Assembly: GCA_965199495.1 (NCBI GenBank)
Contig: CBDASK010000003.1
Coordinates: 2,944,001-3,008,000 of the forward strand
Direction: 5' to 3'
DNA length: 64,000 nt
DNA from: Abditibacterium sp.
Lineage (GTDB): Bacteria > Armatimonadota > Abditibacteriia > Abditibacteriales > Abditibacteriaceae
The notes beneath the pieces were generated by a model, which saw only the letters and a program-made list of their open reading frames with translations, was not told where the DNA came from and ran no database searches. Below, in pieces: positions 1 to 64,000 of this stretch. Position 1 is the first letter of the stretch. The number at the start of each line of letters is the position of its first letter. The position numbers and the translations under genes were made by a program.

Positions 1-2
1 TC

Positions 3-1412
3 AATAATCTGGGCGTGCTGGCGTTGCGTCAGGGCGATGCCGCAGTCGCGTGGCGCTATCTGGATGCGTTGCGTCAGGTCGAAGAATCCACCGGTTCGAT
101 TGACGCCGTGACGTGGAATCATCTGGGCGCGGCGGCTTCGGCGCAGGGCGATGTCGAGAAATCGCTGGAATATTATCAGCGCGCGGGCGGCACGGAACAC
201 GGCGAGTTCGAGGTTTATTACAATTTGGGTCGCTCGTGGATCGAACACGGCAAATCCGACATCGGCGTGCCCTATTTGCGTCAGGCGTTTGCCATCGAGC
301 CGAACAACGCCGACGTTCACACGGTTTTGGCTGCGGCCTACCTGTTCGTCGGACGCGCTGATCTCTATGCCGAAGCGCTCAAACACCTCAAGCGCGCTCT
401 GCAACTCGATACGCATCATCGCACGGCGGCGATTGATTTGATTCTGGCGTTGGGCGAAATCCATAATAACGAGATGGCCGGGCAAATGATCGCGCAGGCG
501 TTCAAGTTGTATCCCAAAACGGCGGAGCCAAACTTTTTGGCGGCGCTAATGATGCTGGAAAACGCGCCCGATGCCTTGGAACACGAAGACCGTTGGGCGG
601 CGGCGGCGCAGCGTTTCGAGGTCGCGCTCGCCGCGCGGCCCAACTTGGTTTCGGCGCTTTATAATTCGGCGCTGTGCCAGTTCATGATCGGTTTTCGCGA
701 TACCAGCGCCAAATTATTGGAAGCCGTCGTCGCGCGCGATCCTTCGATGGGGCCAGCCTATTACCTCATCGGATACGGCCACGCCGTCGCCAAACGCGAC
801 GACGCCGCGATTAAATCGTGGCAAATCGCGGTCAAATACGAGCCGAATAATCCCGATTTGCACGCCAATCTGGGCGCGTTGCTTTATCGGAAAAAAGATT
901 TCAAAGGTTCGATTCGCGCTTACGCGCAGGCGCACCGTCTGTTGCCCGACGACGCACAAATTTTGGCCGCGCTGGGCGTGGCTTTCGCGCAGGCCAAGAT
1001 GTATGAACAGGCGATTTTGACGATCAAACAATCCATATATATTGACCCGCGCTCGCCTATCGCTTACTCAAATCTGGGGTTGGCGCACTATCTGTTCAAG
1101 CAAATCGAGGACGCCGTGTTGTGTTGGCGCGTGGTCGTGCAACTCGACTCGGCCTATGCCGAGCGGCGCGAGGGCATCCAGGAAAAATCGTTCGACGAAA
1201 CGATTATCCAATTGCGCCCGATTAATTGGCGCAACCGCATCGTCAAGCTGGCGCCCGTCTTGCCGCGCGCCCAGACGCGACTGTTGCCGGGCACCAACGC
1301 GCGCGAGTATCGTCTGGTTGTCACCGATCCCGAACTGCAACCTTTGGTTGCCGACAAACGCAACATGGATCGCACCAGTCGTCAACTGGCTTCGATGAAC
1401 CTGAAAAGATAA
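3..1412 (+). CDS. Tetratricopeptide repeat protein (5' truncated by window edge)
   Basis: Frame is open from position 3 (NNLGVLAL...); many TPR motifs (WNHLG, YYNLG, HANLG, YSNLG). Confidence 0.9.
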   Translation, partial: NNLGVLALRQGDAAVAWRYLDALRQVEESTGSIDAVTWNHLGAAASAQGDVEKSLEYYQRAGGTEHGEFEVYYNLGRSWIEHGKSDIGVPYLRQAFAIEPNNADVHTVLAAAYLFVGRADLYAEALKHLKRALQLDTHHRTAAIDLILALGEIHNNEMAGQMIAQAFKLYPKTAEPNFLAALMMLENAPDALEHEDRWAAAAQRFEVALAARPNLVSALYNSALCQFMIGFRDTSAKLLEAVVARDPSMGPAYYLIGYGHAVAKRDDAAIKSWQIAVKYEPNNPDLHANLGALLYRKKDFKGSIRAYAQAHRLLPDDAQILAALGVAFAQAKMYEQAILTIKQSIYIDPRSPIAYSNLGLAHYLFKQIEDAVLCWRVVVQLDSAYAERREGIQEKSFDETIIQLRPINWRNRIVKLAPVLPRAQTRLLPGTNAREYRLVVTDPELQPLVADKRNMDRTSRQLASMNLKR

Positions 1413-1487
1413 TTTCTCGGCAGTTTGTCAATTTGTAACGGGCATTCGGGCACACGAAGACCGGTTTCGTTTAACTTTAGCTTTATC

Positions 1488-2288
1488 ATGGAAAAATGGA
1501 AATTAGGCGTCATCGGCCTGCTGCTGCTGGGGTTAATCGGCTATGGCGTAACACAACAAAAATCCGAGGCCACCGTGAATTCGCCCCTCCCCGGCGCAAA
1601 CAGCGCTTCGGCCAGCAATGCGGGCGATGGAAGTGCCAAAACCGAAAACAAAGCGGCCAAATTCATCGGACAAACTTTGGGAAGCGACCAGTTTTCCGAA
1701 TGGTCGGAGCTTGGCCCGTGGCAAAACAGTTCGCAGGCCGTGACCCTGAATTCGCTCAAGGGCCAACCCGCTTTGATCGAATTTTTTCGCATCGGTTGCT
1801 CGCACTGTCAGGAGGCCGCGCCCTTCATGGAAGCGCTTTACCAGCGTTATCAGCCGCGCGGTTTGAAGATGGTCGCCGTGCAATCGCCGGGCGATTACAA
1901 AGACCCGACCAACGACGAGACGCAGTGGCCCAAAGTCCAAGCCTGGATTACAGCCGCGGGCCTGACTTATCCCATCGCGATGGACAAAGATAGCGCCTAT
2001 TTTCAGGGCACGCTCAAGGGCACCTATTACCCAACGATTCTGGTTTCCGATGCGTCGGGCAAAATCGTTCATGGGCAGACCGGGCATGACGCCGAAAAAA
2101 CGATGAAGTTGGCCGTCGAGTTAGAAAAATTGTATCCCGGCCCCGGCGCGCCCAAAGCGCGCGCCCAGAGCTTAATGAAGTTTTTGTTGCCTTTTTTGTA
2201 TAACAATACGACTTCCGATCCCGCGATGGAAAAAGCCCTCGCCGACGATTTGGAACAGCGCTTGACAGGCAAAGTCAAGGATGCTTGA
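1488..2288 (+). CDS. TlpA/redoxin family thiol-disulfide oxidoreductase, membrane anchored
   Basis: N-terminal hydrophobic anchor, LxSLKGQPALIEFF, CSHC active site, cis-Pro YPT; start moved to MEKWK. Confidence 0.8.
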   Translation: MEKWKLGVIGLLLLGLIGYGVTQQKSEATVNSPLPGANSASASNAGDGSAKTENKAAKFIGQTLGSDQFSEWSELGPWQNSSQAVTLNSLKGQPALIEFFRIGCSHCQEAAPFMEALYQRYQPRGLKMVAVQSPGDYKDPTNDETQWPKVQAWITAAGLTYPIAMDKDSAYFQGTLKGTYYPTILVSDASGKIVHGQTGHDAEKTMKLAVELEKLYPGPGAPKARAQSLMKFLLPFLYNNTTSDPAMEKALADDLEQRLTGKVKDA

Positions 2289-2291
2289 AAT

Positions 2292-4262
2292 TCAACTGTC
2301 GCTTTCCAGCCACAAATTCTCCCAACTATCCACGCGCGCCGACCACTGCGGCGGCACCACAATCGTCGTATCGAACTGAAATACCAGACCCGGCCCGCGA
2401 AATTGCGCGCCGGGTCGTAGTTTTTCGCGCTCGAACAGCGCGGTTTGCAGCGCGCCCGCTTCAAAACACACCCTTTTGGAACCCACAGCCACGGCGGCGT
2501 GGCTGCTATCGGGCGCCGCGCTTTCGGTGGGCACATTCGCCGCGCGCCGCACGCGCAAACGTAACGTGACGGCTTCGACTTCGCGCGCTAAATCTGATAA
2601 TCCGTAACGCGCCTGATGCAAATCGTGAAACGCAGATTTCGCGACGGCCAAACTTGCGCTCGAAACCGGCAACGCGAGCGGCACGGCCAATTCGTAACTT
2701 TGCCCACGATAACGCGCTTCGATCTGCGCTTCGAGCGCGCCGTCCAAGGCGAAACTCGCGTTCATTTCCCGAATCAAATCGCCGATTTGCGGCGCCGTTA
2801 ATTCGTCAAAATCGCACAAAAGCGCGCGCGAGGCGTCGCGTGTTTCGTCGGCGACGATCATGCCCAGCGCCGACAAAACGCCGGGAAAACGCGGAATCAA
2901 AACGCGTTGTATGCCCATCAACTGCGCGAGTTCCGCCGCGTGCAACGGCCCGGCGCCGCCAAACGGCAGCAAAACAAACGGGCGCGGATCAACGCCGCGC
3001 GCGGTCGAAACGCGCCGCAACGCGCGCTCCATGTGCGCGTTGGCCACGCGAACGATGCCCAGCGCGGCGGCTTCGAGCGTTAAATTCAAAGCGCGCGCGA
3101 TGGGTTCGAGCGCAGTGCGGGCGGCGGCTTCGTCCAACGTCTTTTCGCCGCCCAGAAATCGCGGCGCGTCCAAACGGCCCAGAACCAAATTGGCGTCGGA
3201 GACCGTAGGCAAAACTCCGCCCAAACCGTAACAGGCCGGGCCGGGCGCAGAACCCGCCGACTGCGGCCCGACGCGCAGGGCGCTGCCTTCGTCCACGCGC
3301 GCCAAGCTGCCGCCGCCCGCGCCGACGGTGTGAATATCGAGCGAAGGCAAACGCAACGGCAAACCGCCGATTTCGCCTTCCGAACTGCGCGGCAAGTCGC
3401 CGTCGAGCAGAGCCACGTCGGTCGAAGTGCCGCCCATATCGAAAGTCAAAACTTGCTCGGCGCCCGCGCGCGCGGCCACAAAGCGCGCACCGACAACGCC
3501 GCCCGCCGGGCCGGACAAAACCAAACGCGCCGCCTGAGCCGACGCGGTCGCGATGTCGAGCGCGCCGCCACTCGACGCCAACACGCGCACGCGCGCATCG
3601 GGCAAACGCGCGGCTAAATTGCCCAGATATTTGGCGACGGGCGGCGCCAGATAGGCGTTGATGGCGCAAGTCGAAGTGCGTTCGTATTCGCGCGCTTCGG
3701 GCAAAAGTTCGTTGCCCAGAGTCAGCAAAACATCGGGCAGTTCGGCGCGCAAAATCTGCGCGGCGCGCCGTTCGTGGTCGGAATTGAGAAACGCCCACAA
3801 AAACACAATCGCCACGCTTTCCACGTTCAATTTACGCAATTGCGCCGCCACCGCACGCACGCCGTCTTCGTCGAGGGGCGTCACTATTTGACCGTACGCA
3901 TCTAATCGCTCGGCGACTTCAAAACGCAGTTCGCGACCGATAAGCGGCTCGATTTTGCGCGGCGACAAATCATACAAAACGGGCCGATTCTGGCGCGCGA
4001 TTTCCAAAACGTCGGCGAAACCCGCCGACGTCAGCAGCGCGGCGCGCGCGCCGTTGCGTTCCAATAACGCGTTGGTCGCCACGGTCGAACCATGAGCCAC
4101 GTCGCCGCGATAGTTCATCGCGTCAAGGCCGTCAGCGATGGCACGCGATTGGTCATCTGGCGTGGAAAGCCGCTTGCCGATGCGCCATTTTCCGTTCTCG
4201 AAAATCACGAAATCGGTGAAAGTGCCGCCGACATCGACGCCAGCCAGCGTGGGAGAATTCAT
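2292..4262 (-). CDS. Hydantoinase/oxoprolinase family A subunit
   Basis: GVDVGGTFTD, HGSTVATNALLE, SGPAGGV, DMGGTSTD, GAGGGS, FGGAGPLHA motifs. Confidence 0.92.
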   Translation of the reverse strand: MNSPTLAGVDVGGTFTDFVIFENGKWRIGKRLSTPDDQSRAIADGLDAMNYRGDVAHGSTVATNALLERNGARAALLTSAGFADVLEIARQNRPVLYDLSPRKIEPLIGRELRFEVAERLDAYGQIVTPLDEDGVRAVAAQLRKLNVESVAIVFLWAFLNSDHERRAAQILRAELPDVLLTLGNELLPEAREYERTSTCAINAYLAPPVAKYLGNLAARLPDARVRVLASSGGALDIATASAQAARLVLSGPAGGVVGARFVAARAGAEQVLTFDMGGTSTDVALLDGDLPRSSEGEIGGLPLRLPSLDIHTVGAGGGSLARVDEGSALRVGPQSAGSAPGPACYGLGGVLPTVSDANLVLGRLDAPRFLGGEKTLDEAAARTALEPIARALNLTLEAAALGIVRVANAHMERALRRVSTARGVDPRPFVLLPFGGAGPLHAAELAQLMGIQRVLIPRFPGVLSALGMIVADETRDASRALLCDFDELTAPQIGDLIREMNASFALDGALEAQIEARYRGQSYELAVPLALPVSSASLAVAKSAFHDLHQARYGLSDLAREVEAVTLRLRVRRAANVPTESAAPDSSHAAVAVGSKRVCFEAGALQTALFEREKLRPGAQFRGPGLVFQFDTTIVVPPQWSARVDSWENLWLESDS

Positions 4263-4306
4263 CGGCGTATAGTTTAGAACCACCGCGCGCGCGTTACATT
4301 TTGATA

Positions 4307-4380
4307 GCGGGGCTGACGCACCCTTCCAATCAGCGGAGTTCCTCGAAAGAATACGGATTGGAAGGGTGCGTCAGCCCCGC
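4307..4380. repeat. REP-like inverted-repeat element, family E (25-bp perfect arms)
   Basis: gcggggctgacgcacccttccaatc (4307-4331) ... gattggaagggtgcgtcagccccgc (4356-4380). Confidence 0.9.
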
Positions 4381-4430
4381 CGCCAAAAAGGAAGGCGCGA
4401 TTTAGTGCGATAAAGAAACTGCCATGTTTT

Positions 4431-4501
4431 GCAGGGCTGATGTCCTCTTCCAATCTTGGTGCGAAGGCGAATTCCCGATTGAAAGGGTGCGCAAGCCCCG
4501 C
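4431..4501. repeat. Degenerate second copy of family E element
   Basis: gcagggctgatgtcctcttccaatc ... gattgaaagggtgcgcaagccccgc aligns to 4307-4380. Confidence 0.75.
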
Positions 4502-4528
4502 TCTCAAAAGGCGAAACTTACCTCAATC

Positions 4529-4981
4529 ATGCCATTTATCACGCTTGCCACGCTCATCAACGCTCCGCCCGCCGTCTGCTTCGACGCGGCGCGCGACGCG
4601 CAATTGCATTTGGAAAGCGCGCGTGAAACTGGCGAGTGCATCGTCGCCGGACGCGATGTAGGCCTGTGGGAGTTGGGCGATGAAATTATCTTTGAAGGCA
4701 AGCATTTGGGCGTGCGCCAACGTTTTTCGGCGCGCGTTGTCGCGTTCGAGCGCCCGCATTATTTTCGCGACGAAATGACACGCGGCGCCTTCGCCAGCCT
4801 GAGCCACACGCATATTTTCGAGCCGTTGCCAAATGACAAAACGCGTATGGTTGATGTCGTCGAATGGCGCGCGCCGTTGGGGAAATTGGGCGCGATTTTT
4901 AGCGATAAAATCGTTGAAATGCACTTGCGGCGATTTCTGCGAGAGCGCGCGTGGCACTTAAAACGGCATTGCGAAAATTAA
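4529..4981 (+). CDS. SRPBCC family protein
   Basis: IxAPxxxCFD, HLGVRQR, FRDEMxRGAF, HTHxF motifs. Confidence 0.85.
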   Translation: MPFITLATLINAPPAVCFDAARDAQLHLESARETGECIVAGRDVGLWELGDEIIFEGKHLGVRQRFSARVVAFERPHYFRDEMTRGAFASLSHTHIFEPLPNDKTRMVDVVEWRAPLGKLGAIFSDKIVEMHLRRFLRERAWHLKRHCEN

Positions 4982-5142
4982 GTAAGCGAATAAATTCGCA
5001 GCCATCCGCCCAAGGGGCACCCGAAGTGTCGGCCTGCGCCGACACGAAGAGGTTACTACAAAGAACTCTGCTTCACTCTTAAAATTTCCTCGTGTCGGCG
5101 CAGGCCGACACTTAACTGTGGCTGCGAATTTATTCGCTTACT
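4981..5142. repeat. Inverted-repeat element, family D, between convergent genes
   Basis: Outer arms agtaagcgaataaattcgcagcca/tggctgcgaatttattcgcttact; inner arms aagtgtcggcctgcgccgacacga/tcgtgtcggcgcaggccgacactt. Confidence 0.9.
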
Positions 5143-6034
5143 CAATTCGACTACTTGAACTGAAAGCAGAAACCTGCGGCTTTTTAAAACCGGTATAAAT
5201 CACGCCCGCCAAGGTGATCGCGCCGCCGAATAATGCCACGCCCGACGGCAATTCGTGTAGAAACAGCCAGCCCATCAAAACCGAAAGCGGTGCGACCAAA
5301 TAAAGGTAGTTCATCAGACGCGCGACCGGCATTTGCGACAGGCACCACATCCACAAAACGTAGCCCAGTGCACCGGGAAACGCGCCCAGCAACAGCAAAT
5401 TGAGCGTCGGCACAAGCGGTGCCGTTTTAACGGCCTGAACTAAGCCGCCGCCGAGGGGAATCAGCAAAAGTGTGCCGCAGAAGATCGCCGTGGCTGTGAC
5501 ATCGAGCGCGGCGTATTTCTGGAGTAGCGGTTTTTGCAGCGTGTTATAAATCGCCGCGCATAGCGCCGCGCCCATCACCAAAAAGGCGCCCGCGCTGAAA
5601 CCGATGCCGCTTTCGGCGCCCCACGCGATGAGAGCCACGCCGACCAGAGCGATGGCGCTGCCGCCCCAAACGCGCCCATTGACGCGCTCGCCCAGAAAAA
5701 TACGCGCGCTTAATGTGCTGAGAACCGGAATCGTCGAACCAATGAGCGCCGACGCGCCCGCCGTCACGGTTTGCTCGCCCGCGTTGAGGCACAAATTATA
5801 AAGCGTGAACCCGAACAATCCCGCGCCCAAAATGCGCGCCCAATCGGCGCGCTCGAAGCGCGGGCGCCGCGCCAAAATCAGCGGCAGCAAAATCGCCGAC
5901 GCCACGAGATAGCGCCCCAAAGCCAACTGCGCCGGGGAATAGGCTTCGACCGCCACGCGAATCGAAACCCACGCCGTCGCCCACGCCACAACCGAAACCG
6001 CGACGGCGAGCGGCAATTTGAATCGTGAATTCAC
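5138..6034 (-). CDS. DMT/EamA family transporter
   Basis: About 10 TM helices, two EamA repeats (LGER..., LHELP). Confidence 0.9.
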   Translation of the reverse strand: MNSRFKLPLAVAVSVVAWATAWVSIRVAVEAYSPAQLALGRYLVASAILLPLILARRPRFERADWARILGAGLFGFTLYNLCLNAGEQTVTAGASALIGSTIPVLSTLSARIFLGERVNGRVWGGSAIALVGVALIAWGAESGIGFSAGAFLVMGAALCAAIYNTLQKPLLQKYAALDVTATAIFCGTLLLIPLGGGLVQAVKTAPLVPTLNLLLLGAFPGALGYVLWMWCLSQMPVARLMNYLYLVAPLSVLMGWLFLHELPSGVALFGGAITLAGVIYTGFKKPQVSAFSSSSRIE

Positions 6035-6095
6035 TGAATTAAGGATAAACCTTTAATGCGCCCACGATACCGTGAGTTCGCGCAATGCTGAGACT

Positions 6096-6265
6096 TCGCG
6101 TAAGTTTTTTATTTGCCACAAAAACACAGAATTCACAAAAGGCACAAAAAATTCAAAACAGCTTGTCGAACTTTCTTCTTTGAAAAATTGTTCTTCCAAA
6201 CCTTTTGAATTTTTTGTGCCTTTTGTGAATTCTGTGTTTTGTGACAAATAAAAAAACTTGCGCGA
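6096..6265. repeat. Inverted-repeat element, family C (GCCACA... type)
   Basis: ttgccacaaaaacacagaattcacaaaaggcacaaaaaattcaaaa mirrored by ttttgaattttttgtgccttttgtgaattctgtgttttgtgacaa. Confidence 0.85.
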
Positions 6266-6284
6266 GTTTCCTCTCACTTTAGCT

Positions 6285-7343
6285 TCAATGTGGGATAATC
6301 CGGCGCGCGGCGTGAACCAAAACGACCGCCAAAAAGAAAGCGTTGCGCAATAAAGGCGTGCCGAGCAACACGCGCGGCGCGACGACGGCGATGCCCTGCG
6401 AATGTGCGCTTTCGAGTTCGCGTGCCACGCGCTCGATGTAAGCGGGCGAGTTGGGCCAATCCCACAATTCGGAGCGCCAGTGCGCGGGCAAGTTTTCGGC
6501 GCCCACGCGCGCGCCGATGATGCCGCCCAATATCGCCGCCGTCGAATCGGTATCGCCGCCGCAACGAATAATACTTTCCAAGGCCGCGCGAAAATCGTTG
6601 GGATAGCGCAGCCAGCATTGCAAAACCACGGGAACCGTATGAAAAATGTAGCCGCTCACGCCGTTTTCCAAACCCAAATCGCGGCAAAACTCGCGCGTGG
6701 TTTGGTTACGCGTGGCGGAAATTACGGCTTTGTCGGCGAGGCCAAGAAATTCTTTTGTCGCATCCGAATCGTCGCTCCATTCGCGCAAATCGCGCAGCAG
6801 ACGCGCGCCGTTGCACTCGCCCTGCGCGCTCTGATGTGCGGCCAGAGCGATGGCGAACGCGCCGATTTCGGCTTTGGGATCGGTGTGCGTTAGAAGCGTC
6901 GAGGCGCGGCAAAACTCGCGCAGTTGTCCGATGTCGGGCAGGAACGCGCCCAAAATCGGCGCGCGCATCGCCGGGCCGTTGCCCGCCGAAAACACGCCGG
7001 TTTTGTGGGTAAAAGTCCACGCTTTAAAGCCCGCCAGCAATGTCGCGCGGCCCACGCCCGGCGGCAAATAAAACGTCCATGCGCGCAGTTCGCCGCGCAA
7101 AACGCGACCAAACTTTTGCGTGTCGCCGCGCGATTCCAATAAAGCGCGCGCGGTGAAAAGCGCGTGTTCGGTATCGTCGGACAACATACCGCGACCGGGC
7201 AACAGTTGCATTTCCAAGCCCTTGGGTTGCGCGCCATAAATTTGGCGCGCGCGTTGCGGCGCCAAGCGCTCGAACGGCAAACCCAACGCATCGCCGATGG
7301 CGCCGCCCAGCAGACAGCCGTGGAGCCGGTCAAAGAGAGTGAT
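6285..7343 (-). CDS. ADP-ribosylglycohydrolase family protein (no canonical start codon upstream of conserved N-terminal motif)
   Basis: GCLLGGAIGDALG, SDDTE, SAGNGPAMR, GGDTDSTAAILG motifs; start position uncertain. Confidence 0.85.
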   Translation of the reverse strand: MTLFDRLHGCLLGGAIGDALGLPFERLAPQRARQIYGAQPKGLEMQLLPGRGMLSDDTEHALFTARALLESRGDTQKFGRVLRGELRAWTFYLPPGVGRATLLAGFKAWTFTHKTGVFSAGNGPAMRAPILGAFLPDIGQLREFCRASTLLTHTDPKAEIGAFAIALAAHQSAQGECNGARLLRDLREWSDDSDATKEFLGLADKAVISATRNQTTREFCRDLGLENGVSGYIFHTVPVVLQCWLRYPNDFRAALESIIRCGGDTDSTAAILGGIIGARVGAENLPAHWRSELWDWPNSPAYIERVARELESAHSQGIAVVAPRVLLGTPLLRNAFFLAVVLVHAARRIIPH

Positions 7344-7472
7344 GATAAATCAAGTATCGCTTGCGCGAGCGAATTGCGGTTTCTCAATTCAAATTGTGCG
7401 GTCAGATTATAGCAACGGGGAAAACTGCGCTGTCGCCATAACAACTCGCAAACGGTAAAATTGAAGGGACTT

Positions 7473-10400
7473 ATGAAAATTACTCCCATTTTGCTCGCCA
7501 GTGCGCTCGTCGCGGGCGTCCCGTTGTTATGTCCGGTTCTCTCGAACGCCCAAAACGCCCAGAAAACTGCGGCCCAACCGATGTTTATTGGTGCGTCGCA
7601 ACTGTTGGCGAAGTTACCCGCGCCGAACAAACAAGAAAATGAGAGCAGGATGTATGATGAGCCGGGCGACGTTTTCTTCGGCGGCAAAATCGTGGGATTT
7701 GAAGAAGGCCCGGACAAAATGGTGCCCGATGCGCAACGTTTGGCGTCGTGGAAAGCCGATGCTAAAAGCTATCGCAAGGCGGGTGGCGCGCCAACGGCGG
7801 CGGCGTGGCTGCAATTGGAGGCACGCCGCGCCGCGATATTGAAACCCACGCCCAAACCGATGGCGCAGGGTGAAATGGGCACATCGCAGGGCGCCATCAT
7901 TCCGGCGTCCGATATGTTGGTAACGCCGGGATTTTCCAGTTCCGTCAACATTTTGCCCGCGCCCGACCAATGGCGCGCGTTGTTGCAGGGCGCGCGCAAG
8001 TCCTGCGACAATGCAGCCACGGCGCATAACGCGGCGGTTTATTATTTCGCGGCGCGACTCAACGGCGACGAGGCCGAACAAGTGAACGCCCTGCGCGCGC
8101 TCACTCGGATTTGGGCGCCCGTCGTGCGCGCCGACATCGCGGATAAAGCTAAAAATAACAACGACAGCGCGCGCCGCGCCGCGTTGCAGCACGACGATGC
8201 GTTGGCCGATTTGCTGGCGAACTCGCCCGATGTCGCGCAGCAGCAGTTGGGTCTGAGCTGGAAATTGCAAATCGGCGGCATCAACAATAATTACGCTTAC
8301 GTGGATTTGCCCGATTTGGTCAAAAACTGGGGCGCGGCGCGCGCCAAGGCTTTTCTGCCCGAAGTTTTGCGCTCCAAGGCGCGCGTTCAATGGTATGGCG
8401 CGGGCAAAACCGTGGATTTGGCGCGCGAGGTTTGGCTGGATAATCCCGATTTGCAAAACCAGCCGCAATGGCAATTGGTGCAGACGAGCGCCAATTTCAA
8501 CATGGATTTCGCGTTGAAATCATTGGAAAATTTCGCGAACCCCAAACCCAACGATTCCAATTTTTCCGACGGCTACAATTATCAATATGCACAAGCGGCG
8601 GTGCTGCAAAATTTGGTCAAGCGCGAGCAGTTCGCGCGTGCCGACGAGCTTTTATCGCAGTGGAACCGGCGCGGCCAGCTCAAGGCGGATTTGGGGTTTA
8701 GTCCTTACGACGACGAAGCCACGCTCGCGCAACAATTGGCGCAGTTGAGTTGGATGGAAACCACGATGCAGCATTTGCCGATGCTCGATTGGTGGTCTTC
8801 CTATCGCGATTTGGCGTTGAGAGCGGGCCAATCGAAGCGCGCATTGAACTTTGTGCAAACGCGTTTGGAAAATCCCAAAATCGCCCATCGCGGCGCGCTC
8901 CAAAGCGCGCTCGCCTCGCTTTACTTGGATAACGGCGAAATTGAAAAGGGCGGCGCGCTGTTGGCCGCGCAGGTCAAAGCGGGCACGCGCGCGAACGATG
9001 ATTTCCAAAATCGCGCGGGAAACGTCGCCAGTTTGCTGCGCCTGACGCGCGTGGCTCCTCATTTGGAGTGGCTGCAAATCGCGCGGACGGGCGCACAGAG
9101 TTTGGTCGCGACGCCGCTCGATGGTGGCAACGACGACGATAAAATTCGCAAAATCGCCGATGTCGCGCTGCAATTGCACGAACAAAACCAGAGCGTTTTC
9201 GCCAACCAACTATTGGCCCGCGCTTTGATCGCGGCCTCGCAAAAGCCCAAAGAAGAGTATGGTTCGCGGCCCGATGTCAAACCGTATTTGTATGCGCTGA
9301 TGACGATTTATCGCGATACCAACCACGCCAAAGACGCGCTTTATCTGCTGGAAAACGCGCGAGGTTGGGGCGCCGCCGAACTGTCGCCGCTTTTGACCTA
9401 TCACGGCGAAGATCAGTGGGGCGAAGACCACACCGATATTGACACCAAAGCGCGCGCGCCTTTGGGCGAATTGGTGACATGGGCTTTGGCGAAAAACAAT
9501 CGGCGCGCCCAAGCCGCGCAGGTCGCGCGTGCCACGCTCGAACGCGCGGCTGGTAACGATGGCGTCTACGCGCTGTTGGTGGATTTAGAAGGGCAAAAAG
9601 CCGTTCCATTTTTGCAAGAGTTGCAGGCGCGCGACCCTTACGAAGAACGCCCGCTCATCTGGCAGGCTGAACTGGCGCGGCGCGCGGGCAATTTGTCCAA
9701 AGCGGCGCAGTTGGCGCAAAGCGCGATTGCCGTTGATCCATCCGACGGCGAGCAGCCACGGGGCGACCGTCTGCGCGCTTATAGCGAATTGGCGAGCGTC
9801 AAACGCGCGCAGGGCGACGCGGCCAAAGCGGGCGAACTGAGCGAAGCCGTCGGGGCGATTCGGCTGAGCGAGACCGCCGACAAATGGCGCGTCGCGGGCG
9901 TGGCTCCGCGCGCCATCGCGCTCTACCGGCAATCACTCGGTTTGTTCGATAACGCCTATTGCGTGCAATCGCGGCTGGCCGTCGAGCTGACGAGTCAGGG
10001 CGATTTCGCGCAGGCGGCGCAACATTTCGAGCGCGCCTATCAATTGATGCCAATTTCGTTTGGCCGCATGGAAAGCCACTGTTTCGGCTGCGAAGGCGTC
10101 TTTGGCGGCACCAAAAGCGAGCCGATTGCGCGCCGTGTTTTTCGCCAGTTGGAAGCGGCGCAACCCAACAACGCCAAAGTGCAATATCTCGCCGGTTACT
10201 GGCGCATGAGCGCCGGGCAAAATCAGGCCGCGACCCAGTATTATCGGCGCGCCGTCCAACTCGATCCGCTTTATCTGTCGGCGTGGAAGAAGTTGGCCGA
10301 AAGCAAAAGTTTCCAGACACCGCTTCAGCAAGACGCCGCGACGCTCGCGGTTTTACGTTTAGACCCGGCCAGCCAGCACGACGATTACGGCGCGTCATTC

Positions 10401-10604
10401 GAGATTAATCAAGATTTCAAAGGATTGTGGAATGTGACCCAAGCCGTGTTGCCGCGCATTCGGCCCAACCTCAAAGCCAATTTTCCCCTGCCGAAATCAA
10501 TCAACACCAGCGAAAGTTACAATACGTGGGAGTTGGTAACTTCGCCCGCCAACGCTATCGCACGCCAAAGTTTCGTGCGGTCATTGGATGAGATTGTGAG
10601 CTGA
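7473..10604 (+). CDS. Large secreted TPR-containing protein
   Basis: SD gaaggga, signal peptide, C-terminal TPR-like repeats, SHCFGCEG motif. Confidence 0.75.
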   Translation: MKITPILLASALVAGVPLLCPVLSNAQNAQKTAAQPMFIGASQLLAKLPAPNKQENESRMYDEPGDVFFGGKIVGFEEGPDKMVPDAQRLASWKADAKSYRKAGGAPTAAAWLQLEARRAAILKPTPKPMAQGEMGTSQGAIIPASDMLVTPGFSSSVNILPAPDQWRALLQGARKSCDNAATAHNAAVYYFAARLNGDEAEQVNALRALTRIWAPVVRADIADKAKNNNDSARRAALQHDDALADLLANSPDVAQQQLGLSWKLQIGGINNNYAYVDLPDLVKNWGAARAKAFLPEVLRSKARVQWYGAGKTVDLAREVWLDNPDLQNQPQWQLVQTSANFNMDFALKSLENFANPKPNDSNFSDGYNYQYAQAAVLQNLVKREQFARADELLSQWNRRGQLKADLGFSPYDDEATLAQQLAQLSWMETTMQHLPMLDWWSSYRDLALRAGQSKRALNFVQTRLENPKIAHRGALQSALASLYLDNGEIEKGGALLAAQVKAGTRANDDFQNRAGNVASLLRLTRVAPHLEWLQIARTGAQSLVATPLDGGNDDDKIRKIADVALQLHEQNQSVFANQLLARALIAASQKPKEEYGSRPDVKPYLYALMTIYRDTNHAKDALYLLENARGWGAAELSPLLTYHGEDQWGEDHTDIDTKARAPLGELVTWALAKNNRRAQAAQVARATLERAAGNDGVYALLVDLEGQKAVPFLQELQARDPYEERPLIWQAELARRAGNLSKAAQLAQSAIAVDPSDGEQPRGDRLRAYSELASVKRAQGDAAKAGELSEAVGAIRLSETADKWRVAGVAPRAIALYRQSLGLFDNAYCVQSRLAVELTSQGDFAQAAQHFERAYQLMPISFGRMESHCFGCEGVFGGTKSEPIARRVFRQLEAAQPNNAKVQYLAGYWRMSAGQNQAATQYYRRAVQLDPLYLSAWKKLAESKSFQTPLQQDAATLAVLRLDPASQHDDYGASFEINQDFKGLWNVTQAVLPRIRPNLKANFPLPKSINTSESYNTWELVTSPANAIARQSFVRSLDEIVS

Positions 10605-10673
10605 GTTGGCGACCAACTGCGCAACTTCTACAAAAATTCAAAGGATTGCGGTTTGCTCTGAAATTTTTCCCGT

Positions 10674-12149
10674 ATGAATATCTCCGAAATTCCCTTGCCC
10701 GCCGCTTACGAAAACCTCGAACCCGCCGCCGTGTGGCAGCAATTCGCCGCGCTCAATTCGATTCCGCGTCCGTCGGGCGCCGAGGCGGCGGCGCGCGCCT
10801 ATGTGCAGCAACTCGCCAAAGCGCGCGGCGCGCGTTGGGACGCCGACACGCGCGGTAACATCGTGGTGCAGTTGCCCGCGTCGGGCGATAACGACGGCGC
10901 GCCCACAGTTGTGTTGCAGTCGCATCTCGATATGGTGTGCCAAAAGCGTCCCGAAACCGATCACGATTTCGCCGTTGACGCGATTTTACCTCGCCGCGAG
11001 GGCGACCGCATTTACGCGACCGGCACCACGCTGGGCGCCGACAACGGTCTGGGCGCCGCCATGATGCTGGCGATTTTAGCCGACGAAGGAGTCAATCATC
11101 CGCCGCTCGAATTGTTGTTCACGGTCGAAGAAGAAACCGGATTATTTGGCGCCGCCGAACTCGACCCCGATTTGGTTAAAGGCCGCTTGATGATCAATCT
11201 CGATTCGGAAGACCCTGACGAAATCATCATCGGTTGCGCGGGCGGCGCGACTACAACCTTGATTTTGCCGGTCGAGCGCGAAGCGTTGGATAATTCGGAC
11301 AACTGGCAAATCGTCGTTGGCGGTCTGGCGGGCGGACATTCGGGCGTCGAAATCGGCAAGCCGCTCGCCAACGCGATCAAAACGTTAATCGAAATCGTCA
11401 ACGCCGGGCGCATCGAAGCGCCCGAATCGCGCCTAATCGCGATTGACGGCGGCACCGCGCATAACGCGATTCCGCGCGATTGCATCGCGCATATCGCCGT
11501 TTTGAGCGCGCATCAAGCGGCGTTTGCCGCCGCCGTGGCTGCACGCACCGACGAACTTAAAACGCAATGGAAAACCGACGAGCCGAATCTGGAAATTACG
11601 CTTCAACCGTCCGATTCGACTTCGTTGCCCTTGAATGCAGCAGCCACGGCGACAGCCCTCGAACTTTTGCGTGCCCTGCCGCACGGCGTTTCAGCGATGA
11701 GCGAGCGGTTCGCGGGCAAAGTTCAGACTTCATCGAATTTGGCCGAAGTCACAACGCGCGAAGACGAAATCGAAATTCACATTTCCAACCGTTCGTTTGT
11801 GGCAAGCGACATCGCGAACTTGCAGCAAAATCAGGCCAATCTGGGCGAAGCGGCGGGCGCCAAAATTACCGCGCGCGACGGTTATCCCGGCTGGGAACCG
11901 CGCTCGGAATCGCCGCTACGCGAGAAAACAATCGCGGCTTATCGGCGCGCGATGGGTAAAGAACCGATTGTCGAAGTGGTTCACGCCGGTTTGGAATGCG
12001 GATTGTTGAGCGAGAAATTTCCCGGCCTTGACGCGGTTTCGTTTGGCCCGCTCATTAAGGGCGCGCACACGCCCGAAGAGTGGGCCTCGATTGAAAGCAC
12101 GCAAGAAATATGGAATTTGCTGACGGGATTGTTGAACGATTTGTCCTGA
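10674..12149 (+). CDS. pepD: Aminoacyl-histidine dipeptidase (M20C)
   Basis: IPRPSG, QSHLDMV, TTLGADNG, EEETGL, NLDSE, GGHSG, HAGLECG, HTPEE motifs. Confidence 0.93.
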   Translation: MNISEIPLPAAYENLEPAAVWQQFAALNSIPRPSGAEAAARAYVQQLAKARGARWDADTRGNIVVQLPASGDNDGAPTVVLQSHLDMVCQKRPETDHDFAVDAILPRREGDRIYATGTTLGADNGLGAAMMLAILADEGVNHPPLELLFTVEEETGLFGAAELDPDLVKGRLMINLDSEDPDEIIIGCAGGATTTLILPVEREALDNSDNWQIVVGGLAGGHSGVEIGKPLANAIKTLIEIVNAGRIEAPESRLIAIDGGTAHNAIPRDCIAHIAVLSAHQAAFAAAVAARTDELKTQWKTDEPNLEITLQPSDSTSLPLNAAATATALELLRALPHGVSAMSERFAGKVQTSSNLAEVTTREDEIEIHISNRSFVASDIANLQQNQANLGEAAGAKITARDGYPGWEPRSESPLREKTIAAYRRAMGKEPIVEVVHAGLECGLLSEKFPGLDAVSFGPLIKGAHTPEEWASIESTQEIWNLLTGLLNDLS

Positions 12150-12169
12150 CAAGAGTTTTACGTCAAAAA

Positions 12170-12205
12170 AAGAAGCGCCCACCGAATTTTCGGTGGGCGC
12201 TTCTT
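12170..12205. terminator. Intrinsic terminator between convergent genes
   Basis: aagaagcgcccaccgaa / ttcggtgggcgcttctt hairpin preceded by an A tract. Confidence 0.85.
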
Positions 12206-12231
12206 GCGTTCGATGGCGAATCGAATCGTTG

Positions 12232-13038
12232 TCAGGGATTGCCAGCTTCACCCTTTAGCACAATAAACGGGCGAACGGTCGCCAGAACGTCATTGGGCAT
12301 TTTGGGCACGTCACGACCATCTTTTCCGAATTCGTCGTTTTCATTGTAGGTCGGCGAAACTGGGCGCGAACCGCCATCTAAGCCGTTCAACAGTGCGGTG
12401 ACGACAGCCGTGTGACGCGCCTCGGTGCCCTGAATCGCAGCGGCGGTTTGCAGGTATGTTGTTGTTTTGAAGGAGGGAATAGCGCCCAAATAGGCTTGCA
12501 CGCCCAACGCTTCGGCTTTGCGCACTTGCTCTACAACACTGGCGACCGTCGGATATTTGCTGACGTCGTCCAATCCGAAATCGAATTTGGTGCCGTTGAG
12601 CGGTTTGCCCGTTGCCAAAATCGAATTTGCTCCCAACGCACCGTTGAGAAAATCGCGATGGGCATTTTCGACTTTGCCGAAGTCCACCAGATACGAAACG
12701 GCGGGCGACGAGTTCGGCTGGTTCAATCCGACGATGGTTTTGCCCAGCGCATTGGTGCCGCCGGTCGTCAGGCGCTGCAACGCTTGCGCGTAAAGATCGG
12801 CTTCGAGGGCTTCGAGCGACAGCGCATAGTTGAGAACTTGTGTGTCGTTGGCGGCGGTGCCAAAAGTGGCCTCGGTAAACGTGATGGGAGTTTTGTTCTG
12901 GGCGCGCGCCGCTTTGGGCGTGGCAAAAAGGGCGGCACCTCCCAAAAGGGCCGCGCCCGTCAAAATCGCGGCGTTGGAAGGGGAAGCAACGGGCGCCCCG
13001 TTGGGCGTGGCTGCTGAAGTTTGAATGATTTCGCTCAT
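12232..13038 (-). CDS. Ferritin-like domain protein (Ferritin_2 type), exported
   Basis: LNYALSLEALEADLY, ExxH, ExxGVxAYLGA, EARH diiron-type motifs; signal peptide ending AARA. Confidence 0.85.
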   Translation of the reverse strand: MSEIIQTSAATPNGAPVASPSNAAILTGAALLGGAALFATPKAARAQNKTPITFTEATFGTAANDTQVLNYALSLEALEADLYAQALQRLTTGGTNALGKTIVGLNQPNSSPAVSYLVDFGKVENAHRDFLNGALGANSILATGKPLNGTKFDFGLDDVSKYPTVASVVEQVRKAEALGVQAYLGAIPSFKTTTYLQTAAAIQGTEARHTAVVTALLNGLDGGSRPVSPTYNENDEFGKDGRDVPKMPNDVLATVRPFIVLKGEAGNP

Positions 13039-13084
13039 AGGTTTCCTTGGATGGGTAAATGAATCCGTTGTTGGGATGGGCCGT

Positions 13085-13966
13085 TTACTGCACGATCAGC
13101 GGTTGAATGTTCTGCACAACGGTCGTCGGCGGGATGAAATACTCGAAGACGTTCTGCTTGTCCGACTCATTGTTGGGGCCGCTATAAGGCAAAGGGCCGC
13201 CGTTGAGTTGCACTTTCTCGCGCGCGCCCACACCCGTGGCTGGGCTTTGCGACGGGCCGGTGTCTTTGCCCAAAATATAGGCGATGGCCGCCGAGTGACG
13301 CGCCTCGGTCGAGTAAATCGAGACCGCCGTTTGCACGTAACCCAAATCGGTCAGATAGGGGGCCGCGCCCAGATAGGCGCTGACGCCCTCTTCTTCGAGC
13401 GGATAAATTGAGGTCAGCAAATCTTTGAGCGTTGGATTGGCCGGAGGCGCGAGCGGGCCAAAGGTATAGCCTTTGGGGTTGCGCGTCACCACCGGCGCGT
13501 TCAGGCTTTGCAGCGTCATCTGCAAAAAGTCGCGGTGCGCCGCTTCGACAAACGTGAAATCGCGCAAGTAAGCAAAAGCTGCCGCCGAATTCACGCCGCC
13601 TGCACCAACCGTCGGCGCGGAATAGGCGCCGGGCGTGGATTTGAGCGGCGTGGCTGCTGGTAAGCCAACGGCAATATTGAGCGCTTGACGATAAAGATCG
13701 GCTTCCAGAATTTCGAGCGTTAGCGCGAAGTTCAAAACCTGTTCGTTGGTGTTGCGACCCGGCAATTTCACCGGGAAACTGCCGGTGCTGGTGCCGCCGC
13801 CAGTGTTGCCGCCGTTACCATTACCGCCTAAGAGGCCACCGCTGTTGCCGCCGCCGCAACCGTCGAGCAGCGCGATGGCTGCAACACCCAATCCGGCGGC
13901 GCCCATGCGCTGCAAAAAGGCGCGGCGATTGACCGGATTGTTTTTGATTTGATCAAAGCTATTCAT
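13085..13966 (-). CDS. Ferritin-like domain protein with Tat/lipoprotein signal
   Basis: NRRAFL twin-arginine motif, LDGC lipobox, LNFALTLEILE, EAAH, EARH. Confidence 0.87.
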   Translation of the reverse strand: MNSFDQIKNNPVNRRAFLQRMGAAGLGVAAIALLDGCGGGNSGGLLGGNGNGGNTGGGTSTGSFPVKLPGRNTNEQVLNFALTLEILEADLYRQALNIAVGLPAATPLKSTPGAYSAPTVGAGGVNSAAAFAYLRDFTFVEAAHRDFLQMTLQSLNAPVVTRNPKGYTFGPLAPPANPTLKDLLTSIYPLEEEGVSAYLGAAPYLTDLGYVQTAVSIYSTEARHSAAIAYILGKDTGPSQSPATGVGAREKVQLNGGPLPYSGPNNESDKQNVFEYFIPPTTVVQNIQPLIVQ

Positions 13967-14286
13967 GAGTTATTTTTCTCAATCGGAAAATGCGTGACGT
14001 TTTTCGTCACCTGAATCGGTGGCCCACAAAAGAAATTAATGCGCAACCACAAGCGAGGACGCGATGATGCGATCATCGAAACGAACAAAGGGCGAAAAAT
14101 TTGCCGATTCGCCACTTTGCTCCTTTTAGGTTGAATTAAAACAAAAATTCGGGCAATTCGCACCGTGAAAAAACTTGACACTAATTAGTGAAATTAATCC
14201 TAAAAATTTTTGAAATAGGAGTTGAAATACTTGTGCCAAGTGTTACTTTTGAGCGTAATCGTAATTATATAAATTGGGTGCCAAAA

Positions 14287-14318
14287 AAAACACCAGCGGG
14301 TTTATGCGCTGGTGTTTT
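14287..14318 (-). terminator. Intrinsic terminator
   Basis: aaaacaccagcg...cgctggtgtttt hairpin with long A tract, downstream of 14362-15078. Confidence 0.75.
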
Positions 14319-14361
14319 ATCGGGTGTGCTCACACTTCTTTGCGTCAAGCTGGGGAAGCAT

Positions 14362-15078
14362 CTATTCGCGTTTTTTCTGCGTGCGCGTGTGCCGTTCAAT
14401 TTCGATGGCCAGCAGCATCGGTTCGACATCAATGTAGTTGGCGACGCGGTCAATAACGCGAGACATCGCGCGGCGCCCGGCGTGGCTTTCGGCGGCGCCC
14501 TCGAAGAGCATTTCCTGCGCGTCGCTCAAACTTTCGGCGATTTGCAAAATCAAACCGGCGCGCACCTGGGGCAAAACGCGGTCGGTAACCTGCGAGATTT
14601 GCTGGCGAATTTCGCTGACGATCTGGTTCATCACGTCCTCGACATGATGCTCGCTTACCTTGCGCTCGGCCATCGCGATAACGGCGGTCTGCGCTTTTTC
14701 GCGGCTCTCCTTGATCTTGTTCCAATCTTCGATGGTTTTGCCTTCGATGGCCTCGAAATGGATCGGGCGGCCCGCCGCGCCGCGCAAAATATTTTCGATG
14801 GTATTTTTGGCGATGCCGCCCGACAGCGCGGGCGCCATCGAAATGTGGCGCGCTTCCATGCCGACGATGAAATTATCGCCGTCCATGACGATGGGCGTGG
14901 CTTCGGCCATCGCATCGGCGACGGGCAGGGAAAACGGCATTTTGATAAAAACGCGTTTGCGCACCTCGCGCCAGACCCAGTTGAGATCGACCGCGTCGGG
15001 CGCGGGCGAGGCCGCCGTTGGCAAATCGCTGCTATTTTCAGCTTGTAAAGAAGGGGATGAACTGGAAACTTCGGCCAT
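14362..15078 (-). CDS. Hypothetical protein
   Basis: 238 aa ORF, SD agga, protein-like composition; no family recognised. Confidence 0.75.
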   Translation of the reverse strand: MAEVSSSSPSLQAENSSDLPTAASPAPDAVDLNWVWREVRKRVFIKMPFSLPVADAMAEATPIVMDGDNFIVGMEARHISMAPALSGGIAKNTIENILRGAAGRPIHFEAIEGKTIEDWNKIKESREKAQTAVIAMAERKVSEHHVEDVMNQIVSEIRQQISQVTDRVLPQVRAGLILQIAESLSDAQEMLFEGAAESHAGRRAMSRVIDRVANYIDVEPMLLAIEIERHTRTQKKRE

Positions 15079-15238
15079 AAATCGATCCTATAATCTCAAA
15101 TTTCGCGACGTATGCCCGCAATTGTGTGAAGCTGTGTGAAATGATCGGGCAAATTAAAAACGAAGCGATTGCCTTTTATTATAACCGCTCAGAGGCAATT
15201 TTTCCATAGAAATAATCCGAAGAATTCTGACGCGACAT

Positions 15239-16063
15239 TTAAGTCGTGAGATTTTGAAGGCGCCGCGCCGCGCGCAACTCTTCCAAAAACCCCAGAGACT
15301 TGAAGCGCGGCGCGATATGCGCCAGCGTCGAGCGCCGCACGCATTGGCCCAATTCGGCGCTTTCAACCACGTTCAACTCAAACGGCGCGGCGCCCAACGA
15401 CGAAGGCGCGCGATTGCTGCGCTCCAAACGATGGAGCGCGCGCAAGCTCGCCGCGCTCGCCCGCAATGCGCCGCCGTCGCGATGAGCGCATTCGTCGCAT
15501 AACGTGCCGCCGAGATTGGGGCCGAACCAAACGCGCGCGTCCTCAACTGGCGGCGCGCTGATTTTGCGCGCGCATTCGACGCAAAACCCGACGGTCGGCG
15601 CGAAGCCCTGATGCGCCAGCCACTGCGTCTCGAACCAGACGCCCGCTGCCTCGCGCGCGCGGTCGTCGGGCGCGTTTTCGAGCGCATTCAACGCGACTTC
15701 GACGATCTCAAATCCGCGCGGGTCGGGCAAACCTTCGGGCAAAGTATTGGCGACTTCGAGGACGAAATAGGCCCACGCCGTCGCGAAAATGCTATGGCTG
15801 AGTCCCGCGTGCGAAGTTTCGATTTGCGCCTGCGAGATAATGTGCAAACTGCGCCCGGTCACCAACAAAAATCGCGCGACCACAAACGGCTGCGCCAGCG
15901 CCGCTAATTTCGATTTCGGCCCGCGCGCACCCTTAGCCACGGCGTCAATGCGCCCGCGTTCGGGCGAAAATAATACGCAAATCCGGTCTTTTTCGCCCAA
16001 GGGCCGCGTCCGCAAAACCAACGCGCGCGCGGCGTAGGGAACGGATGCGGCAGAGCGGGGCAT
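15239..16063 (-). CDS. recO: DNA repair protein RecO
   Basis: ALVLRTRPLGEKDRI, GRIDAVAKGAR, C4 zinc finger CVEC...CDEC. Confidence 0.93.
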   Translation of the reverse strand: MPRSAASVPYAARALVLRTRPLGEKDRICVLFSPERGRIDAVAKGARGPKSKLAALAQPFVVARFLLVTGRSLHIISQAQIETSHAGLSHSIFATAWAYFVLEVANTLPEGLPDPRGFEIVEVALNALENAPDDRAREAAGVWFETQWLAHQGFAPTVGFCVECARKISAPPVEDARVWFGPNLGGTLCDECAHRDGGALRASAASLRALHRLERSNRAPSSLGAAPFELNVVESAELGQCVRRSTLAHIAPRFKSLGFLEELRAARRLQNLTT

Positions 16064-16086
16064 GGGGGCAAGGATTAAAGTGGAAA

Positions 16087-16296
16087 CACGGATTTGAAGT
16101 AGAAGCGGCTATAACTCACACCCCCTCTGCCTTCGGCATCTCCCCCTCCGAGAGGGGAAGAATGCCTCGGACGTTTCGGAGCTTTCTTGTTCATTTCACG
16201 CCATTGAAGTAACTGAGGCATTCTTCCCCTCTCGGAGGGGGAGATGCCGAAGGCAAAGGGGGTGTGAGTTATAGCCGCTTCTACTTCAAATCCGTG
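16087..16296. mobile_element. REPIN/MITE-like inverted-repeat element, family B (82-bp arms, 46-nt spacer)
   Basis: Arms 16087-16168 and 16215-16296, one mismatch; core tcacaccccctctg...tccccctccgagagggga shared with three other loci. Confidence 0.88.
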
Positions 16297-16306
16297 CCGC
16301 TGAATG

Positions 16307-17113
16307 TCACTTCCTCGTCGCATCCTTCAGCGCACGCGCCAAATTCGCTGCGACCGCGATGCGCTCGCTCGCCGAACCATTCGCTTTCTCAAATTTATCA
16401 ATTAATGCCGAAGCCACGACGATGCCGTCGACGTGGCTGCTCGCGATGGTATCGCGAATTTGCCCCGCCTCGCCAAAGCCGAAACCCGCGCAAATCGGCG
16501 TGTCGGTTTCTGTTTTGAGATGCGCGACCAATTCGCCGATTTCGGGCGGCACATCGGTTCGCGCGCCCGTCACGCCCATGCGCGCGACGGCGTAAATAAA
16601 ACCGCTCGCGCTTTTCGCAACCGATTGCAGACGCGCTTTGTCCGATGTCGGCGCGACCAAAAATATCGTGTCAATTTCATTGTCGCGCGCGGCCTGAATC
16701 CATTCTATACCGGCTTCGGGCGGCAAATCGGAGATAATCACGCCATCGGCGCCCGCTTGCGCGCACTGCCGGGCGAACTTTTGGAAGCCGATGCGATAAA
16801 CCGGATTGATATAAGTCATCGGCACAATCGGGGCTTGCGTCTGCGCGCGCAAATCGCGAATCAGTTCAAACGCGCGCTCCATCGTGTTGCCGCCCGCCAG
16901 AGCGCGCTCGCTGGCGCGCTGAATCGTCGGGCCGTCGGCGAGCGGATCGGTAAAGGGAATGCCGATTTCGAGAATATCGGCGCCCGCATCGAGGTAAGCC
17001 AGCGCGAGTTCGCGTGTGGTCGGCAAGTCGGGATCGCCGCAGGTGACAAACGGAATAAAAGCGCGTTCATCGCGCGCGCGCAAAGCGGCAAAAGTATCGG
17101 CTAAACGGGACAT
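16307..17113 (-). CDS. trpA: Tryptophan synthase alpha subunit
   Basis: GDPD, EIGIPFTDPLADGPTIQ, MTYINP, DLPPE, GVTG, GFG motifs. Confidence 0.96.
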   Translation of the reverse strand: MSRLADTFAALRARDERAFIPFVTCGDPDLPTTRELALAYLDAGADILEIGIPFTDPLADGPTIQRASERALAGGNTMERAFELIRDLRAQTQAPIVPMTYINPVYRIGFQKFARQCAQAGADGVIISDLPPEAGIEWIQAARDNEIDTIFLVAPTSDKARLQSVAKSASGFIYAVARMGVTGARTDVPPEIGELVAHLKTETDTPICAGFGFGEAGQIRDTIASSHVDGIVVASALIDKFEKANGSASERIAVAANLARALKDATRK

Positions 17114-17124
17114 GGCTTGAGATA

Positions 17125-17272
17125 AGCCACAAAGGGCACAGAGAACACAACAAGGACACAAAGAAATACAAGAAACTATTTTGTAAAAGAAAAATTAAAA
17201 ACCTTTCTTTTATTTGTTAATTTCTTCTTGTTTCTTTGTGTCCTTGGTATGTTCTCTGTGCCCTTTGTGGCT
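17125..17272. repeat. Inverted-repeat element, family C
   Basis: agccacaaagggcacagagaacac... mirrored by ...atgttctctgtgccctttgtggct with AT-rich spacer. Confidence 0.88.
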
Positions 17273-17281
17273 CAAAGAAAT

Positions 17282-17515
17282 CTACAAAATTCCTTTGCGT
17301 TTGGCTTTGGCGAGCGTGGCGGAAACGCCATTTTTCGCCATCGCTTTGAGCGCTTTGGTCGAAATTTTCATCTTGATAAAGCGACCTTCTTCGGGAACCC
17401 AGATGCGTTTGGTTTGCAGATTGGGGAACTGGCGCCGTTTGGTGTGGCGCATCGAGTGCGAGACGGCATTGCCCGTCATCGGCTTTTTTCCGGTAATTTC
17501 ACAGCGTCGTGCCAT
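17282..17515 (-). CDS. rpmB: 50S ribosomal protein L28
   Basis: MARRCEITGKKPMTGNAVSHS...TKRRQFPNLQ. Confidence 0.97.
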   Translation of the reverse strand: MARRCEITGKKPMTGNAVSHSMRHTKRRQFPNLQTKRIWVPEEGRFIKMKISTKALKAMAKNGVSATLAKAKRKGIL

Positions 17516-17601
17516 TGTTGTTTTCTACTCCTGATTTATGCCTGTTTTAAAGCGACATCGGAGTTTAACTGCTGGCTGGTTTTGGTGCAATTCGCGTTTT
17601 C

Positions 17602-17695
17602 GTAGAGACGCCGATTTATCGCGTCCGAAACGTTGAAGTTACCGAAAACTTTGGGAATGCAATAGGTTTTAGACGCGATAAATCGGCGTCTCTAC
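17602..17695. repeat. GTAG-type REP doublet (REPIN), family A subtype 1
   Basis: gtagagacgccgatttatcgcgtc ... agacgcgataaatcggcgtctctac. Confidence 0.92.
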
Positions 17696-17708
17696 GAAAA
17701 CGTGAAAT

Positions 17709-19304
17709 TTATTCCAATTTGCGCAAACGCCCGTTAATCCGTTCGACTTCGCGCGTTTTAATTTCCAGCAGCGCCGTCGGCAAATGCGCGGCGATGTCGC
17801 CCGCGACCAGACCGTTGCCGCGCGTGCGCGCCGCGATTTCGCCCGCTAAGCCGTGAACGTAAACGCCCAATTTCGTCGCGTTGTCGGCGTCTTTGAGTTG
17901 CGCCAACAAACCGGCGATTGTCCCGGTCAAAACGTCGCCCGCGCCTCCGGTCGCCATGCCGGGATGTCCGCTGAGATTTACCCAAATTTCGCCCGACGAA
18001 TCGCAAACCAAAGTGCGCGCGCCTTTCAATACCACAATCGCGCCGTATTTTTCGGCGCACGCGGCGACGGTTTCAAATCTCGCGTCGTTGACCGATTTCG
18101 CGTCCATCTCCATCAAAACGCCCATTTCGCCCGGATGCGGCGTCAAAATCGTCGGTGACTTGCGCGCTTTTACGTCATCAACAATCGCGGGCAAAGCGTG
18201 CAGCGCGTCGGCGTCAATCACGAGTGGAATCGGACATTCGCGCACGACGCGGCGCGCGAACTCGAACGCTTCATCGGTGCGCCCCAAACCGGGGCCAAGC
18301 GCCACGACTTGCATCTTGTCCCACAAAGCAGCCACGTCGTCGGCGGCGTGGCTGGTAAGATGGCCGCTCTCGTCGTTAGGCAACGGATGCGAAACCGCTT
18401 CCAACACCGACGCCGCGAAAATCGGCAAAACGTCTTTGGGAAGCGCGGCGGAAAGCAATCCGGCGCCAGTCGCTAAAGCCGCTTTCGAGGCCAGACAAAT
18501 CGAGCCGCTCATGCCGAAACTGCCGCCGATAATTAAAGCGCGACCAGCGTCGCCTTTGTGCGCGTCGAGTTGGCGATGCGGCAGCAAAGTTTTGGCGGTT
18601 TGAAGATCGAGAGTTTGAACGCCGGTTTCGGTTTCCCAAAGCTGTTCCTCAAAAGTGCCAATATCTCCAACCCAAACTTCGCTGCTATTGTCTAAACCTT
18701 CGCGCGCCAGCAATCCGCGTTTGGGCGCGGCGAAAGTAATCGTATAATCGGGTTGAGCGCCATGCTTTGATGTTTCTCCGCTATCTGCGTTGACGCCACT
18801 TGGAATATCAACAGCGACTTTTTCGCACCATTCTGCGCTGAAATAATTCAGCGCGCGCAAATAATTTGCGTCGGTGAGTTCGCCTTTGAATCCAGTGCCT
18901 AAAAGCGCGTCTATAATAATATCTGGATCATCAATGCGTAGTTCGTTATCAGCTTTGATTTCTTCAAGACGCAAGTTAATCGTGGGCAAATCTTCCGCGA
19001 ATTTAAAGGCGCCAAGCTGAATCGCTGCATCGCCCTTCAACGCTTCTTTCTCGCAAGCCAGACAAACGATGACAAACGCGCCATAAGTTTCGAGATGTCG
19101 CGCAATCGCCAATCCGTCGCCGCCGTTGTTGCCTTTGCCGCACAAGATCACGATTTTCTTGCCCGCGAGCGGCGAAAACTTCGCTTCCAAAAATTCGACG
19201 ACGCGCAAGGCGGCGTTTTCCATTAAGACAATCGAGGGAATGCCATAATCTTCGATGGCAGCGCGGTCGAAGTCGCGCATTTGTTGGGCGGTGAAAACTT
19301 TCAT
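17709..19304 (-). CDS. nnr: Bifunctional NAD(P)HX epimerase/dehydratase
   Basis: LMENAA, GKGNNGGDG, DALLGTG, DIPSG, HKGDAG, DADAL, TPHPGE, GMATGGAGDVL. Confidence 0.95.
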   Translation of the reverse strand: MKVFTAQQMRDFDRAAIEDYGIPSIVLMENAALRVVEFLEAKFSPLAGKKIVILCGKGNNGGDGLAIARHLETYGAFVIVCLACEKEALKGDAAIQLGAFKFAEDLPTINLRLEEIKADNELRIDDPDIIIDALLGTGFKGELTDANYLRALNYFSAEWCEKVAVDIPSGVNADSGETSKHGAQPDYTITFAAPKRGLLAREGLDNSSEVWVGDIGTFEEQLWETETGVQTLDLQTAKTLLPHRQLDAHKGDAGRALIIGGSFGMSGSICLASKAALATGAGLLSAALPKDVLPIFAASVLEAVSHPLPNDESGHLTSHAADDVAALWDKMQVVALGPGLGRTDEAFEFARRVVRECPIPLVIDADALHALPAIVDDVKARKSPTILTPHPGEMGVLMEMDAKSVNDARFETVAACAEKYGAIVVLKGARTLVCDSSGEIWVNLSGHPGMATGGAGDVLTGTIAGLLAQLKDADNATKLGVYVHGLAGEIAARTRGNGLVAGDIAAHLPTALLEIKTREVERINGRLRKLE

Positions 19305-20239
19305 TGTTGCATCTTCGAGCGAGCAAAATAATAGCCCAGACCGGCGCCTAACGCGGCCCAGCTCGAAAGTTCAAACGCCGAAGTGCGCCACAGCAATAGC
19401 GCCGCCGGTTGGAGAATCGGCATTTGAAACTGCGCGGCCAAAAACATCGTCGCCACGAACGCGATGACGAGCGGCGCCAGAATCACGTCGCCCGAACTGC
19501 CCAACGCGCGAAACGCGCGGCGCGCCACGAACGTCGCCACGAATAACGCCGCCATTGTCAGGAATCCGCACACAGCAGCCACGGCGGGGCCGGACGGCAA
19601 TTGATCCAAGCGCGGGTCGCCCAACGGCAATCCCAAAACGCCCAATATCATCAGCGCGAAGACGCCGCCGATAACCGTCGAAAGCGGGTACACGAACGCC
19701 GTCGAGAACGATTTGAGGCCGTTGCCCGCCAAATCGTCGTCGCTAACGGGCGCTTCTTCGATTATATCTTTGCGGCGGCGCGCCCAGAACCAACTGACCG
19801 CCGACGCGACGATGAGCGCGAAAGCCACGCTCAAACTCTGCGAAATCGCGTTGGAAAAAACCAAACGTTCGCGCGCGCCAGCGGGAAATCCGCCGCCGAC
19901 AATCGCCAGATATTGGCCCTGCGCGCTAAAGTGCAACGACAAACCCCACAACGCCCAGCCCAACGCGCACGCCGTGGCTGCCAATGGCCCGTGGAAGCGT
20001 CGCCCCAAAACCGCCGTCGCGATGCCGCCCGCCATCGCCGAAGTCGCCAGACCCTTGAAGACGTTGGCGCCCGTGCGCTCGAACGGCGACCAAACTTCGG
20101 CGGCGCCAAATTTGAGCAACGCCAACACCACCATCGTCACGATGGCGCCGCCCGCGAGCGGCACAAGGTAGTCGAAAACCGAAGCCGCGACGGGCGCGGG
20201 CGCGGCGGATTTGGCAATTTTAGTTTTGGATTTAGACAT
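19301..20239 (-). CDS. Hypothetical multi-pass membrane protein
   Basis: About 8 hydrophobic segments; stop overlaps nnr start (ATGA). Confidence 0.75.
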   Translation of the reverse strand: MSKSKTKIAKSAAPAPVAASVFDYLVPLAGGAIVTMVVLALLKFGAAEVWSPFERTGANVFKGLATSAMAGGIATAVLGRRFHGPLAATACALGWALWGLSLHFSAQGQYLAIVGGGFPAGARERLVFSNAISQSLSVAFALIVASAVSWFWARRRKDIIEEAPVSDDDLAGNGLKSFSTAFVYPLSTVIGGVFALMILGVLGLPLGDPRLDQLPSGPAVAAVCGFLTMAALFVATFVARRAFRALGSSGDVILAPLVIAFVATMFLAAQFQMPILQPAALLLWRTSAFELSSWAALGAGLGYYFARSKMQQ

Positions 20240-20251
20240 TCTTTGAAACAG

Positions 20252-20395
20252 TTAGCCACAGAAGACACAGAGAACGCTCACAAAAATACAGAAAGAAAGA
20301 AGAAAATTTAAATAAAACAATAATGATTTTATGAGTTCTTGCCCGCTTCACGCTTTCTGTGTTTCTCTGGCGTTCTCTGTGTCTTCTGTGGCTAA
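20252..20395. repeat. Inverted-repeat element, family C
   Basis: ttagccacagaagacacagagaacgc ... gcgttctctgtgtcttctgtggctaa. Confidence 0.9.
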
Positions 20396-20400
20396 AAAAT

Positions 20401-21384
20401 TTATGCGTATTGCTGCAACAATGCGCTTGCCGCCGCCACGATTTTGGCGGCGTCGGGCAGGGCGGCGCGCTCCAAAACGTCGGCGCAGGGAATCGGCGTG
20501 TCGGCGCCCGCCACGCGGCGAATCGGCGCTTGCAGAAAGTCGAAGCACTCTTCCATCACGCGCGCTGCGACTTCGGCGGAAACGCCCGCCGTCTGACAAT
20601 CTTCCGCGACGACAATCGCGCGGCCCGTCTTCTCGACGCTGGCGGCGACAGTATCAATATCCAATGGCGCCAAAGTCCGTAAATCAATCACTTCGCATTC
20701 GATGCCGCTCTGCGCCAAAATCTCGGCGGCTTTCAAACATTCCACCGTCATGCGCGAATACGCAATCAGCGTCAAATGCGTGCCTTGGCGCGCGACGGCG
20801 GCTTCGCCGAGCGGAACCGTATAACTCTCTTCGGGCACCGGCCCGCGCACGCCGTAGAGCAGTTTCGATTCGATGAAAACAACCGGATTCGGATCGCGAA
20901 TCGCCGAAATCAGCAAACCTTTGGCGTCGTGCGCATTCGAGGGCGCGACGACTTTGAGGCCGGGCGCGTGCATAAACCACGCTTCCAAACTCTGCGAATG
21001 CGTCGGGCCGTAGTTGCGGCCACCGCCTGCGGGCGTGCGAATCACCATCGGCACGGTGCATTGATTGCCATACATATAATGAAACTTCGCCGCGTGATTG
21101 ACCAATTGATCCATCGCCAAAGTGATGAAATCCTGAAACATAATATCCACGATGGGCCGCAGTCCCGTAATCGCCGCGCCAACGCCGACGCCGACGATGG
21201 AGTTTTCGGAAATCGGCGTATTGCGCACGCGCGCAGGGCCGAACTGCTCGACCAAACCCTGCGTGACTTTAAAGGCGCCGCCATAACCGGCGATGTCTTC
21301 GCCTAAAATAAACACGGACGGATCGGCTTCCATTTCTTGAGCAATGGCCTCGCGGATGGCGTGAGAAAAATAGATTTCGCGCAT
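20401..21384 (-). CDS. Alpha-ketoacid dehydrogenase E1 beta subunit (PdhB/AcoB family)
   Basis: GEDI..YGGAF, NTPISE, DQLVN, GPTHSQ, PGLKVV, DLRTLAPLD. Confidence 0.93.
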   Translation of the reverse strand: MREIYFSHAIREAIAQEMEADPSVFILGEDIAGYGGAFKVTQGLVEQFGPARVRNTPISENSIVGVGVGAAITGLRPIVDIMFQDFITLAMDQLVNHAAKFHYMYGNQCTVPMVIRTPAGGGRNYGPTHSQSLEAWFMHAPGLKVVAPSNAHDAKGLLISAIRDPNPVVFIESKLLYGVRGPVPEESYTVPLGEAAVARQGTHLTLIAYSRMTVECLKAAEILAQSGIECEVIDLRTLAPLDIDTVAASVEKTGRAIVVAEDCQTAGVSAEVAARVMEECFDFLQAPIRRVAGADTPIPCADVLERAALPDAAKIVAAASALLQQYA

Positions 21385-21444
21385 AATGTTTCGCTTTTCG
21401 AGAGATTTAGTTTAAAAGAGTGGCGCGATGGGTATAATTCTAAT

Positions 21445-22026
21445 ATGAAACATAAAGCCTTCACTTTAATAGAAGCCATCGTCGTCGTGGCAATAACCGG
21501 CATTTTGGCCGCGATTTTAACGCCGGTTTTCTCGCGCACGTATTGTAGCGCGCGGACTTCGAGTTGTCAATCGAATCTCAAGCAAATTGGGCTGGCGTTT
21601 TTGCAATACGCGCAGGATTATGACGAGAAATTTCCGCCCGTTGCCAACGCGCGCGCCGGATATTGGGCGGGTTCGCTGCAACCTTACATCAAAAGCTGGG
21701 AAGTTTTCCAGTGTCCGTCCGAGCCAAAACATCAAGCGAAAACGACCGATTATTTTTACAACGCGCGGTTGGCGAATGTCCAACAGAAAAAGTTGGTTTC
21801 GCCAACTGCTACCCTTTTGGCGGGCGATGGCGCGGGCGATCAATTGACACTTTATCATCTCAATCAATTGCCTAAAGCGTGGCGCACCGACCCGAAATCT
21901 CCGGCGTGGCGTCATTTGGATTCAGCCAATTATTTGTTCGCCGACGGACACGCCAAATTATTGAAACCCGAACAAATCACGCTCAATAAACCTGCCTTGG
22001 GAAAGCCGACATTTCTGGTGAAATAA
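21445..22026 (+). CDS. Prepilin-type N-terminal cleavage / DUF1559 / H-X9-DG protein, copy 1
   Basis: KAFTLIE, CQSNLKQIGLA..QYAQDYDE, FQCPS, HLDSANYLFADGH. Confidence 0.92.
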   Translation: MKHKAFTLIEAIVVVAITGILAAILTPVFSRTYCSARTSSCQSNLKQIGLAFLQYAQDYDEKFPPVANARAGYWAGSLQPYIKSWEVFQCPSEPKHQAKTTDYFYNARLANVQQKKLVSPTATLLAGDGAGDQLTLYHLNQLPKAWRTDPKSPAWRHLDSANYLFADGHAKLLKPEQITLNKPALGKPTFLVK

Positions 22027-22029
22027 ATC

Positions 22030-22620
22030 ATGAAACACAAAGCCTTTACTTGGGTAGAATTCGCTGTTGTTGTAGCGCTTTTAATCATTCTGCCGACGAC
22101 TTACTTTCTGTTTTTGGTGGGGGGGCACGGATCGGGATCGCGGCGTTCAAGTTGTCAATCGAATCTCAAGCAAATCGGCATGGGCTTTCTGATGTATGCG
22201 CAAGATTATAACGAGAAGTTCCCCGCCGTGGCTGCTTCGGACGGCTGGACAAACGCGGTGCAACCTTACGTCAAATCATGGCAAATTTTCCATTGCCCCT
22301 CGGCTTCATCGAACCGAGGTGAACACACGACCGATTACTATTACAACGCACGTTTGTCTGGCGTGAAACAAGGACAAATTGAAGCTCTCGAACTTTCGAT
22401 TCTCATGGCCGATGGCCTGAGCGGACAACCCGCCGATTACTCGTTGATGCAATTGCCCGCCGCGTGGCGCACCGACGAAAAATCTCCGGCGTGGCGTCAT
22501 ACCGGAACTGCCAACTACCTTTTCAGTGATGGCCACGCCAAACCGCTCAAACCGGAAAAAATTACGCTCGATAAACCACGCGCGGGCCATCCAACATTTT
22601 TATTGGGCAGGAGCCAATGA
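22030..22620 (+). CDS. Prepilin-type DUF1559 / H-X9-DG protein, copy 2
   Basis: KAFTWVE, CQSNLKQIG, HTGTANYLFSDGH. Confidence 0.92.
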   Translation: MKHKAFTWVEFAVVVALLIILPTTYFLFLVGGHGSGSRRSSCQSNLKQIGMGFLMYAQDYNEKFPAVAASDGWTNAVQPYVKSWQIFHCPSASSNRGEHTTDYYYNARLSGVKQGQIEALELSILMADGLSGQPADYSLMQLPAAWRTDEKSPAWRHTGTANYLFSDGHAKPLKPEKITLDKPRAGHPTFLLGRSQ

Positions 22621-23207
22621 TGAAACACAGAGCCTTTACAATCTGGGAAGTTTTAATTATCGTCGCGGTTCTCTCTATCGCGGCGGCGATTCTGTTTCCA
22701 ACGGGCAGTCGTGGCCGCGAAAACGCGCGACGTTCGAGTTGTCAGTCCAATCTCAAGCAAATCGGTTTGGCGTTCGCGCAATACACCAAAGATTACGACG
22801 ATAAATTTCCTCCTCTTGCCAATGTGTCGGGCGTTGGCAGCACGCAATTGACGCCTTACATTGGCGAACACGAAGTTTTTCAGTGTCCTTCTGCCAGTGG
22901 CTCTGCCTCTGGCTCAACCGATTACTTTTACAACGCACGTTTGGCGCGCGCGGATCGGGTCAAAATCGCCAATCCCAACACACACGTCAGCGCTATTATT
23001 CTCGCAGGAGACGGAGAAGATGATCAAGACTCGTCTTACCATTTGTCGCAATTGCCCGCCGCGTGGCGCAAAGACGAAAAATCTCCGGCGTGGCGTCATT
23101 TGGATACGGGCAATTATTTGTTCGTTGACGGCCACGCCAAAGCCTATCGCGCCGACAAAATCTTCGGCGCGCGCGATGCAGCCACGCCGACCTTCGAGGT
23201 GAAATAA
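22617..23207 (+). CDS. Prepilin-type DUF1559 / H-X9-DG protein, copy 3
   Basis: RAFTIWE, RENARRSSCQSNLKQ, HLDTGNYLFVDGH. Confidence 0.92.
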   Translation: MMKHRAFTIWEVLIIVAVLSIAAAILFPTGSRGRENARRSSCQSNLKQIGLAFAQYTKDYDDKFPPLANVSGVGSTQLTPYIGEHEVFQCPSASGSASGSTDYFYNARLARADRVKIANPNTHVSAIILAGDGEDDQDSSYHLSQLPAAWRKDEKSPAWRHLDTGNYLFVDGHAKAYRADKIFGARDAATPTFEVK

Positions 23208-23210
23208 ACC

Positions 23211-23801
23211 ATGAAACGCAAAGCGTTTACTCTGACGGAAGTTTTCTTAGTTATCGCAATTCCGGCGATTGCAACTTTGGTGCTTTTCCCATTTTTTACG
23301 CGTTCGCGCGAGACTGATTGTCGTCCGAGTTGCATATCTAATCTCAAGCAGATTTCGCTGGGATTGCTGCAATATACGCAAGATTACGACGAGAAATTCC
23401 CGCCAGCCAAAAACACAGTCGGTGGTTGGGCCGATTTGGTTTTTCCTTACGTCAAATCCACGCAGATTTTTCAGTGTCCCAACGACAGAAGCGGCGCTAA
23501 CAAAACTTCCGATTATTTCTACAACGCACGCTTATCGGGCGTTTCGATGGGAAAACTTGCGGTGCCCAATTTCACGATCTCGCTCGGCGACGGCTTGCTC
23601 AATCAACCGTTCGACGCCAATCTGTCGCAGTTACCCGCGAGTTGGATCCGCGATTCCAATTCTCCGGCCCATCGCCATCTTGACGGCGCCAATTACGCCT
23701 TCGCTGATGGCCACGTCAAATGGTATGAGCCGCGTAATATCACGCTCGACAAACCGGGTAAAAACAATCCGACGTTTTTGTTGGGGAGCATCCGACCATG
23801 A
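23211..23801 (+). CDS. Prepilin-type DUF1559 / H-X9-DG protein, copy 4
   Basis: KAFTLTE, CISNLKQ, HLDGANYAFADGH. Confidence 0.92.
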   Translation: MKRKAFTLTEVFLVIAIPAIATLVLFPFFTRSRETDCRPSCISNLKQISLGLLQYTQDYDEKFPPAKNTVGGWADLVFPYVKSTQIFQCPNDRSGANKTSDYFYNARLSGVSMGKLAVPNFTISLGDGLLNQPFDANLSQLPASWIRDSNSPAHRHLDGANYAFADGHVKWYEPRNITLDKPGKNNPTFLLGSIRP

Positions 23802-24400
23802 AACATTGCGCTTTTACCGCCATCGAACTTGTCGTTGTCGTCGCGATAATCGGCATTTTGGCGGCGATTTTGTTCCCAGTTTTCGCTCGCACGCACTGCG
23901 ACGACAGACCGAGTTATTGTCGCTCTAATCTCAAGCAAATCGCGCTGGCGTGGCAGCAATACGCGCTTGATTACAACCAAATCGCGCCGACTTTAATAAC
24001 CAACGGCCAGTTTTACGGCTGGAGCGACGCGCTCACGGTTTACGGCGTCAACGCCAAAGGGTTTCATTGTCCGTCCAATCGCGCCGCGCCCGCGACCAAT
24101 CCTATCGCGCCCGGCTACTGCGATTATTGGACAAACTCGCGTTTAGCTGGACGTTCGCTCAAAATCGTCGTTTTCCCGGCGCGCACCATTGCTTTTGGCG
24201 AAGGCGAAAACGGCGACGCGCGCTACGCACTTTCGCATCTGCCGCGAAATTGGCGTAACGCGCCAACGTCGCCCGCCTTTCGTCATCGCGAAGGCGCCAA
24301 TTATCTGTTCGCCGATGGCCACGCGCAGTGGTTGCGGCCCGAAAAAGTGACGGTTGCTAAACCGGGCGCGGGCCAAGCGACGTTTGTGGCGAACTGGTAG
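23798..24400 (+). CDS. Prepilin-type DUF1559 / H-X9-DG protein, copy 5
   Basis: CAFTAIELVVVVAIIGILAAILFPVF, CRSNLKQ, HREGANYLFADGH. Confidence 0.92.
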   Translation: MKHCAFTAIELVVVVAIIGILAAILFPVFARTHCDDRPSYCRSNLKQIALAWQQYALDYNQIAPTLITNGQFYGWSDALTVYGVNAKGFHCPSNRAAPATNPIAPGYCDYWTNSRLAGRSLKIVVFPARTIAFGEGENGDARYALSHLPRNWRNAPTSPAFRHREGANYLFADGHAQWLRPEKVTVAKPGAGQATFVANW

Positions 24401-24579
24401 AGTTTTGGGCGTTGGCACATTGGCATCTGCAAAGTGGCGAACCCGAACTCGATGGCCTCGCTTCGACGGTGTTCACTTTGTTGTTGACACAAAATTTTTA
24501 CAAAAGACGTGAATTTTTCTTCGCTATCAGCTAAGATAAAATTGCTTGGTAAATCAAGCAAAATTAAAGGAGAAAAACA

Positions 24580-24807
24580 ATGGCCAAATGTCACTATTGT
24601 GATGGAACCGGAAAGTTCAAAGACGCTCGGTGTGCTGGACGCGGGCAGGTGCGTTGCGAAACTTGCAACGGGAGCGGTAAAGACACGGTTTTGGGAATAG
24701 AGCGCACCTGTCCGCGTTGTGGCGGGAGCGGCGAAATGAGCTGCCCGGATTGCGGCGGTTCGGGGAAGATGACGTGCCCTAATTGCCACGGAAGTGGCGA
24801 AGAATAA
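24580..24807 (+). CDS. Small CxxCxGxG-repeat (DnaJ-type zinc finger) protein
   Basis: SD aaggaga; five CxxCxGxG repeats plus one DxxCxGxG. Confidence 0.85.
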   Translation: MAKCHYCDGTGKFKDARCAGRGQVRCETCNGSGKDTVLGIERTCPRCGGSGEMSCPDCGGSGKMTCPNCHGSGEE

Positions 24808-24999
24808 AAGCTTTTCCACGCGGTTTGTTACTTCCGCCATAGCGATGATTTTCTGCACAAAAATGTGCTGGCGAAATCATTTCCCAAGAGCCTGTTCTTC
24901 GCTGCGTTTAGAGTAACAAACCGTCTGGAGAGGCAAACGCTCTGGGTTTCGATGAGCGCAACCGATTTCGTCGGTCGAAGAGGGCGCGAACAAAACACG

Positions 25000-25032
25000 A
25001 AACGCTCCGCAGTTTCATCTGCGGAGCGTTTT
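25000..25032. terminator. Intrinsic terminator between convergent genes
   Basis: aaacgctccgcag-tttcat-ctgcggagcgtttt. Confidence 0.8.
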
Positions 25033-25052
25033 CAATTGACCAACAATTAATC

Positions 25053-26936
25053 TTAATTGGGCGCGTCAATCTCGCCAGCGACTTGTGTCGCCACGTCGGC
25101 GTCGTAGCTCGAATTATATTTTTCTTCGATGGCGGCGCGTTTGACTTGCGCGGCGCGAATCGGCGCGATGTCGAATTTCTCGCCCCGGTCGAAATCGTAG
25201 ATGCCGTTTTCTTCCTGAAAAACATCCGTCAACTGCGTGTAGCAGTAGCCGAACATATCGGGATTATCGAGCAAAACGGCGCACAAACCGTCGAAGCGAT
25301 GATAAAACTCTTCCAGCGATTGCGGCGATTTGCCGTAACCCCACGACGCTTTGCGGTCGGTGGCCAAACCGTCGGCCAGCTTTTTCGCTGCCGGATTCCA
25401 GTGAATGCCGCCGAACTCGCTCACAAAGTAGGGTTGGCCGCGATAGGCGATGGACATCGGTTTCTCTTTTTCTCCGTTGACGAACGGTTTGCCCTTGGCC
25501 AAACCCTGCTGGTTGCGGGCGAATTTTTTCGGGTCTTGTTCGTAATCGTGCGAATCGTAAACGTCGGTGTCTTGGACGCGGTGGCTGTAGCCCGATGCGT
25601 CCAAAACCGGACGCGTGGTGTCCATCAGTTTGGTCATCAAATAGAGCGCGTGCGCGGCATCGTCCAATTCGGTGATTTCATCGCGAATCGGTTGGTGCGT
25701 TTCGTTGAGCGGGCACCAACCGATGATGCTGGGATGCGAATAATCGCGTTCCAGACACTCGGCCCACTGCGCCGCGAAGGTAATTCCGTGATGTTGCGCG
25801 TTATTATCCACGCTCTGAAAGCGGCAACCCCAATCGCCAAACTCGCCCCACACCAAGTAGCCTAAACGGTCGGCATGATACAAAAAACGCTCCTCGAAAA
25901 CTTTCTGATGCAAACGCGCGCCATTGAAACCGGCTTCCATCGAAAGCTGGATGTCCTCGACCAAAGCCGCGTCCGAAGGCGCCGTCATGATGCCGTCGGG
26001 ATAATAGCCCTGATCTAAAACCAAACGCTGAAACACGACTTCGCCGTTGATGCGAATCGCCTTGCCGTCAATGGCGGTCGAGCGCAGACCGGCGTAGGAA
26101 CTGGCTTTGTCCACAACTTGGCCGTCGGCGTCGAGCAGTTCGATGTCGATGTCGTAAAGCGTCGGACTGCCCGGCGCCCACAAATGACGGCGATTTTCGG
26201 GAATCTCTAAATCCAATCGCGGCGTCAAATCGTAGCCTAAATCGGCGGTTTGCGTCGTAATAACGCCGTCTCTATCTTTCAAAGTGGCGCGCACTTTGAG
26301 GTCGGGATTGCCAGCAGCCACGCGCTGTTCGAGGCGAAAGCGCCCGGCGCTGACTTCGGGCGTGATGCGCGGTCGCAACAGATGCGCTTTAGGCACCGGT
26401 TCCATCCACACGGTCTGCCAGATGCCGGTCGTGCGCGTATAAAGACAGCCGTGATTCTCGAAGCGCTGCGACTGTTTGCCGCGCGGCTTAGGCGTTTCGT
26501 TATCGTCGCGCGCGCGCACGCAAATCTCAATTTCTTCGCCGGGCTGGGCCAGTTCAAAAAGCGGGCAGGTGAAGGGCGAAAACCCGCCGCGATGTTTGCC
26601 GACTTCGACGCCGTTGACCCACACGGTCGCATCGTAATCCACGGCGCCAAAGTGCAGCAGCACGGTTTTTCCTTTCCAATCGGCGGGAATTTGAACGCGC
26701 TTTTTATACCAGACGGCGGGCATGAAATCGACGTAACCCAAACCCGACAGCGACGATTCGGGGCAAAATGGGACGGTGATTTCTGAGGGCAAATCGTGGC
26801 CGAGTTGGTTGAGATTGCGGTTGAGGCCGGAATCGCCCGCATCCATTTCAAATTGCCATTGGCCGTTGAGGTTGTGCCAATCGGGGCGGACGAACTGCGG
26901 GCGCGGATATTCGGGACGGGGAATGGAGTTGGACAT
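25053..26936 (-). CDS. Glycoside hydrolase family 2 (beta-galactosidase/glucuronidase-like)
   Basis: PRPEYPRPQ, LHFGAVDY, GIWQTVW, LDQGYYPDG, HPSIIGW..NE, SEFGG. Confidence 0.92.
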   Translation of the reverse strand: MSNSIPRPEYPRPQFVRPDWHNLNGQWQFEMDAGDSGLNRNLNQLGHDLPSEITVPFCPESSLSGLGYVDFMPAVWYKKRVQIPADWKGKTVLLHFGAVDYDATVWVNGVEVGKHRGGFSPFTCPLFELAQPGEEIEICVRARDDNETPKPRGKQSQRFENHGCLYTRTTGIWQTVWMEPVPKAHLLRPRITPEVSAGRFRLEQRVAAGNPDLKVRATLKDRDGVITTQTADLGYDLTPRLDLEIPENRRHLWAPGSPTLYDIDIELLDADGQVVDKASSYAGLRSTAIDGKAIRINGEVVFQRLVLDQGYYPDGIMTAPSDAALVEDIQLSMEAGFNGARLHQKVFEERFLYHADRLGYLVWGEFGDWGCRFQSVDNNAQHHGITFAAQWAECLERDYSHPSIIGWCPLNETHQPIRDEITELDDAAHALYLMTKLMDTTRPVLDASGYSHRVQDTDVYDSHDYEQDPKKFARNQQGLAKGKPFVNGEKEKPMSIAYRGQPYFVSEFGGIHWNPAAKKLADGLATDRKASWGYGKSPQSLEEFYHRFDGLCAVLLDNPDMFGYCYTQLTDVFQEENGIYDFDRGEKFDIAPIRAAQVKRAAIEEKYNSSYDADVATQVAGEIDAPN

Positions 26937-27055
26937 GAAAAAACGGCGCCCACAGCGAAATTGGGCGCGCCTGACTAAACGTGAAGCGGAAGCGGTGTTT
27001 TAGGATACCAACGCGGTCAAAATTGGCAAGTCCTTTTGCTAAATCTATTTTGCAA

Positions 27056-27805
27056 TTAATCGAGCAACTGCGGCAAAATCTCTTCGGCGCGCCCCAGATA
27101 TTCTTCGCCGAAATACGGATTGCGCGTTTCCATCGGCGTCAAATTGACCATTATCGTGCGCGCCTTGTTATAAGCCGCGCCGCGCACAAACTCCGACGCC
27201 GGAGCCACAACGCCGCTCGTACCAATCGCCAGAAATAAATCGCAATCGCGCAACGCGCTTTTCACGCGATGCAAGGCATCCAAAGGCAACGCTTCGTTGA
27301 ACAAAGTAATATCGGGCCGCAAATATTCGCCGCAAATCGTGCAGCGCGGCACATTTTCCCATGTTGGATTGGCGACGAATTCGGCGTCGGGAACCCAATC
27401 GTCAACGAACGGTTTGGAAGCGCAACTTTCGTTGGTGCAGCGCGAGCGGCGCAAACTGCCGTGAATCTCGATAACGTCGCGGCTTCCGGCGCGTTGATGC
27501 AAACCGTCCACGTTTTGCGTGACGATGATGATTTCGCGGCCTTCGCGCCATTTGTCTTCCCAGTTGGCGAGCGTGACGTGCGCCGGGTTGGGCGCGAATT
27601 GCATTAAGCGACCGCGCGCGGCGCCGTGCGTCGCCCACATTTCGGGCAACAAAGTCGCGACGTTGCGACCATCAGCCACGCGCATGTAGGCGTCCGAAAT
27701 TTGACCCTGCGGCCCGCGAAACGTCGGGATGCCCGACGCCTGCGAAACGCCCGCGCCCGTCAAGACGACGATACATTGATAATTTTGGGTTTGCAGCGGT
27801 TGCAT
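27056..27805 (-). CDS. cobB: NAD-dependent protein deacylase (sirtuin)
   Basis: GAGVS..SGIPTFRG, TQNVDGLH, HGS, two Cys pairs, GTSGVV. Confidence 0.92.
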   Translation of the reverse strand: MQPLQTQNYQCIVVLTGAGVSQASGIPTFRGPQGQISDAYMRVADGRNVATLLPEMWATHGAARGRLMQFAPNPAHVTLANWEDKWREGREIIIVTQNVDGLHQRAGSRDVIEIHGSLRRSRCTNESCASKPFVDDWVPDAEFVANPTWENVPRCTICGEYLRPDITLFNEALPLDALHRVKSALRDCDLFLAIGTSGVVAPASEFVRGAAYNKARTIMVNLTPMETRNPYFGEEYLGRAEEILPQLLD

Positions 27806-27917
27806 ATCGGATGTCAGATGACGGATTTCGGACAATCGGATAGGTCGAAGCAAGTGAGATGTTACTCAACACTCTTCAACTTATCCGACTATCCGAAATC
27901 TGGTGTCCGTTATCTGG
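27806..27917. repeat. Inverted cluster of degenerate heptamer repeats (family H)
   Basis: atcggat gtcagat gacggat ttcggac ... mirrored by atccgact atccgaa atctgg tgtccg ttatctg. Confidence 0.7.
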
Positions 27918-28746
27918 AAGGCATATTCTCGACGCGAATCCAGAACAGTTTCGACCAATTTTTGCCCGTCACAAATACGCGTTTGCTGGCCGCGTCATAG
28001 GCGATGCCGTTCAACACGTCTTCCTGTCCGGTGCGGTCGGCGGCGCCCAGCAAGCCGGTCATGTCCAGTTCGTCCACGACTTTGCCATTGTTCGGATCGA
28101 TAATCACGATGTCATCGGTTTGCCAGACGTTAGCCCACGCGTAGCCGTCAATCCATTCGAGTTCGTTCAAGTTGCGCAGTGGCGCGCCGTCTTGCGTGAC
28201 TTTGAGCGTCTTTTTCGCCGCGAAGTTTTTGGTGTCGCGCCATGTCAAAACGTCGCTGCCGTCGCTTTGAATCAAATCGGTGCCATCGAAAGTCAAACCC
28301 CAACCTTCGTTTTGATAATTGAATTTGGCCAATGGTTTGAAAGTTTTGGCGTCGTAGGCAAAGCCGATTTTGGTTTGCCACGTCAGTTGATACAACCGGT
28401 CGCCCGCCAACGCCAGACCTTCGCCAAACAATTGTGGCGGCAAATTCACGCTTTTAATCGCCTGTCCCGATTGCAAATCCACGCGGCGCAGTTTCGACTG
28501 GCCTTCTAATCCGGTGCTTTCGTAGAGCGTGCCGTCGTGCCACAACAAACCCTCGGTAAACGAAGTCGGATCGTGGGGAAACGCTTTGATAATTGACCAA
28601 TCGAGCGTTACAACATTCGATTGTGAAACGGGTAGGGCGGGCGTTTGCAAGGGCACGCCCGGCGTGGCTGTTGGCGCCGCCGCAATCGGTTGGCGCGGCG
28701 CGCAACCGCCTATAAACAAAAGCGCGAGAAGAGAAAGACGATTCAC
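27910..28746 (-). CDS. Glutaminyl-peptide cyclotransferase lipoprotein
   Basis: Lipobox IGGC; PHD..FTEGL, ESTG, FGEG, EGWGL, SDGS, LNELE, VLNGIAYD. Confidence 0.93.
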   Translation of the reverse strand: MNRLSLLALLFIGGCAPRQPIAAAPTATPGVPLQTPALPVSQSNVVTLDWSIIKAFPHDPTSFTEGLLWHDGTLYESTGLEGQSKLRRVDLQSGQAIKSVNLPPQLFGEGLALAGDRLYQLTWQTKIGFAYDAKTFKPLAKFNYQNEGWGLTFDGTDLIQSDGSDVLTWRDTKNFAAKKTLKVTQDGAPLRNLNELEWIDGYAWANVWQTDDIVIIDPNNGKVVDELDMTGLLGAADRTGQEDVLNGIAYDAASKRVFVTGKNWSKLFWIRVENMPSR

Positions 28747-28804
28747 GATGGCGAGTTTAGAGCGATTAGGGCGCGCGAACGTTGCTTGCCTCAATACTTA
28801 ACGC

Positions 28805-29776
28805 ATGAACCAAATCGCAACTTCGCCCGACAACGCGCGCTTCTGGGTTCGCCCCTACGAATTCGAGGGCGACGGCAGCCACGGCGCCGCCGAGAATGTC
28901 GCGTCGCTCGAAGTCGGCGGCAAAACGCGGACGTTCTGGCTCAAAACGTTGGAGAATCGTTTGTTCTTTCGTGAAGTCGGGCGCGACGAAAATTGGAATT
29001 TCGGCGCGATTGACGAATTAAGCGACGCGGAAAAATCGGCTTTACCGTCGGCGTTGGCGCGCGTTTTGGCGAGCGAGAATTATGGGCGCGTGGTTTTGCC
29101 CGACAGTCCGTCGAGTCCATTTTATTTATTGGCCGCGCTCGATGGTCGCATTCGATGCGATGTGCCGAAACATTCGTTGCACGCGTTTTTTGATCACAAA
29201 TATCCGCATACGATGTGGAACAATTCTTTTTTGGATTGGCGACCGGGCGCCTTCCAGAAGATCGGCACTTTTCATTCGATTCGCTATAATGCGCCCGAAT
29301 TTTCGGAAAAACTCGGTGATATTCCGGTGCCCGTGATTGCCGCGCATTGGTCTGTTGGCTCGCAAAAAGAGTGGGAGCATATGCTTCAAACTCTCTGTTT
29401 CTGCTTCTGGCCAGAGTTCAATAACATCGAAGATTTAGTCGCGATAGAGTGGTATTTACAAAGCGATTTTTCTATGAAAGATGGACTGTTTCTCTGCGGA
29501 CTTGAGTTCGCCACAGACATCCCATCGGAGACGCAACGCCCTTTATTGCATGCTCTCCAACGTCGGCTTCGCTATGTCAGAAAGCAGAACCTTTTTGCGG
29601 GCCAAAAGAGGAATCCTCGCCCCAATATGTTGCCGTTCATTGTGCCAGAAGAAATTTCAGGAACAATTCACGCACCGACGCACCACGAAATTCTCGAAGC
29701 GCACCTCTATCTGCGCGATTGGATTAACCAACGCTTGCCGCCCGAACGCGCGCGCGAATGGCTCGATTTTTCTTGA
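28805..29776 (+). CDS. Hypothetical protein
   Basis: 323 aa ORF filling the gap; no family recognised. Confidence 0.7.
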   Translation: MNQIATSPDNARFWVRPYEFEGDGSHGAAENVASLEVGGKTRTFWLKTLENRLFFREVGRDENWNFGAIDELSDAEKSALPSALARVLASENYGRVVLPDSPSSPFYLLAALDGRIRCDVPKHSLHAFFDHKYPHTMWNNSFLDWRPGAFQKIGTFHSIRYNAPEFSEKLGDIPVPVIAAHWSVGSQKEWEHMLQTLCFCFWPEFNNIEDLVAIEWYLQSDFSMKDGLFLCGLEFATDIPSETQRPLLHALQRRLRYVRKQNLFAGQKRNPRPNMLPFIVPEEISGTIHAPTHHEILEAHLYLRDWINQRLPPERAREWLDFS

Positions 29777-29786
29777 GTTTTTCATT

Positions 29787-30137
29787 TCAAAGATGACTGA
29801 GGATATTTACAATCGCTCCGTACGGATCGGCGACAAAGAAACGGCGCACGCCCCAAACTTCGTCGGTCAACGGATAAACGATTTCAATGTCGAGCGCGAT
29901 AGCCCGATTATACATCTCATCAACATCGGAAACCTCGACGCTGATGCCGGGATGCGGCGCGCCCGAATCGTCGGGCCGCACCACGCTAATTTGCGCCGCG
30001 ATAATATTGGTCGCCGCGAAAGTGATAATTTCATCTCTTTCCATTGCAACTTCTAAATTCAAGAAGTCCACATAAAAAGCGCGACTCGGTTCGAGTTCGC
30101 CCACCAAAATATTAGTAACGATGCGTTTGGTGTTCAT
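29787..30137 (-). CDS. VOC/glyoxalase family protein
   Basis: FY..FL.LE, SVEVSDVDE.Y, DE.WGVRRFFV.DP.G. Confidence 0.9.
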   Translation of the reverse strand: MNTKRIVTNILVGELEPSRAFYVDFLNLEVAMERDEIITFAATNIIAAQISVVRPDDSGAPHPGISVEVSDVDEMYNRAIALDIEIVYPLTDEVWGVRRFFVADPYGAIVNILSHL

Positions 30138-30145
30138 AGTAAAAT

Positions 30146-31378
30146 TTATTTATCCATCGGATCGAGATAAATCACTTTGCCAAACGGCGCGCTCATTTCG
30201 GGTGTAATCGAACACCACAGAAACGGCATCGTCGGCGCGACCTCGCCGAAACTGCCATACATATCAGTGAGATACAAACCGACTTTGGCGCCCGATTGGT
30301 TGATTTTTTCAATCGCCGGGCCAAACGCCGTGCCGCCGCCGCCCTTGAATTCGATGGCGCCGTCGCGCACTTTGTCGGCGAAACTTTTGCCGTCGTTTTT
30401 GACCATAATTTCGCCGGTCACTTCGGCATCGGCGACGACCAAGTAAATCTCGCAGCCCGCGCGCTTCTGCACGGCATCAATTTCAGCGCAGAATCTTCGC
30501 AAAATTCCATCATCAATCGAACCCGACGTATCCACAGCCACGGCGATGCGGCGAATACCTTTATCGGGCCGCGTGGCTGGCTCGAAAACTTCGCTGCCGG
30601 TGGCTAACATGCGGCGTCCGGGGCGGCTCCAATTCTCGGTCGAACGCGGCATCACGGCGTCCTGCAAAAACGCGCGCAAAATGCGTGGCCACGGCGTTTT
30701 GGTGACGGGGAAATCGGACGCCAATCGGCGCATCATGCCGCCGGGCCGGTCGCCCGCCTGCGCGCGAATCAATCTCGAAGCCCAAATGCGGCTGGCGACA
30801 TCTTCGCTCAAATCGCCGCTCGTCTCGCCCGCGCCGGGCACCAAATCGAAGCCTTCAATGCCGCGTTCGTTCATCCATTTTTCCAGCCACTGCTCCATAT
30901 CTTTGCCGTCTTTGGGCAAACCGATTTGTTCGAGCAATTGCAGGTAAAGCGCCTCAGTTGACCAACTCGCGGGCGGACGAGCCGCCAGCGTTTGTTCGTC
31001 CAGAATTTTGTCGAATTTGACGCCGTCACCGGGCGTTTGCAGCCAATCCATGCCGTCAAGGGAATAATTGATAATCGCGTCACAGGCGATGTTCCAGATG
31101 TGCGCGTGCGCGCTCGATTGGCGCGCATATTTCATCCCGCGCGGGCAATGGCGTAGCGCGACGTGCAGAATTTCGTGGCACAGAATAAAGGCGCGTTCGA
31201 GCGGCGCGTAATCCCAAAACTTGCCGCCAAAAACCACCTCGCGCCCGTTTGTGTAAGCGACGAACCCATCATCAGCCACGGCGCGGTAGGGCACCCACAA
31301 CGCGATGGCGGCAAAGCCGGGCGATTTGGTCACGCAAAAACGCGCGAGCGTTTGCAATTCGGTCTTGCGATTGGACAT
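30146..31378 (-). CDS. DUF2201-type putative metallopeptidase with C-terminal VWA domain
   Basis: AYTNG, HEILH, WNIACDAIIN, MIDAS DTSGSI, GGGGT.F, TD.YG; start trimmed to exclude REP element. Confidence 0.88.
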   Translation of the reverse strand: MSNRKTELQTLARFCVTKSPGFAAIALWVPYRAVADDGFVAYTNGREVVFGGKFWDYAPLERAFILCHEILHVALRHCPRGMKYARQSSAHAHIWNIACDAIINYSLDGMDWLQTPGDGVKFDKILDEQTLAARPPASWSTEALYLQLLEQIGLPKDGKDMEQWLEKWMNERGIEGFDLVPGAGETSGDLSEDVASRIWASRLIRAQAGDRPGGMMRRLASDFPVTKTPWPRILRAFLQDAVMPRSTENWSRPGRRMLATGSEVFEPATRPDKGIRRIAVAVDTSGSIDDGILRRFCAEIDAVQKRAGCEIYLVVADAEVTGEIMVKNDGKSFADKVRDGAIEFKGGGGTAFGPAIEKINQSGAKVGLYLTDMYGSFGEVAPTMPFLWCSITPEMSAPFGKVIYLDPMDK

Positions 31379-31402
31379 GATCAAACGATTACATTGTTCC
31401 CT

Positions 31403-31497
31403 GTAGAGACACCGACTTGTCGTGTCTAAAACGTCAATGAACCCGCTAAATCTATGGTAAATCTGACGTTTTAGACACGACAAGTCGGTGTCTCTAC
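31403..31497. repeat. GTAG-type REP doublet, family A subtype 2
   Basis: gtagagacaccgacttgtcgtgtctaaaacgtca ... tgacgttttagacacgacaagtcggtgtctctac. Confidence 0.93.
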
Positions 31498-31503
31498 AAG
31501 GCA

Positions 31504-32961
31504 TCATTTCAACGGATTGCGCGCTTCCGCCGCGCGCAATTTGGCGAACGCGGCTTGCTGTTCGGGCGTGCCGTCGGTCTGAACGCGCGCGCCCAATACC
31601 ACCGAATAACAGCCGCGCACGAACCGTTCGAGCATTGATTTGCGCACTTCGCCCATGCCCTGCGCGCGCGAATATTTATTGATGGCGTCGTTGATTTGGT
31701 TGACTTGCGCGGGGCGCGCCGCCAGCCACGTCGAGGCGCTGCGTTTGGCGGCGCGATATTTTTCGCTCGTTTTTTTCGCTTTCAAGCCGGGATAGCGCTG
31801 CACCAATTGCGAATTTAATTTGGCGATACGCGCATTGAGCGCTTTTTCCTGTGCGTCGCTCAAGCCGTCGTCATCGTCATTGTCGGGTTTGGCAAACGCC
31901 GTCAGCGCGTTTTTGACGCGCGTTTCGCCCGTCAGTTGGAGCGCGCTCGAAAGACTGTTCAGCATCGCTTTTTGCCACGGCTCTGCGCCGCTTAAAATCT
32001 GCGAATAGGGCGTGCTTTTCCAGTCTTCGCTTTGACCATAGAGCGCACGCAAATAGGTGTCGGAAGTCGAAACCGGCACGTCAATTGAAAGATCGTTGAT
32101 GTTGGCGTAAGCGAACGCTTCGCTGCCCGAAACCGTGCCGTTGCGGTCGTAATCGGCGCCGCTAATGGTGCGGCCATCGCGCGAAACTCCTGATAGCGCG
32201 GCAAAGAAATGCGTGGTGAAATCCTGATAATCGCGCTCGTTGACTTCGGACGTACAACCCGCCGCCATGCGCTGGCCCGTCGAAGAGAAAAAACCCGCGA
32301 TGTCGCGATTTAAGAGTGGTTTCGTCGGGTCGCCGTCCTGAAAAATTAGGTTGGCGAAACCGCCCGAATGGCACTGCACCGCCACCACAAAAAGCGGATT
32401 ATTCGCGGGCCAATTCGCGATAGCGCTGCCGACTTCGCGCTCGGAAATGTCGTCGTCGCCCCACAGCGCGTAAGTCGTGTTGTTGTAGTCGGGCCGATAT
32501 TGGCTGCCGCCCGGCGAGCCGTGACCGGTGAAATAGAGCAAACCGGTTTCGTTCGCTGCGGGCTGGGCGAACGCCTTTAAAACGTTGATAACCGCCGGTT
32601 TCGTCGAAGCGCCGTCAATGCGTTTGAGCGCCGAGGCTTGCGCGGTCACGCGGTCGCCGGGCAAATCTTCGTCTAAAACGACGGCCAACGCGCGCGCGGT
32701 TTGCGTGGCGGGCGTGCTGACGATTGCCGAAATCGTGCGCGAATTCGGTTTGCCATCGGCGAAATAGATGCGCCGCCAACTCGATTTTTCGGTCAGCTTT
32801 TCCAGATAGCGCGCGTTGCTTTCGATGGCGTACTGGTTATATTCCATGTCCGGGCCGCCGCTGATAATCAGCGTGCGTAACAGCGCTTTGGGCGTCGCGG
32901 TTTGCGCGTGCGCGGCGCCGCAAATCAGCAAACCGAGCGCGAAAATTGAAAGCGATTTCAT
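31504..32961 (-). CDS. Secreted clan CD (caspase/legumain-like) cysteine peptidase
   Basis: Signal peptide AHA; LLYFTGHG and VAVQCHSGGF dyad motifs; ADYDRNG.VS..EAF. Confidence 0.72.
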   Translation of the reverse strand: MKSLSIFALGLLICGAAHAQTATPKALLRTLIISGGPDMEYNQYAIESNARYLEKLTEKSSWRRIYFADGKPNSRTISAIVSTPATQTARALAVVLDEDLPGDRVTAQASALKRIDGASTKPAVINVLKAFAQPAANETGLLYFTGHGSPGGSQYRPDYNNTTYALWGDDDISEREVGSAIANWPANNPLFVVAVQCHSGGFANLIFQDGDPTKPLLNRDIAGFFSSTGQRMAAGCTSEVNERDYQDFTTHFFAALSGVSRDGRTISGADYDRNGTVSGSEAFAYANINDLSIDVPVSTSDTYLRALYGQSEDWKSTPYSQILSGAEPWQKAMLNSLSSALQLTGETRVKNALTAFAKPDNDDDDGLSDAQEKALNARIAKLNSQLVQRYPGLKAKKTSEKYRAAKRSASTWLAARPAQVNQINDAINKYSRAQGMGEVRKSMLERFVRGCYSVVLGARVQTDGTPEQQAAFAKLRAAEARNPLK

Positions 32962-32980
32962 AGTTTTTAAATGGACGTTT

Positions 32981-33138
32981 TTAGCCACAGAGTTCACGGA
33001 GAACGCACAGAGGGGCGCAGAGAAGAAAAAAGAACTTAAAATAGCGAAGAACTGATTTTTTGTAATTTTGCGTTTACAAACTATTTTCTTTTCCTCCCCT
33101 GCGCCCCTCTGTGCGTTCTCCGTGAACTCTGTGGCTAA
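32981..33138. repeat. Inverted-repeat element, family C
   Basis: ttagccacagagttcacggagaacgcacagaggggcgcag ... ctgcgcccctctgtgcgttctccgtgaactctgtggctaa; contains the P450 stop codon. Confidence 0.92.
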
Positions 33139-34487
33139 TTTTGCAAAACTCGCCGCGTCATCCACAAGCCACCGCGCGGGCGCAGGGCCAGCGACGGGTG
33201 CATTTCTAACTTTTCTGCGGGCGCGAGTTCCAGCCGAAAGCGCGACGCGATGACCGAAAGCGCGATTTGGCCTTCCATCAACGCGAAACTCTGGCCGATG
33301 CACAATCGTGGCCCGCCGCCAAACGGATAATAAGCAAACTTTGGACGCTTTTGAACGGCGTCGGGTGCGAATCTTTGCGGCTCAAATTTTTCTGGTTCGG
33401 GCCAAAATTCCGGGTGCCGTTGCGTCAAAAACGGCAACACCACCACATCGCCGCCCGATTTGATCGGGTAGCCGCCCACGCAATCGTCCTCTCTGGCGGT
33501 GCGCGCCAACGCCCAGATCGGCGGATACAAGCGTAGCGATTCCTCGAAAACCATGCGCGCATAGGGCAATCGCGCCAAATCGTCGAACGTCGGCAAACGC
33601 CCGTTCAGCGTCGCGGCTTCAAGTTCCAGTTGCGCGCGCGCGTCGGGATTGCGCGCCAAAAGCGAAAATCCCCACGCCAACGCGTCGGCGCTGGTTTCGT
33701 GGCCAGCGACCAAAAGCGTTATCACTTCGTCGGCCAATTGTCGGTCGCTCATCGGTTCGCCGGTTTCCTCGTCGCGCGCGTCAATGAGGAGTTGCAGCAA
33801 GTCGTCGCCCTCGCCGTGGCTGCTGTTGCGCCGCGTGCGGGCGATGCCGATAATCCAATCGTCTAATCGGGCTTTGACCGCTAAAAATCGGCGGTTGCGC
33901 CGCGTCGGAACGTTTTCCGGCAGCGACAACGGATTGAATCGGTGTTCGACGTGCAGCATCGCCGCGTTCATCAAATGATGAAACTCGACGGCGCGCGCGC
34001 CGTGCAAGTCGGCGCCAAACAGCGCGCGCCCAGCGATTTGCAGCGCCAACTGCATCATTTCAGCAGCCACGTCGAACGGCTCGTCGGTCGGATGACGCGC
34101 CCAACGCTCGCACATTTCGTTTACGGTCTGGCTCATGAGCGGCGCCAAATCGGCGATGCGTGCGCGATGAAACGCCGGTTGCGCCAATCGCCGTTGTTTC
34201 AGCCACAAATCGCCCTCAGCGGTGAACAAACCTTGGCCGGTGAAAACCGACAAACGTTTGTAGAAAAATCCTTTGGGATAGTTCGTCCAATTGCCTTGCA
34301 AAACGCGCTCGGCGGCATCGGGCGCTACGCACAGCGTCAGATAATGTTCGCCGTGCCAGTGAACTCGCACGATGTCGCCGTGCTGGCGCCAGAACCGTTG
34401 ATAAAACCCCAACGGATCGCGCGCGGCGGCGCGCAGGTGACGCAGCAGAAAATAGCGCGGCGGCCCGGGCGCGTGCAGATCGGTCAT
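33135..34487 (-). CDS. Cytochrome P450
   Basis: AGHET, EESLR (ExxR), PQRF, FGGGPRLCIG heme ligand. Confidence 0.96.
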   Translation of the reverse strand: MTDLHAPGPPRYFLLRHLRAAARDPLGFYQRFWRQHGDIVRVHWHGEHYLTLCVAPDAAERVLQGNWTNYPKGFFYKRLSVFTGQGLFTAEGDLWLKQRRLAQPAFHRARIADLAPLMSQTVNEMCERWARHPTDEPFDVAAEMMQLALQIAGRALFGADLHGARAVEFHHLMNAAMLHVEHRFNPLSLPENVPTRRNRRFLAVKARLDDWIIGIARTRRNSSHGEGDDLLQLLIDARDEETGEPMSDRQLADEVITLLVAGHETSADALAWGFSLLARNPDARAQLELEAATLNGRLPTFDDLARLPYARMVFEESLRLYPPIWALARTAREDDCVGGYPIKSGGDVVVLPFLTQRHPEFWPEPEKFEPQRFAPDAVQKRPKFAYYPFGGGPRLCIGQSFALMEGQIALSVIASRFRLELAPAEKLEMHPSLALRPRGGLWMTRRVLQN

Positions 34488-34502
34488 AGAGAAAGGATAA
34501 TG

Positions 34503-34692
34503 CGGATTTCGGATTTGGCGCGATTGTCATTTCGAGAGGCACGAACCGAGAAATCTTGCGACCCCGCGCCAGCGGAAATCATGCGCGATGCCTGAACGTA
34601 ATAAGCGCTTGAACTTGCGCTGCCGCGCGGGCGACAGATTTCTCGGTTCGTGCCTCACTCGAAATGACACACCGCGCCAAATCCGAAATCTG
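34503..34692. repeat. Inverted-repeat element, family F, with heptamer-type outer arms
   Basis: cggatttcggatttggcgcg..tgtcatttcgagaggcacgaaccgagaaatct ... agatttctcggttcgtgcctcactcgaaatgaca..cgcgccaaatccgaaatctg. Confidence 0.88.
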
Positions 34693-34747
34693 TAATCCGA
34701 AACATTTGGCAAAGGCAGTGTTAAAGTATGGGCAAATCTGATTTTCC

Positions 34748-35509
34748 ATGACTTCCGCTTCCCAATTAATTCGCCTGCTCGAAGACAACTCTCTGCCGAT
34801 TTTGACCGAGGCGATGGCCGATGTGCGTGCGCACGGCGCGCCCTCGCTGGCGCAGGTCTCCGACGGCGATTTGCAAATCGCGCTTTATACGGTTTTGCTG
34901 AAAATCGTGGATACGCTGCGCGAAAAGGCGAGTCTGCCCGTTGAGGATAAGGCCGACTCGCGCTCAGTTTTCGTCAACGCGGTGCGCGATATGATGGATA
35001 TCGTGGACGGGCAAAGCACCTATACTGCCGGTCATACGCGCGCGGTCGTGCGCCATGTGGTGCAAATGGGCGCGCTCGCCGGGCTGGAAGATGACGAAAT
35101 TAACGAGCTGGAAACGGCGGCCACGGTTCACAACATCGGCATGATTAATCAAAATCCCAAATTGGTTCTGCTGCCGCGTTCGCTGACCGAAAACGAGTTG
35201 AAACTGGCGCGCAATCACACCGTTGTGGGCGCCGAAATGCTGCGCCCCATTGAATTTATGGCTCATCTGGTGCCCGTTGTGCGCTATCATCACAATCGCT
35301 TCGACGGGCAGGGCAGCGCCAACTTCAAAGGCGAAGACTTGCCGCTTGGCGCGCGCCTAATTCATCTGGCCGACGCCTATCAGGCGATGCTGGAGCCACG
35401 CGCCTATCGTCCGGCCCTGACGCGCAAACAGGCGCTCATCGAAATAGACAAAGACTCTGGCGGCGAGTTCGATCCGCAATTGGTGCCGCTGGTGCGCGAA
35501 CTGGGTTGA
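34748..35509 (+). CDS. HD-GYP domain protein, degenerate motifs
   Basis: YTAGH, HNIG (for HDIG), H..VGAEML, YHH.RFDG.G, GEDLPLGAR, DAY.AM..R.YR. Confidence 0.85.
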   Translation: MTSASQLIRLLEDNSLPILTEAMADVRAHGAPSLAQVSDGDLQIALYTVLLKIVDTLREKASLPVEDKADSRSVFVNAVRDMMDIVDGQSTYTAGHTRAVVRHVVQMGALAGLEDDEINELETAATVHNIGMINQNPKLVLLPRSLTENELKLARNHTVVGAEMLRPIEFMAHLVPVVRYHHNRFDGQGSANFKGEDLPLGARLIHLADAYQAMLEPRAYRPALTRKQALIEIDKDSGGEFDPQLVPLVRELG

Positions 35510-35597
35510 AAGCGGCGCGGAAATGCCAAGCGGTTTAAACTGGCAACGCCGCTCAACGAACCGACGCGCGATTGGAACTGCGCCCGGCGCCCTGAAT

Positions 35598-36140
35598 ATG
35601 AATAAATCTTCCACCTCTGCGCAGCCTGCGGACGAAAACGCCGGAGACGCCGCGCTCGATATGCTGAGCGATTCCGCGCCTGCAACAGAGCCACCCGCCA
35701 AACCCGCCGAAACCAAACCCGTCGCCGTGGCTGCTCCCGCCGCCGATGCGCCGCCAGTCGTCACCCAATTGGAAGTGGCCTGTCAAGGTTTGCAGATGCC
35801 CTCGGAAACCGACGCGCCGTTTCGCACGGTTTACTGGCCCTTAGAAAAATCCGACATCAAACCGTCCGAAGTCGCGTTGTATCTCACCGAAAACGCCGAT
35901 GCGACCGTCAAAACGCAGAGCATCAGCGAGTTTTTCAAAAACGCCGTTACGGTCGAAGATTGGATGAGCGACGACGAAAAAGCCGACGCCAAAAAGATGA
36001 GCGAGTTAGTCGAAGCTTTGAGCGCCGATTTGGAAAACCCGCGCGTTTATCTCATCGGCGAACGCGAAATCACCGCCGCGATTATCGGCAAAGTCCAAGG
36101 CGGTTTCGCGGGCGTGGTCACAACGATTGTTGAGACTTAG
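35598..36140 (+). CDS. Nuclease A inhibitor (NuiA)-like protein
   Basis: GL.MPSETDAPF..VYW, EFF, L.NPRVY..G, C-terminal T.IVET; adjacent to NucA-like gene. Confidence 0.8.
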   Translation: MNKSSTSAQPADENAGDAALDMLSDSAPATEPPAKPAETKPVAVAAPAADAPPVVTQLEVACQGLQMPSETDAPFRTVYWPLEKSDIKPSEVALYLTENADATVKTQSISEFFKNAVTVEDWMSDDEKADAKKMSELVEALSADLENPRVYLIGEREITAAIIGKVQGGFAGVVTTIVET

Positions 36141-36149
36141 AAAATTCCA

Positions 36150-36192
36150 AAAACGAAAAAGGCGCACCGCGAAGGTGCGCCTTTTTCGTTTT
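36150..36192. terminator. Bidirectional intrinsic terminator
   Basis: aaaacgaaaaaggcgcacc-gcgaa-ggtgcgcctttttcgtttt. Confidence 0.9.
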
Positions 36193-36201
36193 CAAATATT
36201 C

Positions 36202-37095
36202 CTAATTCCCCTCGTCTTTTTTCGCCGCAAGCGCCTGTCGCACATCGCCCGGCAAAGCCGCGAAGAAATTCATTTTCATCGCGCCGCTTTTCGCGAGGGC
36301 GTCGCTTAATTTTTGCGTGGTGACGAGGTATTGTTTCCAATCGCTATCGGCCAACTTTTTCTCGGCGACGTTTGGCATCGCGACCGTAATCACGCGCGTT
36401 TGCGCATTGATACGCTTCAAATCGCTTTTGCCTTCAGGCAAAATCAGCGCGACTTTCCAGCATATCTTCGGGACGACGACTTTGCCGTTCGCGATGGTGC
36501 CCGCCTGACCCGAACCGCCCGCGACGACATAAATCTCGTTGCCCTGGCGCACAATTGTGCGCAACGCGTTCTCGAAATCGGCCCACACTTCGCGGTTCAA
36601 TTCGGCGGTTTGCGGCAGCATATTCGACATATAAAACGTGGCGTCATTGTCTTCGCGCGAATTGGTGCGGTCGCCCGATGGGCAGACGTGTCCACGATCA
36701 TAGCCCGAACCGCGGTAATCATTGGGCGTGATCTGCCAGTCTTTGGGCAAATCGGGGTCGGGACGGAAATTGCCACGATCCGTGCCACCCAAATCCTGTG
36801 CGTCAATGTGCCACGCCACCCAGTTAGAGCCACCGCGCGAACGGTTGAAACTCATGGTGTATTGCGGGCGCGCCAACAAAAAATTATCCGCGTCTTTGCC
36901 CGCCCCCGTCGGATTGCCCAACAACAAATTGCCGTCGTTGGAATCTTTCCCATTCGACGGATTGGACTGATTCGATTGTTTTGTCGGCTGAGTTGGCCTC
37001 TTCGTCGAAGGCGAGGGCACGGTGCCCTGCTTGCAACCGGCGAGGGCGCCGAAACACGCGATGACTGGAACAAGAAAAAGTGTGCGATAGCGCAT
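36202..37095 (-). CDS. DNA/RNA non-specific endonuclease (NucA-like) lipoprotein
   Basis: LAGC lipobox; LLLGNP, NWVAW, SGYDRGH, TFYMSNMLPQ...N...W..E. Confidence 0.93.
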   Translation of the reverse strand: MRYRTLFLVPVIACFGALAGCKQGTVPSPSTKRPTQPTKQSNQSNPSNGKDSNDGNLLLGNPTGAGKDADNFLLARPQYTMSFNRSRGGSNWVAWHIDAQDLGGTDRGNFRPDPDLPKDWQITPNDYRGSGYDRGHVCPSGDRTNSREDNDATFYMSNMLPQTAELNREVWADFENALRTIVRQGNEIYVVAGGSGQAGTIANGKVVVPKICWKVALILPEGKSDLKRINAQTRVITVAMPNVAEKKLADSDWKQYLVTTQKLSDALAKSGAMKMNFFAALPGDVRQALAAKKDEGN

Positions 37096-37117
37096 AATGT
37101 AAAAAGGGCTTGTTACC

Positions 37118-37212
37118 GTAGAGACGCCGATTTATCGCGTCTAAAACGTGAAAATTGCCTCGGCGTTGAACTATGCCCGACGTTTTTAGACGCGATAAAT
37201 CGGCGTCTCTAC
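37118..37212. repeat. GTAG-type REP doublet, family A subtype 1
   Basis: gtagagacgccgatttatcgcgtctaaaa ... ttttagacgcgataaatcggcgtctctac. Confidence 0.93.
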
Positions 37213-37233
37213 AGAGGGTTGGAAAACCAAAAA

Positions 37234-38727
37234 TCAGTTCGCCAACTTAATCGAAATCGCCGTGACCGAGGCGGGCGGGAACGCCAAAGTCAAACTGTCG
37301 CCTTCGGCTTTAACCTCAATGGTTTCGGGCTGTAATGTGTCGGGGTCTTCAAAAGTATTGCACGCGCTCAGCGCCGGGGCGCTCATCTGGCGCGCGGTCA
37401 CGCTTTCGATTGTCAGGGACGGCAAAGCAATCGTCGCCTCGACCGGACTGCGCGCGCCGGTATTGACGACCGTGAGCGTCACTACGCCATTATGAATCGA
37501 GGCGCTGCCGCTCAGGCGCGGCAAACCGCCCGCCTCGCCGCTTTCCCACTGCGACTGCAACAAACGCCCGCCGCGATGGCCGCGATACAAATCGAAAACG
37601 TGATACGTCGGCGTTTTGATGGTTTGGTCGCCGCGCGTTTGCAGCAGACTTTGCAACACGTTGACGGTTTGCGCCAGCGTGGCTGCGGCCAATTTCTCCG
37701 ATTTTTCGTGGAACAGATCGAGCGTCATCGCCGCCGAAATCGCGTCGCGCAGCGTGTTCGATTGGTAAAGCAACGGCACGTCGTCGGATTCGGGCGCGTG
37801 CCAGATGCCCCATTCGCCCAGAATGAGTTGCGCGTCGCGACCGATGGGCGAGGCGTCCAAAATCGCGCGTTGCTCGTCAATTAAGTCGCCGATTTTCAGA
37901 CTTTCCTGCAACAATCCGTAATACTCGTCGAGCGTGAACTCGGTCGCAGAACCGAAATTGTTGCCCGTATTCCAGGTATAAAAATGCGCGTCCCAGCCGT
38001 CCAGACGCGGGCGGCGCGCGCTTTCGAGTTCCGCCAAAAACTCGCGCGTCCAACGCGCGGCTGCGGGCTGTTTGTTGCCGTCGGGGCCGCAACCGATGAG
38101 AAGCGGTTGCTGATTTTGGTAGCGCGGAAAATTGCTCTCGAAACGGCGATATTCGCGCGCGTAATCGGCGGCGGAGAACTTGCCGCCGCAATCCCAATTC
38201 TCGTTACCGATGCCCCAGAACTTCACGTCGAACGGCTTGGCGTCACCGTTTTTGGCACGCGCGTCGGACAAAGTGGTGCCGCCGGGAAAATTGCAATACT
38301 CGACCCAGTGCGCCATCTCGCGCGGTGAACCTGAACCGACGTTGGCGGCCAGCCACGGCTCGGCGCCGATTTCGCGGCACAAATCCATGAACTCGTGCGT
38401 GCCAAAGGCGTTGGTCTCGATTTCGTCGGCGCCCCAGCGCGAAGTCACGCGCGTCGGACGAGCTTCGCGCGGGCCGACGCCATCGCGCCAGTTGTAGGCA
38501 TCGGCGAAGCAGCCACCGGGCCAGCGCAGAACCGGCGGCGCCAATTCGCGTAGCGCGTCTAAGACGCCCGCGCGCAGACCGCGCTCGTTGGCAATTTCGG
38601 ATTCGGGGCCGACCCACAGGCCATCATAAACTAAGCTGCCCAGGTGTTCGATAAAGTGACCGTGCAAAAAAGGCGAAATCGAAGGGCCGGGTTCGCGCGC
38701 CATAACCGTGATCGTTGCGGAAAGCAT
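37234..38727 (-). CDS. Alpha-L-arabinofuranosidase (GH51)
   Basis: GHFIEHLG, RWPGGCFAD.Y.W, FGTHEF, WGIGNE, EWG.W, AQTVNVLQ. Confidence 0.94.
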   Translation of the reverse strand: MLSATITVMAREPGPSISPFLHGHFIEHLGSLVYDGLWVGPESEIANERGLRAGVLDALRELAPPVLRWPGGCFADAYNWRDGVGPREARPTRVTSRWGADEIETNAFGTHEFMDLCREIGAEPWLAANVGSGSPREMAHWVEYCNFPGGTTLSDARAKNGDAKPFDVKFWGIGNENWDCGGKFSAADYAREYRRFESNFPRYQNQQPLLIGCGPDGNKQPAAARWTREFLAELESARRPRLDGWDAHFYTWNTGNNFGSATEFTLDEYYGLLQESLKIGDLIDEQRAILDASPIGRDAQLILGEWGIWHAPESDDVPLLYQSNTLRDAISAAMTLDLFHEKSEKLAAATLAQTVNVLQSLLQTRGDQTIKTPTYHVFDLYRGHRGGRLLQSQWESGEAGGLPRLSGSASIHNGVVTLTVVNTGARSPVEATIALPSLTIESVTARQMSAPALSACNTFEDPDTLQPETIEVKAEGDSLTLAFPPASVTAISIKLAN

Positions 38728-38817
38728 CGCGCCCCAGTATGGATGATTTTGGCGCATTATGTCGCGATGAAGCGGGCGAGCGTATTCTACAAATGTATGT
38801 TTTGATTATAAAAAACA

Positions 38818-38967
38818 GGACTTACACATTCGGCAGGAACGCTGTGAACCGCGCGCGTCAGCAAGCGGGCCATAACGCCTTCGACAACGTGAAACTGTAG
38901 CTCCTCTTGCAACGGCCCGCTTGCTGACGCGCGCGGTTCACAGCGTTCCTGCCGAATGTGTAAGTCC
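38818..38967. mobile_element. Inverted-repeat element, family G (perfect 54-bp arms, 42-nt spacer)
   Basis: ggacttacacattcggcaggaacgctgtgaaccgcgcgcgtcagcaagcgggcc (38818-38871) and its exact reverse complement (38914-38967). Confidence 0.88.
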
Positions 38968-39002
38968 AAAAAACTTGCGCGGCGCGTTTCAACTCAAATT
39001 CC

Positions 39003-39842
39003 ATGACCAACCAACAATGGCAACTCGCCGCGCGCGCCCGCTTGCAAAACGCCGATCACGAAGAAGCCCACTCGACCGCGCGCCTGTTGCTCGATTGGGC
39101 GACGCAGAAAAAACACGCCGCCCTCACATCACCCGACGAAATTTTGGACGCCGAAACTCTGGCGAAATTGGAAAGCGCGCTACAAAAATTAGAAGCGCGC
39201 GTGCCGCTTCCGCATATCACCGGGCGCGCCAATTTTTACGGTTTGGAATTTGAAGTTTCGCCCGCGACCTTAATTCCGCGCCCCGAAACCGAGTTTTTGG
39301 TCGAAGCCGTGTTGTCTCGCTTGCCGCTCGATGCGCGAGTCGCCGATTTGGGCACGGGGAGCGGTGCTATCGCTATTACAATCGCGAAAATGCGGCCCGA
39401 TTGCCAGTTGTGGGCGACCGATATTTCGTCCGATGCGCTCGAAGTCGCGCGTCGCAACGCGACGTGGCTGCATGCGCCGGTGACGTTCTTGGCGGGCACG
39501 CCCGATTGGTTGATGCCGCTACAAACCTTGGCGCCGCTCGATGCGATTGTTTCCAATCCGCCTTATATTGCCGCCGCCGACCTTGAGAATTTACAAAGCG
39601 AAGTGCGCCTTTACGAACCGCGCGGCGCTCTCGACGGCGGAGTTGACGGCCTCGATTCCTACCGAATTTTCGCTGCCAACGCGCGCGATTTGTTGGCGAA
39701 AAACGGATTTTGCGCGCTGGAATTGGGCGACAATCAGTGGCAAAGCGTGCATCAATTATTCGTGGCAAATGGTTGGTCTGTCGAATCGGCGGTTTATGAT
39801 TTGCAAAACATCCCGCGCGTTTTGGTGGTGCGCCGCGCGTGA
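39003..39842 (+). CDS. prmC: Release factor glutamine methyltransferase
   Basis: PL.HITG..FYG, LIPRPETE, DLGTGSGAIA, SNPPYI, EP..ALDGG.DGL. Confidence 0.95.
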   Translation: MTNQQWQLAARARLQNADHEEAHSTARLLLDWATQKKHAALTSPDEILDAETLAKLESALQKLEARVPLPHITGRANFYGLEFEVSPATLIPRPETEFLVEAVLSRLPLDARVADLGTGSGAIAITIAKMRPDCQLWATDISSDALEVARRNATWLHAPVTFLAGTPDWLMPLQTLAPLDAIVSNPPYIAAADLENLQSEVRLYEPRGALDGGVDGLDSYRIFAANARDLLAKNGFCALELGDNQWQSVHQLFVANGWSVESAVYDLQNIPRVLVVRRA

Positions 39843-39881
39843 GATCGCGCGTCTGCGCCCCAATGAACCCCAAAAAATATC

Positions 39882-40385
39882 ATGAAAAAATACGATTCCG
39901 CTCCGCCGATGACCATTGATCCGGCCAAGACTTACACCGCGACTATCGAGACCAATCAGGGCACCATGACCGCCGAACTCTTCCCCGAAGACGCGCCGAT
40001 GACTGTGAATAACTTCGTTTTTCTGGCCAACGACGGCTTTTACGACGGCACGATTTTTCATCGCGTCATTCCCGGCTTTATGATTCAGGGCGGCGATCCA
40101 ACCGGCACCGGAAGCGGCGGCCCCGGCTATAAATTCAACAACGAGCCGGTCAAACGCCCTTACAATCGCGGCACTCTGGCGATGGCTAACGCTGGACGTA
40201 ACACCAACGGCTCGCAGTTCTTCATTATGCACGCCGATTATCCCCTACCTCCCGATTACACGATTTTCGGCAAGCTCACGTCGGGCGAAGACGTGTTGGA
40301 TAAAATCGCGAGCACCAAAACCGGCGCGCAAGACCGTCCGCGCGAAGAGCAGAAGATGATTAAAGTTACGGTCAAAGAATCGTAG
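39882..40385 (+). CDS. Cyclophilin-type peptidyl-prolyl isomerase
   Basis: AP.TVNNF, FYDG..FHRVI.GFMIQGGDP, MANAG.NTNGSQFFI. Confidence 0.96.
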   Translation: MKKYDSAPPMTIDPAKTYTATIETNQGTMTAELFPEDAPMTVNNFVFLANDGFYDGTIFHRVIPGFMIQGGDPTGTGSGGPGYKFNNEPVKRPYNRGTLAMANAGRNTNGSQFFIMHADYPLPPDYTIFGKLTSGEDVLDKIASTKTGAQDRPREEQKMIKVTVKES

Positions 40386-40395
40386 CATGGCTTTT

Positions 40396-40447
40396 GTAGC
40401 GACGCCGATTTACCACGTTTTAAGACGCGATAAATCGGCGTCTCTAC
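40396..40447. repeat. Collapsed/degenerate family A REP doublet
   Basis: gtagcgacgccgatttaccacgtttt + agacgcgataaatcggcgtctctac, spacer lost. Confidence 0.8.
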
Positions 40448-40455
40448 GTTTCAAA

Positions 40456-41064
40456 ATGAATCCCGAACTCGAACGTTGGACACGCAATTTCGCCGAAAGC
40501 GAATACTTTTATGGTCACGATCCCGGCCCCGTGTCTCGTCGCGCGGTGCGTTATCATCGTCCGTTAGTGAGAAAAAACCAAACCGCCAATGCGCTGGATG
40601 TCGGTTGCGGCGAAGGCCAAGATTTGCTTTTTCTGGCGCAACAGGATTACGACGCGACAGGTTTAGATTTTACGCAAACCGGTATCGCCAAAGCGCGCGC
40701 GATTGTGGAAGACAACGGGCAGCGCGCGAATTTGGTTCAGGCTGATATTCTCGATTGGACGAGCGACGCGCAATTTGATTTGGTTTTGGCCGTCAACTGC
40801 TTGCAATTTCTTGGAAGTGACGCTCCGCGTGCGCTCAACCGCGTTAAAGAATTGGTAAAACCCGGCGGCGTCATTGGCCTTTCGATGTTCGCGCGCGACG
40901 ATGCAGCCACGCCGCCCGTTGACGAGACAATTTATCGTTGGACTTTGGACGAACTTCAACTGAACTTTAGCGGCTGGCAACCGTTAGAAGCCGCGCGTTT
41001 GTGGCAGTGGAACGGCGAAAGTCCACAACCCTTCGTTACCTTAATCGCGCGAGCGCCTTTTTAA
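40456..41064 (+). CDS. Class I SAM-dependent methyltransferase (TehB-like)
   Basis: ALDVGCGEG.D..FLA, GLD, FDLVL, VKPGG. Confidence 0.88.
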   Translation: MNPELERWTRNFAESEYFYGHDPGPVSRRAVRYHRPLVRKNQTANALDVGCGEGQDLLFLAQQDYDATGLDFTQTGIAKARAIVEDNGQRANLVQADILDWTSDAQFDLVLAVNCLQFLGSDAPRALNRVKELVKPGGVIGLSMFARDDAATPPVDETIYRWTLDELQLNFSGWQPLEAARLWQWNGESPQPFVTLIARAPF

Positions 41065-41158
41065 AGGGGCAAGGGACAAGTGGCAGGGAACAAGGTGAAA
41101 ATGTCAAATTTGCATGATAGCGAAATTCTTGTCCCTTGTTTCCTGCCACTTGCCCCTT
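41064..41158. repeat. Inverted cluster of heptamer repeats (family H)
   Basis: ggggcaa gggacaa gtggcag ggaacaa mirrored by ttgtccc ttgtttc ctgccac ttgcccc. Confidence 0.8.
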
Positions 41159-41166
41159 AGAAACCC

Positions 41167-42075
41167 ATGTCCTACATTTTATGCGTTGACGATGAGCCTT
41201 CGATTTCGGCTCTAATCCAGCAAATCTTAAAGATGGCTGGACACGAAGTCGCCATCGCAAATGATGGCTTCGTGGCGCTAAAAATGGTGGCCGAGCGCGA
41301 ACCCGATCTCATCGTTTTAGATCGCTCGATGCCCGGCATGGACGGCATCGCGGTCTGCCGTGAAATCAAGGCCAACCCGTTTTTGTCGCGCGTGCCGATT
41401 TTGATTTTGACGGCTCTGGCGACGGTGGAATTTAAAGTCGAAGGTTTCGAGGCGGGCGCCGACGATTATTTGGTCAAACCGTTCGACCCGCGCGAACTGA
41501 CAGCGCGCGTCGGTTCGCTCTTGCGTTTGGTCGCGCGCGAGGGCGACCGCAATCCGTCGTCGGGCTTGCCGGGCGGACGTGCCATTGCCGCCGAAATCGA
41601 AGGCCGCGTCGCGCGCGGCGAAAGTGGCGCCGTGGTTTATATTGATATAGATAGTTTCAAGCCGTTCGCCGATACCTTTGGTTTCGCGGCGGCGGACGAA
41701 GTGATTACCGCGACCGGCAAATTGCTGGGCGAAATCGTCGCCCCCTGCGGCGACTTCGCCGGACACATCGGCGGCGACGATTTTCTGTTGGTCTGCGCCA
41801 CCGAACGCGCTCGTTCTTTAGCTCAGGAAGCCGCGCAAAGTTTCACACCCATCGTCGCGCACGCCGTCGGCCCAGAAAACGCCGAGCGCGGCACTTTTAG
41901 CGGATTGGGCCGCGACGGCCACATGCGCCAGTTCAAATTAGCGAGTTTGACTTCGGTTATCGTGCCGATTGATCCGAAGCATTGGGTTTCTGTCGCCCAT
42001 CTGGGCGAAGCGGCGGCGACATGGAAGTTAGCCGCCAAATCGAACGGCGGCGGTCGAATTGTCGAGGCGCGTTGA
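41167..42075 (+). CDS. Response regulator with GGDEF-like domain
   Basis: REC domain (DDE, D..MPGMDG, KPF); NP.SGLPG, DIDSFK, HIGGDDF. Confidence 0.9.
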   Translation: MSYILCVDDEPSISALIQQILKMAGHEVAIANDGFVALKMVAEREPDLIVLDRSMPGMDGIAVCREIKANPFLSRVPILILTALATVEFKVEGFEAGADDYLVKPFDPRELTARVGSLLRLVAREGDRNPSSGLPGGRAIAAEIEGRVARGESGAVVYIDIDSFKPFADTFGFAAADEVITATGKLLGEIVAPCGDFAGHIGGDDFLLVCATERARSLAQEAAQSFTPIVAHAVGPENAERGTFSGLGRDGHMRQFKLASLTSVIVPIDPKHWVSVAHLGEAAATWKLAAKSNGGGRIVEAR

Positions 42076-42077
42076 AC

Positions 42078-42818
42078 ATGAATGCGCCCGTTCAAAAAAT
42101 TATGTCGATTCAAAAAATCCGCTTTTCCAAATTGGTGATGTTTTCTACCGCTGTCGTTCTGCTCATTGGTCTTGCTACCGCAGGCAAAACTCAAGATGAA
42201 ACAGCCAGCGCGCAAGAAAGCGAGGTTGCTCCCCAGATTATTCTCGCGGTGCCAAATTTCAAAGGTGCCTCAGACAGAGAAGTCGCACGTTTGATAGATA
42301 GCGTGGAAGAGCAGCAAAATTTCATTCGCCGCACTCTTTTAGAGCAGTTACGGGATAAAAATCTCTCGCCTTTTGCTCGGACACAAGCTATTTTTCTCCT
42401 CAGCAATTTTTCACCAGACGATGAAACGATACTTGTCTTGGTTCACAATATGAACATGATTGGTGTTCGTGCCTCTGGTGATACAAGCTTTGCTGCAAGT
42501 CCATTCGTTGGTTTTTTCGCGCGTGGCGTATTGGCTCGCATGGGAATTCCGGTAGAAAGAAAAATATTGGAAATTATCAACACGCAGCGTCCTACTGAAA
42601 CGGAATTGAAAGAGAATCCCTACCTCAGTTCATATAGTTTCGATCCATCCGAAACGGAAGGATTCGCCGATGTGCTAACCCAAATCGAGGGCAAAGAGAG
42701 CGCACTTTTAAAACTACAAGATGGGCAGACCAAAGCCAAAATTCCGACGATTAAAGCTCAGTTCCAAGCGGTTATTGAAGTTGTAAAAAAAGGTGCAGCG
42801 CGACCGTTCAATTACTGA
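42078..42818 (+). CDS. Hypothetical exported protein (lower GC)
   Basis: Signal-like N-terminus; AT-richer codon usage. Confidence 0.65.
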   Translation: MNAPVQKIMSIQKIRFSKLVMFSTAVVLLIGLATAGKTQDETASAQESEVAPQIILAVPNFKGASDREVARLIDSVEEQQNFIRRTLLEQLRDKNLSPFARTQAIFLLSNFSPDDETILVLVHNMNMIGVRASGDTSFAASPFVGFFARGVLARMGIPVERKILEIINTQRPTETELKENPYLSSYSFDPSETEGFADVLTQIEGKESALLKLQDGQTKAKIPTIKAQFQAVIEVVKKGAARPFNY

Positions 42819-42874
42819 GCTTTTTCGATTTGAGCCGTTGTTGAAGTCGCGCGCTTTTCTAAACTTCTCGACCG

Positions 42875-43528
42875 ATGCCCGTTTTCGATTGGCAGCCGCT
42901 GCAACTTTCGTTAAAGGTCGCGTTGGGCGCCCTAATTCTCTGCTTTCCCCTCGGCGTGGCTGCGGCGCGCGCCATGAGCGGGCGGCACTTCCCGTTCAAA
43001 GATTGGCTCGAAGCAATTCTGTTGTTACCGCTGGTTTTGCCGCCGGTCGTGACCGGATTTGCATTATTAATAATTCTCGGCAAACGCGGGCCGCTTTTCG
43101 ATTTGCGCTTGCTGTTCACGCCGTGGGCGGCGGTCTTGGCGAGCGCGGTTGTGGCGTTTCCGCTCGTTTATCAAAGTGCGCGCGCGGCGTTTGCTTCGCG
43201 CTCGGACGAACTCGAAATGGTGGCGCGCTGTCTGGGCGCCTCGAAAGTGCGCGCATTTTGGACGATTGCTTTGCCGCTCGCGTGGCCCGGTTTGGCGGCG
43301 GGCGCGGTGTTGGCGTTCGCGCGCGCGTTGGGCGAGTTTGGCGCGACGGTGATGGTCGCGGGCAACGTCGCAGGTCGCACCTTGACGGCGCCAGTCGCGA
43401 TTTATTTCGCCGCCAATGACGGCGATACAGCCACGGCGGGCATCTACGCGGCAATTTTGGCGCTTTTCAATTTGTTATTCTTAATCGGCCTGAACGTCTA
43501 CCGGCGCCGCGCTTCTAACCTTCGATGA
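42875..43528 (+). CDS. modB: Molybdate ABC transporter permease
   Basis: LSLKVA, LPLVLPPVVTGF, FARALGEFGAT..VAGN. Confidence 0.95.
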   Translation: MPVFDWQPLQLSLKVALGALILCFPLGVAAARAMSGRHFPFKDWLEAILLLPLVLPPVVTGFALLIILGKRGPLFDLRLLFTPWAAVLASAVVAFPLVYQSARAAFASRSDELEMVARCLGASKVRAFWTIALPLAWPGLAAGAVLAFARALGEFGATVMVAGNVAGRTLTAPVAIYFAANDGDTATAGIYAAILALFNLLFLIGLNVYRRRASNLR

Positions 43529-44268
43529 TTCGTCCTCTATCTCAAAACGCGCTTTTAATTGGCGCATTATTGGTTTTCACTTCGTTCGCGCACGCCGGAG
43601 ACATCACTGTTTCGGGCGCGGCCAGTTTGAAAGATGCTCTCAAAGAAATTGGCGGTTTATATCAAAAGTCGCATCCGCAAGCGAAAGTTAATTTCAACTT
43701 CGGCTCGTCGGGCACGCTGCAAAAGCAGATCGAAAACGGCGCGCCAGTTGACGTTTTCGTCGCGGCTTCGCAACTCAATCTCGACGCGTTATTGAAGCAA
43801 AACTTGGCCGACAAACACGCGAACTTCGGTTTCGCGCGCGGCGAGCTGGTTCTCATCGCGCCGCGCGATTCGAGTTTGCGCGATTTGGCGGGCGTCCAAA
43901 ACGTGCGCAATTTCGCCATCGGTGGGCCGGGCGTTCCGGCGGGCAACTACGCGCGCGCGGCGTTGCGTTGGTATCATTTGGACGCAATCGTCGCGCCCAA
44001 ATTGGTTTATGGCAAAGACGTGCGCGGCGTATTGCAACTGGTCGCGAGCGGCAACGCCGACGCCGGTTTGGTCTATCGCACCGACGCGCTGATTTCGCGC
44101 GATGTCAAAATCGTCAGCGTGCTTTCGCCGCGCTCGCACGCGCCGATTCGCTATCCGATGGCGCTGCTAAACAACGCGCCCAACGCGCGCGAAGGCCGCG
44201 ATTTCGTGCGGTTTTGCAAGAGCGCGGCAGTCAAAGCGATTTTGCGGAAATATGGTTTTGGCGCGTGA
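43525..44268 (+). CDS. modA: Molybdate ABC transporter substrate-binding protein
   Basis: AASLKDA, FGSSG.L..QIE.GAP.DVF, VPAG.YA, DAG.VY.TD, I.YP. Confidence 0.95.
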   Translation: MIRPLSQNALLIGALLVFTSFAHAGDITVSGAASLKDALKEIGGLYQKSHPQAKVNFNFGSSGTLQKQIENGAPVDVFVAASQLNLDALLKQNLADKHANFGFARGELVLIAPRDSSLRDLAGVQNVRNFAIGGPGVPAGNYARAALRWYHLDAIVAPKLVYGKDVRGVLQLVASGNADAGLVYRTDALISRDVKIVSVLSPRSHAPIRYPMALLNNAPNAREGRDFVRFCKSAAVKAILRKYGFGA

Positions 44269-44293
44269 GTTTGGTTGGGCGCTGAGGGGCATA

Positions 44294-44448
44294 ATTTCGC
44301 ACGAATGAATTCGGCGCTGTTCGGCTAAAGCCAAATGTCCACCTGCGTGGACAAATAAGAAGGTTCTTCTACGGAGAAATCGCGATTCTGTCCACGCAGG
44401 TGGACATTTGGTTTTAGCCGAACAGCGCCGAATTCATTCGTGCGAAAT
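44294..44448. repeat. Inverted-repeat element, family D (60-bp arms)
   Basis: atttcgcacgaatgaattcggcgctgttcggctaaagccaaatgtccacctgcgtggaca and its reverse complement, one mismatch. Confidence 0.9.
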
Positions 44449-44537
44449 ACCATGAAGGCGGATGAGAAAAAACCAATCGCGTCCCCTTTGCGTTTTCTTC
44501 GTGCCCGCCGTGGCTCATTGAAACTAAACTTTGGGCG

Positions 44538-44906
44538 ATGCCTTTATTTGAATACGTCTGTCGCGATTGCGACAAGCGATTTACCCACATGAGCGGCGTT
44601 GTGGCGCACGAAAAAGCGCCGCAGTGTCCGCGTTGCCATTCGGTTGAACTGCGCAAACTGATTTCGCGCGTCACGCGCGGGCGCAGCGACGATGCGCGCA
44701 TGGATTCCATCGCCGACAAATTGGAATCGCAGGATTTCGACGACCCGCGCCAGTTGCGCCGTTTCGCGCGCGAAATGGGACGCGAAATGGGCGCCGAAAC
44801 CGGCGAGGATTTGAGCGACGAAATGGAAGCGATGATCGAAGCCGAAGCCAATGGCGACGCGGGCACAAGTAATGGAGGCAGTTCTGACGATGGCACGATT
44901 TATTAA
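44538..44906 (+). CDS. FmdB family zinc ribbon protein
   Basis: MPLFEYVCRDC...F...CPRCHS..L.KLIS. Confidence 0.9.
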   Translation: MPLFEYVCRDCDKRFTHMSGVVAHEKAPQCPRCHSVELRKLISRVTRGRSDDARMDSIADKLESQDFDDPRQLRRFAREMGREMGAETGEDLSDEMEAMIEAEANGDAGTSNGGSSDDGTIY

Positions 44907-46434
44907 ATTTTTATTCGGCGCGATTACAGCCGCGACCTTATGTTTGGCGATTCCCGCGACGGCGCAACCGCAAGTAGACGCCAACACTTCGCTCAACGAG
45001 ATGTTGCAGGCGCCCGACCAGCCGTTGCAACGCTTCTTCGCTTCGACCGATCCCAAAGGCAATAACGAAGATTACGTCACGATTGCGCCCGGCAAAACCG
45101 TGGCGCTCGACTTGACGCCGGGCACGCTGGAACGATTGTGGTCAACGGCGGGCGACATTCAAACCAACGATTTTCCGCAAGCGTTCGATCTGGCGCTGAT
45201 GACCGAGCCACGCCGCACCGTGCCGCTACTTTCCAACGGCGTGGCTGCGGTTGGTTTGCTTGAATCGAAGGCGTTTACTCTGACGCCCGAACTGAAATAT
45301 CCTTCGCTCAACACCATCAAAAATGGCGGCAAACTCATCGCGACTAATCGGGGCAAAAATCCGATTAAATGGTATTATCAAGTCACGATTCGTCCACCTT
45401 TGCTCAAGCTGTTGCCGGTTTTGCCAAAGGTCAGCGAAGTCGCCAAAAACCAGTTCACGCTGAAATTGGCGGCGGGACAAACCGGACTTATCAACGAGTG
45501 GAAAGACCCCGGCATGATTTACGAATTGCAGGTGGCTGTTGATACTGGCAGCGCCAAAGGCATCTTCGAGAAGTTGCGATTGCGCTGCGAATGGGAAGGC
45601 CAAGTCGGCGTTGACGTGCCGCTGATGAGCCTGACCGGTCAGGTCGCGGGCGACGAATTTATCTCCAACGCGGTCTGCGATTACGACGGCGCGCGTCTGC
45701 TGTTGAAATGGCCGATGCCGTTCAAAAGCGCGAAATTAAGTCTGGTCAACGAAACCGGCAAAGATTTGGATTTGGACGTGATGACGCGCGTGCAAACCTA
45801 CGACACCGAGCCGTCGGAGTTTCGTTTTTGCGCCGTCGAAAAATCGGCGACGCCGGTCAAAGGCGAGCCGGTTCCGATCTTGAAATTGAACGGGCAGGGC
45901 GCGTTCGTCGGGTTAGCTTTGGACATCAAAGCCGGGCCAGATTCGCGGCGCCGGACGTTTGGGTTTCTCGAAGGTAACGAAATCATCACCGCCGACGGCG
46001 AACGATTGGAAGGCACGGGAACCGAAGATTATTTCAGTTCGGCGTGGTATTATCCCGACAAACCATTCTTCCATCCGTTCGAGGGGCTGACGCGCAAAAC
46101 GACAACACCGCTCGAAGTTGCGGCCTACCGTTTTATGATTCCTGATGCGGTGCCGTTTCGCCGCGAACTCAAGTTCGATTTCGAGCATGGCAATGGTAAC
46201 AACGCGCCGGATATGCAGTGGAATTGGGTCGCGTTCTGGTATCAAAAGCCGCCGCTCAGCGCCACGCTGGAAAGTTCGGGTGACGGCAACGCGGTCGCGG
46301 CGCAACCCGGTTCGAGCGCGGATACGCCAATTATCGGCAACGACAAATGGAAATTGTGGCTTTCGGTTGGCGCGGGTGTGTTGTTAGGTTTGGGCGCGGC
46401 GCTGTTTCGTCGTATGCGGCGACGCAAGAGTTGA
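44890..46434 (+). CDS. DUF2961 (GH172-like) exported protein with C-terminal membrane anchor
   Basis: Signal peptide; G.N.DY, EGNE...DG...GTGTEDYF..AWY, YRF.I.D.VPF, EHG; TM helix + RRMRRRKS. Confidence 0.8.
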   Translation: MARFIKFLFGAITAATLCLAIPATAQPQVDANTSLNEMLQAPDQPLQRFFASTDPKGNNEDYVTIAPGKTVALDLTPGTLERLWSTAGDIQTNDFPQAFDLALMTEPRRTVPLLSNGVAAVGLLESKAFTLTPELKYPSLNTIKNGGKLIATNRGKNPIKWYYQVTIRPPLLKLLPVLPKVSEVAKNQFTLKLAAGQTGLINEWKDPGMIYELQVAVDTGSAKGIFEKLRLRCEWEGQVGVDVPLMSLTGQVAGDEFISNAVCDYDGARLLLKWPMPFKSAKLSLVNETGKDLDLDVMTRVQTYDTEPSEFRFCAVEKSATPVKGEPVPILKLNGQGAFVGLALDIKAGPDSRRRTFGFLEGNEIITADGERLEGTGTEDYFSSAWYYPDKPFFHPFEGLTRKTTTPLEVAAYRFMIPDAVPFRRELKFDFEHGNGNNAPDMQWNWVAFWYQKPPLSATLESSGDGNAVAAQPGSSADTPIIGNDKWKLWLSVGAGVLLGLGAALFRRMRRRKS

Positions 46435-46537
46435 AAGCAATTTCGACTCACCCTCACACCCCCTCTGTCTTTCGGAGGGGGAGATGTCCGAAGGACAGAG
46501 GGGGGGTGAGGGTGAGTCGAAATTGCTTTGAAACTCT
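46427..46537. mobile_element. Internally deleted family B element between convergent genes
   Basis: aaagcaatttcgactcaccctcacaccccctctgtc...ttcggagggggagatgtccgaaggacagagggggggtgagggtgagtcgaaattgcttt. Confidence 0.85.
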
Positions 46538-47504
46538 AAAAATGCGTCCACGCTTGACCAAACTCGCGCGCCTGTCCATTCTCCAAAACCCGCACTTCGC
46601 CCGCACCAACCACGGCGTGGCCAACCGGCGTGAGTTCGCCCGCGAATTCGGGCGCCACGCACAGGCAGAGTTCGTAATCTTCGCCACCCGATAACGCCCA
46701 ATCTATCGCCGAAACGCCTGCCGCGTTTGCGGCGATGCGACACGCCGGAGAAATCGGCACCTGTTCCACGTCAATTTCGATGTCTACGCCCGACGCGCGC
46801 GCGATGTGCGCGGCGTCGCCCGCCAGACCGTCGCTCAAATCTAAACCCGCGTGAATCATCGCGCGATTAAAGCGCATCAAACGCTCGATTTCGCCTAAAC
46901 GCGGCGCCGGTTGATGATGGCGCCCCAACAAGTGCGCGCGCGTGGCTGCATCTACAGCTAAGTCGGGTTGGTTCAGCAACGCCAGACCCGCCGCGCTGTC
47001 GCCCAAATCGCCGGTGACGCAAACGATGTCGCCGACGCGCGCGCCGCTTCGCGTAAGCGGTTGACCCAACGCTTCGGGCATTAAATCACCGATTAAAGTA
47101 ACGGAGATAAAAATCAAAGGCGCGCTCGTCATGTCGCCGCCCGCGATGGTAAATTCGTATTGCGCGGCCAAACTTTCCATGCCCGCGTAAAGTTGTTCGA
47201 TCCATTCGCTCGAACAATCGCGCGGTAGCGCGAGGGCGATAAATGCCGCGACGGGACGGGCGCCCATCGCGGCCAAATCGGATAAATTGACCGCCAACGA
47301 TTTGACGCCAAGCGCGAACGGCGAACTCCAATCGCGCCGAAAATGCACGTTTTCGACCAGAGCATCGGTCGTGACAATCGGATGGACCAGCGCCGCGAGA
47401 AGCGCGCCATCGTCGCCGATGCCGATTTGAGTTCCGGCACGCGTGGCCAAACCTTGGTGAAGATGGGCAATCAGGCCAAACTCGCCGCGTTGTGAAACGT
47501 TCAT
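46536..47504 (-). CDS. thiL: Thiamine-monophosphate kinase
   Basis: GEFGLI, GIGDD, TTD.LVE.VHF, NLSDLAAMGA.P, GGD, RSGA..GD, DLSDGL, GGEDYEL. Confidence 0.95.
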   Translation of the reverse strand: MNVSQRGEFGLIAHLHQGLATRAGTQIGIGDDGALLAALVHPIVTTDALVENVHFRRDWSSPFALGVKSLAVNLSDLAAMGARPVAAFIALALPRDCSSEWIEQLYAGMESLAAQYEFTIAGGDMTSAPLIFISVTLIGDLMPEALGQPLTRSGARVGDIVCVTGDLGDSAAGLALLNQPDLAVDAATRAHLLGRHHQPAPRLGEIERLMRFNRAMIHAGLDLSDGLAGDAAHIARASGVDIEIDVEQVPISPACRIAANAAGVSAIDWALSGGEDYELCLCVAPEFAGELTPVGHAVVGAGEVRVLENGQAREFGQAWTHF

Positions 47505-47519
47505 AACTTTCAAAGAAAA

Positions 47520-48045
47520 ATGCAATCGAATCCTGAAACGACCAATTACGACGCTTTGCAGGTGCCCGGCGAACCGGGCGTATTGGTTTTGCGCGCGCCA
47601 TCCCAACACGCAAACGTGTTTGCGATGCGGGCGTTGCGAAAAACCGATTTGTCCCAAGTGCACCAATATGGGGCCGGTCGGCGCGCGTTGCCGCGATTGT
47701 CTGTCCAATCGCGGCTCGCACATCTATCAAGTCGGCGCGCCGCAGTTGCTCATGTCGTTTGGCGCGGGCGCCGTCATGGGCGCGATAGGCGCGGTTTTGG
47801 TGGACGTTTTGGGCACGCTGGCGCTGTTCGCATTGTTTTATGCGCCCACGCTTGGCCCGATTTTGGGCAAGTTCGTGACGCGCATGACCAAAGGCAAACG
47901 AGGGCCGCTCCTGGCAGCAGCCACGAGCGCGGGCATCGCGTTCGGCGCACTGGGTTTGGGCGCGTTTACCGGCACGATTTTTAATCCATTTCTGTGGATT
48001 ATGATCGTCATCGCCATTGTCGGCGTGTGGCTGTTTTTGCGCTAA
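47520..48045 (+). pseudogene. B-box-like zinc finger membrane protein with apparent frameshift near 47583
   Basis: ATG frame MQSNPE...GEPGV must shift +1 to reach WFCARHPNTQTCLRCGRCEKPICPKC...CRDC and four TM helices. Confidence 0.65.
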
Positions 48046-48064
48046 TACTCCCACTTAACTCCCG

Positions 48065-48781
48065 ATGATTCCGCTCAAAATTCTGCCCGGCTCCAAAGTC
48101 ACGCCTTACTTGACGTGGATTGTGGTGGCGCTCAACGTGGCGGCGTTCGCGGTGCAGATGTGGTTGCGCTATTTCGCCAATTTCGATTTGGCGGCGGGCC
48201 TGGGCGAGGTGCCGCGTTGTTTGTTCGCGCCCGATGCGTGCGGCATTGCGGGTGAGTTGGCGACGCGTGCCAACTGGTTTTCGCCGCTTTATTCGCTGTT
48301 TCTGCACGCCGATATTCTGCATCTGGGCTTCAATATGCTGTTTTTGCTGGTCTTTGGAGGCGCGCTCGAAGCCGAATTGGGCCGCGTGCGTTGGATGCTC
48401 TGCTACTTTTACGGCGGCTTAGTCGCGATGTTGTGTCACGCGGTTTTCTCGCCGACATCGCTGGTGCCGGTCATCGGCGCATCGGGCGCCATCGCGGCTT
48501 TGCTGGGCGCGGCTTTGGTGCGCATGGCCAAAACGTGGGTTTTGACTTACGTGCCGCCGATCTGGTTTTTGCCGTTGCCCGCGCCGCTATTTTTGGTGAT
48601 TTGGCTGGCGGCGCAGATGTCGGGTTTGTGGGGCCAGCTCACCGTCGCCAGCGCCTCGCAGGGCGGCGGCATCGCGTGGATGGCGCATCTGGGCGGCTTC
48701 GCATTTGGTGCGCTTTATGGATGGCGCACGCGCAAAAATGGGGCGAAAAAATTGGAAAAACCGGCGCCGATTGCGATTTAA
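48065..48781 (+). CDS. Rhomboid family intramembrane serine protease
   Basis: FLH..ILHL.FNM, GASGAI, AW.AHLGGF..G. Confidence 0.94.
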   Translation: MIPLKILPGSKVTPYLTWIVVALNVAAFAVQMWLRYFANFDLAAGLGEVPRCLFAPDACGIAGELATRANWFSPLYSLFLHADILHLGFNMLFLLVFGGALEAELGRVRWMLCYFYGGLVAMLCHAVFSPTSLVPVIGASGAIAALLGAALVRMAKTWVLTYVPPIWFLPLPAPLFLVIWLAAQMSGLWGQLTVASASQGGGIAWMAHLGGFAFGALYGWRTRKNGAKKLEKPAPIAI

Positions 48782-48792
48782 TTATCGCGCGT

Positions 48793-49134
48793 TCAGGCGT
48801 TGTTTTCGGTGCGCTCCATCCAGACAAATAGCGCAGCCAGCGCGCCGAGGAATAAAAGCGGCGTCGCGCTCCACGCCAATTCGCCGCTTTCGTTCGATTG
48901 CGAGTGCGCGCGTCCCGCCAAGACGCGACAACCGAGCAGCACGAGAGGATAAGCTGTGGTGGCACCGACGAAAATTCCCATCAGCAAGCGTCGGCCCGGC
49001 GAGCCGGATGGGCGTTGCGATTTGTCGAGCAACGCGGCGGCTTGCATGACGTTGGCGATCAAAACGGCGGGGTAGGCCAGCAGCGGCAACAATCCCAAAA
49101 TTTGCAGGGCTTGCGAAACGAAATGTGGTTTCAT
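48793..49134 (-). CDS. Hypothetical membrane protein
   Basis: 113 aa, three hydrophobic segments. Confidence 0.65.
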   Translation of the reverse strand: MKPHFVSQALQILGLLPLLAYPAVLIANVMQAAALLDKSQRPSGSPGRRLLMGIFVGATTAYPLVLLGCRVLAGRAHSQSNESGELAWSATPLLFLGALAALFVWMERTENNA

Positions 49135-49283
49135 CGCGAAATTTCCATCAAATCACACGCCTCATTTGCAAAGATTGGAGCGTTTGCCGGATGTTTTCTG
49201 CGCGCGCGCGCCGGATTTGCGAAAATATAAAGGTCTGTTTAAAGCGCGCCACACCGTTGCGCGCCCGGTCTCCAACTTCTTCC

Positions 49284-50750
49284 ATGAATCGCCGTTTTCT
49301 CGCCGCGCTTGCCCTGAGTTGCGCGCTGGCCGCTCCCTTTGCCGCGCGCGCCTCCGCTCAAAACTCCACTTCCGCTTGGACGCCCGCCCCGCTTTTCGCG
49401 TCCGATGCCACCACCGAAACCACGCTGGCCAACGGCGTGCGCGTCGTCGTCAAGCCGACGCAAAATACGCCGGTGACTTCGATTCAGGTCTGGGTGCGCG
49501 GTGGTTCGCGCGCCGAAAGACGCGGCGAGGAAGGTTTGGCCCATCTCATCGAAGTCGCGGCGGTCGGCGGCTCGAAAAACCAGCCGTTCGCCGAATCGGG
49601 CGATGAAGGCGGTTTGGCGGGCGCGGTTCGCGTGGTCGGCGGCGAAAGCGGTTCGCTGACTTCGCGCGATTCGACGTTCTACTCGGCGACCGTCGCCACC
49701 GCCGATTGGGGCCGCGCGCTCAACGCGCTCGCCGACACGGTTTTGCGCCCCGATTTAAGTCAAGGCTCCGTAACGCGCTCCAAACTCGTGGTCGCCAACG
49801 AACTAATCACGCAGGTTTTTAATCCGATTTCGCAGGCCAGCGATTTGGCCTACGCGACGGCTTTTCCGACGCATCCCTACGGCCACGCCGAAATCGGTTC
49901 GCAGGACACATTGGGCGGACTCACGGTCGCCAAAGCGCGCGCGTTTTACGACCGCCAATACGTCGGCCAAAATATCAGCGTCGTCGTTGTGGGCGCGGTG
50001 CCGCCCGCCGAATTCGTGAGCGCCACCAAACGCCTCTTCGCCGTGGCTGCTGCGATGGCGGCGCCCAAACTTGCGCTCAAAGACGCGCCTTTGCCGACAA
50101 ATCGCGAAGTCAGCGAAAAAGCGCCGGTCTCAACCGATGCGCTGTCATTGGCGTGGCGTTCGCCGGGCATTGAGAATCCGCGCGATGTGGTGGCGACCGA
50201 CGCGCTGTTGGCGTTGTGGCGCGAAGGTTTGGACGCCAACCTGCGGCGTCTGTTGTTGCGCGACGGGCCGGACGGCGAAAACAAACCGTTGGTGGATTCT
50301 TACGATGTGGATTATCTGACGCAACGCGATCCGGGCTTGATTTTGGTGACGCTGGTCGGCGTGCAAGATCGCGCGGCGACGATTGCGGCCATCGAAGGCG
50401 AAATCAAGCGTTTGGCCGATAGCGGCCCGACCGACGCCGAAATGCAGCGCGCGTTGGATTTGCTGCGCCGCCAATATATCGAGCAGAGCGAAGGCCCGGC
50501 GGGTCAGGCGGGCGCGCTGGGTTTTTACGAAATGATCGCGAATTACAAGTTCGCCCTCGAATACGAAAAGCTGACGCAAACCGTCAATAAAGCCGATATT
50601 CAACGCATCGCGCGCGAATATCTATCGCCCGACAAAGAGATTCGAGCGACGGTCGAGCCGTTGCCGCGCCCACGCCCCGGTAATCCGGGCAACCCCGATA
50701 ACGCTCTGGGCGGCGACGGCGTCGTTCCGATTCGCTGGACGCGCGGTTGA
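49284..50750 (+). CDS. M16 family peptidase-like protein (degenerate HxxEH)
   Basis: Signal peptide; LANGVRVVV, GSRAE..G..GLAHLIEV, HPYG, VVVVG, DPG, V.K.DIQR.AR.YL. Confidence 0.88.
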   Translation: MNRRFLAALALSCALAAPFAARASAQNSTSAWTPAPLFASDATTETTLANGVRVVVKPTQNTPVTSIQVWVRGGSRAERRGEEGLAHLIEVAAVGGSKNQPFAESGDEGGLAGAVRVVGGESGSLTSRDSTFYSATVATADWGRALNALADTVLRPDLSQGSVTRSKLVVANELITQVFNPISQASDLAYATAFPTHPYGHAEIGSQDTLGGLTVAKARAFYDRQYVGQNISVVVVGAVPPAEFVSATKRLFAVAAAMAAPKLALKDAPLPTNREVSEKAPVSTDALSLAWRSPGIENPRDVVATDALLALWREGLDANLRRLLLRDGPDGENKPLVDSYDVDYLTQRDPGLILVTLVGVQDRAATIAAIEGEIKRLADSGPTDAEMQRALDLLRRQYIEQSEGPAGQAGALGFYEMIANYKFALEYEKLTQTVNKADIQRIAREYLSPDKEIRATVEPLPRPRPGNPGNPDNALGGDGVVPIRWTRG

Positions 50751-50775
50751 CACACGTAGATTAACGCGTGATTGC

Positions 50776-50957
50776 GATGCGAGCATAAGTCACACCCCCT
50801 CTGTCCTTCGGACATCTCCCCCTCCGAGAGGGGAAGAGGCGCTCAAACCCTCGACATCGCCAGAATGAACGCGAGTAACGAACAGTAAAAGCGCCTCTTC
50901 CCCTCTCGGAGGGGGAGATGTCCGAAGGACAGAGGGGGTGTGACTTATGCTCGCATC
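50776..50957. mobile_element. Family B inverted-repeat element (182 bp)
   Basis: Perfect 68-bp arms 50776-50843 / 50890-50957, 46-nt spacer. Confidence 0.9.
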
Positions 50958-50997
50958 AACTTAAGTGAACTTACAAAAGCCCAAATTTTCCCCAAAA

Positions 50998-52407
50998 ATG
51001 AAATCCATCCACAAACTTTCCGCTTTGCTACTCGCTGGCGGTCTATTAATTCCCACCACGCTAACACATGCCGCTCAGGGCGATGCGACCGCGTTCATCT
51101 CACAAATACAGGTGCCGAACGGTCTCACTGCGGTATTTGCGAACAGCAAAATTGTAAAATTGTCCAACGGTATCGTCGTTGTGCCGACGATTGACCGCAC
51201 TGCGCCGCGCGTAGCGATTTCACTGCTGGTTGGCGAAGGCTCGGCCAACGAATCCACGGACAACGCCGGTTGGCGCCGTTTGCTGGTCGGCGCGATGTCG
51301 CGCCAAGCGCCCGAAGGTTATGCGTTGGGCGATACGCCGACCGCGCAACAGGAAAGTTTGGTGCGCGCCGCCGCAGATTTGGGCGGCGTCATCACGGTTT
51401 CGGTGGGCGATGATGTCATCGAAATTTCGGTCGTGGGCGAAAGCACGCGTGGCAACGATTTGCTGAAATTGGCGCTGGCGTTGCTGCAAAATCCGCGCTT
51501 GACCGACGAGAATATCGCCAAAGTGCGCGAGGCGCAACTCAATCGTATCGGGGCGGAAGATTTGGATCCGACGACTCAAATTGACGCCGCGATTCGCACG
51601 CAGGTTTTTCGCGACAAAAACGGCAAATTGGCCGCCTACGGTTTGCCCGATAACGGCACCGCGCAATCCATTGAGTCGCTCGATAACGCCAAATTGCGCG
51701 AATTGCAAAAGTCATTGGCCAATGCGCCGCTCACGGTTTCGGCGGCGGGCGACGTAAACTTGAAGGCGCTGTACGAAACTTTGTCGCAGTTGCCCGCGCG
51801 CTCGAACGTGACGACGATGCGACCCGCATTCGTGCCGCCTAAAATCGGCGCGCCCGCGCTCAAAGTGCGCGAACTGCCCGGCGATGGCGCTTACGTTTTG
51901 GTTTCTTATCCGCTCGACACTTTCGATGCTGCCGACGGCCCCGCGATGCGCGTTTTGGTGGCGGCTCTGAGCGACGCCAAAGGCGCGCGTTTGCCGACGC
52001 GTTTAACGGATGCGCCCGGCAAAAAAGGGCCGCAAGCCGAAACGGTTTTGGCGCAGTGGCTCAGTCGCCGCTATGCCAGCGAACTGTTGCTGACCGCGCA
52101 GACCGACCCAGAAAACGTCGCAGGCGTGCAGAAAGTTTTGCTCGAAGAAGTCGGCAAACTGCGCCAGACCAACATCAGCGCCGCCGAACTCGACCGCGCC
52201 AAAGCGTTTTCGCGCGGCGATTGGGCGCTCGACCGCCAAACATTGCGCGACCGCGCGTTTTTGAGCGGCCTGCCAACAGCCACCGGCAAGCCCGCCGATG
52301 CGACATGGGAGGCGCGTTTGAACAAAGTCACGGCGGACGACGTGAAACGCGTCGCCAACAAATATCTCCAGTCGTCCGCCGTGGCTGTTGTGTTGCCCAA
52401 GGAGTAA
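50998..52407 (+). CDS. M16 family peptidase-like non-catalytic subunit
   Basis: Signal peptide; LSNGIVV, GSANE, SAAGD, ELDRAK, VTADDVKRVANKYL; no HxxEH. Confidence 0.85.
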   Translation: MKSIHKLSALLLAGGLLIPTTLTHAAQGDATAFISQIQVPNGLTAVFANSKIVKLSNGIVVVPTIDRTAPRVAISLLVGEGSANESTDNAGWRRLLVGAMSRQAPEGYALGDTPTAQQESLVRAAADLGGVITVSVGDDVIEISVVGESTRGNDLLKLALALLQNPRLTDENIAKVREAQLNRIGAEDLDPTTQIDAAIRTQVFRDKNGKLAAYGLPDNGTAQSIESLDNAKLRELQKSLANAPLTVSAAGDVNLKALYETLSQLPARSNVTTMRPAFVPPKIGAPALKVRELPGDGAYVLVSYPLDTFDAADGPAMRVLVAALSDAKGARLPTRLTDAPGKKGPQAETVLAQWLSRRYASELLLTAQTDPENVAGVQKVLLEEVGKLRQTNISAAELDRAKAFSRGDWALDRQTLRDRAFLSGLPTATGKPADATWEARLNKVTADDVKRVANKYLQSSAVAVVLPKE

Positions 52408-52453
52408 CTATTTATGTTCAACTTTTCGTCGTGTAGAAATATTTTGTGTAAAT

Positions 52454-52635
52454 GTAGATAGAACCTATCACACCCCCTCTGTCCTTCGGACATCTCCCCC
52501 TCCGAAAGGGGGAGAGGCGCTCGAACCCTCGACATCCCCAGAACAAAAGTGCGAAGTGAACGGCCACAGCGCCTCTCCCCCTTTCGGAGGGGGAGATGTC
52601 CGAAGGACAGAGGGGGTGTGATAGGTTCTATCTAC
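52454..52635. mobile_element. Family B inverted-repeat element (182 bp)
   Basis: Perfect 68-bp arms 52454-52521 / 52568-52635, 46-nt spacer. Confidence 0.9.
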
Positions 52636-52682
52636 CCATAACTATCCAAATTATCCTATGCGACGAAATTTGTAAAAGTTCA

Positions 52683-53570
52683 ATGCCCAGCCATTCCCAT
52701 CCCACCGTTTCGTTCACCGTCACTGGCGAAACGCGCGAGACGCCGCTCGAATCGCTCCGCGAAATCTGGCGATTTCGCGCGCTCGTCGTCGAATTGGTGC
52801 AGCGCGATTTGCGCATCCGCTACAAGAAACGCGTCGGCGGCATTTTGTGGAGTTTGCTGCCCGCGCTGATGCAAGTCGCGATTATTTCGCTGATGGTTAA
52901 GCTGTTCTTGAAAGACATCGAAGGCGGCGTTTCGGGTTACTTGTTGCCGGTCGTTTTTCTGTGGGAGTTTTTCAAAAACACGATTTTAGATTCGGCCCAG
53001 AGCATGGTTTTGAACGCGCAGTTAGCGCGGAAAATCTATTTTCCGCGCGCGATTTTGCCGATTGTCACTTTACTGACCAATCTGCTGCATTTCGTGATTT
53101 CGTTCGCGTTTATGCTGGTTTATTTTTTGGTCAAACCGGTCGGCAATCCGATTTATCCGCAGCATCTACAACCCAAATTTTTGCTGGTTTTCCCGATTGT
53201 TTTGTGCGTGGGATTTCTGGCGTTGGGTTTTGGCTATCTGCTGGCCTATCTCAGCACGATTTACGACGATGTGCGATTTTTGCTGAATAATCTGTTGCAG
53301 CTCGTCTATTACACCATCCCCGTTTTTTATACGCTCGAACAGGTCGCGACGCGGCCCGGCATTTATCATATTTACATGCTCAATCCCATCGCGGCGCTCA
53401 TCGCGGGGTTCCAGCGCGCCCTGTTGCCGCCGCCCGGCGTTATCGGCACCACGCCGCTCGCTTATCCCACGACCTATGTCGCCCTCGCTTGTGCGGTTAG
53501 CATCGTAGTTTTGCTTCTGGGATTCGTCACTTTCGAGCGTTCCAAATGGACGATGATGGAGCGTTTGTAG
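52683..53570 (+). CDS. Polysaccharide ABC exporter permease (Wzm/TagG family)
   Basis: RDL.IRYK...G.LW, KIYFPR, P.FY, LNP. Confidence 0.9.
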   Translation: MPSHSHPTVSFTVTGETRETPLESLREIWRFRALVVELVQRDLRIRYKKRVGGILWSLLPALMQVAIISLMVKLFLKDIEGGVSGYLLPVVFLWEFFKNTILDSAQSMVLNAQLARKIYFPRAILPIVTLLTNLLHFVISFAFMLVYFLVKPVGNPIYPQHLQPKFLLVFPIVLCVGFLALGFGYLLAYLSTIYDDVRFLLNNLLQLVYYTIPVFYTLEQVATRPGIYHIYMLNPIAALIAGFQRALLPPPGVIGTTPLAYPTTYVALACAVSIVVLLLGFVTFERSKWTMMERL

Positions 53571-53574
53571 AGCA

Positions 53575-54333
53575 ATGGAAAATATCGAAAACGCCATCGA
53601 GTTCGATCATGTGACCAAGCAATTCACGCTGATTCATCGCGAGCGCAGCGTCAAATCGGCGATTATGAAACTGCTGATCTGGCAGCCCGCGCGCAAAGAG
53701 CTTTTCACCGCGCTGCAAGACGTTTCGTTTGCCATCCCGCCCGGCCAAACCGTCGGTGTCGTCGGCAAAAATGGACAGGGCAAATCCACGTTACTGTCCA
53801 TGCTGGCGCGCATCTATCGCCCAACGCGCGGGCGCATCACGGTGCGCGGTCGGGTCGCGTCGCTGTTGGAATTGTCGGCGGGTTTTCAGCCCGAATTCAC
53901 CGGCTACGAAAACATTTTTCTCAACGGCGTCATTTACGGCCTGACGCACGAGCAGATCAACGCCAGAATAGACGACATCGCCGCGTTCGCGGGCATCCAC
54001 GACCAATTGACGCAACAGGTCAAACACTATTCGTCGGGCATGATGGCGCGATTGGGGTTTGCCATCGCCGCGCACGTCGAGCCGGACGTTTTGCTGGTTG
54101 ACGAAGTTTTAGCCGTGGGTGACGCCGAGTTTCAGGAGCGTTGCTTCCAAAAAATCGAGGAATTCAAACGTCACGGCGTCACGATTTTCGTGGTGTCACA
54201 CGATTTGCGTGCGTTGCGCCGCGTGTGCGACCGCGTATTGTGGATCGAAAATCACAAATTGAAAATGGATGGGCCGATGTCGCAGGTTTTGAATTTGTAT
54301 GAACAAACGCCGGAATCGGTCGAAGGTGGATAA
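53575..54333 (+). CDS. Polysaccharide ABC exporter ATPase (Wzt/TagH family)
   Basis: GKNGQGKST, YSSGM.ARLGF, DEVLAVGD..FQ, VSHD. Confidence 0.93.
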   Translation: MENIENAIEFDHVTKQFTLIHRERSVKSAIMKLLIWQPARKELFTALQDVSFAIPPGQTVGVVGKNGQGKSTLLSMLARIYRPTRGRITVRGRVASLLELSAGFQPEFTGYENIFLNGVIYGLTHEQINARIDDIAAFAGIHDQLTQQVKHYSSGMMARLGFAIAAHVEPDVLLVDEVLAVGDAEFQERCFQKIEEFKRHGVTIFVVSHDLRALRRVCDRVLWIENHKLKMDGPMSQVLNLYEQTPESVEGG

Positions 54334-54384
54334 ACGAAATGGCGCAACCCCAAAAGGTTGCGCCGTTTTTGTTGATAATCTCGC

Positions 54385-56649
54385 TTAGCCGTTCGCCGTG
54401 GCTGCTGTTTGGGACGAGATCGCGCGCCGCGCCATTTGCACGCGCTCGAACAAATCTGTTTCGTCCTTGGTGGGCGTTCCAAACGGTGCCGCCAAAACCT
54501 CGGAGGCTTCAGCGCGACGTTCCATACGCTCCAACAGTCCAGCCAACAATAGGCGCGCTTTCCACTGATTATCGCGGCTGATGGCGGGCCGCGTCAACAG
54601 GCCGCGCGCTAAAACGCCCGTTGCGTTGGCGGCGCTTCGGTTCGCTGGCGGTTCGCGTCCGTCCTCGAACGCGCGCGCGAACATCGAATGGATGGCGCGC
54701 ATAATTTCGCTTTCCGTCATTTTGTCGTGCGGGCGCGCCAACAATTGCCGCGCGATGCGCATTCGCGCGGCGTTGGGCGCTACATCCAAACGCTCGGCCC
54801 AACCGAAATTCCACTTCTGCGTGCGCTCTTGCGCCAGATTGCGACGCAAAACTTCGGCCTCTTGCGCGGTGATGCTGGGCTGCAACGCCTTGCCGCCGCT
54901 CGGACTGCCGCGCGTCGAACTGAGCCATTGCGCGTGCTGCATCAAACGTTCGTAAACGATGTTGAGGCGGTCGAGATCGTTCGCGCCCAACTCGTTTTTG
55001 AGCGGTTTCCACAACTCGAACGCCGCCGCGTGCTGCCCGCCCGCCGAGAGCGCCGAGGCCGCCGCGAAGCGCCAATCGAGCGACGCGTTTTGGATGGTTT
55101 CGCTCTGGCGCGCGATGTGACGCGCCAAGTCGTTGGTGATGCCGACCTTATTCCATTTCAACGCCCACAACGGTTTATCGGCGCGTTCCGCCCCCTTGAG
55201 CGGCCAATTCTGGCTTTGCGAATAGGCGTTCCATGCGGCGGTTGTGGCCTCGTTGTCGCCCGATGTCGCGAACAATTTGTATTGGCCGAAGCCGAGGGGA
55301 GTCGTGTTGACGAAATCAGCAAGCGCCGCGCGCACGATGGTTTGCGTGCGGGCTTTAGGCGCGCGGTCGGCGCCATCGAAGAGCGCGCGATAGGCGGCAA
55401 AACCCTGTTCTGGCGGCACGTTTTCGGTGCGCAAACCGGCGAATCCGCGCAAGGACATCAACAAAAACCAGCGCCGTGAACCCGGTTTGGACGCGTTTGC
55501 CGCCTTCACGAGCAGTTTCCAACCGGCATCCGTGGGCAAAGCGTGCGTGCGGTGCGCGCCGAAATACAAACCGCGCAATAAAGCCGCGCAGCGCGGCTTT
55601 TCGATGTCGCGCAGCAAACGCGCCACGGTCGTTCGATCCCAATTCACCGGCGCGGGCGGCCCGATTTTTTCCAATTGCAGCCGCCGTGGCTGCAAGACGC
55701 GCGGCGAGTTTTCGCCGTTCAAACCGCCTTCGGCCCCATAAGCATTGGTGTCGGCGAGTTCGGTGAGCAACGCATCCACGACAAAACGCGGGTCGAAACG
55801 CGGCGTCAAATCCGCCGTGTAAACGCCGTTTTTGCCGCGCGTAAAACGCGGTTGCCAACGCGTAAAATGCGCGACATCCGCCGGAGCGAGCGTTCCGAAC
55901 AACGCGCTGTGCCCGGAGTCCGGCAACACGAAATTGGCATAAATATAATCGCCGTCGGGCGCTCCGTCACCGTCGAGATCGGGGCCGTAATCGCGCCGCC
56001 ACAAACGGCCCGCGATACCGGATGTCCCAAATTTCATCTTGTGTCCAACAATCGGCACCTGTTTTCCGGCGCGCTCAAAACTCATGCGATAAGTCACGTC
56101 TTGCGCTTCGCCCAGCGTCCGAATGCGCGGCTCCGTCCAACTTTCGCTGCTGTCCAATTCGTTCCAAGCGCCCTCAATTTCCCTCTCTTCTTCGGGCAAA
56201 GTCGCGCCCGCATAAGCCAGTTGCACCACGTCCAAACGCATTCCCGAAACGACTTTACCCAATGCGACGCCATTTTCGTCGGTGAGCGGTTGCGTCATAA
56301 CGATGCGCGGCGCGCCCGGCGCGTCATCGCCAGCCACGCCAAACACACCGGCGCCGCCTTCGACTATTTTTGGGACGGGCACGCGAAACCCGACCATCTT
56401 TTCGCCGAAAGTCCCGTCGCCCGCGCGCATTCCGCCCGTCGTCGCGGTGATTTTGAAACGCGCTTCATGCACTGCATCGCCTTCGATGCCGCCGATGGCG
56501 AACGATTTGTCGAGCAACTCGAACTTAATTTGCGGCACAAACGGCGAACGGCCCGACGACGGCGCATCTGCGGTTTGCGCGCGCGCCGACGGGGGCGCGA
56601 ACAGCAAGAAAACAGCGATGCCGGGGCAGAGAAAACGAATCATTGACAT
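54385..56649 (-). CDS. Hypothetical exported protein
   Basis: Signal peptide ARA; DLDGDG motif; helical C-terminal half. Confidence 0.7.
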   Translation of the reverse strand: MSMIRFLCPGIAVFLLFAPPSARAQTADAPSSGRSPFVPQIKFELLDKSFAIGGIEGDAVHEARFKITATTGGMRAGDGTFGEKMVGFRVPVPKIVEGGAGVFGVAGDDAPGAPRIVMTQPLTDENGVALGKVVSGMRLDVVQLAYAGATLPEEEREIEGAWNELDSSESWTEPRIRTLGEAQDVTYRMSFERAGKQVPIVGHKMKFGTSGIAGRLWRRDYGPDLDGDGAPDGDYIYANFVLPDSGHSALFGTLAPADVAHFTRWQPRFTRGKNGVYTADLTPRFDPRFVVDALLTELADTNAYGAEGGLNGENSPRVLQPRRLQLEKIGPPAPVNWDRTTVARLLRDIEKPRCAALLRGLYFGAHRTHALPTDAGWKLLVKAANASKPGSRRWFLLMSLRGFAGLRTENVPPEQGFAAYRALFDGADRAPKARTQTIVRAALADFVNTTPLGFGQYKLFATSGDNEATTAAWNAYSQSQNWPLKGAERADKPLWALKWNKVGITNDLARHIARQSETIQNASLDWRFAAASALSAGGQHAAAFELWKPLKNELGANDLDRLNIVYERLMQHAQWLSSTRGSPSGGKALQPSITAQEAEVLRRNLAQERTQKWNFGWAERLDVAPNAARMRIARQLLARPHDKMTESEIMRAIHSMFARAFEDGREPPANRSAANATGVLARGLLTRPAISRDNQWKARLLLAGLLERMERRAEASEVLAAPFGTPTKDETDLFERVQMARRAISSQTAATANG

Positions 56650-56681
56650 TAAATTTATCAACAATGCCAATCAACTGCGTT

Positions 56682-58034
56682 TTAATTCGACGCCTTCGCG
56701 GCTTGATCCAATGCGCGTTGCGCGTGTTCGCGCAAATAGGAATCGGGATGATTGCGCGCTGTTTCTCGTGTAATTTCCAACGCTGCTGGCGAGCCGATGG
56801 AGACTAACAAATCAACCGCGCTCGATGCACTAAAATCGGAGTGGTGCCGCAAAAACGCGGCGATTAAACCCAATTCGTCCGTGACCGGCGGGCGCGTGGC
56901 TGTATCGAGGCGCGAGTAAATCTGTTCGAGCGAACTGACGGTTGCCCTTTCCAAATCGTTGGGCAAGTCGGGCCGTTTCAAAACGGCGAACAGTGGTGCG
57001 ACGGCGCGCGTATCGGCGCTTTCGCCCAAAGTGCGCGCGGCGTCTAATTGCACCTGCGCGCTCGGATCGTCCAACATTTCGATGATGCGCGGCACGACTT
57101 CGGACGCTTTACCTTCGCGCAACCAGCCGATGAAACGCGAGGGCGCCAGAGCGCGCACACGTTCGTCGGCATCGTCCAAACGTGCGACGAGCGCAGCTTT
57201 GGCGGCGGGCGTGCGGTCGTTGCTATTGCCCACATCAATCATGGCGCGAATTCTAATTTCCGGGTTGGGATGTCGAGTCAAATCAACTAAAATCGCGTCG
57301 GTTGCGGGCGTCTCATAGGTCGCCAGGGCCAGACTGGCGTCATCAATTAATGTCTCGTGATCGCCGCGCGCGATAGCTACAATCAACGGCAACGCGAGTT
57401 GCGAACGCTGAAATCGCAAGCCGCGCAACGCGGTCTGTTTCACATCCGCATCGGGATTTCTGAGTAATTCGGTCAACTCCTTTTCAAACGACGCCGAGTT
57501 GTCGCGGTCGAACGGCAAATTTGAGATAACGCGTCGCGCCTCGCTTTTGAGAATCGGATTCTCGCTGGTCGCCAACCCAAACATCGCGCGTGCGAGGGAT
57601 TCTTTAGCGGCAATGGGCGGCAACTTCAGCAACGTTTCGATGGCCTCGAAAGTTTGCATTTTGGTCTGCGGCGTATAGGTCAGCGATGCCCAACCGTCGT
57701 CCATAATTGTCAGAGGCGCCGCGCGCTTCAAGAACAAAACGACGGTTTCGCCCTCGCGAAAAATCCGCGAAGCCATGCTGGTAACTTCGACGGGAGCGAC
57801 TTCGACAACCGATGCAGCCACGTCGCCTTTGAAGTTGCGTTCGATGGCGAATTGCGCGCGTCCTTGAGCGATGTTTTGTATCGTGCCCGCCAAGATCAAA
57901 TCGCTGGTTTGCGCGCGCTCCAAAAACGAGACATTGGGCGACATAAACGCGTGCGCCGGACGCGCCATCAATATCAAACAAAACGCCACCGAGAAAACGA
58001 CGGTTTGGGAGATGAGCGAAAAGTTGAGTTTCAT
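56682..58034 (-). CDS. Exported HEAT-repeat protein
   Basis: Signal peptide AHA; repeated L.D.D..VR..A...LG motifs. Confidence 0.85.
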   Translation of the reverse strand: MKLNFSLISQTVVFSVAFCLILMARPAHAFMSPNVSFLERAQTSDLILAGTIQNIAQGRAQFAIERNFKGDVAASVVEVAPVEVTSMASRIFREGETVVLFLKRAAPLTIMDDGWASLTYTPQTKMQTFEAIETLLKLPPIAAKESLARAMFGLATSENPILKSEARRVISNLPFDRDNSASFEKELTELLRNPDADVKQTALRGLRFQRSQLALPLIVAIARGDHETLIDDASLALATYETPATDAILVDLTRHPNPEIRIRAMIDVGNSNDRTPAAKAALVARLDDADERVRALAPSRFIGWLREGKASEVVPRIIEMLDDPSAQVQLDAARTLGESADTRAVAPLFAVLKRPDLPNDLERATVSSLEQIYSRLDTATRPPVTDELGLIAAFLRHHSDFSASSAVDLLVSIGSPAALEITRETARNHPDSYLREHAQRALDQAAKASN

Positions 58035-58039
58035 ATCAT

Positions 58040-59215
58040 TTAATTTTCCGATTGACGCCGCGAAACCCACGCATGAATTAACAAACCTTGAAAGAACTCG
58101 ACAGGCATTTCAAATCCGCCCGCTTCAATTATCACCTCGACTTCGTGCGGCGGCAAAACCACATTGTTGGTCACATAGCCCGCCGTGAATTTCTCTATTT
58201 CGTCGTCGGGAACGCCAGAAAATCTCATCATTCCAATCCAGCTTTCCAACAATTTTTTGTAATTATAAGTTGAAACATCCGACGCCAAATCGGAACTGAC
58301 GAGCAACGCGCCCGGCTTCAGACGCGCCGCGATTTCGCTAAAAAAACTGGCCCGCGCCTCGCGTTGCGAAAAACTATGCGAGACCATCAGCGCCGTGGCT
58401 GCATCGTAAGCCACGCCGCCCGGCAACGTATCGAGCGCGCCTTCATGAAACGTGCAACGACTGGAAAAACCCAACTCTTCGACGCGCGCGCGACAAATAT
58501 CGAGCATCGCTTTCGCTGGCTCAACCGCCGTGAATTTCCAGTTCGGATAAACCTTCGCCAATTCGATGAGTTCGGTTCCGGTTCCCAATCCAACGCATAA
58601 AACGTGCGCATCGGCGGGCAAATCGGCCAGCACGAAACGCATGGAAAAACGCAGCGCATCGAACAAAGGCGCCGACGGATTCATACGCTCATCGTAAGTT
58701 TGGGCGCGTTTACGGTCGAAGACAATTGTGGATTTACTGGCGACAATTTCGTCCAAGCTAACCGCGTTCTGGCAACGCACCAACGCCTGATAACGATTGG
58801 CGCCCGCTTCCAATCCGCCCGCCGTCCGCCACAGTTTGTCGCCATCGTAGTTGGTAGTTTCAATCGCGCGTTGATGATTATATTCGCCAAATAACGTAGT
58901 GAAATCGGGCACGAACTCATAATCGCCGATAACTTCGACGACCAATTCGCGGCCCTTGTCGCCCGACAAAATTATCAGGTCGCCAATTTGAACGTCGTGG
59001 CAAAAGCTCCACAAGCTCTCCGAACCCGACTTGAAATTGGGGCGGATCGGCGGCGGATAATGAGTTGGAAGAGTGGCTTTAATATCAGCTTTGGTTTGAT
59101 ATTGCGTCACATCTCCGACTTTGCCCCAACCGATGGTGATGCGCCGGTTTTTGCGTATCCAAGCCATCGCCGTGGCTCTGTCGGTGTGATGAACGATCAT
59201 TCTCCATATAGTCAT
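58040..59215 (-). CDS. Fusion of restriction-system-type N-terminal domain and class I SAM methyltransferase
   Basis: N-terminal IGWG..GD, F...VQIGD.I, V.GDYEF, HQR; C-terminal VLCVGLGTG.E, VEPA..ML, LKPGA. Confidence 0.75.
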   Translation of the reverse strand: MTIWRMIVHHTDRATAMAWIRKNRRITIGWGKVGDVTQYQTKADIKATLPTHYPPPIRPNFKSGSESLWSFCHDVQIGDLIILSGDKGRELVVEVIGDYEFVPDFTTLFGEYNHQRAIETTNYDGDKLWRTAGGLEAGANRYQALVRCQNAVSLDEIVASKSTIVFDRKRAQTYDERMNPSAPLFDALRFSMRFVLADLPADAHVLCVGLGTGTELIELAKVYPNWKFTAVEPAKAMLDICRARVEELGFSSRCTFHEGALDTLPGGVAYDAATALMVSHSFSQREARASFFSEIAARLKPGALLVSSDLASDVSTYNYKKLLESWIGMMRFSGVPDDEIEKFTAGYVTNNVVLPPHEVEVIIEAGGFEMPVEFFQGLLIHAWVSRRQSEN

Positions 59216-59302
59216 GGGTGCGGAGTTTAACGATTAGCTTAAAATGGGTCTGCTCCGACATCAATGTTGAAGCGTCATACTACTTCGATAATCATCAAAA
59301 CT

Positions 59303-60037
59303 ATGTCCGATTCTCTTGATATTTATGGAGGCAAAGACCCACGCGAAATACCCGCTTATGCGGTGTCGACGGCGGCTTATTTGTTAAATTTGCCGACGAC
59401 GACACTGCAAAAATGGGTTTCGGGACGACCTTCACGCGCGTCATCAGGAAGTGCGCCCAATGTCGAGCCGCTTATCGCTCGTCCCGTTGGTTCGAGTGCG
59501 CTCTCGTTTTTCAATCTGCTTGAATGTCATACGCTTTCTGCATTTCGGCGCCAGAATATTTCGCCTCTCAACAGACGTAAAGCCATCGAAACTTTGCGCG
59601 AGATGTTTCCAGATTCGACTCATCCGCTGTTGGGCCTGGAATTTCAGACCGACGGCACCAGTTTGTTCGTGCAAAAATGGGGCGCTCTGGTTAATCTTTC
59701 CAGAGGAGGGCAATTAGCGATGCGCGAACTTATTGAAGTGCATCTGAAACGAATCAAATTAGACGAAAGCGGATTGCCAGTCAAGTTATTTCCCTTTATC
59801 AGTAATCCTGACGCGCCCATCGAGCAACTACGCCATGAACCGCGCCCCGTGCAAATTGACGCGGGCATTTCGTTTGGCAGACCGGTTTTGAGCGGGACGG
59901 GCATTACAACTCTCTCCATCGCCGAACGCTTCAAAGCGGGCGAAGCGCCCGAAGAAATCGCCGACGATTATGGGCGCGAGCTTTCGGAGATTATGCAAGC
60001 CGTGCGCTATGAATTGCGCTTGCGCGAGGCAGCATAG
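59303..60037 (+). CDS. DUF433 domain antitoxin-like protein (VapB45 type)
   Basis: P.Y.VS.AA..L.LP..TL..W HTH, LSF.NL.E, ID..ISFGRPV..GTGI, RFKAGE...IADDY. Confidence 0.88.
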   Translation: MSDSLDIYGGKDPREIPAYAVSTAAYLLNLPTTTLQKWVSGRPSRASSGSAPNVEPLIARPVGSSALSFFNLLECHTLSAFRRQNISPLNRRKAIETLREMFPDSTHPLLGLEFQTDGTSLFVQKWGALVNLSRGGQLAMRELIEVHLKRIKLDESGLPVKLFPFISNPDAPIEQLRHEPRPVQIDAGISFGRPVLSGTGITTLSIAERFKAGEAPEEIADDYGRELSEIMQAVRYELRLREAA

Positions 60038-60039
60038 AA

Positions 60040-60483
60040 ATGAGCCAAAGCATTTCGGGCGACGAAACGGAAGCTACAATCGTTCTGTTTCTGGATGAAA
60101 ACCTGAGCGGAAAAATCGTCTCTAATGCGCTGTCCGAAGCTGACATCGCGCACGAAACTCACGGCGCTCATTTCAAAGCGGGCGCTCTTGACATAGAATG
60201 GTTACCCGAAGTCGGACAGCGTGGCTGGATTGCAATTACCAAAGACGCGAGAATAAGATATAACCCACTCGAAATAGAATCGCTGCGCAATGCTGGGGTG
60301 GGCGCATTTGTTCTATCGTCAGATAATCTGACCGCGCCCCAAATCGCTGCGGCGTTAGTCGCGGCTTTCCCGAAAATGGAAGAGTTCGTTTTGGTTCATT
60401 CCAAGCCGTTCATCGCCAAATTTTACCGCGACGGGCGCGTTGTCGGATGGAAAAATTTTGAGGAAGAGGAAGACGTTCAATAA
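60040..60483 (+). CDS. PIN-like toxin (DUF5615/VapC45 type)
   Basis: FLDENL, D.EWL..VG.RGW..ITKD.RIRY..E; 2 nt downstream of DUF433 gene. Confidence 0.88.
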   Translation: MSQSISGDETEATIVLFLDENLSGKIVSNALSEADIAHETHGAHFKAGALDIEWLPEVGQRGWIAITKDARIRYNPLEIESLRNAGVGAFVLSSDNLTAPQIAAALVAAFPKMEEFVLVHSKPFIAKFYRDGRVVGWKNFEEEEDVQ

Positions 60484-60492
60484 AACGAAACT

Positions 60493-60570
60493 TCACTCCA
60501 TATACTCTTTGAAATCATCCAACGGTTCATCGAAATCGGGCGCCATTTGGATTAATCCGCGCGTTACCGA
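60493..60570 (-). pseudogene. C-terminal remnant of DUF2281-type antitoxin
   Basis: RGLIQMAPDFDEPLDDFKEYME resembles the DUF2281 C-terminus; upstream sequence not recognisable. Confidence 0.6.
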
Positions 60571-60717
60571 ATGTGCGTTTGCGTTTGGCATGAGGTTTCG
60601 GCACGAGTTACATCGATAATCCGTCGCGCGTGATAAAGACGTTCTACCCGACATTGCGGCTTCGATCAGATCGGGGTAAATCCGTTCTGGCTTCATCGAG
60701 AGTTGGTATTTGCGTAA

Positions 60718-61257
60718 TCATTTTCCGCCTAATTTGAAATCCGCAACATCTGCATCTGAAAGCTCGAACCATTCACCTTTCACTCTTTTTTCTTCAAACC
60801 TTTGGTGCCAAAAACGCTCAATCTCATTTCGTTCACTTGTCCAGATTATATGAATACGTTCAAGAGTATCAGGTAAACCCAATTCGATACTTTTGATTCT
60901 TTCATAGCAATTGCTCGACTGACCAATCTTGTAGCGATTGCCAGACTTCACTAAGTAGACACCCGAATGAATCAAATCAACAGAATCAGGAGGAAGCAAA
61001 TCGTCTATTGTGTTTATGACAGCTGAGTAAAACTCTTGGGTTCGCAAACTTGGATTATCTGCAGACCAACCCACTAATTTATAGGCTCGATTTCTTAAAC
61101 CGAAATACCTGTGTAGGCGATTGTATTCACGGTCATACGTCTGTAATTCGGCCTCGTCCAAGATTGGCGATAGACGAGGTTCGATTTGCATAGCCTGTTG
61201 AAGTAACGCATTACCTTTCATTCTCTCAACAGCGTTCTTTTTAGTCCATTTACGCAT
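60718..61257 (-). CDS. GIY-YIG (T5orf172/MUG113-like) domain protein, low GC
   Basis: GVYLVK..YKIG.S...R..I, IE..WH..F...RVKGEWF.L. Confidence 0.85.
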   Translation of the reverse strand: MRKWTKKNAVERMKGNALLQQAMQIEPRLSPILDEAELQTYDREYNRLHRYFGLRNRAYKLVGWSADNPSLRTQEFYSAVINTIDDLLPPDSVDLIHSGVYLVKSGNRYKIGQSSNCYERIKSIELGLPDTLERIHIIWTSERNEIERFWHQRFEEKRVKGEWFELSDADVADFKLGGK

Positions 61258-61294
61258 AGTAAACCTTTGTCCCTACATCAAAAAGTAAAATAGG

Positions 61295-61328
61295 AAGCGG
61301 CGCCGCTCTTTCGAGCCACGCCGCTTTT
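61295..61328. terminator. Probable terminator downstream of lpdA
   Basis: aagcggcg...ctc-tttc-gag...cgccgctttt imperfect hairpin. Confidence 0.55.
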
Positions 61329-61340
61329 GTTCGGCTCAAC

Positions 61341-62756
61341 TTACTTTTTCACTTTCGGCGCGGGCGCCTTGATATGCGTGGCTTGCCCGAACGTCACTTC
61401 CGCCGCTTCCATCACGGTTTCGCTGAGCGTTGGGTGCGCATGAATCGTCAGTTTGATGTCGTCGGCCAAGGCGCCCATTTCGATGGCGAGCGTGCCTTCG
61501 GCGATGAGTTCGCCCGCGCCGCTTCCGGCGATGCCGACGCCCAAAACGCGATTGGTTTCGGGATCCAGAATCATTTTGGTCAAGCCATCGGTGCGGCCCA
61601 ACGTCACGGCGCGTCCGCTCGCGGGCCAGGGGAACTTGGCGACTTTAATTGGGCGCTCCATTTTGGCGGCTTCGGTTTCGGTGAGTCCGGCCCACGCCAA
61701 TTCTGGATCGGTGAAAATTACGGCGGGAATCGCGTTCGGCTCGAAGACGACATCGTGTCCGGCGATGTGCTCGACGGCGATGCGGCCTTCGTGCGAGGCT
61801 TTGTGCGCCAGCATCGGGTCGCCCGCGATGTCGCCGATGGCGTAAATCGTTGGTTCAACCGTCTGGCGCGCGCCGTTGACCGGCACGAAACCGCGTTTAT
61901 CGAGTTCGATTTTCGTATTTTCCAAACCCAAATCGCGCGTGTTGGGCGTGCGTCCGACCGAAATCAAGACTTTATCGAAAACCGATTCGCCCGGATGTTT
62001 GCCCTCGAACTTGACTTTGATTTTGCCTTTCTCTTCCTTCAATTCGGCGACTTTGGTATCGAGCGCGATGTCTTTGAAGTTCGATTCCAAACGCTTTTGC
62101 AGAATCGCCACCAAATCGCGGTCGGCGCCCGGCAACAAGCCCGACGTGGCTTCGACAACTGTCACTTCGCTGCCCAACGCCGAATAGACGCTGCCCAGTT
62201 CCAAACCGATGTAGCCGCCGCCGATGACGAGCAATTTTTTCGGGATGGTTTTAATCAACAACGCTTCGGTTGAGTCCATTACCAGTTCGGGATTGATGTT
62301 AAACGCCGGAATCACGGCGGGGCGCGAACCGGTGCAGAGAATCGCTTTGTCGAAGGTTAATTTTTCCTCGCCCTTTTCGGTCTGAATCGTCAGCGATTTG
62401 TTGTCGTTGAACTTCGCGCGGCCCTGAATGTAATTGATTTTGCGGGCTTTGGCCAATTGGCCGGTGCCGCCCGTCAATTTCTGGACGACGCCCAACTCAA
62501 AGCCGCGCAGTTTGTCGAGATCAATTTTCGGCTCGCCGAAACTCAATCCGTAATCGGCGGCTTCGCGCGCTTCGTGAATAACTTTGGCGGCGTGCAGCAA
62601 AGTTTTCGACGGAATGCAGCCGCGATACAAACAAACGCCGCCGGGATTGGCTTCGAGGTCAACGAGCGTGGTTTCGATGCCTAAGTCGGCGGCCAAAAAC
62701 GCGGCGGCATAACCGCCGGGGCCAGCGCCGATAACAACTAATTTGGTGTGGGACAT
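61341..62756 (-). CDS. lpdA: Dihydrolipoyl dehydrogenase (E3)
   Basis: GAGPGGY, GGVCLYRGCIPSK, GGGYIGLE, MLAHKA, HAHPTLSE. Confidence 0.97.
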   Translation of the reverse strand: MSHTKLVVIGAGPGGYAAAFLAADLGIETTLVDLEANPGGVCLYRGCIPSKTLLHAAKVIHEAREAADYGLSFGEPKIDLDKLRGFELGVVQKLTGGTGQLAKARKINYIQGRAKFNDNKSLTIQTEKGEEKLTFDKAILCTGSRPAVIPAFNINPELVMDSTEALLIKTIPKKLLVIGGGYIGLELGSVYSALGSEVTVVEATSGLLPGADRDLVAILQKRLESNFKDIALDTKVAELKEEKGKIKVKFEGKHPGESVFDKVLISVGRTPNTRDLGLENTKIELDKRGFVPVNGARQTVEPTIYAIGDIAGDPMLAHKASHEGRIAVEHIAGHDVVFEPNAIPAVIFTDPELAWAGLTETEAAKMERPIKVAKFPWPASGRAVTLGRTDGLTKMILDPETNRVLGVGIAGSGAGELIAEGTLAIEMGALADDIKLTIHAHPTLSETVMEAAEVTFGQATHIKAPAPKVKK

Positions 62757-62773
62757 AGTTTTGGTAGAACTCC

Positions 62774-62868
62774 GTAGAGACACCGACTTGTCGTGTCTAA
62801 AATTTAACGCTCACCTCAATGTCGAAGTAACTCAGGCGTTTTTAGACACGACAAGTCGGTGTCTCTAC
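62774..62868. repeat. GTAG-type REP doublet, family A subtype 2
   Basis: gtagagacaccgacttgtcgtgtctaaaa ... ttttagacacgacaagtcggtgtctctac. Confidence 0.93.
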
Positions 62869-62880
62869 GGGGGTGTGAGG

Positions 62881-64000
62881 CTAACCTTCCAGCACAATTA
62901 AGTTCGGGTCTTCGATCAGGCTCGCCAGAAAACGCGTGAAGCGCGCACCGTTGGCGCCATCAATCACGCGATGATCGTAGCTCAAGCAGAGCGGCATCAT
63001 CATGCGCGGCTCGAAAGTGCCGGATTCTTTGTTCCAAATCGGCTCCATCGAACCGCGCGCGATGCCCAAAATCGCGACTTCGGGCGTGTTGACAATCGGC
63101 GTGAATGCCGTGCCGCCGATGCCGCCCAAATTGGAAAGCGTAAACGTGCCGCCCGACATCTGTTCGGGTTTGAGCTTGCCATCGCGCGCTGTCGCCGCGA
63201 TTTCGTTCAATTCGACGGCCAGTTCGATGATGCCTTTGCTCTCGCAATTTTTAATCACCGGCACGACCAAACCGCGCGGCGTATCAACAGCCACGCCGAC
63301 GTTGTAGAACTTTTTGCGCACGACTTCGTTGGTCGCAAAATCAATCGAAGCATTGAAATCGGGGAATTTTTTCAACGCCGCGACGGTGATTTTGAGCAAA
63401 ATCGCGGTCGGCGTTAATTTCGTTCCGGCTTTCTCGGCCAGAGCGCCGTATTGTTTGCGGAACGCATCGAAAGCGGTCGAATCGGCTTTATCGAATTGGG
63501 TGACGTGCGGAATCGTCCACGCGCGCGACATCTGCGTCGAAGTCGCCTTGCGAATGCCCGACATCGGCACGCGCTCGGTTTCGCCCAGTTTGGAGAAATC
63601 GGGCAACGCGGGCATTTCGATGCCGCCGGTTTGCGCCGCAACTTTGGGCGCTTCGGGCGTCGCGGTTTTGCCGAAGTTTTTCACGTCGTCTTCGGTGATG
63701 CGTCCACCCAAACCGGTGCCTTTGACTTCGTGAATATCTACGCCCATTTCGCGCGCCATGCGGCGCGTCGAAGGCGCGGCGGGCGCCGGGTCTTTCACGA
63801 CTTCTGGCGTATTGACGACGGGCGCGGGCGCTTGCGTACCGACGGGCGCGGCGGTGTCCACCATGCCATCGTTTTTGACGGGCGTTGCGGCGGGAATTTG
63901 TCCAGTCGCCGGAGCGCCGACTTTGCTTTGGCTGGCGGCGGTCTGCTCGGCGTCTTTCGATGCAGCCGCAGTCGCCGTGGCTGCTGTTGCGGGCGCGCTG
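62881..64000 (-). CDS. aceF: Dihydrolipoamide acetyltransferase (E2), 5' end outside window
   Basis: Ala/Pro linker, E3-binding AAPSTRRMARE.GVD...GTG..GRI, PHVTQFD.AD, SYDHRVIDGA. Confidence 0.9.
   Translation of the reverse strand, partial: SAPATAATATAAASKDAEQTAASQSKVGAPATGQIPAATPVKNDGMVDTAAPVGTQAPAPVVNTPEVVKDPAPAAPSTRRMAREMGVDIHEVKGTGLGGRITEDDVKNFGKTATPEAPKVAAQTGGIEMPALPDFSKLGETERVPMSGIRKATSTQMSRAWTIPHVTQFDKADSTAFDAFRKQYGALAEKAGTKLTPTAILLKITVAALKKFPDFNASIDFATNEVVRKKFYNVGVAVDTPRGLVVPVIKNCESKGIIELAVELNEIAATARDGKLKPEQMSGGTFTLSNLGGIGGTAFTPIVNTPEVAILGIARGSMEPIWNKESGTFEPRMMMPLCLSYDHRVIDGANGARFTRFLASLIEDPNLIVLEG

What the first reader, a model, noticed from the sequence alone, without database searches (positions are those of the whole stretch)
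2486..63984. Highly iterated 9-mer CGTGGCTGC embedded in genes: candidate undescribed DNA-uptake/HIP-type chromosomal signal
Seen: I counted by eye at least 32 exact copies, about 1 per 2 kb. CGTGGCTGC occurs on + at 2498, 7804, 11534, 13006, 13649, 16432, 19973, 22227, 33815, 35726, 37678, 39463, 42955, 45240, 46941, 50042, 54397, 55685, 58394 and 63976. GCAGCCACG occurs at 8013, 9752, 11640, 18328, 19575, 23178, 26314, 28875, 34063, 40903, 47917 and 57814. Some 25 more copies of the 7-mer core CGTGGCT/AGCCACG are present, and most full copies extend to G-[GCA]-CGTGGCTGC. A zero-order estimate at about 58% GC predicts about 1 copy. All 32 lie in CDS and are read in different frames (V-A-A, W-L-Q, A-A-T, Q-P-R, S-H-G/V), often using GCT or GCA Ala codons although GCG/GCC appear to dominate elsewhere. 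This points to selection at the DNA level. Established: Neisseria DUS, Pasteurellaceae USS and cyanobacterial HIP1 show this pattern, whereas Chi and KOPS are strongly strand-polarised; the split here is 20:12. Inference: a lineage-specific uptake, recombination, methylation or nucleoid-protein signal. I know of no description of this motif.
Basis: partly seen in the sequence, partly recalled or inferred. Interest (0 to 1): 0.78.

Follow-up and report, generated by a model that had tools for sequence, protein, structure and literature searches.

The report
Uptake-sequence-like DNA word in Abditibacterium
A soil/rock bacterium of the little-known phylum Abditibacteriota and its two closest relatives write one short DNA word thousands of times into their chromosomes but not into their plasmids or phages, the pattern known from the DNA-uptake sequences of Neisseria and Haemophilus, although uptake itself has not been tested.

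Summary
All 32 copies sit at the stated places. The true word is longer: CG[ACG]CGTGGCT(G)(C)(A/T). It has 2,799 chromosomal copies against about 96 expected, and 0 and 2 copies on the plasmid and the phage-like contig.

It survives the nulls that keep codons and proteins: 1,630 copies in genes against 96 ± 10. It occurs in all six frames, is 35-fold enriched between genes, and shows no replichore polarity.

Of the 31 class genomes searched, only this one and its two nearest relatives are enriched, and the three group together on a single-gene tree. Sites keep their position while their flanks diverge. One relative carries a second dialect around the shared core CGTGGCTG, at some of the same gene positions.

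No RecC, AddB or ComP homologue was found, and Vsr is not shared by the three genomes. Type IV pilus, ComEC, ComEA-like and DprA genes are present.

Best reading, at about 45%: a DNA-uptake-type self-recognition word. Its reader is unidentified and its function untested. The library searches found no description of it. This scan has noted analogous words in other genomes, but not this one.

The parts
2485..2506 (.). Two overlapping copies in divergent orientation (rc core10 at 2485-2496, full 12-mer at 2495-2506), inside a gene
3409..3420 (-). core 10-mer CGACGTGGCT
4093..4104 (-). core 10-mer
5486..5497 (+). core 10-mer
5631..5642 (-). core 10-mer
7801..7812 (+). full 12-mer CGGCGTGGCTGC
8013..8024 (-). 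full 12-mer
9752..9763 (-). 9-mer without CGV prefix
11531..11542 (+). full 12-mer
11640..11651 (-). full 12-mer
13003..13014 (+). 9-mer without CGV prefix
13646..13657 (+). full 12-mer
14478..14489 (+). core 10-mer
15933..15944 (-). core 10-mer (inside recO)
16429..16440 (+). full 12-mer (inside trpA)
18328..18355 (.). full 12-mer (-) and core 10-mer (+) 16 bases apart, inside the NAD(P)HX repair gene
19575..19586 (-). full 12-mer
19970..19981 (+). full 12-mer
22224..22235 (+). full 12-mer (inside a prepilin-like gene)
23178..23189 (-). full 12-mer
26314..26325 (-). 9-mer without CGV prefix
28660..28671 (+). core 10-mer
28875..28886 (-). full 12-mer
30534..30545 (-). core 10-mer
31272..31283 (-). 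core 10-mer
31722..31733 (-). core 10-mer
33812..33823 (+). full 12-mer
34063..34074 (-). full 12-mer
35723..35734 (+). full 12-mer
37675..37686 (+). 9-mer without CGV prefix
39460..39471 (+). full 12-mer
40903..40914 (-). full 12-mer
42952..42963 (+). full 12-mer
43427..43438 (-). core 10-mer
44506..44517 (+). core 10-mer
45204..45248 (.). core 10-mer (-) and full 12-mer (+) 33 bases apart
46938..46949 (+). 9-mer without CGV prefix
47917..47928 (-). 9-mer without CGV prefix; outside my gene calls (coding status ambiguous)
50039..50050 (+). full 12-mer
52377..52388 (+). core 10-mer
54394..54405 (+). full 12-mer
55682..55693 (+). full 12-mer
57814..57825 (-). full 12-mer
58391..58418 (.). full 12-mer (+) and core 10-mer (-) as a close convergent pair
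59168..59179 (+). core 10-mer
61312..61323 (-). core 10-mer
62142..62153 (+). core 10-mer
63287..63298 (-). core 10-mer
63973..63984 (+). full 12-mer

Best explanation
CG[ACG]CGTGGCT(GC) is a DNA-level self-recognition word of one young Abditibacterium clade. It most likely works like the DNA uptake sequences of Neisseriaceae and Pasteurellaceae.

Shown:
- The word is hyper-abundant on the chromosome in either orientation, in any frame, and between genes.
- It is at background level on the plasmid and the phage-like contig, and absent from the long stretches examined that carry a prophage, integrated islands or a low-GC sugar locus.
- It is kept in place between sister species while its flanks diverge.
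- It arose by multiple substitutions, often changing amino acids.
- One sister species carries a second flank dialect around the same core.

Inferred:
- An unidentified protein, possibly a component of the type IV pilus/competence apparatus, prefers DNA that carries the word.
- Fragments of the species' own DNA are therefore taken up and recombined more often.
- Any mutation that creates or improves a copy is over-transmitted (molecular drive), so copies pile up across the long-resident core genome and not in newly arrived DNA.
For: Abundance and sharpness:
- 2,799 core 10-mers against 96 expected.
- One-base variants of core positions 4-9 lie at 0.4-2.1 times expectation, 0.79 overall by my sum of the rows. 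Peripheral positions lie at 1.1-8.8 times.
- Sharp words are also reported for DUS: in Kingella oralis, allowing one mismatch adds only 21% (PMC3630211, passages read).

Not a coding effect:
- Protein-preserving codon permutation gives 95.6 ± 9.6 against 1,630.
- All six frames are used.
- Intergenic DNA holds 232 copies against 6.7 expected.

Strand symmetry: 1,392 forward and 1,407 reverse copies, and the best replichore split is 51.1%.

Absent from mobile DNA:
- C1 (RepA/MobA plasmid) has 0 copies and C2 (portal, tape measure) has 2.
- The long copy-free stretches hold serine recombinases, defence genes, a prophage and a low-GC polysaccharide locus.

Clade pattern:
- 3 of 31 class genomes are enriched, and they group at 99/99 on a single-gene E1-beta tree.
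- Three motif-less congeners sampled at 400 kb each show no comparably abundant word (G012).

Maintenance of sites:
- 106 sites share their position out of 133 in G011 and 162 in G000. Only 29% of random 10-mers are identical.
- Flanks are as diverged as controls, 0.84-0.87.

Directional origin: non-shared sites differ from G012 by 3.24 substitutions against 2.42 for background, and the peptide is unchanged at only 12 of 32 sites.

Dialect:
- G004 carries AGGACGTGGCTGGTGTC, 173-174 sites per 400 kb.
- 13 of the 40 such sites that align to G000 fall exactly where G000 also has the core, in eight or nine of them with G000's own CG[ACG] prefix.
- 45 inverted pairs form long hairpins.
- Two dialects in one genome are also reported for Simonsiella muelleri (PMC3630211).

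Machinery present: ComEC, DprA, a ComEA-like HHH_3 protein, secretins, three PilT-family genes over the cut-off, and a PilB-PilT-PilC-PilD operon followed by four prepilin-like genes.
Against: - No uptake or transformation data exist for this phylum in the library searched.
- No reader was identified. No ComP_DUS match turned up in 13 genomes, although that search had no positive control.
- The competence and pilus genes, the pilin operon and the window's prepilin cluster are also present in motif-less congeners, so they do not explain the clade restriction.
- In G000 only 30 convergent hairpins exist, which is 60 of 2,799 copies, and only 5 have a T- or A-run. About half of known DUS/USS lie in predicted terminators (abstract of 10.1101/2025.10.24.684340).
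- In G000 the word is less dense between genes than within them.
- The other congeners sampled have no word at all, unlike Neisseriaceae, where dialects span the family.
- Earlier notes of this scan report similar words in phages and giant viruses, where uptake cannot be the cause (unchecked notes).
Confidence: 0.45

Rival explanations
1. Binding word of an intracellular chromosome-specific DNA-binding protein, such as a nucleoid-associated, condensing or self-marking factor that tells the chromosome from plasmids and phages. Selection for occupancy, not uptake, keeps the sites.
For: - The distribution is even and chromosome-wide, in both orientations, with fewer short gaps than a Poisson model predicts: 213 against 313 gaps under 200 bp.
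- The word is absent from mobile DNA.
- It is 10-20 bp long and asymmetric, which fits a protein footprint better than an enzyme target.
- Unchecked notes of this scan report similar words in viruses.
Against: - No known nucleoid protein imposes thousands of near-exact 10-mers inside genes at the cost of rare codons and amino-acid changes (the comparison itself is from my own knowledge).
- No candidate gene was found.
- Motif-less congeners do without such a system.
Confidence: 0.17
2. A HIP1-like word. It would accumulate through a sequence-specific modification or repair bias, for example a methyltransferase with a very-short-patch-type repair that turns near-matches into matches, without any role in DNA uptake.
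For: - One-base variants of the core are mildly depleted, about 0.79 of expectation, as expected if near-matches are converted.
- Positions are conserved, as reported for HIP1 (start of the abstract of PMC13756078, seen in the listing).
- C5-methyltransferase genes are present.
Against: - Vsr was found over its cut-off only in G004, on a small contig. G011 gave no match and G000 only a weak sub-threshold one.
- C5-methyltransferases also occur in motif-less G012, G002 and G003.
- The word is asymmetric, with 9-10 fixed contiguous bases, and about 16-20 in the G004 dialect. That is longer than the targets of known methyltransferases (from my own knowledge).
- A 29-fold excess far exceeds what Vsr-type bias is known to produce (from my own knowledge).
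Confidence: 0.12
3. An unknown templated or biased gene-conversion process. A short nucleic-acid template or a sequence-specific nicking enzyme would rewrite near-matching sites in place.
For: - Very sharp core.
- Sites made by several substitutions at once.
- Concerted replacement of flanks at the same positions in G004.
Against: - The flanks are probabilistic, 0.5-0.85 per position, and one internal position is free (A, C or G). That looks like a protein preference, not a copied template.
- No candidate enzyme was found.
- Y1 transposase genes are genus-wide and are not flanked by the word.
Confidence: 0.08
4. Chi-like recombination hotspot or nuclease-attenuating self marker.
For: - Enriched in the core genome and missing from mobile DNA.
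- The G004 dialect contains GCTGGTG, seven of the eight letters of E. coli Chi (the Chi sequence is recalled).
- Replication-linked asymmetries are weak in this genome in general: gene co-orientation was 51% at the split tested, and the GC skew is weak. Missing polarity is therefore weaker evidence than usual.
Against: - No polarity: 51.1% at the best split.
- No RecC and no AddB of either type in a 95%-complete closed genome.
- The word is 10-20 bases long and 29-fold in excess, against 5-8 bases and a few-fold for known Chi sites (from my own knowledge).
Confidence: 0.04
5. Remnants of a REP/REPIN- or MITE-type mobile element, or a codon or peptide artefact.
For: - About half of the type-B copies in G004 sit in roughly 50-nt hairpins between genes, which resemble REPINs.
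- V-A-A and A-A-T readings make up 76% of genic copies in G000.
Against: - In G000 92% of the 9-mers are genic.
- Copies arise by substitution at aligned positions, not by insertion.
- The flanking logo decays within 3 bases.
- Protein- and codon-preserving nulls fail by 17-fold and 6-fold.
- The Y1 transposase gene of G000 that carries obvious flanking palindromes (C3:3721491-3721820) has a different repeat of its own.
Confidence: 0.03

Closest known systems
DNA uptake sequence (DUS) of Neisseriaceae and its dialects, read by the minor pilin ComP (PMC3630211, passages read)
   Same: - An asymmetric word of 10-12 bases with a strict core and graded flanks.
- Thousands of copies, covering about 0.6-0.7% of the chromosome (my arithmetic). 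About 1% is reported for N. meningitidis.
- Both strands, inside genes at permissive places.
- Inverted pairs forming hairpins.
- Clade-congruent dialects that share a core.
- Two dialects in one genome, as in Simonsiella muelleri.
- Few one-mismatch copies.
- Missing from mobile elements.
   Different: - Another phylum.
- No ComP_DUS match.
- No sequence likeness to the CTG-core DUS.
- In G000 only about 2% of copies are in hairpins and 8% of the 9-mers lie between genes.
- The sister lineages sampled have no word at all.
- Uptake is untested.
Uptake signal sequence (USS) of Pasteurellaceae (consensus as quoted in PMC13020248; PMC2817400 seen as a search listing only)
   Same: - A 9-base core plus weaker flanks.
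- Mostly inside genes, in frames that give tolerated peptides.
- Strand-symmetric.
- Roughly one copy per 1-2 kb.
   Different: - GC-rich word.
- No AT-rich phased flanks in G000.
- Reader unknown in both cases.
- No competence regulon evidence here.
HIP1 (GCGATCGC) of cyanobacteria (PMC13756078, start of the abstract seen in the listing)
   Same: Hyper-abundant, conserved in position, spread evenly, and of unsettled function.
   Different: - HIP1 is a palindrome recognised by two methylases.
- This word is asymmetric and 10-20 bases long.
- No methylase or Vsr tracks it.
Chi and KOPS/AIMS polar words
   Same: Enriched in the core genome and rare in mobile DNA.
   Different: - No replichore polarity.
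- No RecC or AddB.
- Much longer and much more enriched.
REP/REPIN elements with RAYT transposases
   Same: The intergenic hairpins of G004, each built from two inverted type-B copies.
   Different: - Genic single copies arise by substitution.
- No RAYT gene was seen next to the word in G000.
- G004's Y1 genes were not inspected.

Membership tests
DNA uptake enhancing sequences (DUS/USS) | Short word many-fold over-represented on both strands, genome-wide | tested here: met
   2,799 against 96 expected; 1,392 forward and 1,407 reverse; nulls
DNA uptake enhancing sequences (DUS/USS) | DNA carrying the word is preferentially bound, taken up and transformed | not testable with these tools
DNA uptake enhancing sequences (DUS/USS) | Cognate receptor (ComP-type minor pilin in Neisseriaceae) | tested here: not met
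   PF16732 gave no match in 13 genus genomes, but the search had no positive control. Four large prepilin-like genes follow the pilus operon, yet they also occur in motif-less congeners
DNA uptake enhancing sequences (DUS/USS) | Competence machinery present (type IV pilus with retraction ATPase, ComEA, ComEC, DprA) | tested here: met
   Not specific: the control genomes also match
DNA uptake enhancing sequences (DUS/USS) | Dialects that share a core and follow phylogeny | tested here: met
   G000 and G011 carry type A; G004 carries type A plus type B around CGTGGCTG; single-gene tree
DNA uptake enhancing sequences (DUS/USS) | About half of the copies, and most inverted pairs, in transcription terminators | tested here: not met
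   G000 has 30 convergent hairpins, 14 of which touch intergenic DNA and 5 of which have a T- or A-run. In G004's type B about half the copies are intergenic and 45 pairs were counted per 400 kb, so the feature is met only in that dialect
DNA uptake enhancing sequences (DUS/USS) | Depleted in mobile or recently acquired DNA | tested here: met
   C1 has 0 and C2 has 2 copies; the copy-free stretches are islands, a prophage and a sugar locus
Chi / KOPS | Strong orientation bias with the direction of replication | tested here: not met
   Best two-breakpoint split 51.1%
Chi | RecBCD or AddAB enzyme that reads it | tested here: not met
   No RecC; no AddB of either type
HIP1-type | Palindromic word that is the target of resident methylases | tested here: not met
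   The word is asymmetric. Methylation itself cannot be tested here. Vsr and C5-methylases do not track the clade
REP/REPIN-RAYT | Extragenic palindromes spread by a flanked RAYT gene | tested here: not met
   92% of the 9-mers are genic; they arise by substitution; the Y1 genes of G000 are not flanked by the word. The G004 hairpins were not tested for a RAYT

The most novel reading that the evidence does not exclude
This would be a third, independent origin of sequence-specific DNA uptake, outside the Proteobacteria and in the barely studied phylum Abditibacteriota. It would have been caught young, since only three species carry it. It would also have been caught during a dialect shift, in which the flanks of existing sites are being rewritten lineage by lineage around a fixed core.
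Probability: 0.4. Interest if true: 0.85.

Novelty: new variant of a known kind. Interest (0 to 1): 0.72.

Why it matters
According to the papers read, uptake-specificity words are known from only two proteobacterial families. How such words arise is an open question, because both known systems are old and family-wide.

Here the word exists in three sister species and is missing from the closest other lineages. A single comparison of a few genomes could therefore name the gene that creates the specificity.

The co-existing dialects at the same gene positions show directly how a genome-wide word is rewritten.

If uptake is confirmed, the word would also be a practical handle for genetic work in a phylum that has almost no tools. 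Its density would give a simple marker for telling native from acquired DNA in these genomes.

Tried and rejected
- Maximal-order Markov z-scores were uninformative, because the sub-words are themselves enriched. I replaced them with low-order models.
- C5-methylase, Vsr and Y1-transposase families across the genus did not track the word.
- Motif copies near the Y1 genes of G000 were at ordinary density. One Y1 gene has a different repeat of its own.
- The window's five tandem prepilin genes are also present in motif-less relatives.
- The pilus operon is syntenic in G004, G009, G010 and G012.
- The 618-aa minor pilin is genus-wide, has no PDB relative, and matches families only at its N-terminus.
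- No ComP_DUS match was found.
- The type-B word is not enriched in any of the 120 other phylum genomes sampled. G004 and G011 were not in that sample, and G000 itself shows 88 copies against 5 for the control word.
- Sequencing runs: one run holds the stretch and others hold small shares. No RNA holder is listed.
- Laying contigs of four runs on window 2401-22400 gave 40 listed differences out of 6,444. None falls in a copy, but only about 0.2-0.6 would be expected by chance, so nothing follows.
- Flank identity around shared sites showed no sign of recent exchange between G000 and G011.
- An earlier-findings look-up by place gave only an unrelated island note.

Full report
**Observation.** The 100 dinucleotide shuffles gave a mean of 0.91 and a maximum of 4. 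The window is part of a 4.72-Mb chromosome (55.75% GC) that comes with contigs of 24.7 and 64.6 kb. The chromosome has 863 + 917 copies of the 9-mer, and the two small contigs have 1 and 2.

**The word.** A logo and a single-substitution scan show a longer word:
- The prefix is C (0.79), G (0.85), then any base but T.
- The stretch CGTGGCT follows.
- After it come G (strong), C (moderate) and A/T (weak).

The 10-mer core CG[ACG]CGTGGCT occurs 2,799 times on the chromosome (1,392 forward, 1,407 reverse), about one per 1.7 kb. It occurs 0 and 2 times on the small contigs. The window has 26 full 12-mers, 21 core-only copies, 6 9-mers without the prefix, and 16 bare 7-mers.

One-base variants of the six core positions GTGGCT lie at 0.4-2.1 times an order-3 expectation, 1,471 observed against 1,856 expected by my sum. 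Variants of the prefix lie at 1.1-8.8 times. The core is thus very sharp and the edges are graded.

**Is it more than chance or coding?**
- Markov models of order 0-4 predict 60-129 9-mers against 1,780.
- I called genes crudely, using the longest ORFs ranked by a codon log-odds score. This gave 3,652 genes covering 85.5% of the chromosome.
- Permuting synonymous codons within each gene, which keeps every protein and each gene's codon usage, gives 95.6 ± 9.6 copies against 1,630 observed.
- Shuffling codon order gives 54.
- Resampling codons given the previous codon gives 253.5, even though that table already contains the word's own contribution.
- Genic copies fall in all six frames: V-A-A 674, A-A-T 563, S-H 169, W-L 130, Q-P-R 61, R-G-C 33. 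A further 150 9-mers lie between genes.
- Measured against intergenic composition, the core 10-mer is 35-fold enriched there, 232 against 6.7.
- The word uses the two rarest Ala codons, GCT at 10.5% and GCA at 6.3%.

This is a signal in the DNA, not in the proteins.

**Orientation and spacing.** There is no replichore polarity. The best of all two-breakpoint splits puts 51.1% of copies on one 'leading' strand. Genes are 51.0% co-oriented at that split, and the GC skew is weak.

Gaps under 200 bp are fewer than a Poisson model predicts, 213 against 313. The exception is very close pairs, which are almost all inverted: 114 inverted against 8 direct within 100 bp.

Some pairs are hairpins between genes, a few with a T-run. 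Others are in-frame palindromes inside genes, at spacings of 5, 8 and 11. In total G000 has only 30 convergent hairpins, 14 of which touch intergenic DNA and 5 of which have a T- or A-run.

**Where it is missing.** C1 carries RepA, MobA/MobL, a TraG-like protein and ArdC. C2 carries portal, S49 protease and tape-measure genes. Both are at background for the word, 0 against 0.33 and 2 against 0.76 expected.

The long copy-free chromosomal stretches I examined hold the following:
- large serine recombinases and ParB;
- E2/ThiF/JAB, Mrr, SNF2 and KAP-NTPase defence-type genes;
- a prophage with capsid and portal genes;
- a 48.7%-GC polysaccharide locus.

**Who has it.** Record titles of the nearest loci place the organism in Abditibacterium/Abditibacteriaceae.

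Among the 31 genomes searched across the class, only three are enriched for the 10-mer: G000 (2,801), G011 (2,548) and G004 (912). The other 28 have 41-211 copies, close to their reversed-word controls. The 9-mer gives the same picture in a partly different set of 31 relatives.

On a single-gene tree of pyruvate dehydrogenase E1-beta (11 genus genomes plus 2 family loci; G001 and G003 were left out for lack of a full-length match), the three form one group with 99/99 support, as (G004,(G000,G011)). Identity to G000 is 98% and 94% for these two, against 83% or less for the rest.

Samples of 400 kb from three motif-less congeners (G012, G009, G006) show no comparably abundant word. Their top 9-mers have 13, 20 and about 42 copies, the last belonging to a longer repeat. 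The same-sized samples of the word-bearing genomes give 119-226 copies (G012).

**Evolution of the sites.**
- G011 is 84.8% identical to G000 over 217 kb of aligned sample. Of 133 G011 sites and 162 G000 sites in those alignments, 106 are at the same position. Only 29% of random 10-mers are identical.
- The flanks of shared sites are no more conserved than the flanks of other conserved 10-mers, 0.84-0.87 in both. What is kept is the word itself.
- With G004 (79.8% identity), 21 sites are shared out of 45 and 176. With G012, 1 of 38 G000 sites is shared.
- Non-shared G000 sites differ from the relative at more of the nine fixed positions than background 10-mers do: 3.24 against 2.42 for G012 and 2.44 against 1.65 for G004.
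- The encoded peptide is unchanged at only 12 of 32 and 56 of 125 such sites.

Copies are therefore made by several directed substitutions, often at the cost of an amino-acid change.

**A second dialect.** In G004 most copies of the 7-mer core carry other flanks, with consensus (CCGT)AGGACGTGGCTGGTGTC(G). There are 173-174 such sites per 400 kb, beside 72 type-A 10-mers.

By a loose ORF call, about half the type-B sites are intergenic, 56 of 110. There are 45 inverted pairs, with a modal gap of 23, that form long hairpins. One example folds at -38.8 kcal/mol, z = -5.3.

Of the 40 type-B sites that lie in stretches alignable to G000, 13 sit exactly where G000 also has the core, in eight or nine of them with G000's own CG[ACG] prefix. 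The flanks have therefore been rewritten, in a lineage-specific way, around a shared core CGTGGCTG.

The type-B word is not enriched in any of the 120 other genomes sampled across the phylum. That sample did not include G004 or G011.

**Mechanism.** The features match point by point what the papers I read report for DUS and USS (PMC3630211 passages; abstract of 10.1101/2025.10.24.684340; PMC13020248 passages):
- a short asymmetric word with a strict core;
- about 1% of the genome;
- both strands;
- permissive places inside genes;
- inverted pairs;
- dialects that follow phylogeny;
- two dialects in one genome;
- few one-mismatch copies.

Absence from mobile elements matches the title and abstract start of PMC7371117, which I saw only in the listing.

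G000 has the generic machinery: ComEC, DprA, a ComEA-like protein, several secretins, three PilT-type ATPases, and an operon PilB-x-PilT-PilC-PilD followed by four large prepilin-like genes.

I therefore rate a DNA-uptake-type self-recognition word, spread by molecular drive through transformation, as the best explanation, at about 45%. The drive and the uptake preference are inferred. Nothing here measures them.

**What speaks against it, and the rivals.**
- The machinery is also present in motif-less congeners.
- No ComP homologue was found (no positive control).
- G000 makes almost no use of the word in terminators.
- The sister lineages sampled have no word at all.

A Chi-like role is unlikely, given no polarity, no RecC, no AddB, and a word that is too long.

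A methylase/Vsr-driven, HIP1-like origin lacks a tracking gene. Vsr is over its cut-off only in G004, and C5-methylases also occur in motif-less genomes. The word is also longer than any methylase target I know of.

A mobile-element origin is excluded for G000 by the substitution pattern.

Two rivals remain open: a chromosome-marking DNA-binding protein, and an unknown conversion process. Unchecked notes of this scan describe similar words in phages and giant viruses, and this kept my odds on uptake below one half.

**Novelty.**
- Full-text searches for the word and its variants returned only primer-type hits among the 20 listed of 543.
- Searches joining Abditibacterium or Armatimonadota with competence and uptake terms listed nothing relevant.
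- A search for uptake sequences with k-mer and phylum terms listed no candidate outside Neisseriaceae and Pasteurellaceae.

Supplements were not consulted. Earlier notes of this scan report analogous words in other genomes (Pontibacter, a Leptospira-like group, a Bacteroidota genome, phages, giant viruses), but none reports this word.

Noticed in passing
window 21337-24400: Five tandem paralogous prepilin-like genes (229, 196, 196, 196 and 200 aa). Three match the H-X9-DG C-terminal domain model. The cluster is also present, in 2-4 copies, next to the same E1-beta gene in three of the related MAG loci that have no core 10-mer.
   Followed up: partly
G000 contigs C1 (24.7 kb) and C2 (64.6 kb): C1 looks like a mobilisable plasmid (RepA, MobA/MobL, TraG-like, ArdC, TacA-type antitoxin). 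C2 looks like an extrachromosomal phage or phage-plasmid (Mu-type portal, S49 protease, a 2,400-aa tape-measure protein).
   Followed up: partly
G000:C3:3721300-3722100 (outside the window): A Y1 (RAYT-like) transposase gene of 160 aa is flanked on both sides by its own palindromic repeat (GGCGAATAAATTCGCAGCCACAG...), a REP-type family unrelated to the word.
   Followed up: no
G000 chromosome, genome-wide: Other repeated words of about 100-160 copies (for example TAAATCGGCGTC and ATTCTTCGACTTCGT) point to further repeat families that I did not examine.
   Followed up: no
G000:C3:429847-449846 and 506738-525957 (L099, L100): Copy-free islands carry ubiquitin-like conjugation sets (E2, ThiF/E1, JAB, multiubiquitin, a CEHH metal-binding domain). 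They sit beside a serine recombinase, ParB, DUF932, a double-GTPase pair and an Mrr nuclease.
   Followed up: no
G000:C3:861065-880963 (L116, L174): Complete type IV pilus operon. Its four prepilin-like proteins are far more diverged between species (32-59% identity) than PilT and PilC (81-93%). The large downstream gene is duplicated in G000 (1,366 and 1,328 aa), whereas both copies match one region in each of the four relatives compared.
   Followed up: partly
G004 small contigs C1-C7 (L035-L041): About 107 copies of one longer repeat (containing GGAATAGCACCCTAGG and ATCCGTCTTCA) in the first 82-kb sample, which covered contigs C1-C7 and the first 20 kb of C3 and C8. It may be a CRISPR array; I did not locate it.
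   Followed up: no
G006 and G009 samples (L150-L169, L130-L149): G006 has about 42 copies per 400 kb of a longer repeat (GATTAAAGG, CACAAAGCTC, TTGTGGGATT). G009 has about 20 copies of a word around GACAGACGTCT, which contains the palindrome AGACGTCT.
   Followed up: no
G000 whole genome: No RecC and no AddB of either type were found, so the usual Chi-reading end-processing enzymes seem to be missing. RecO lies in the window at 15239-16063 (-).
   Followed up: partly
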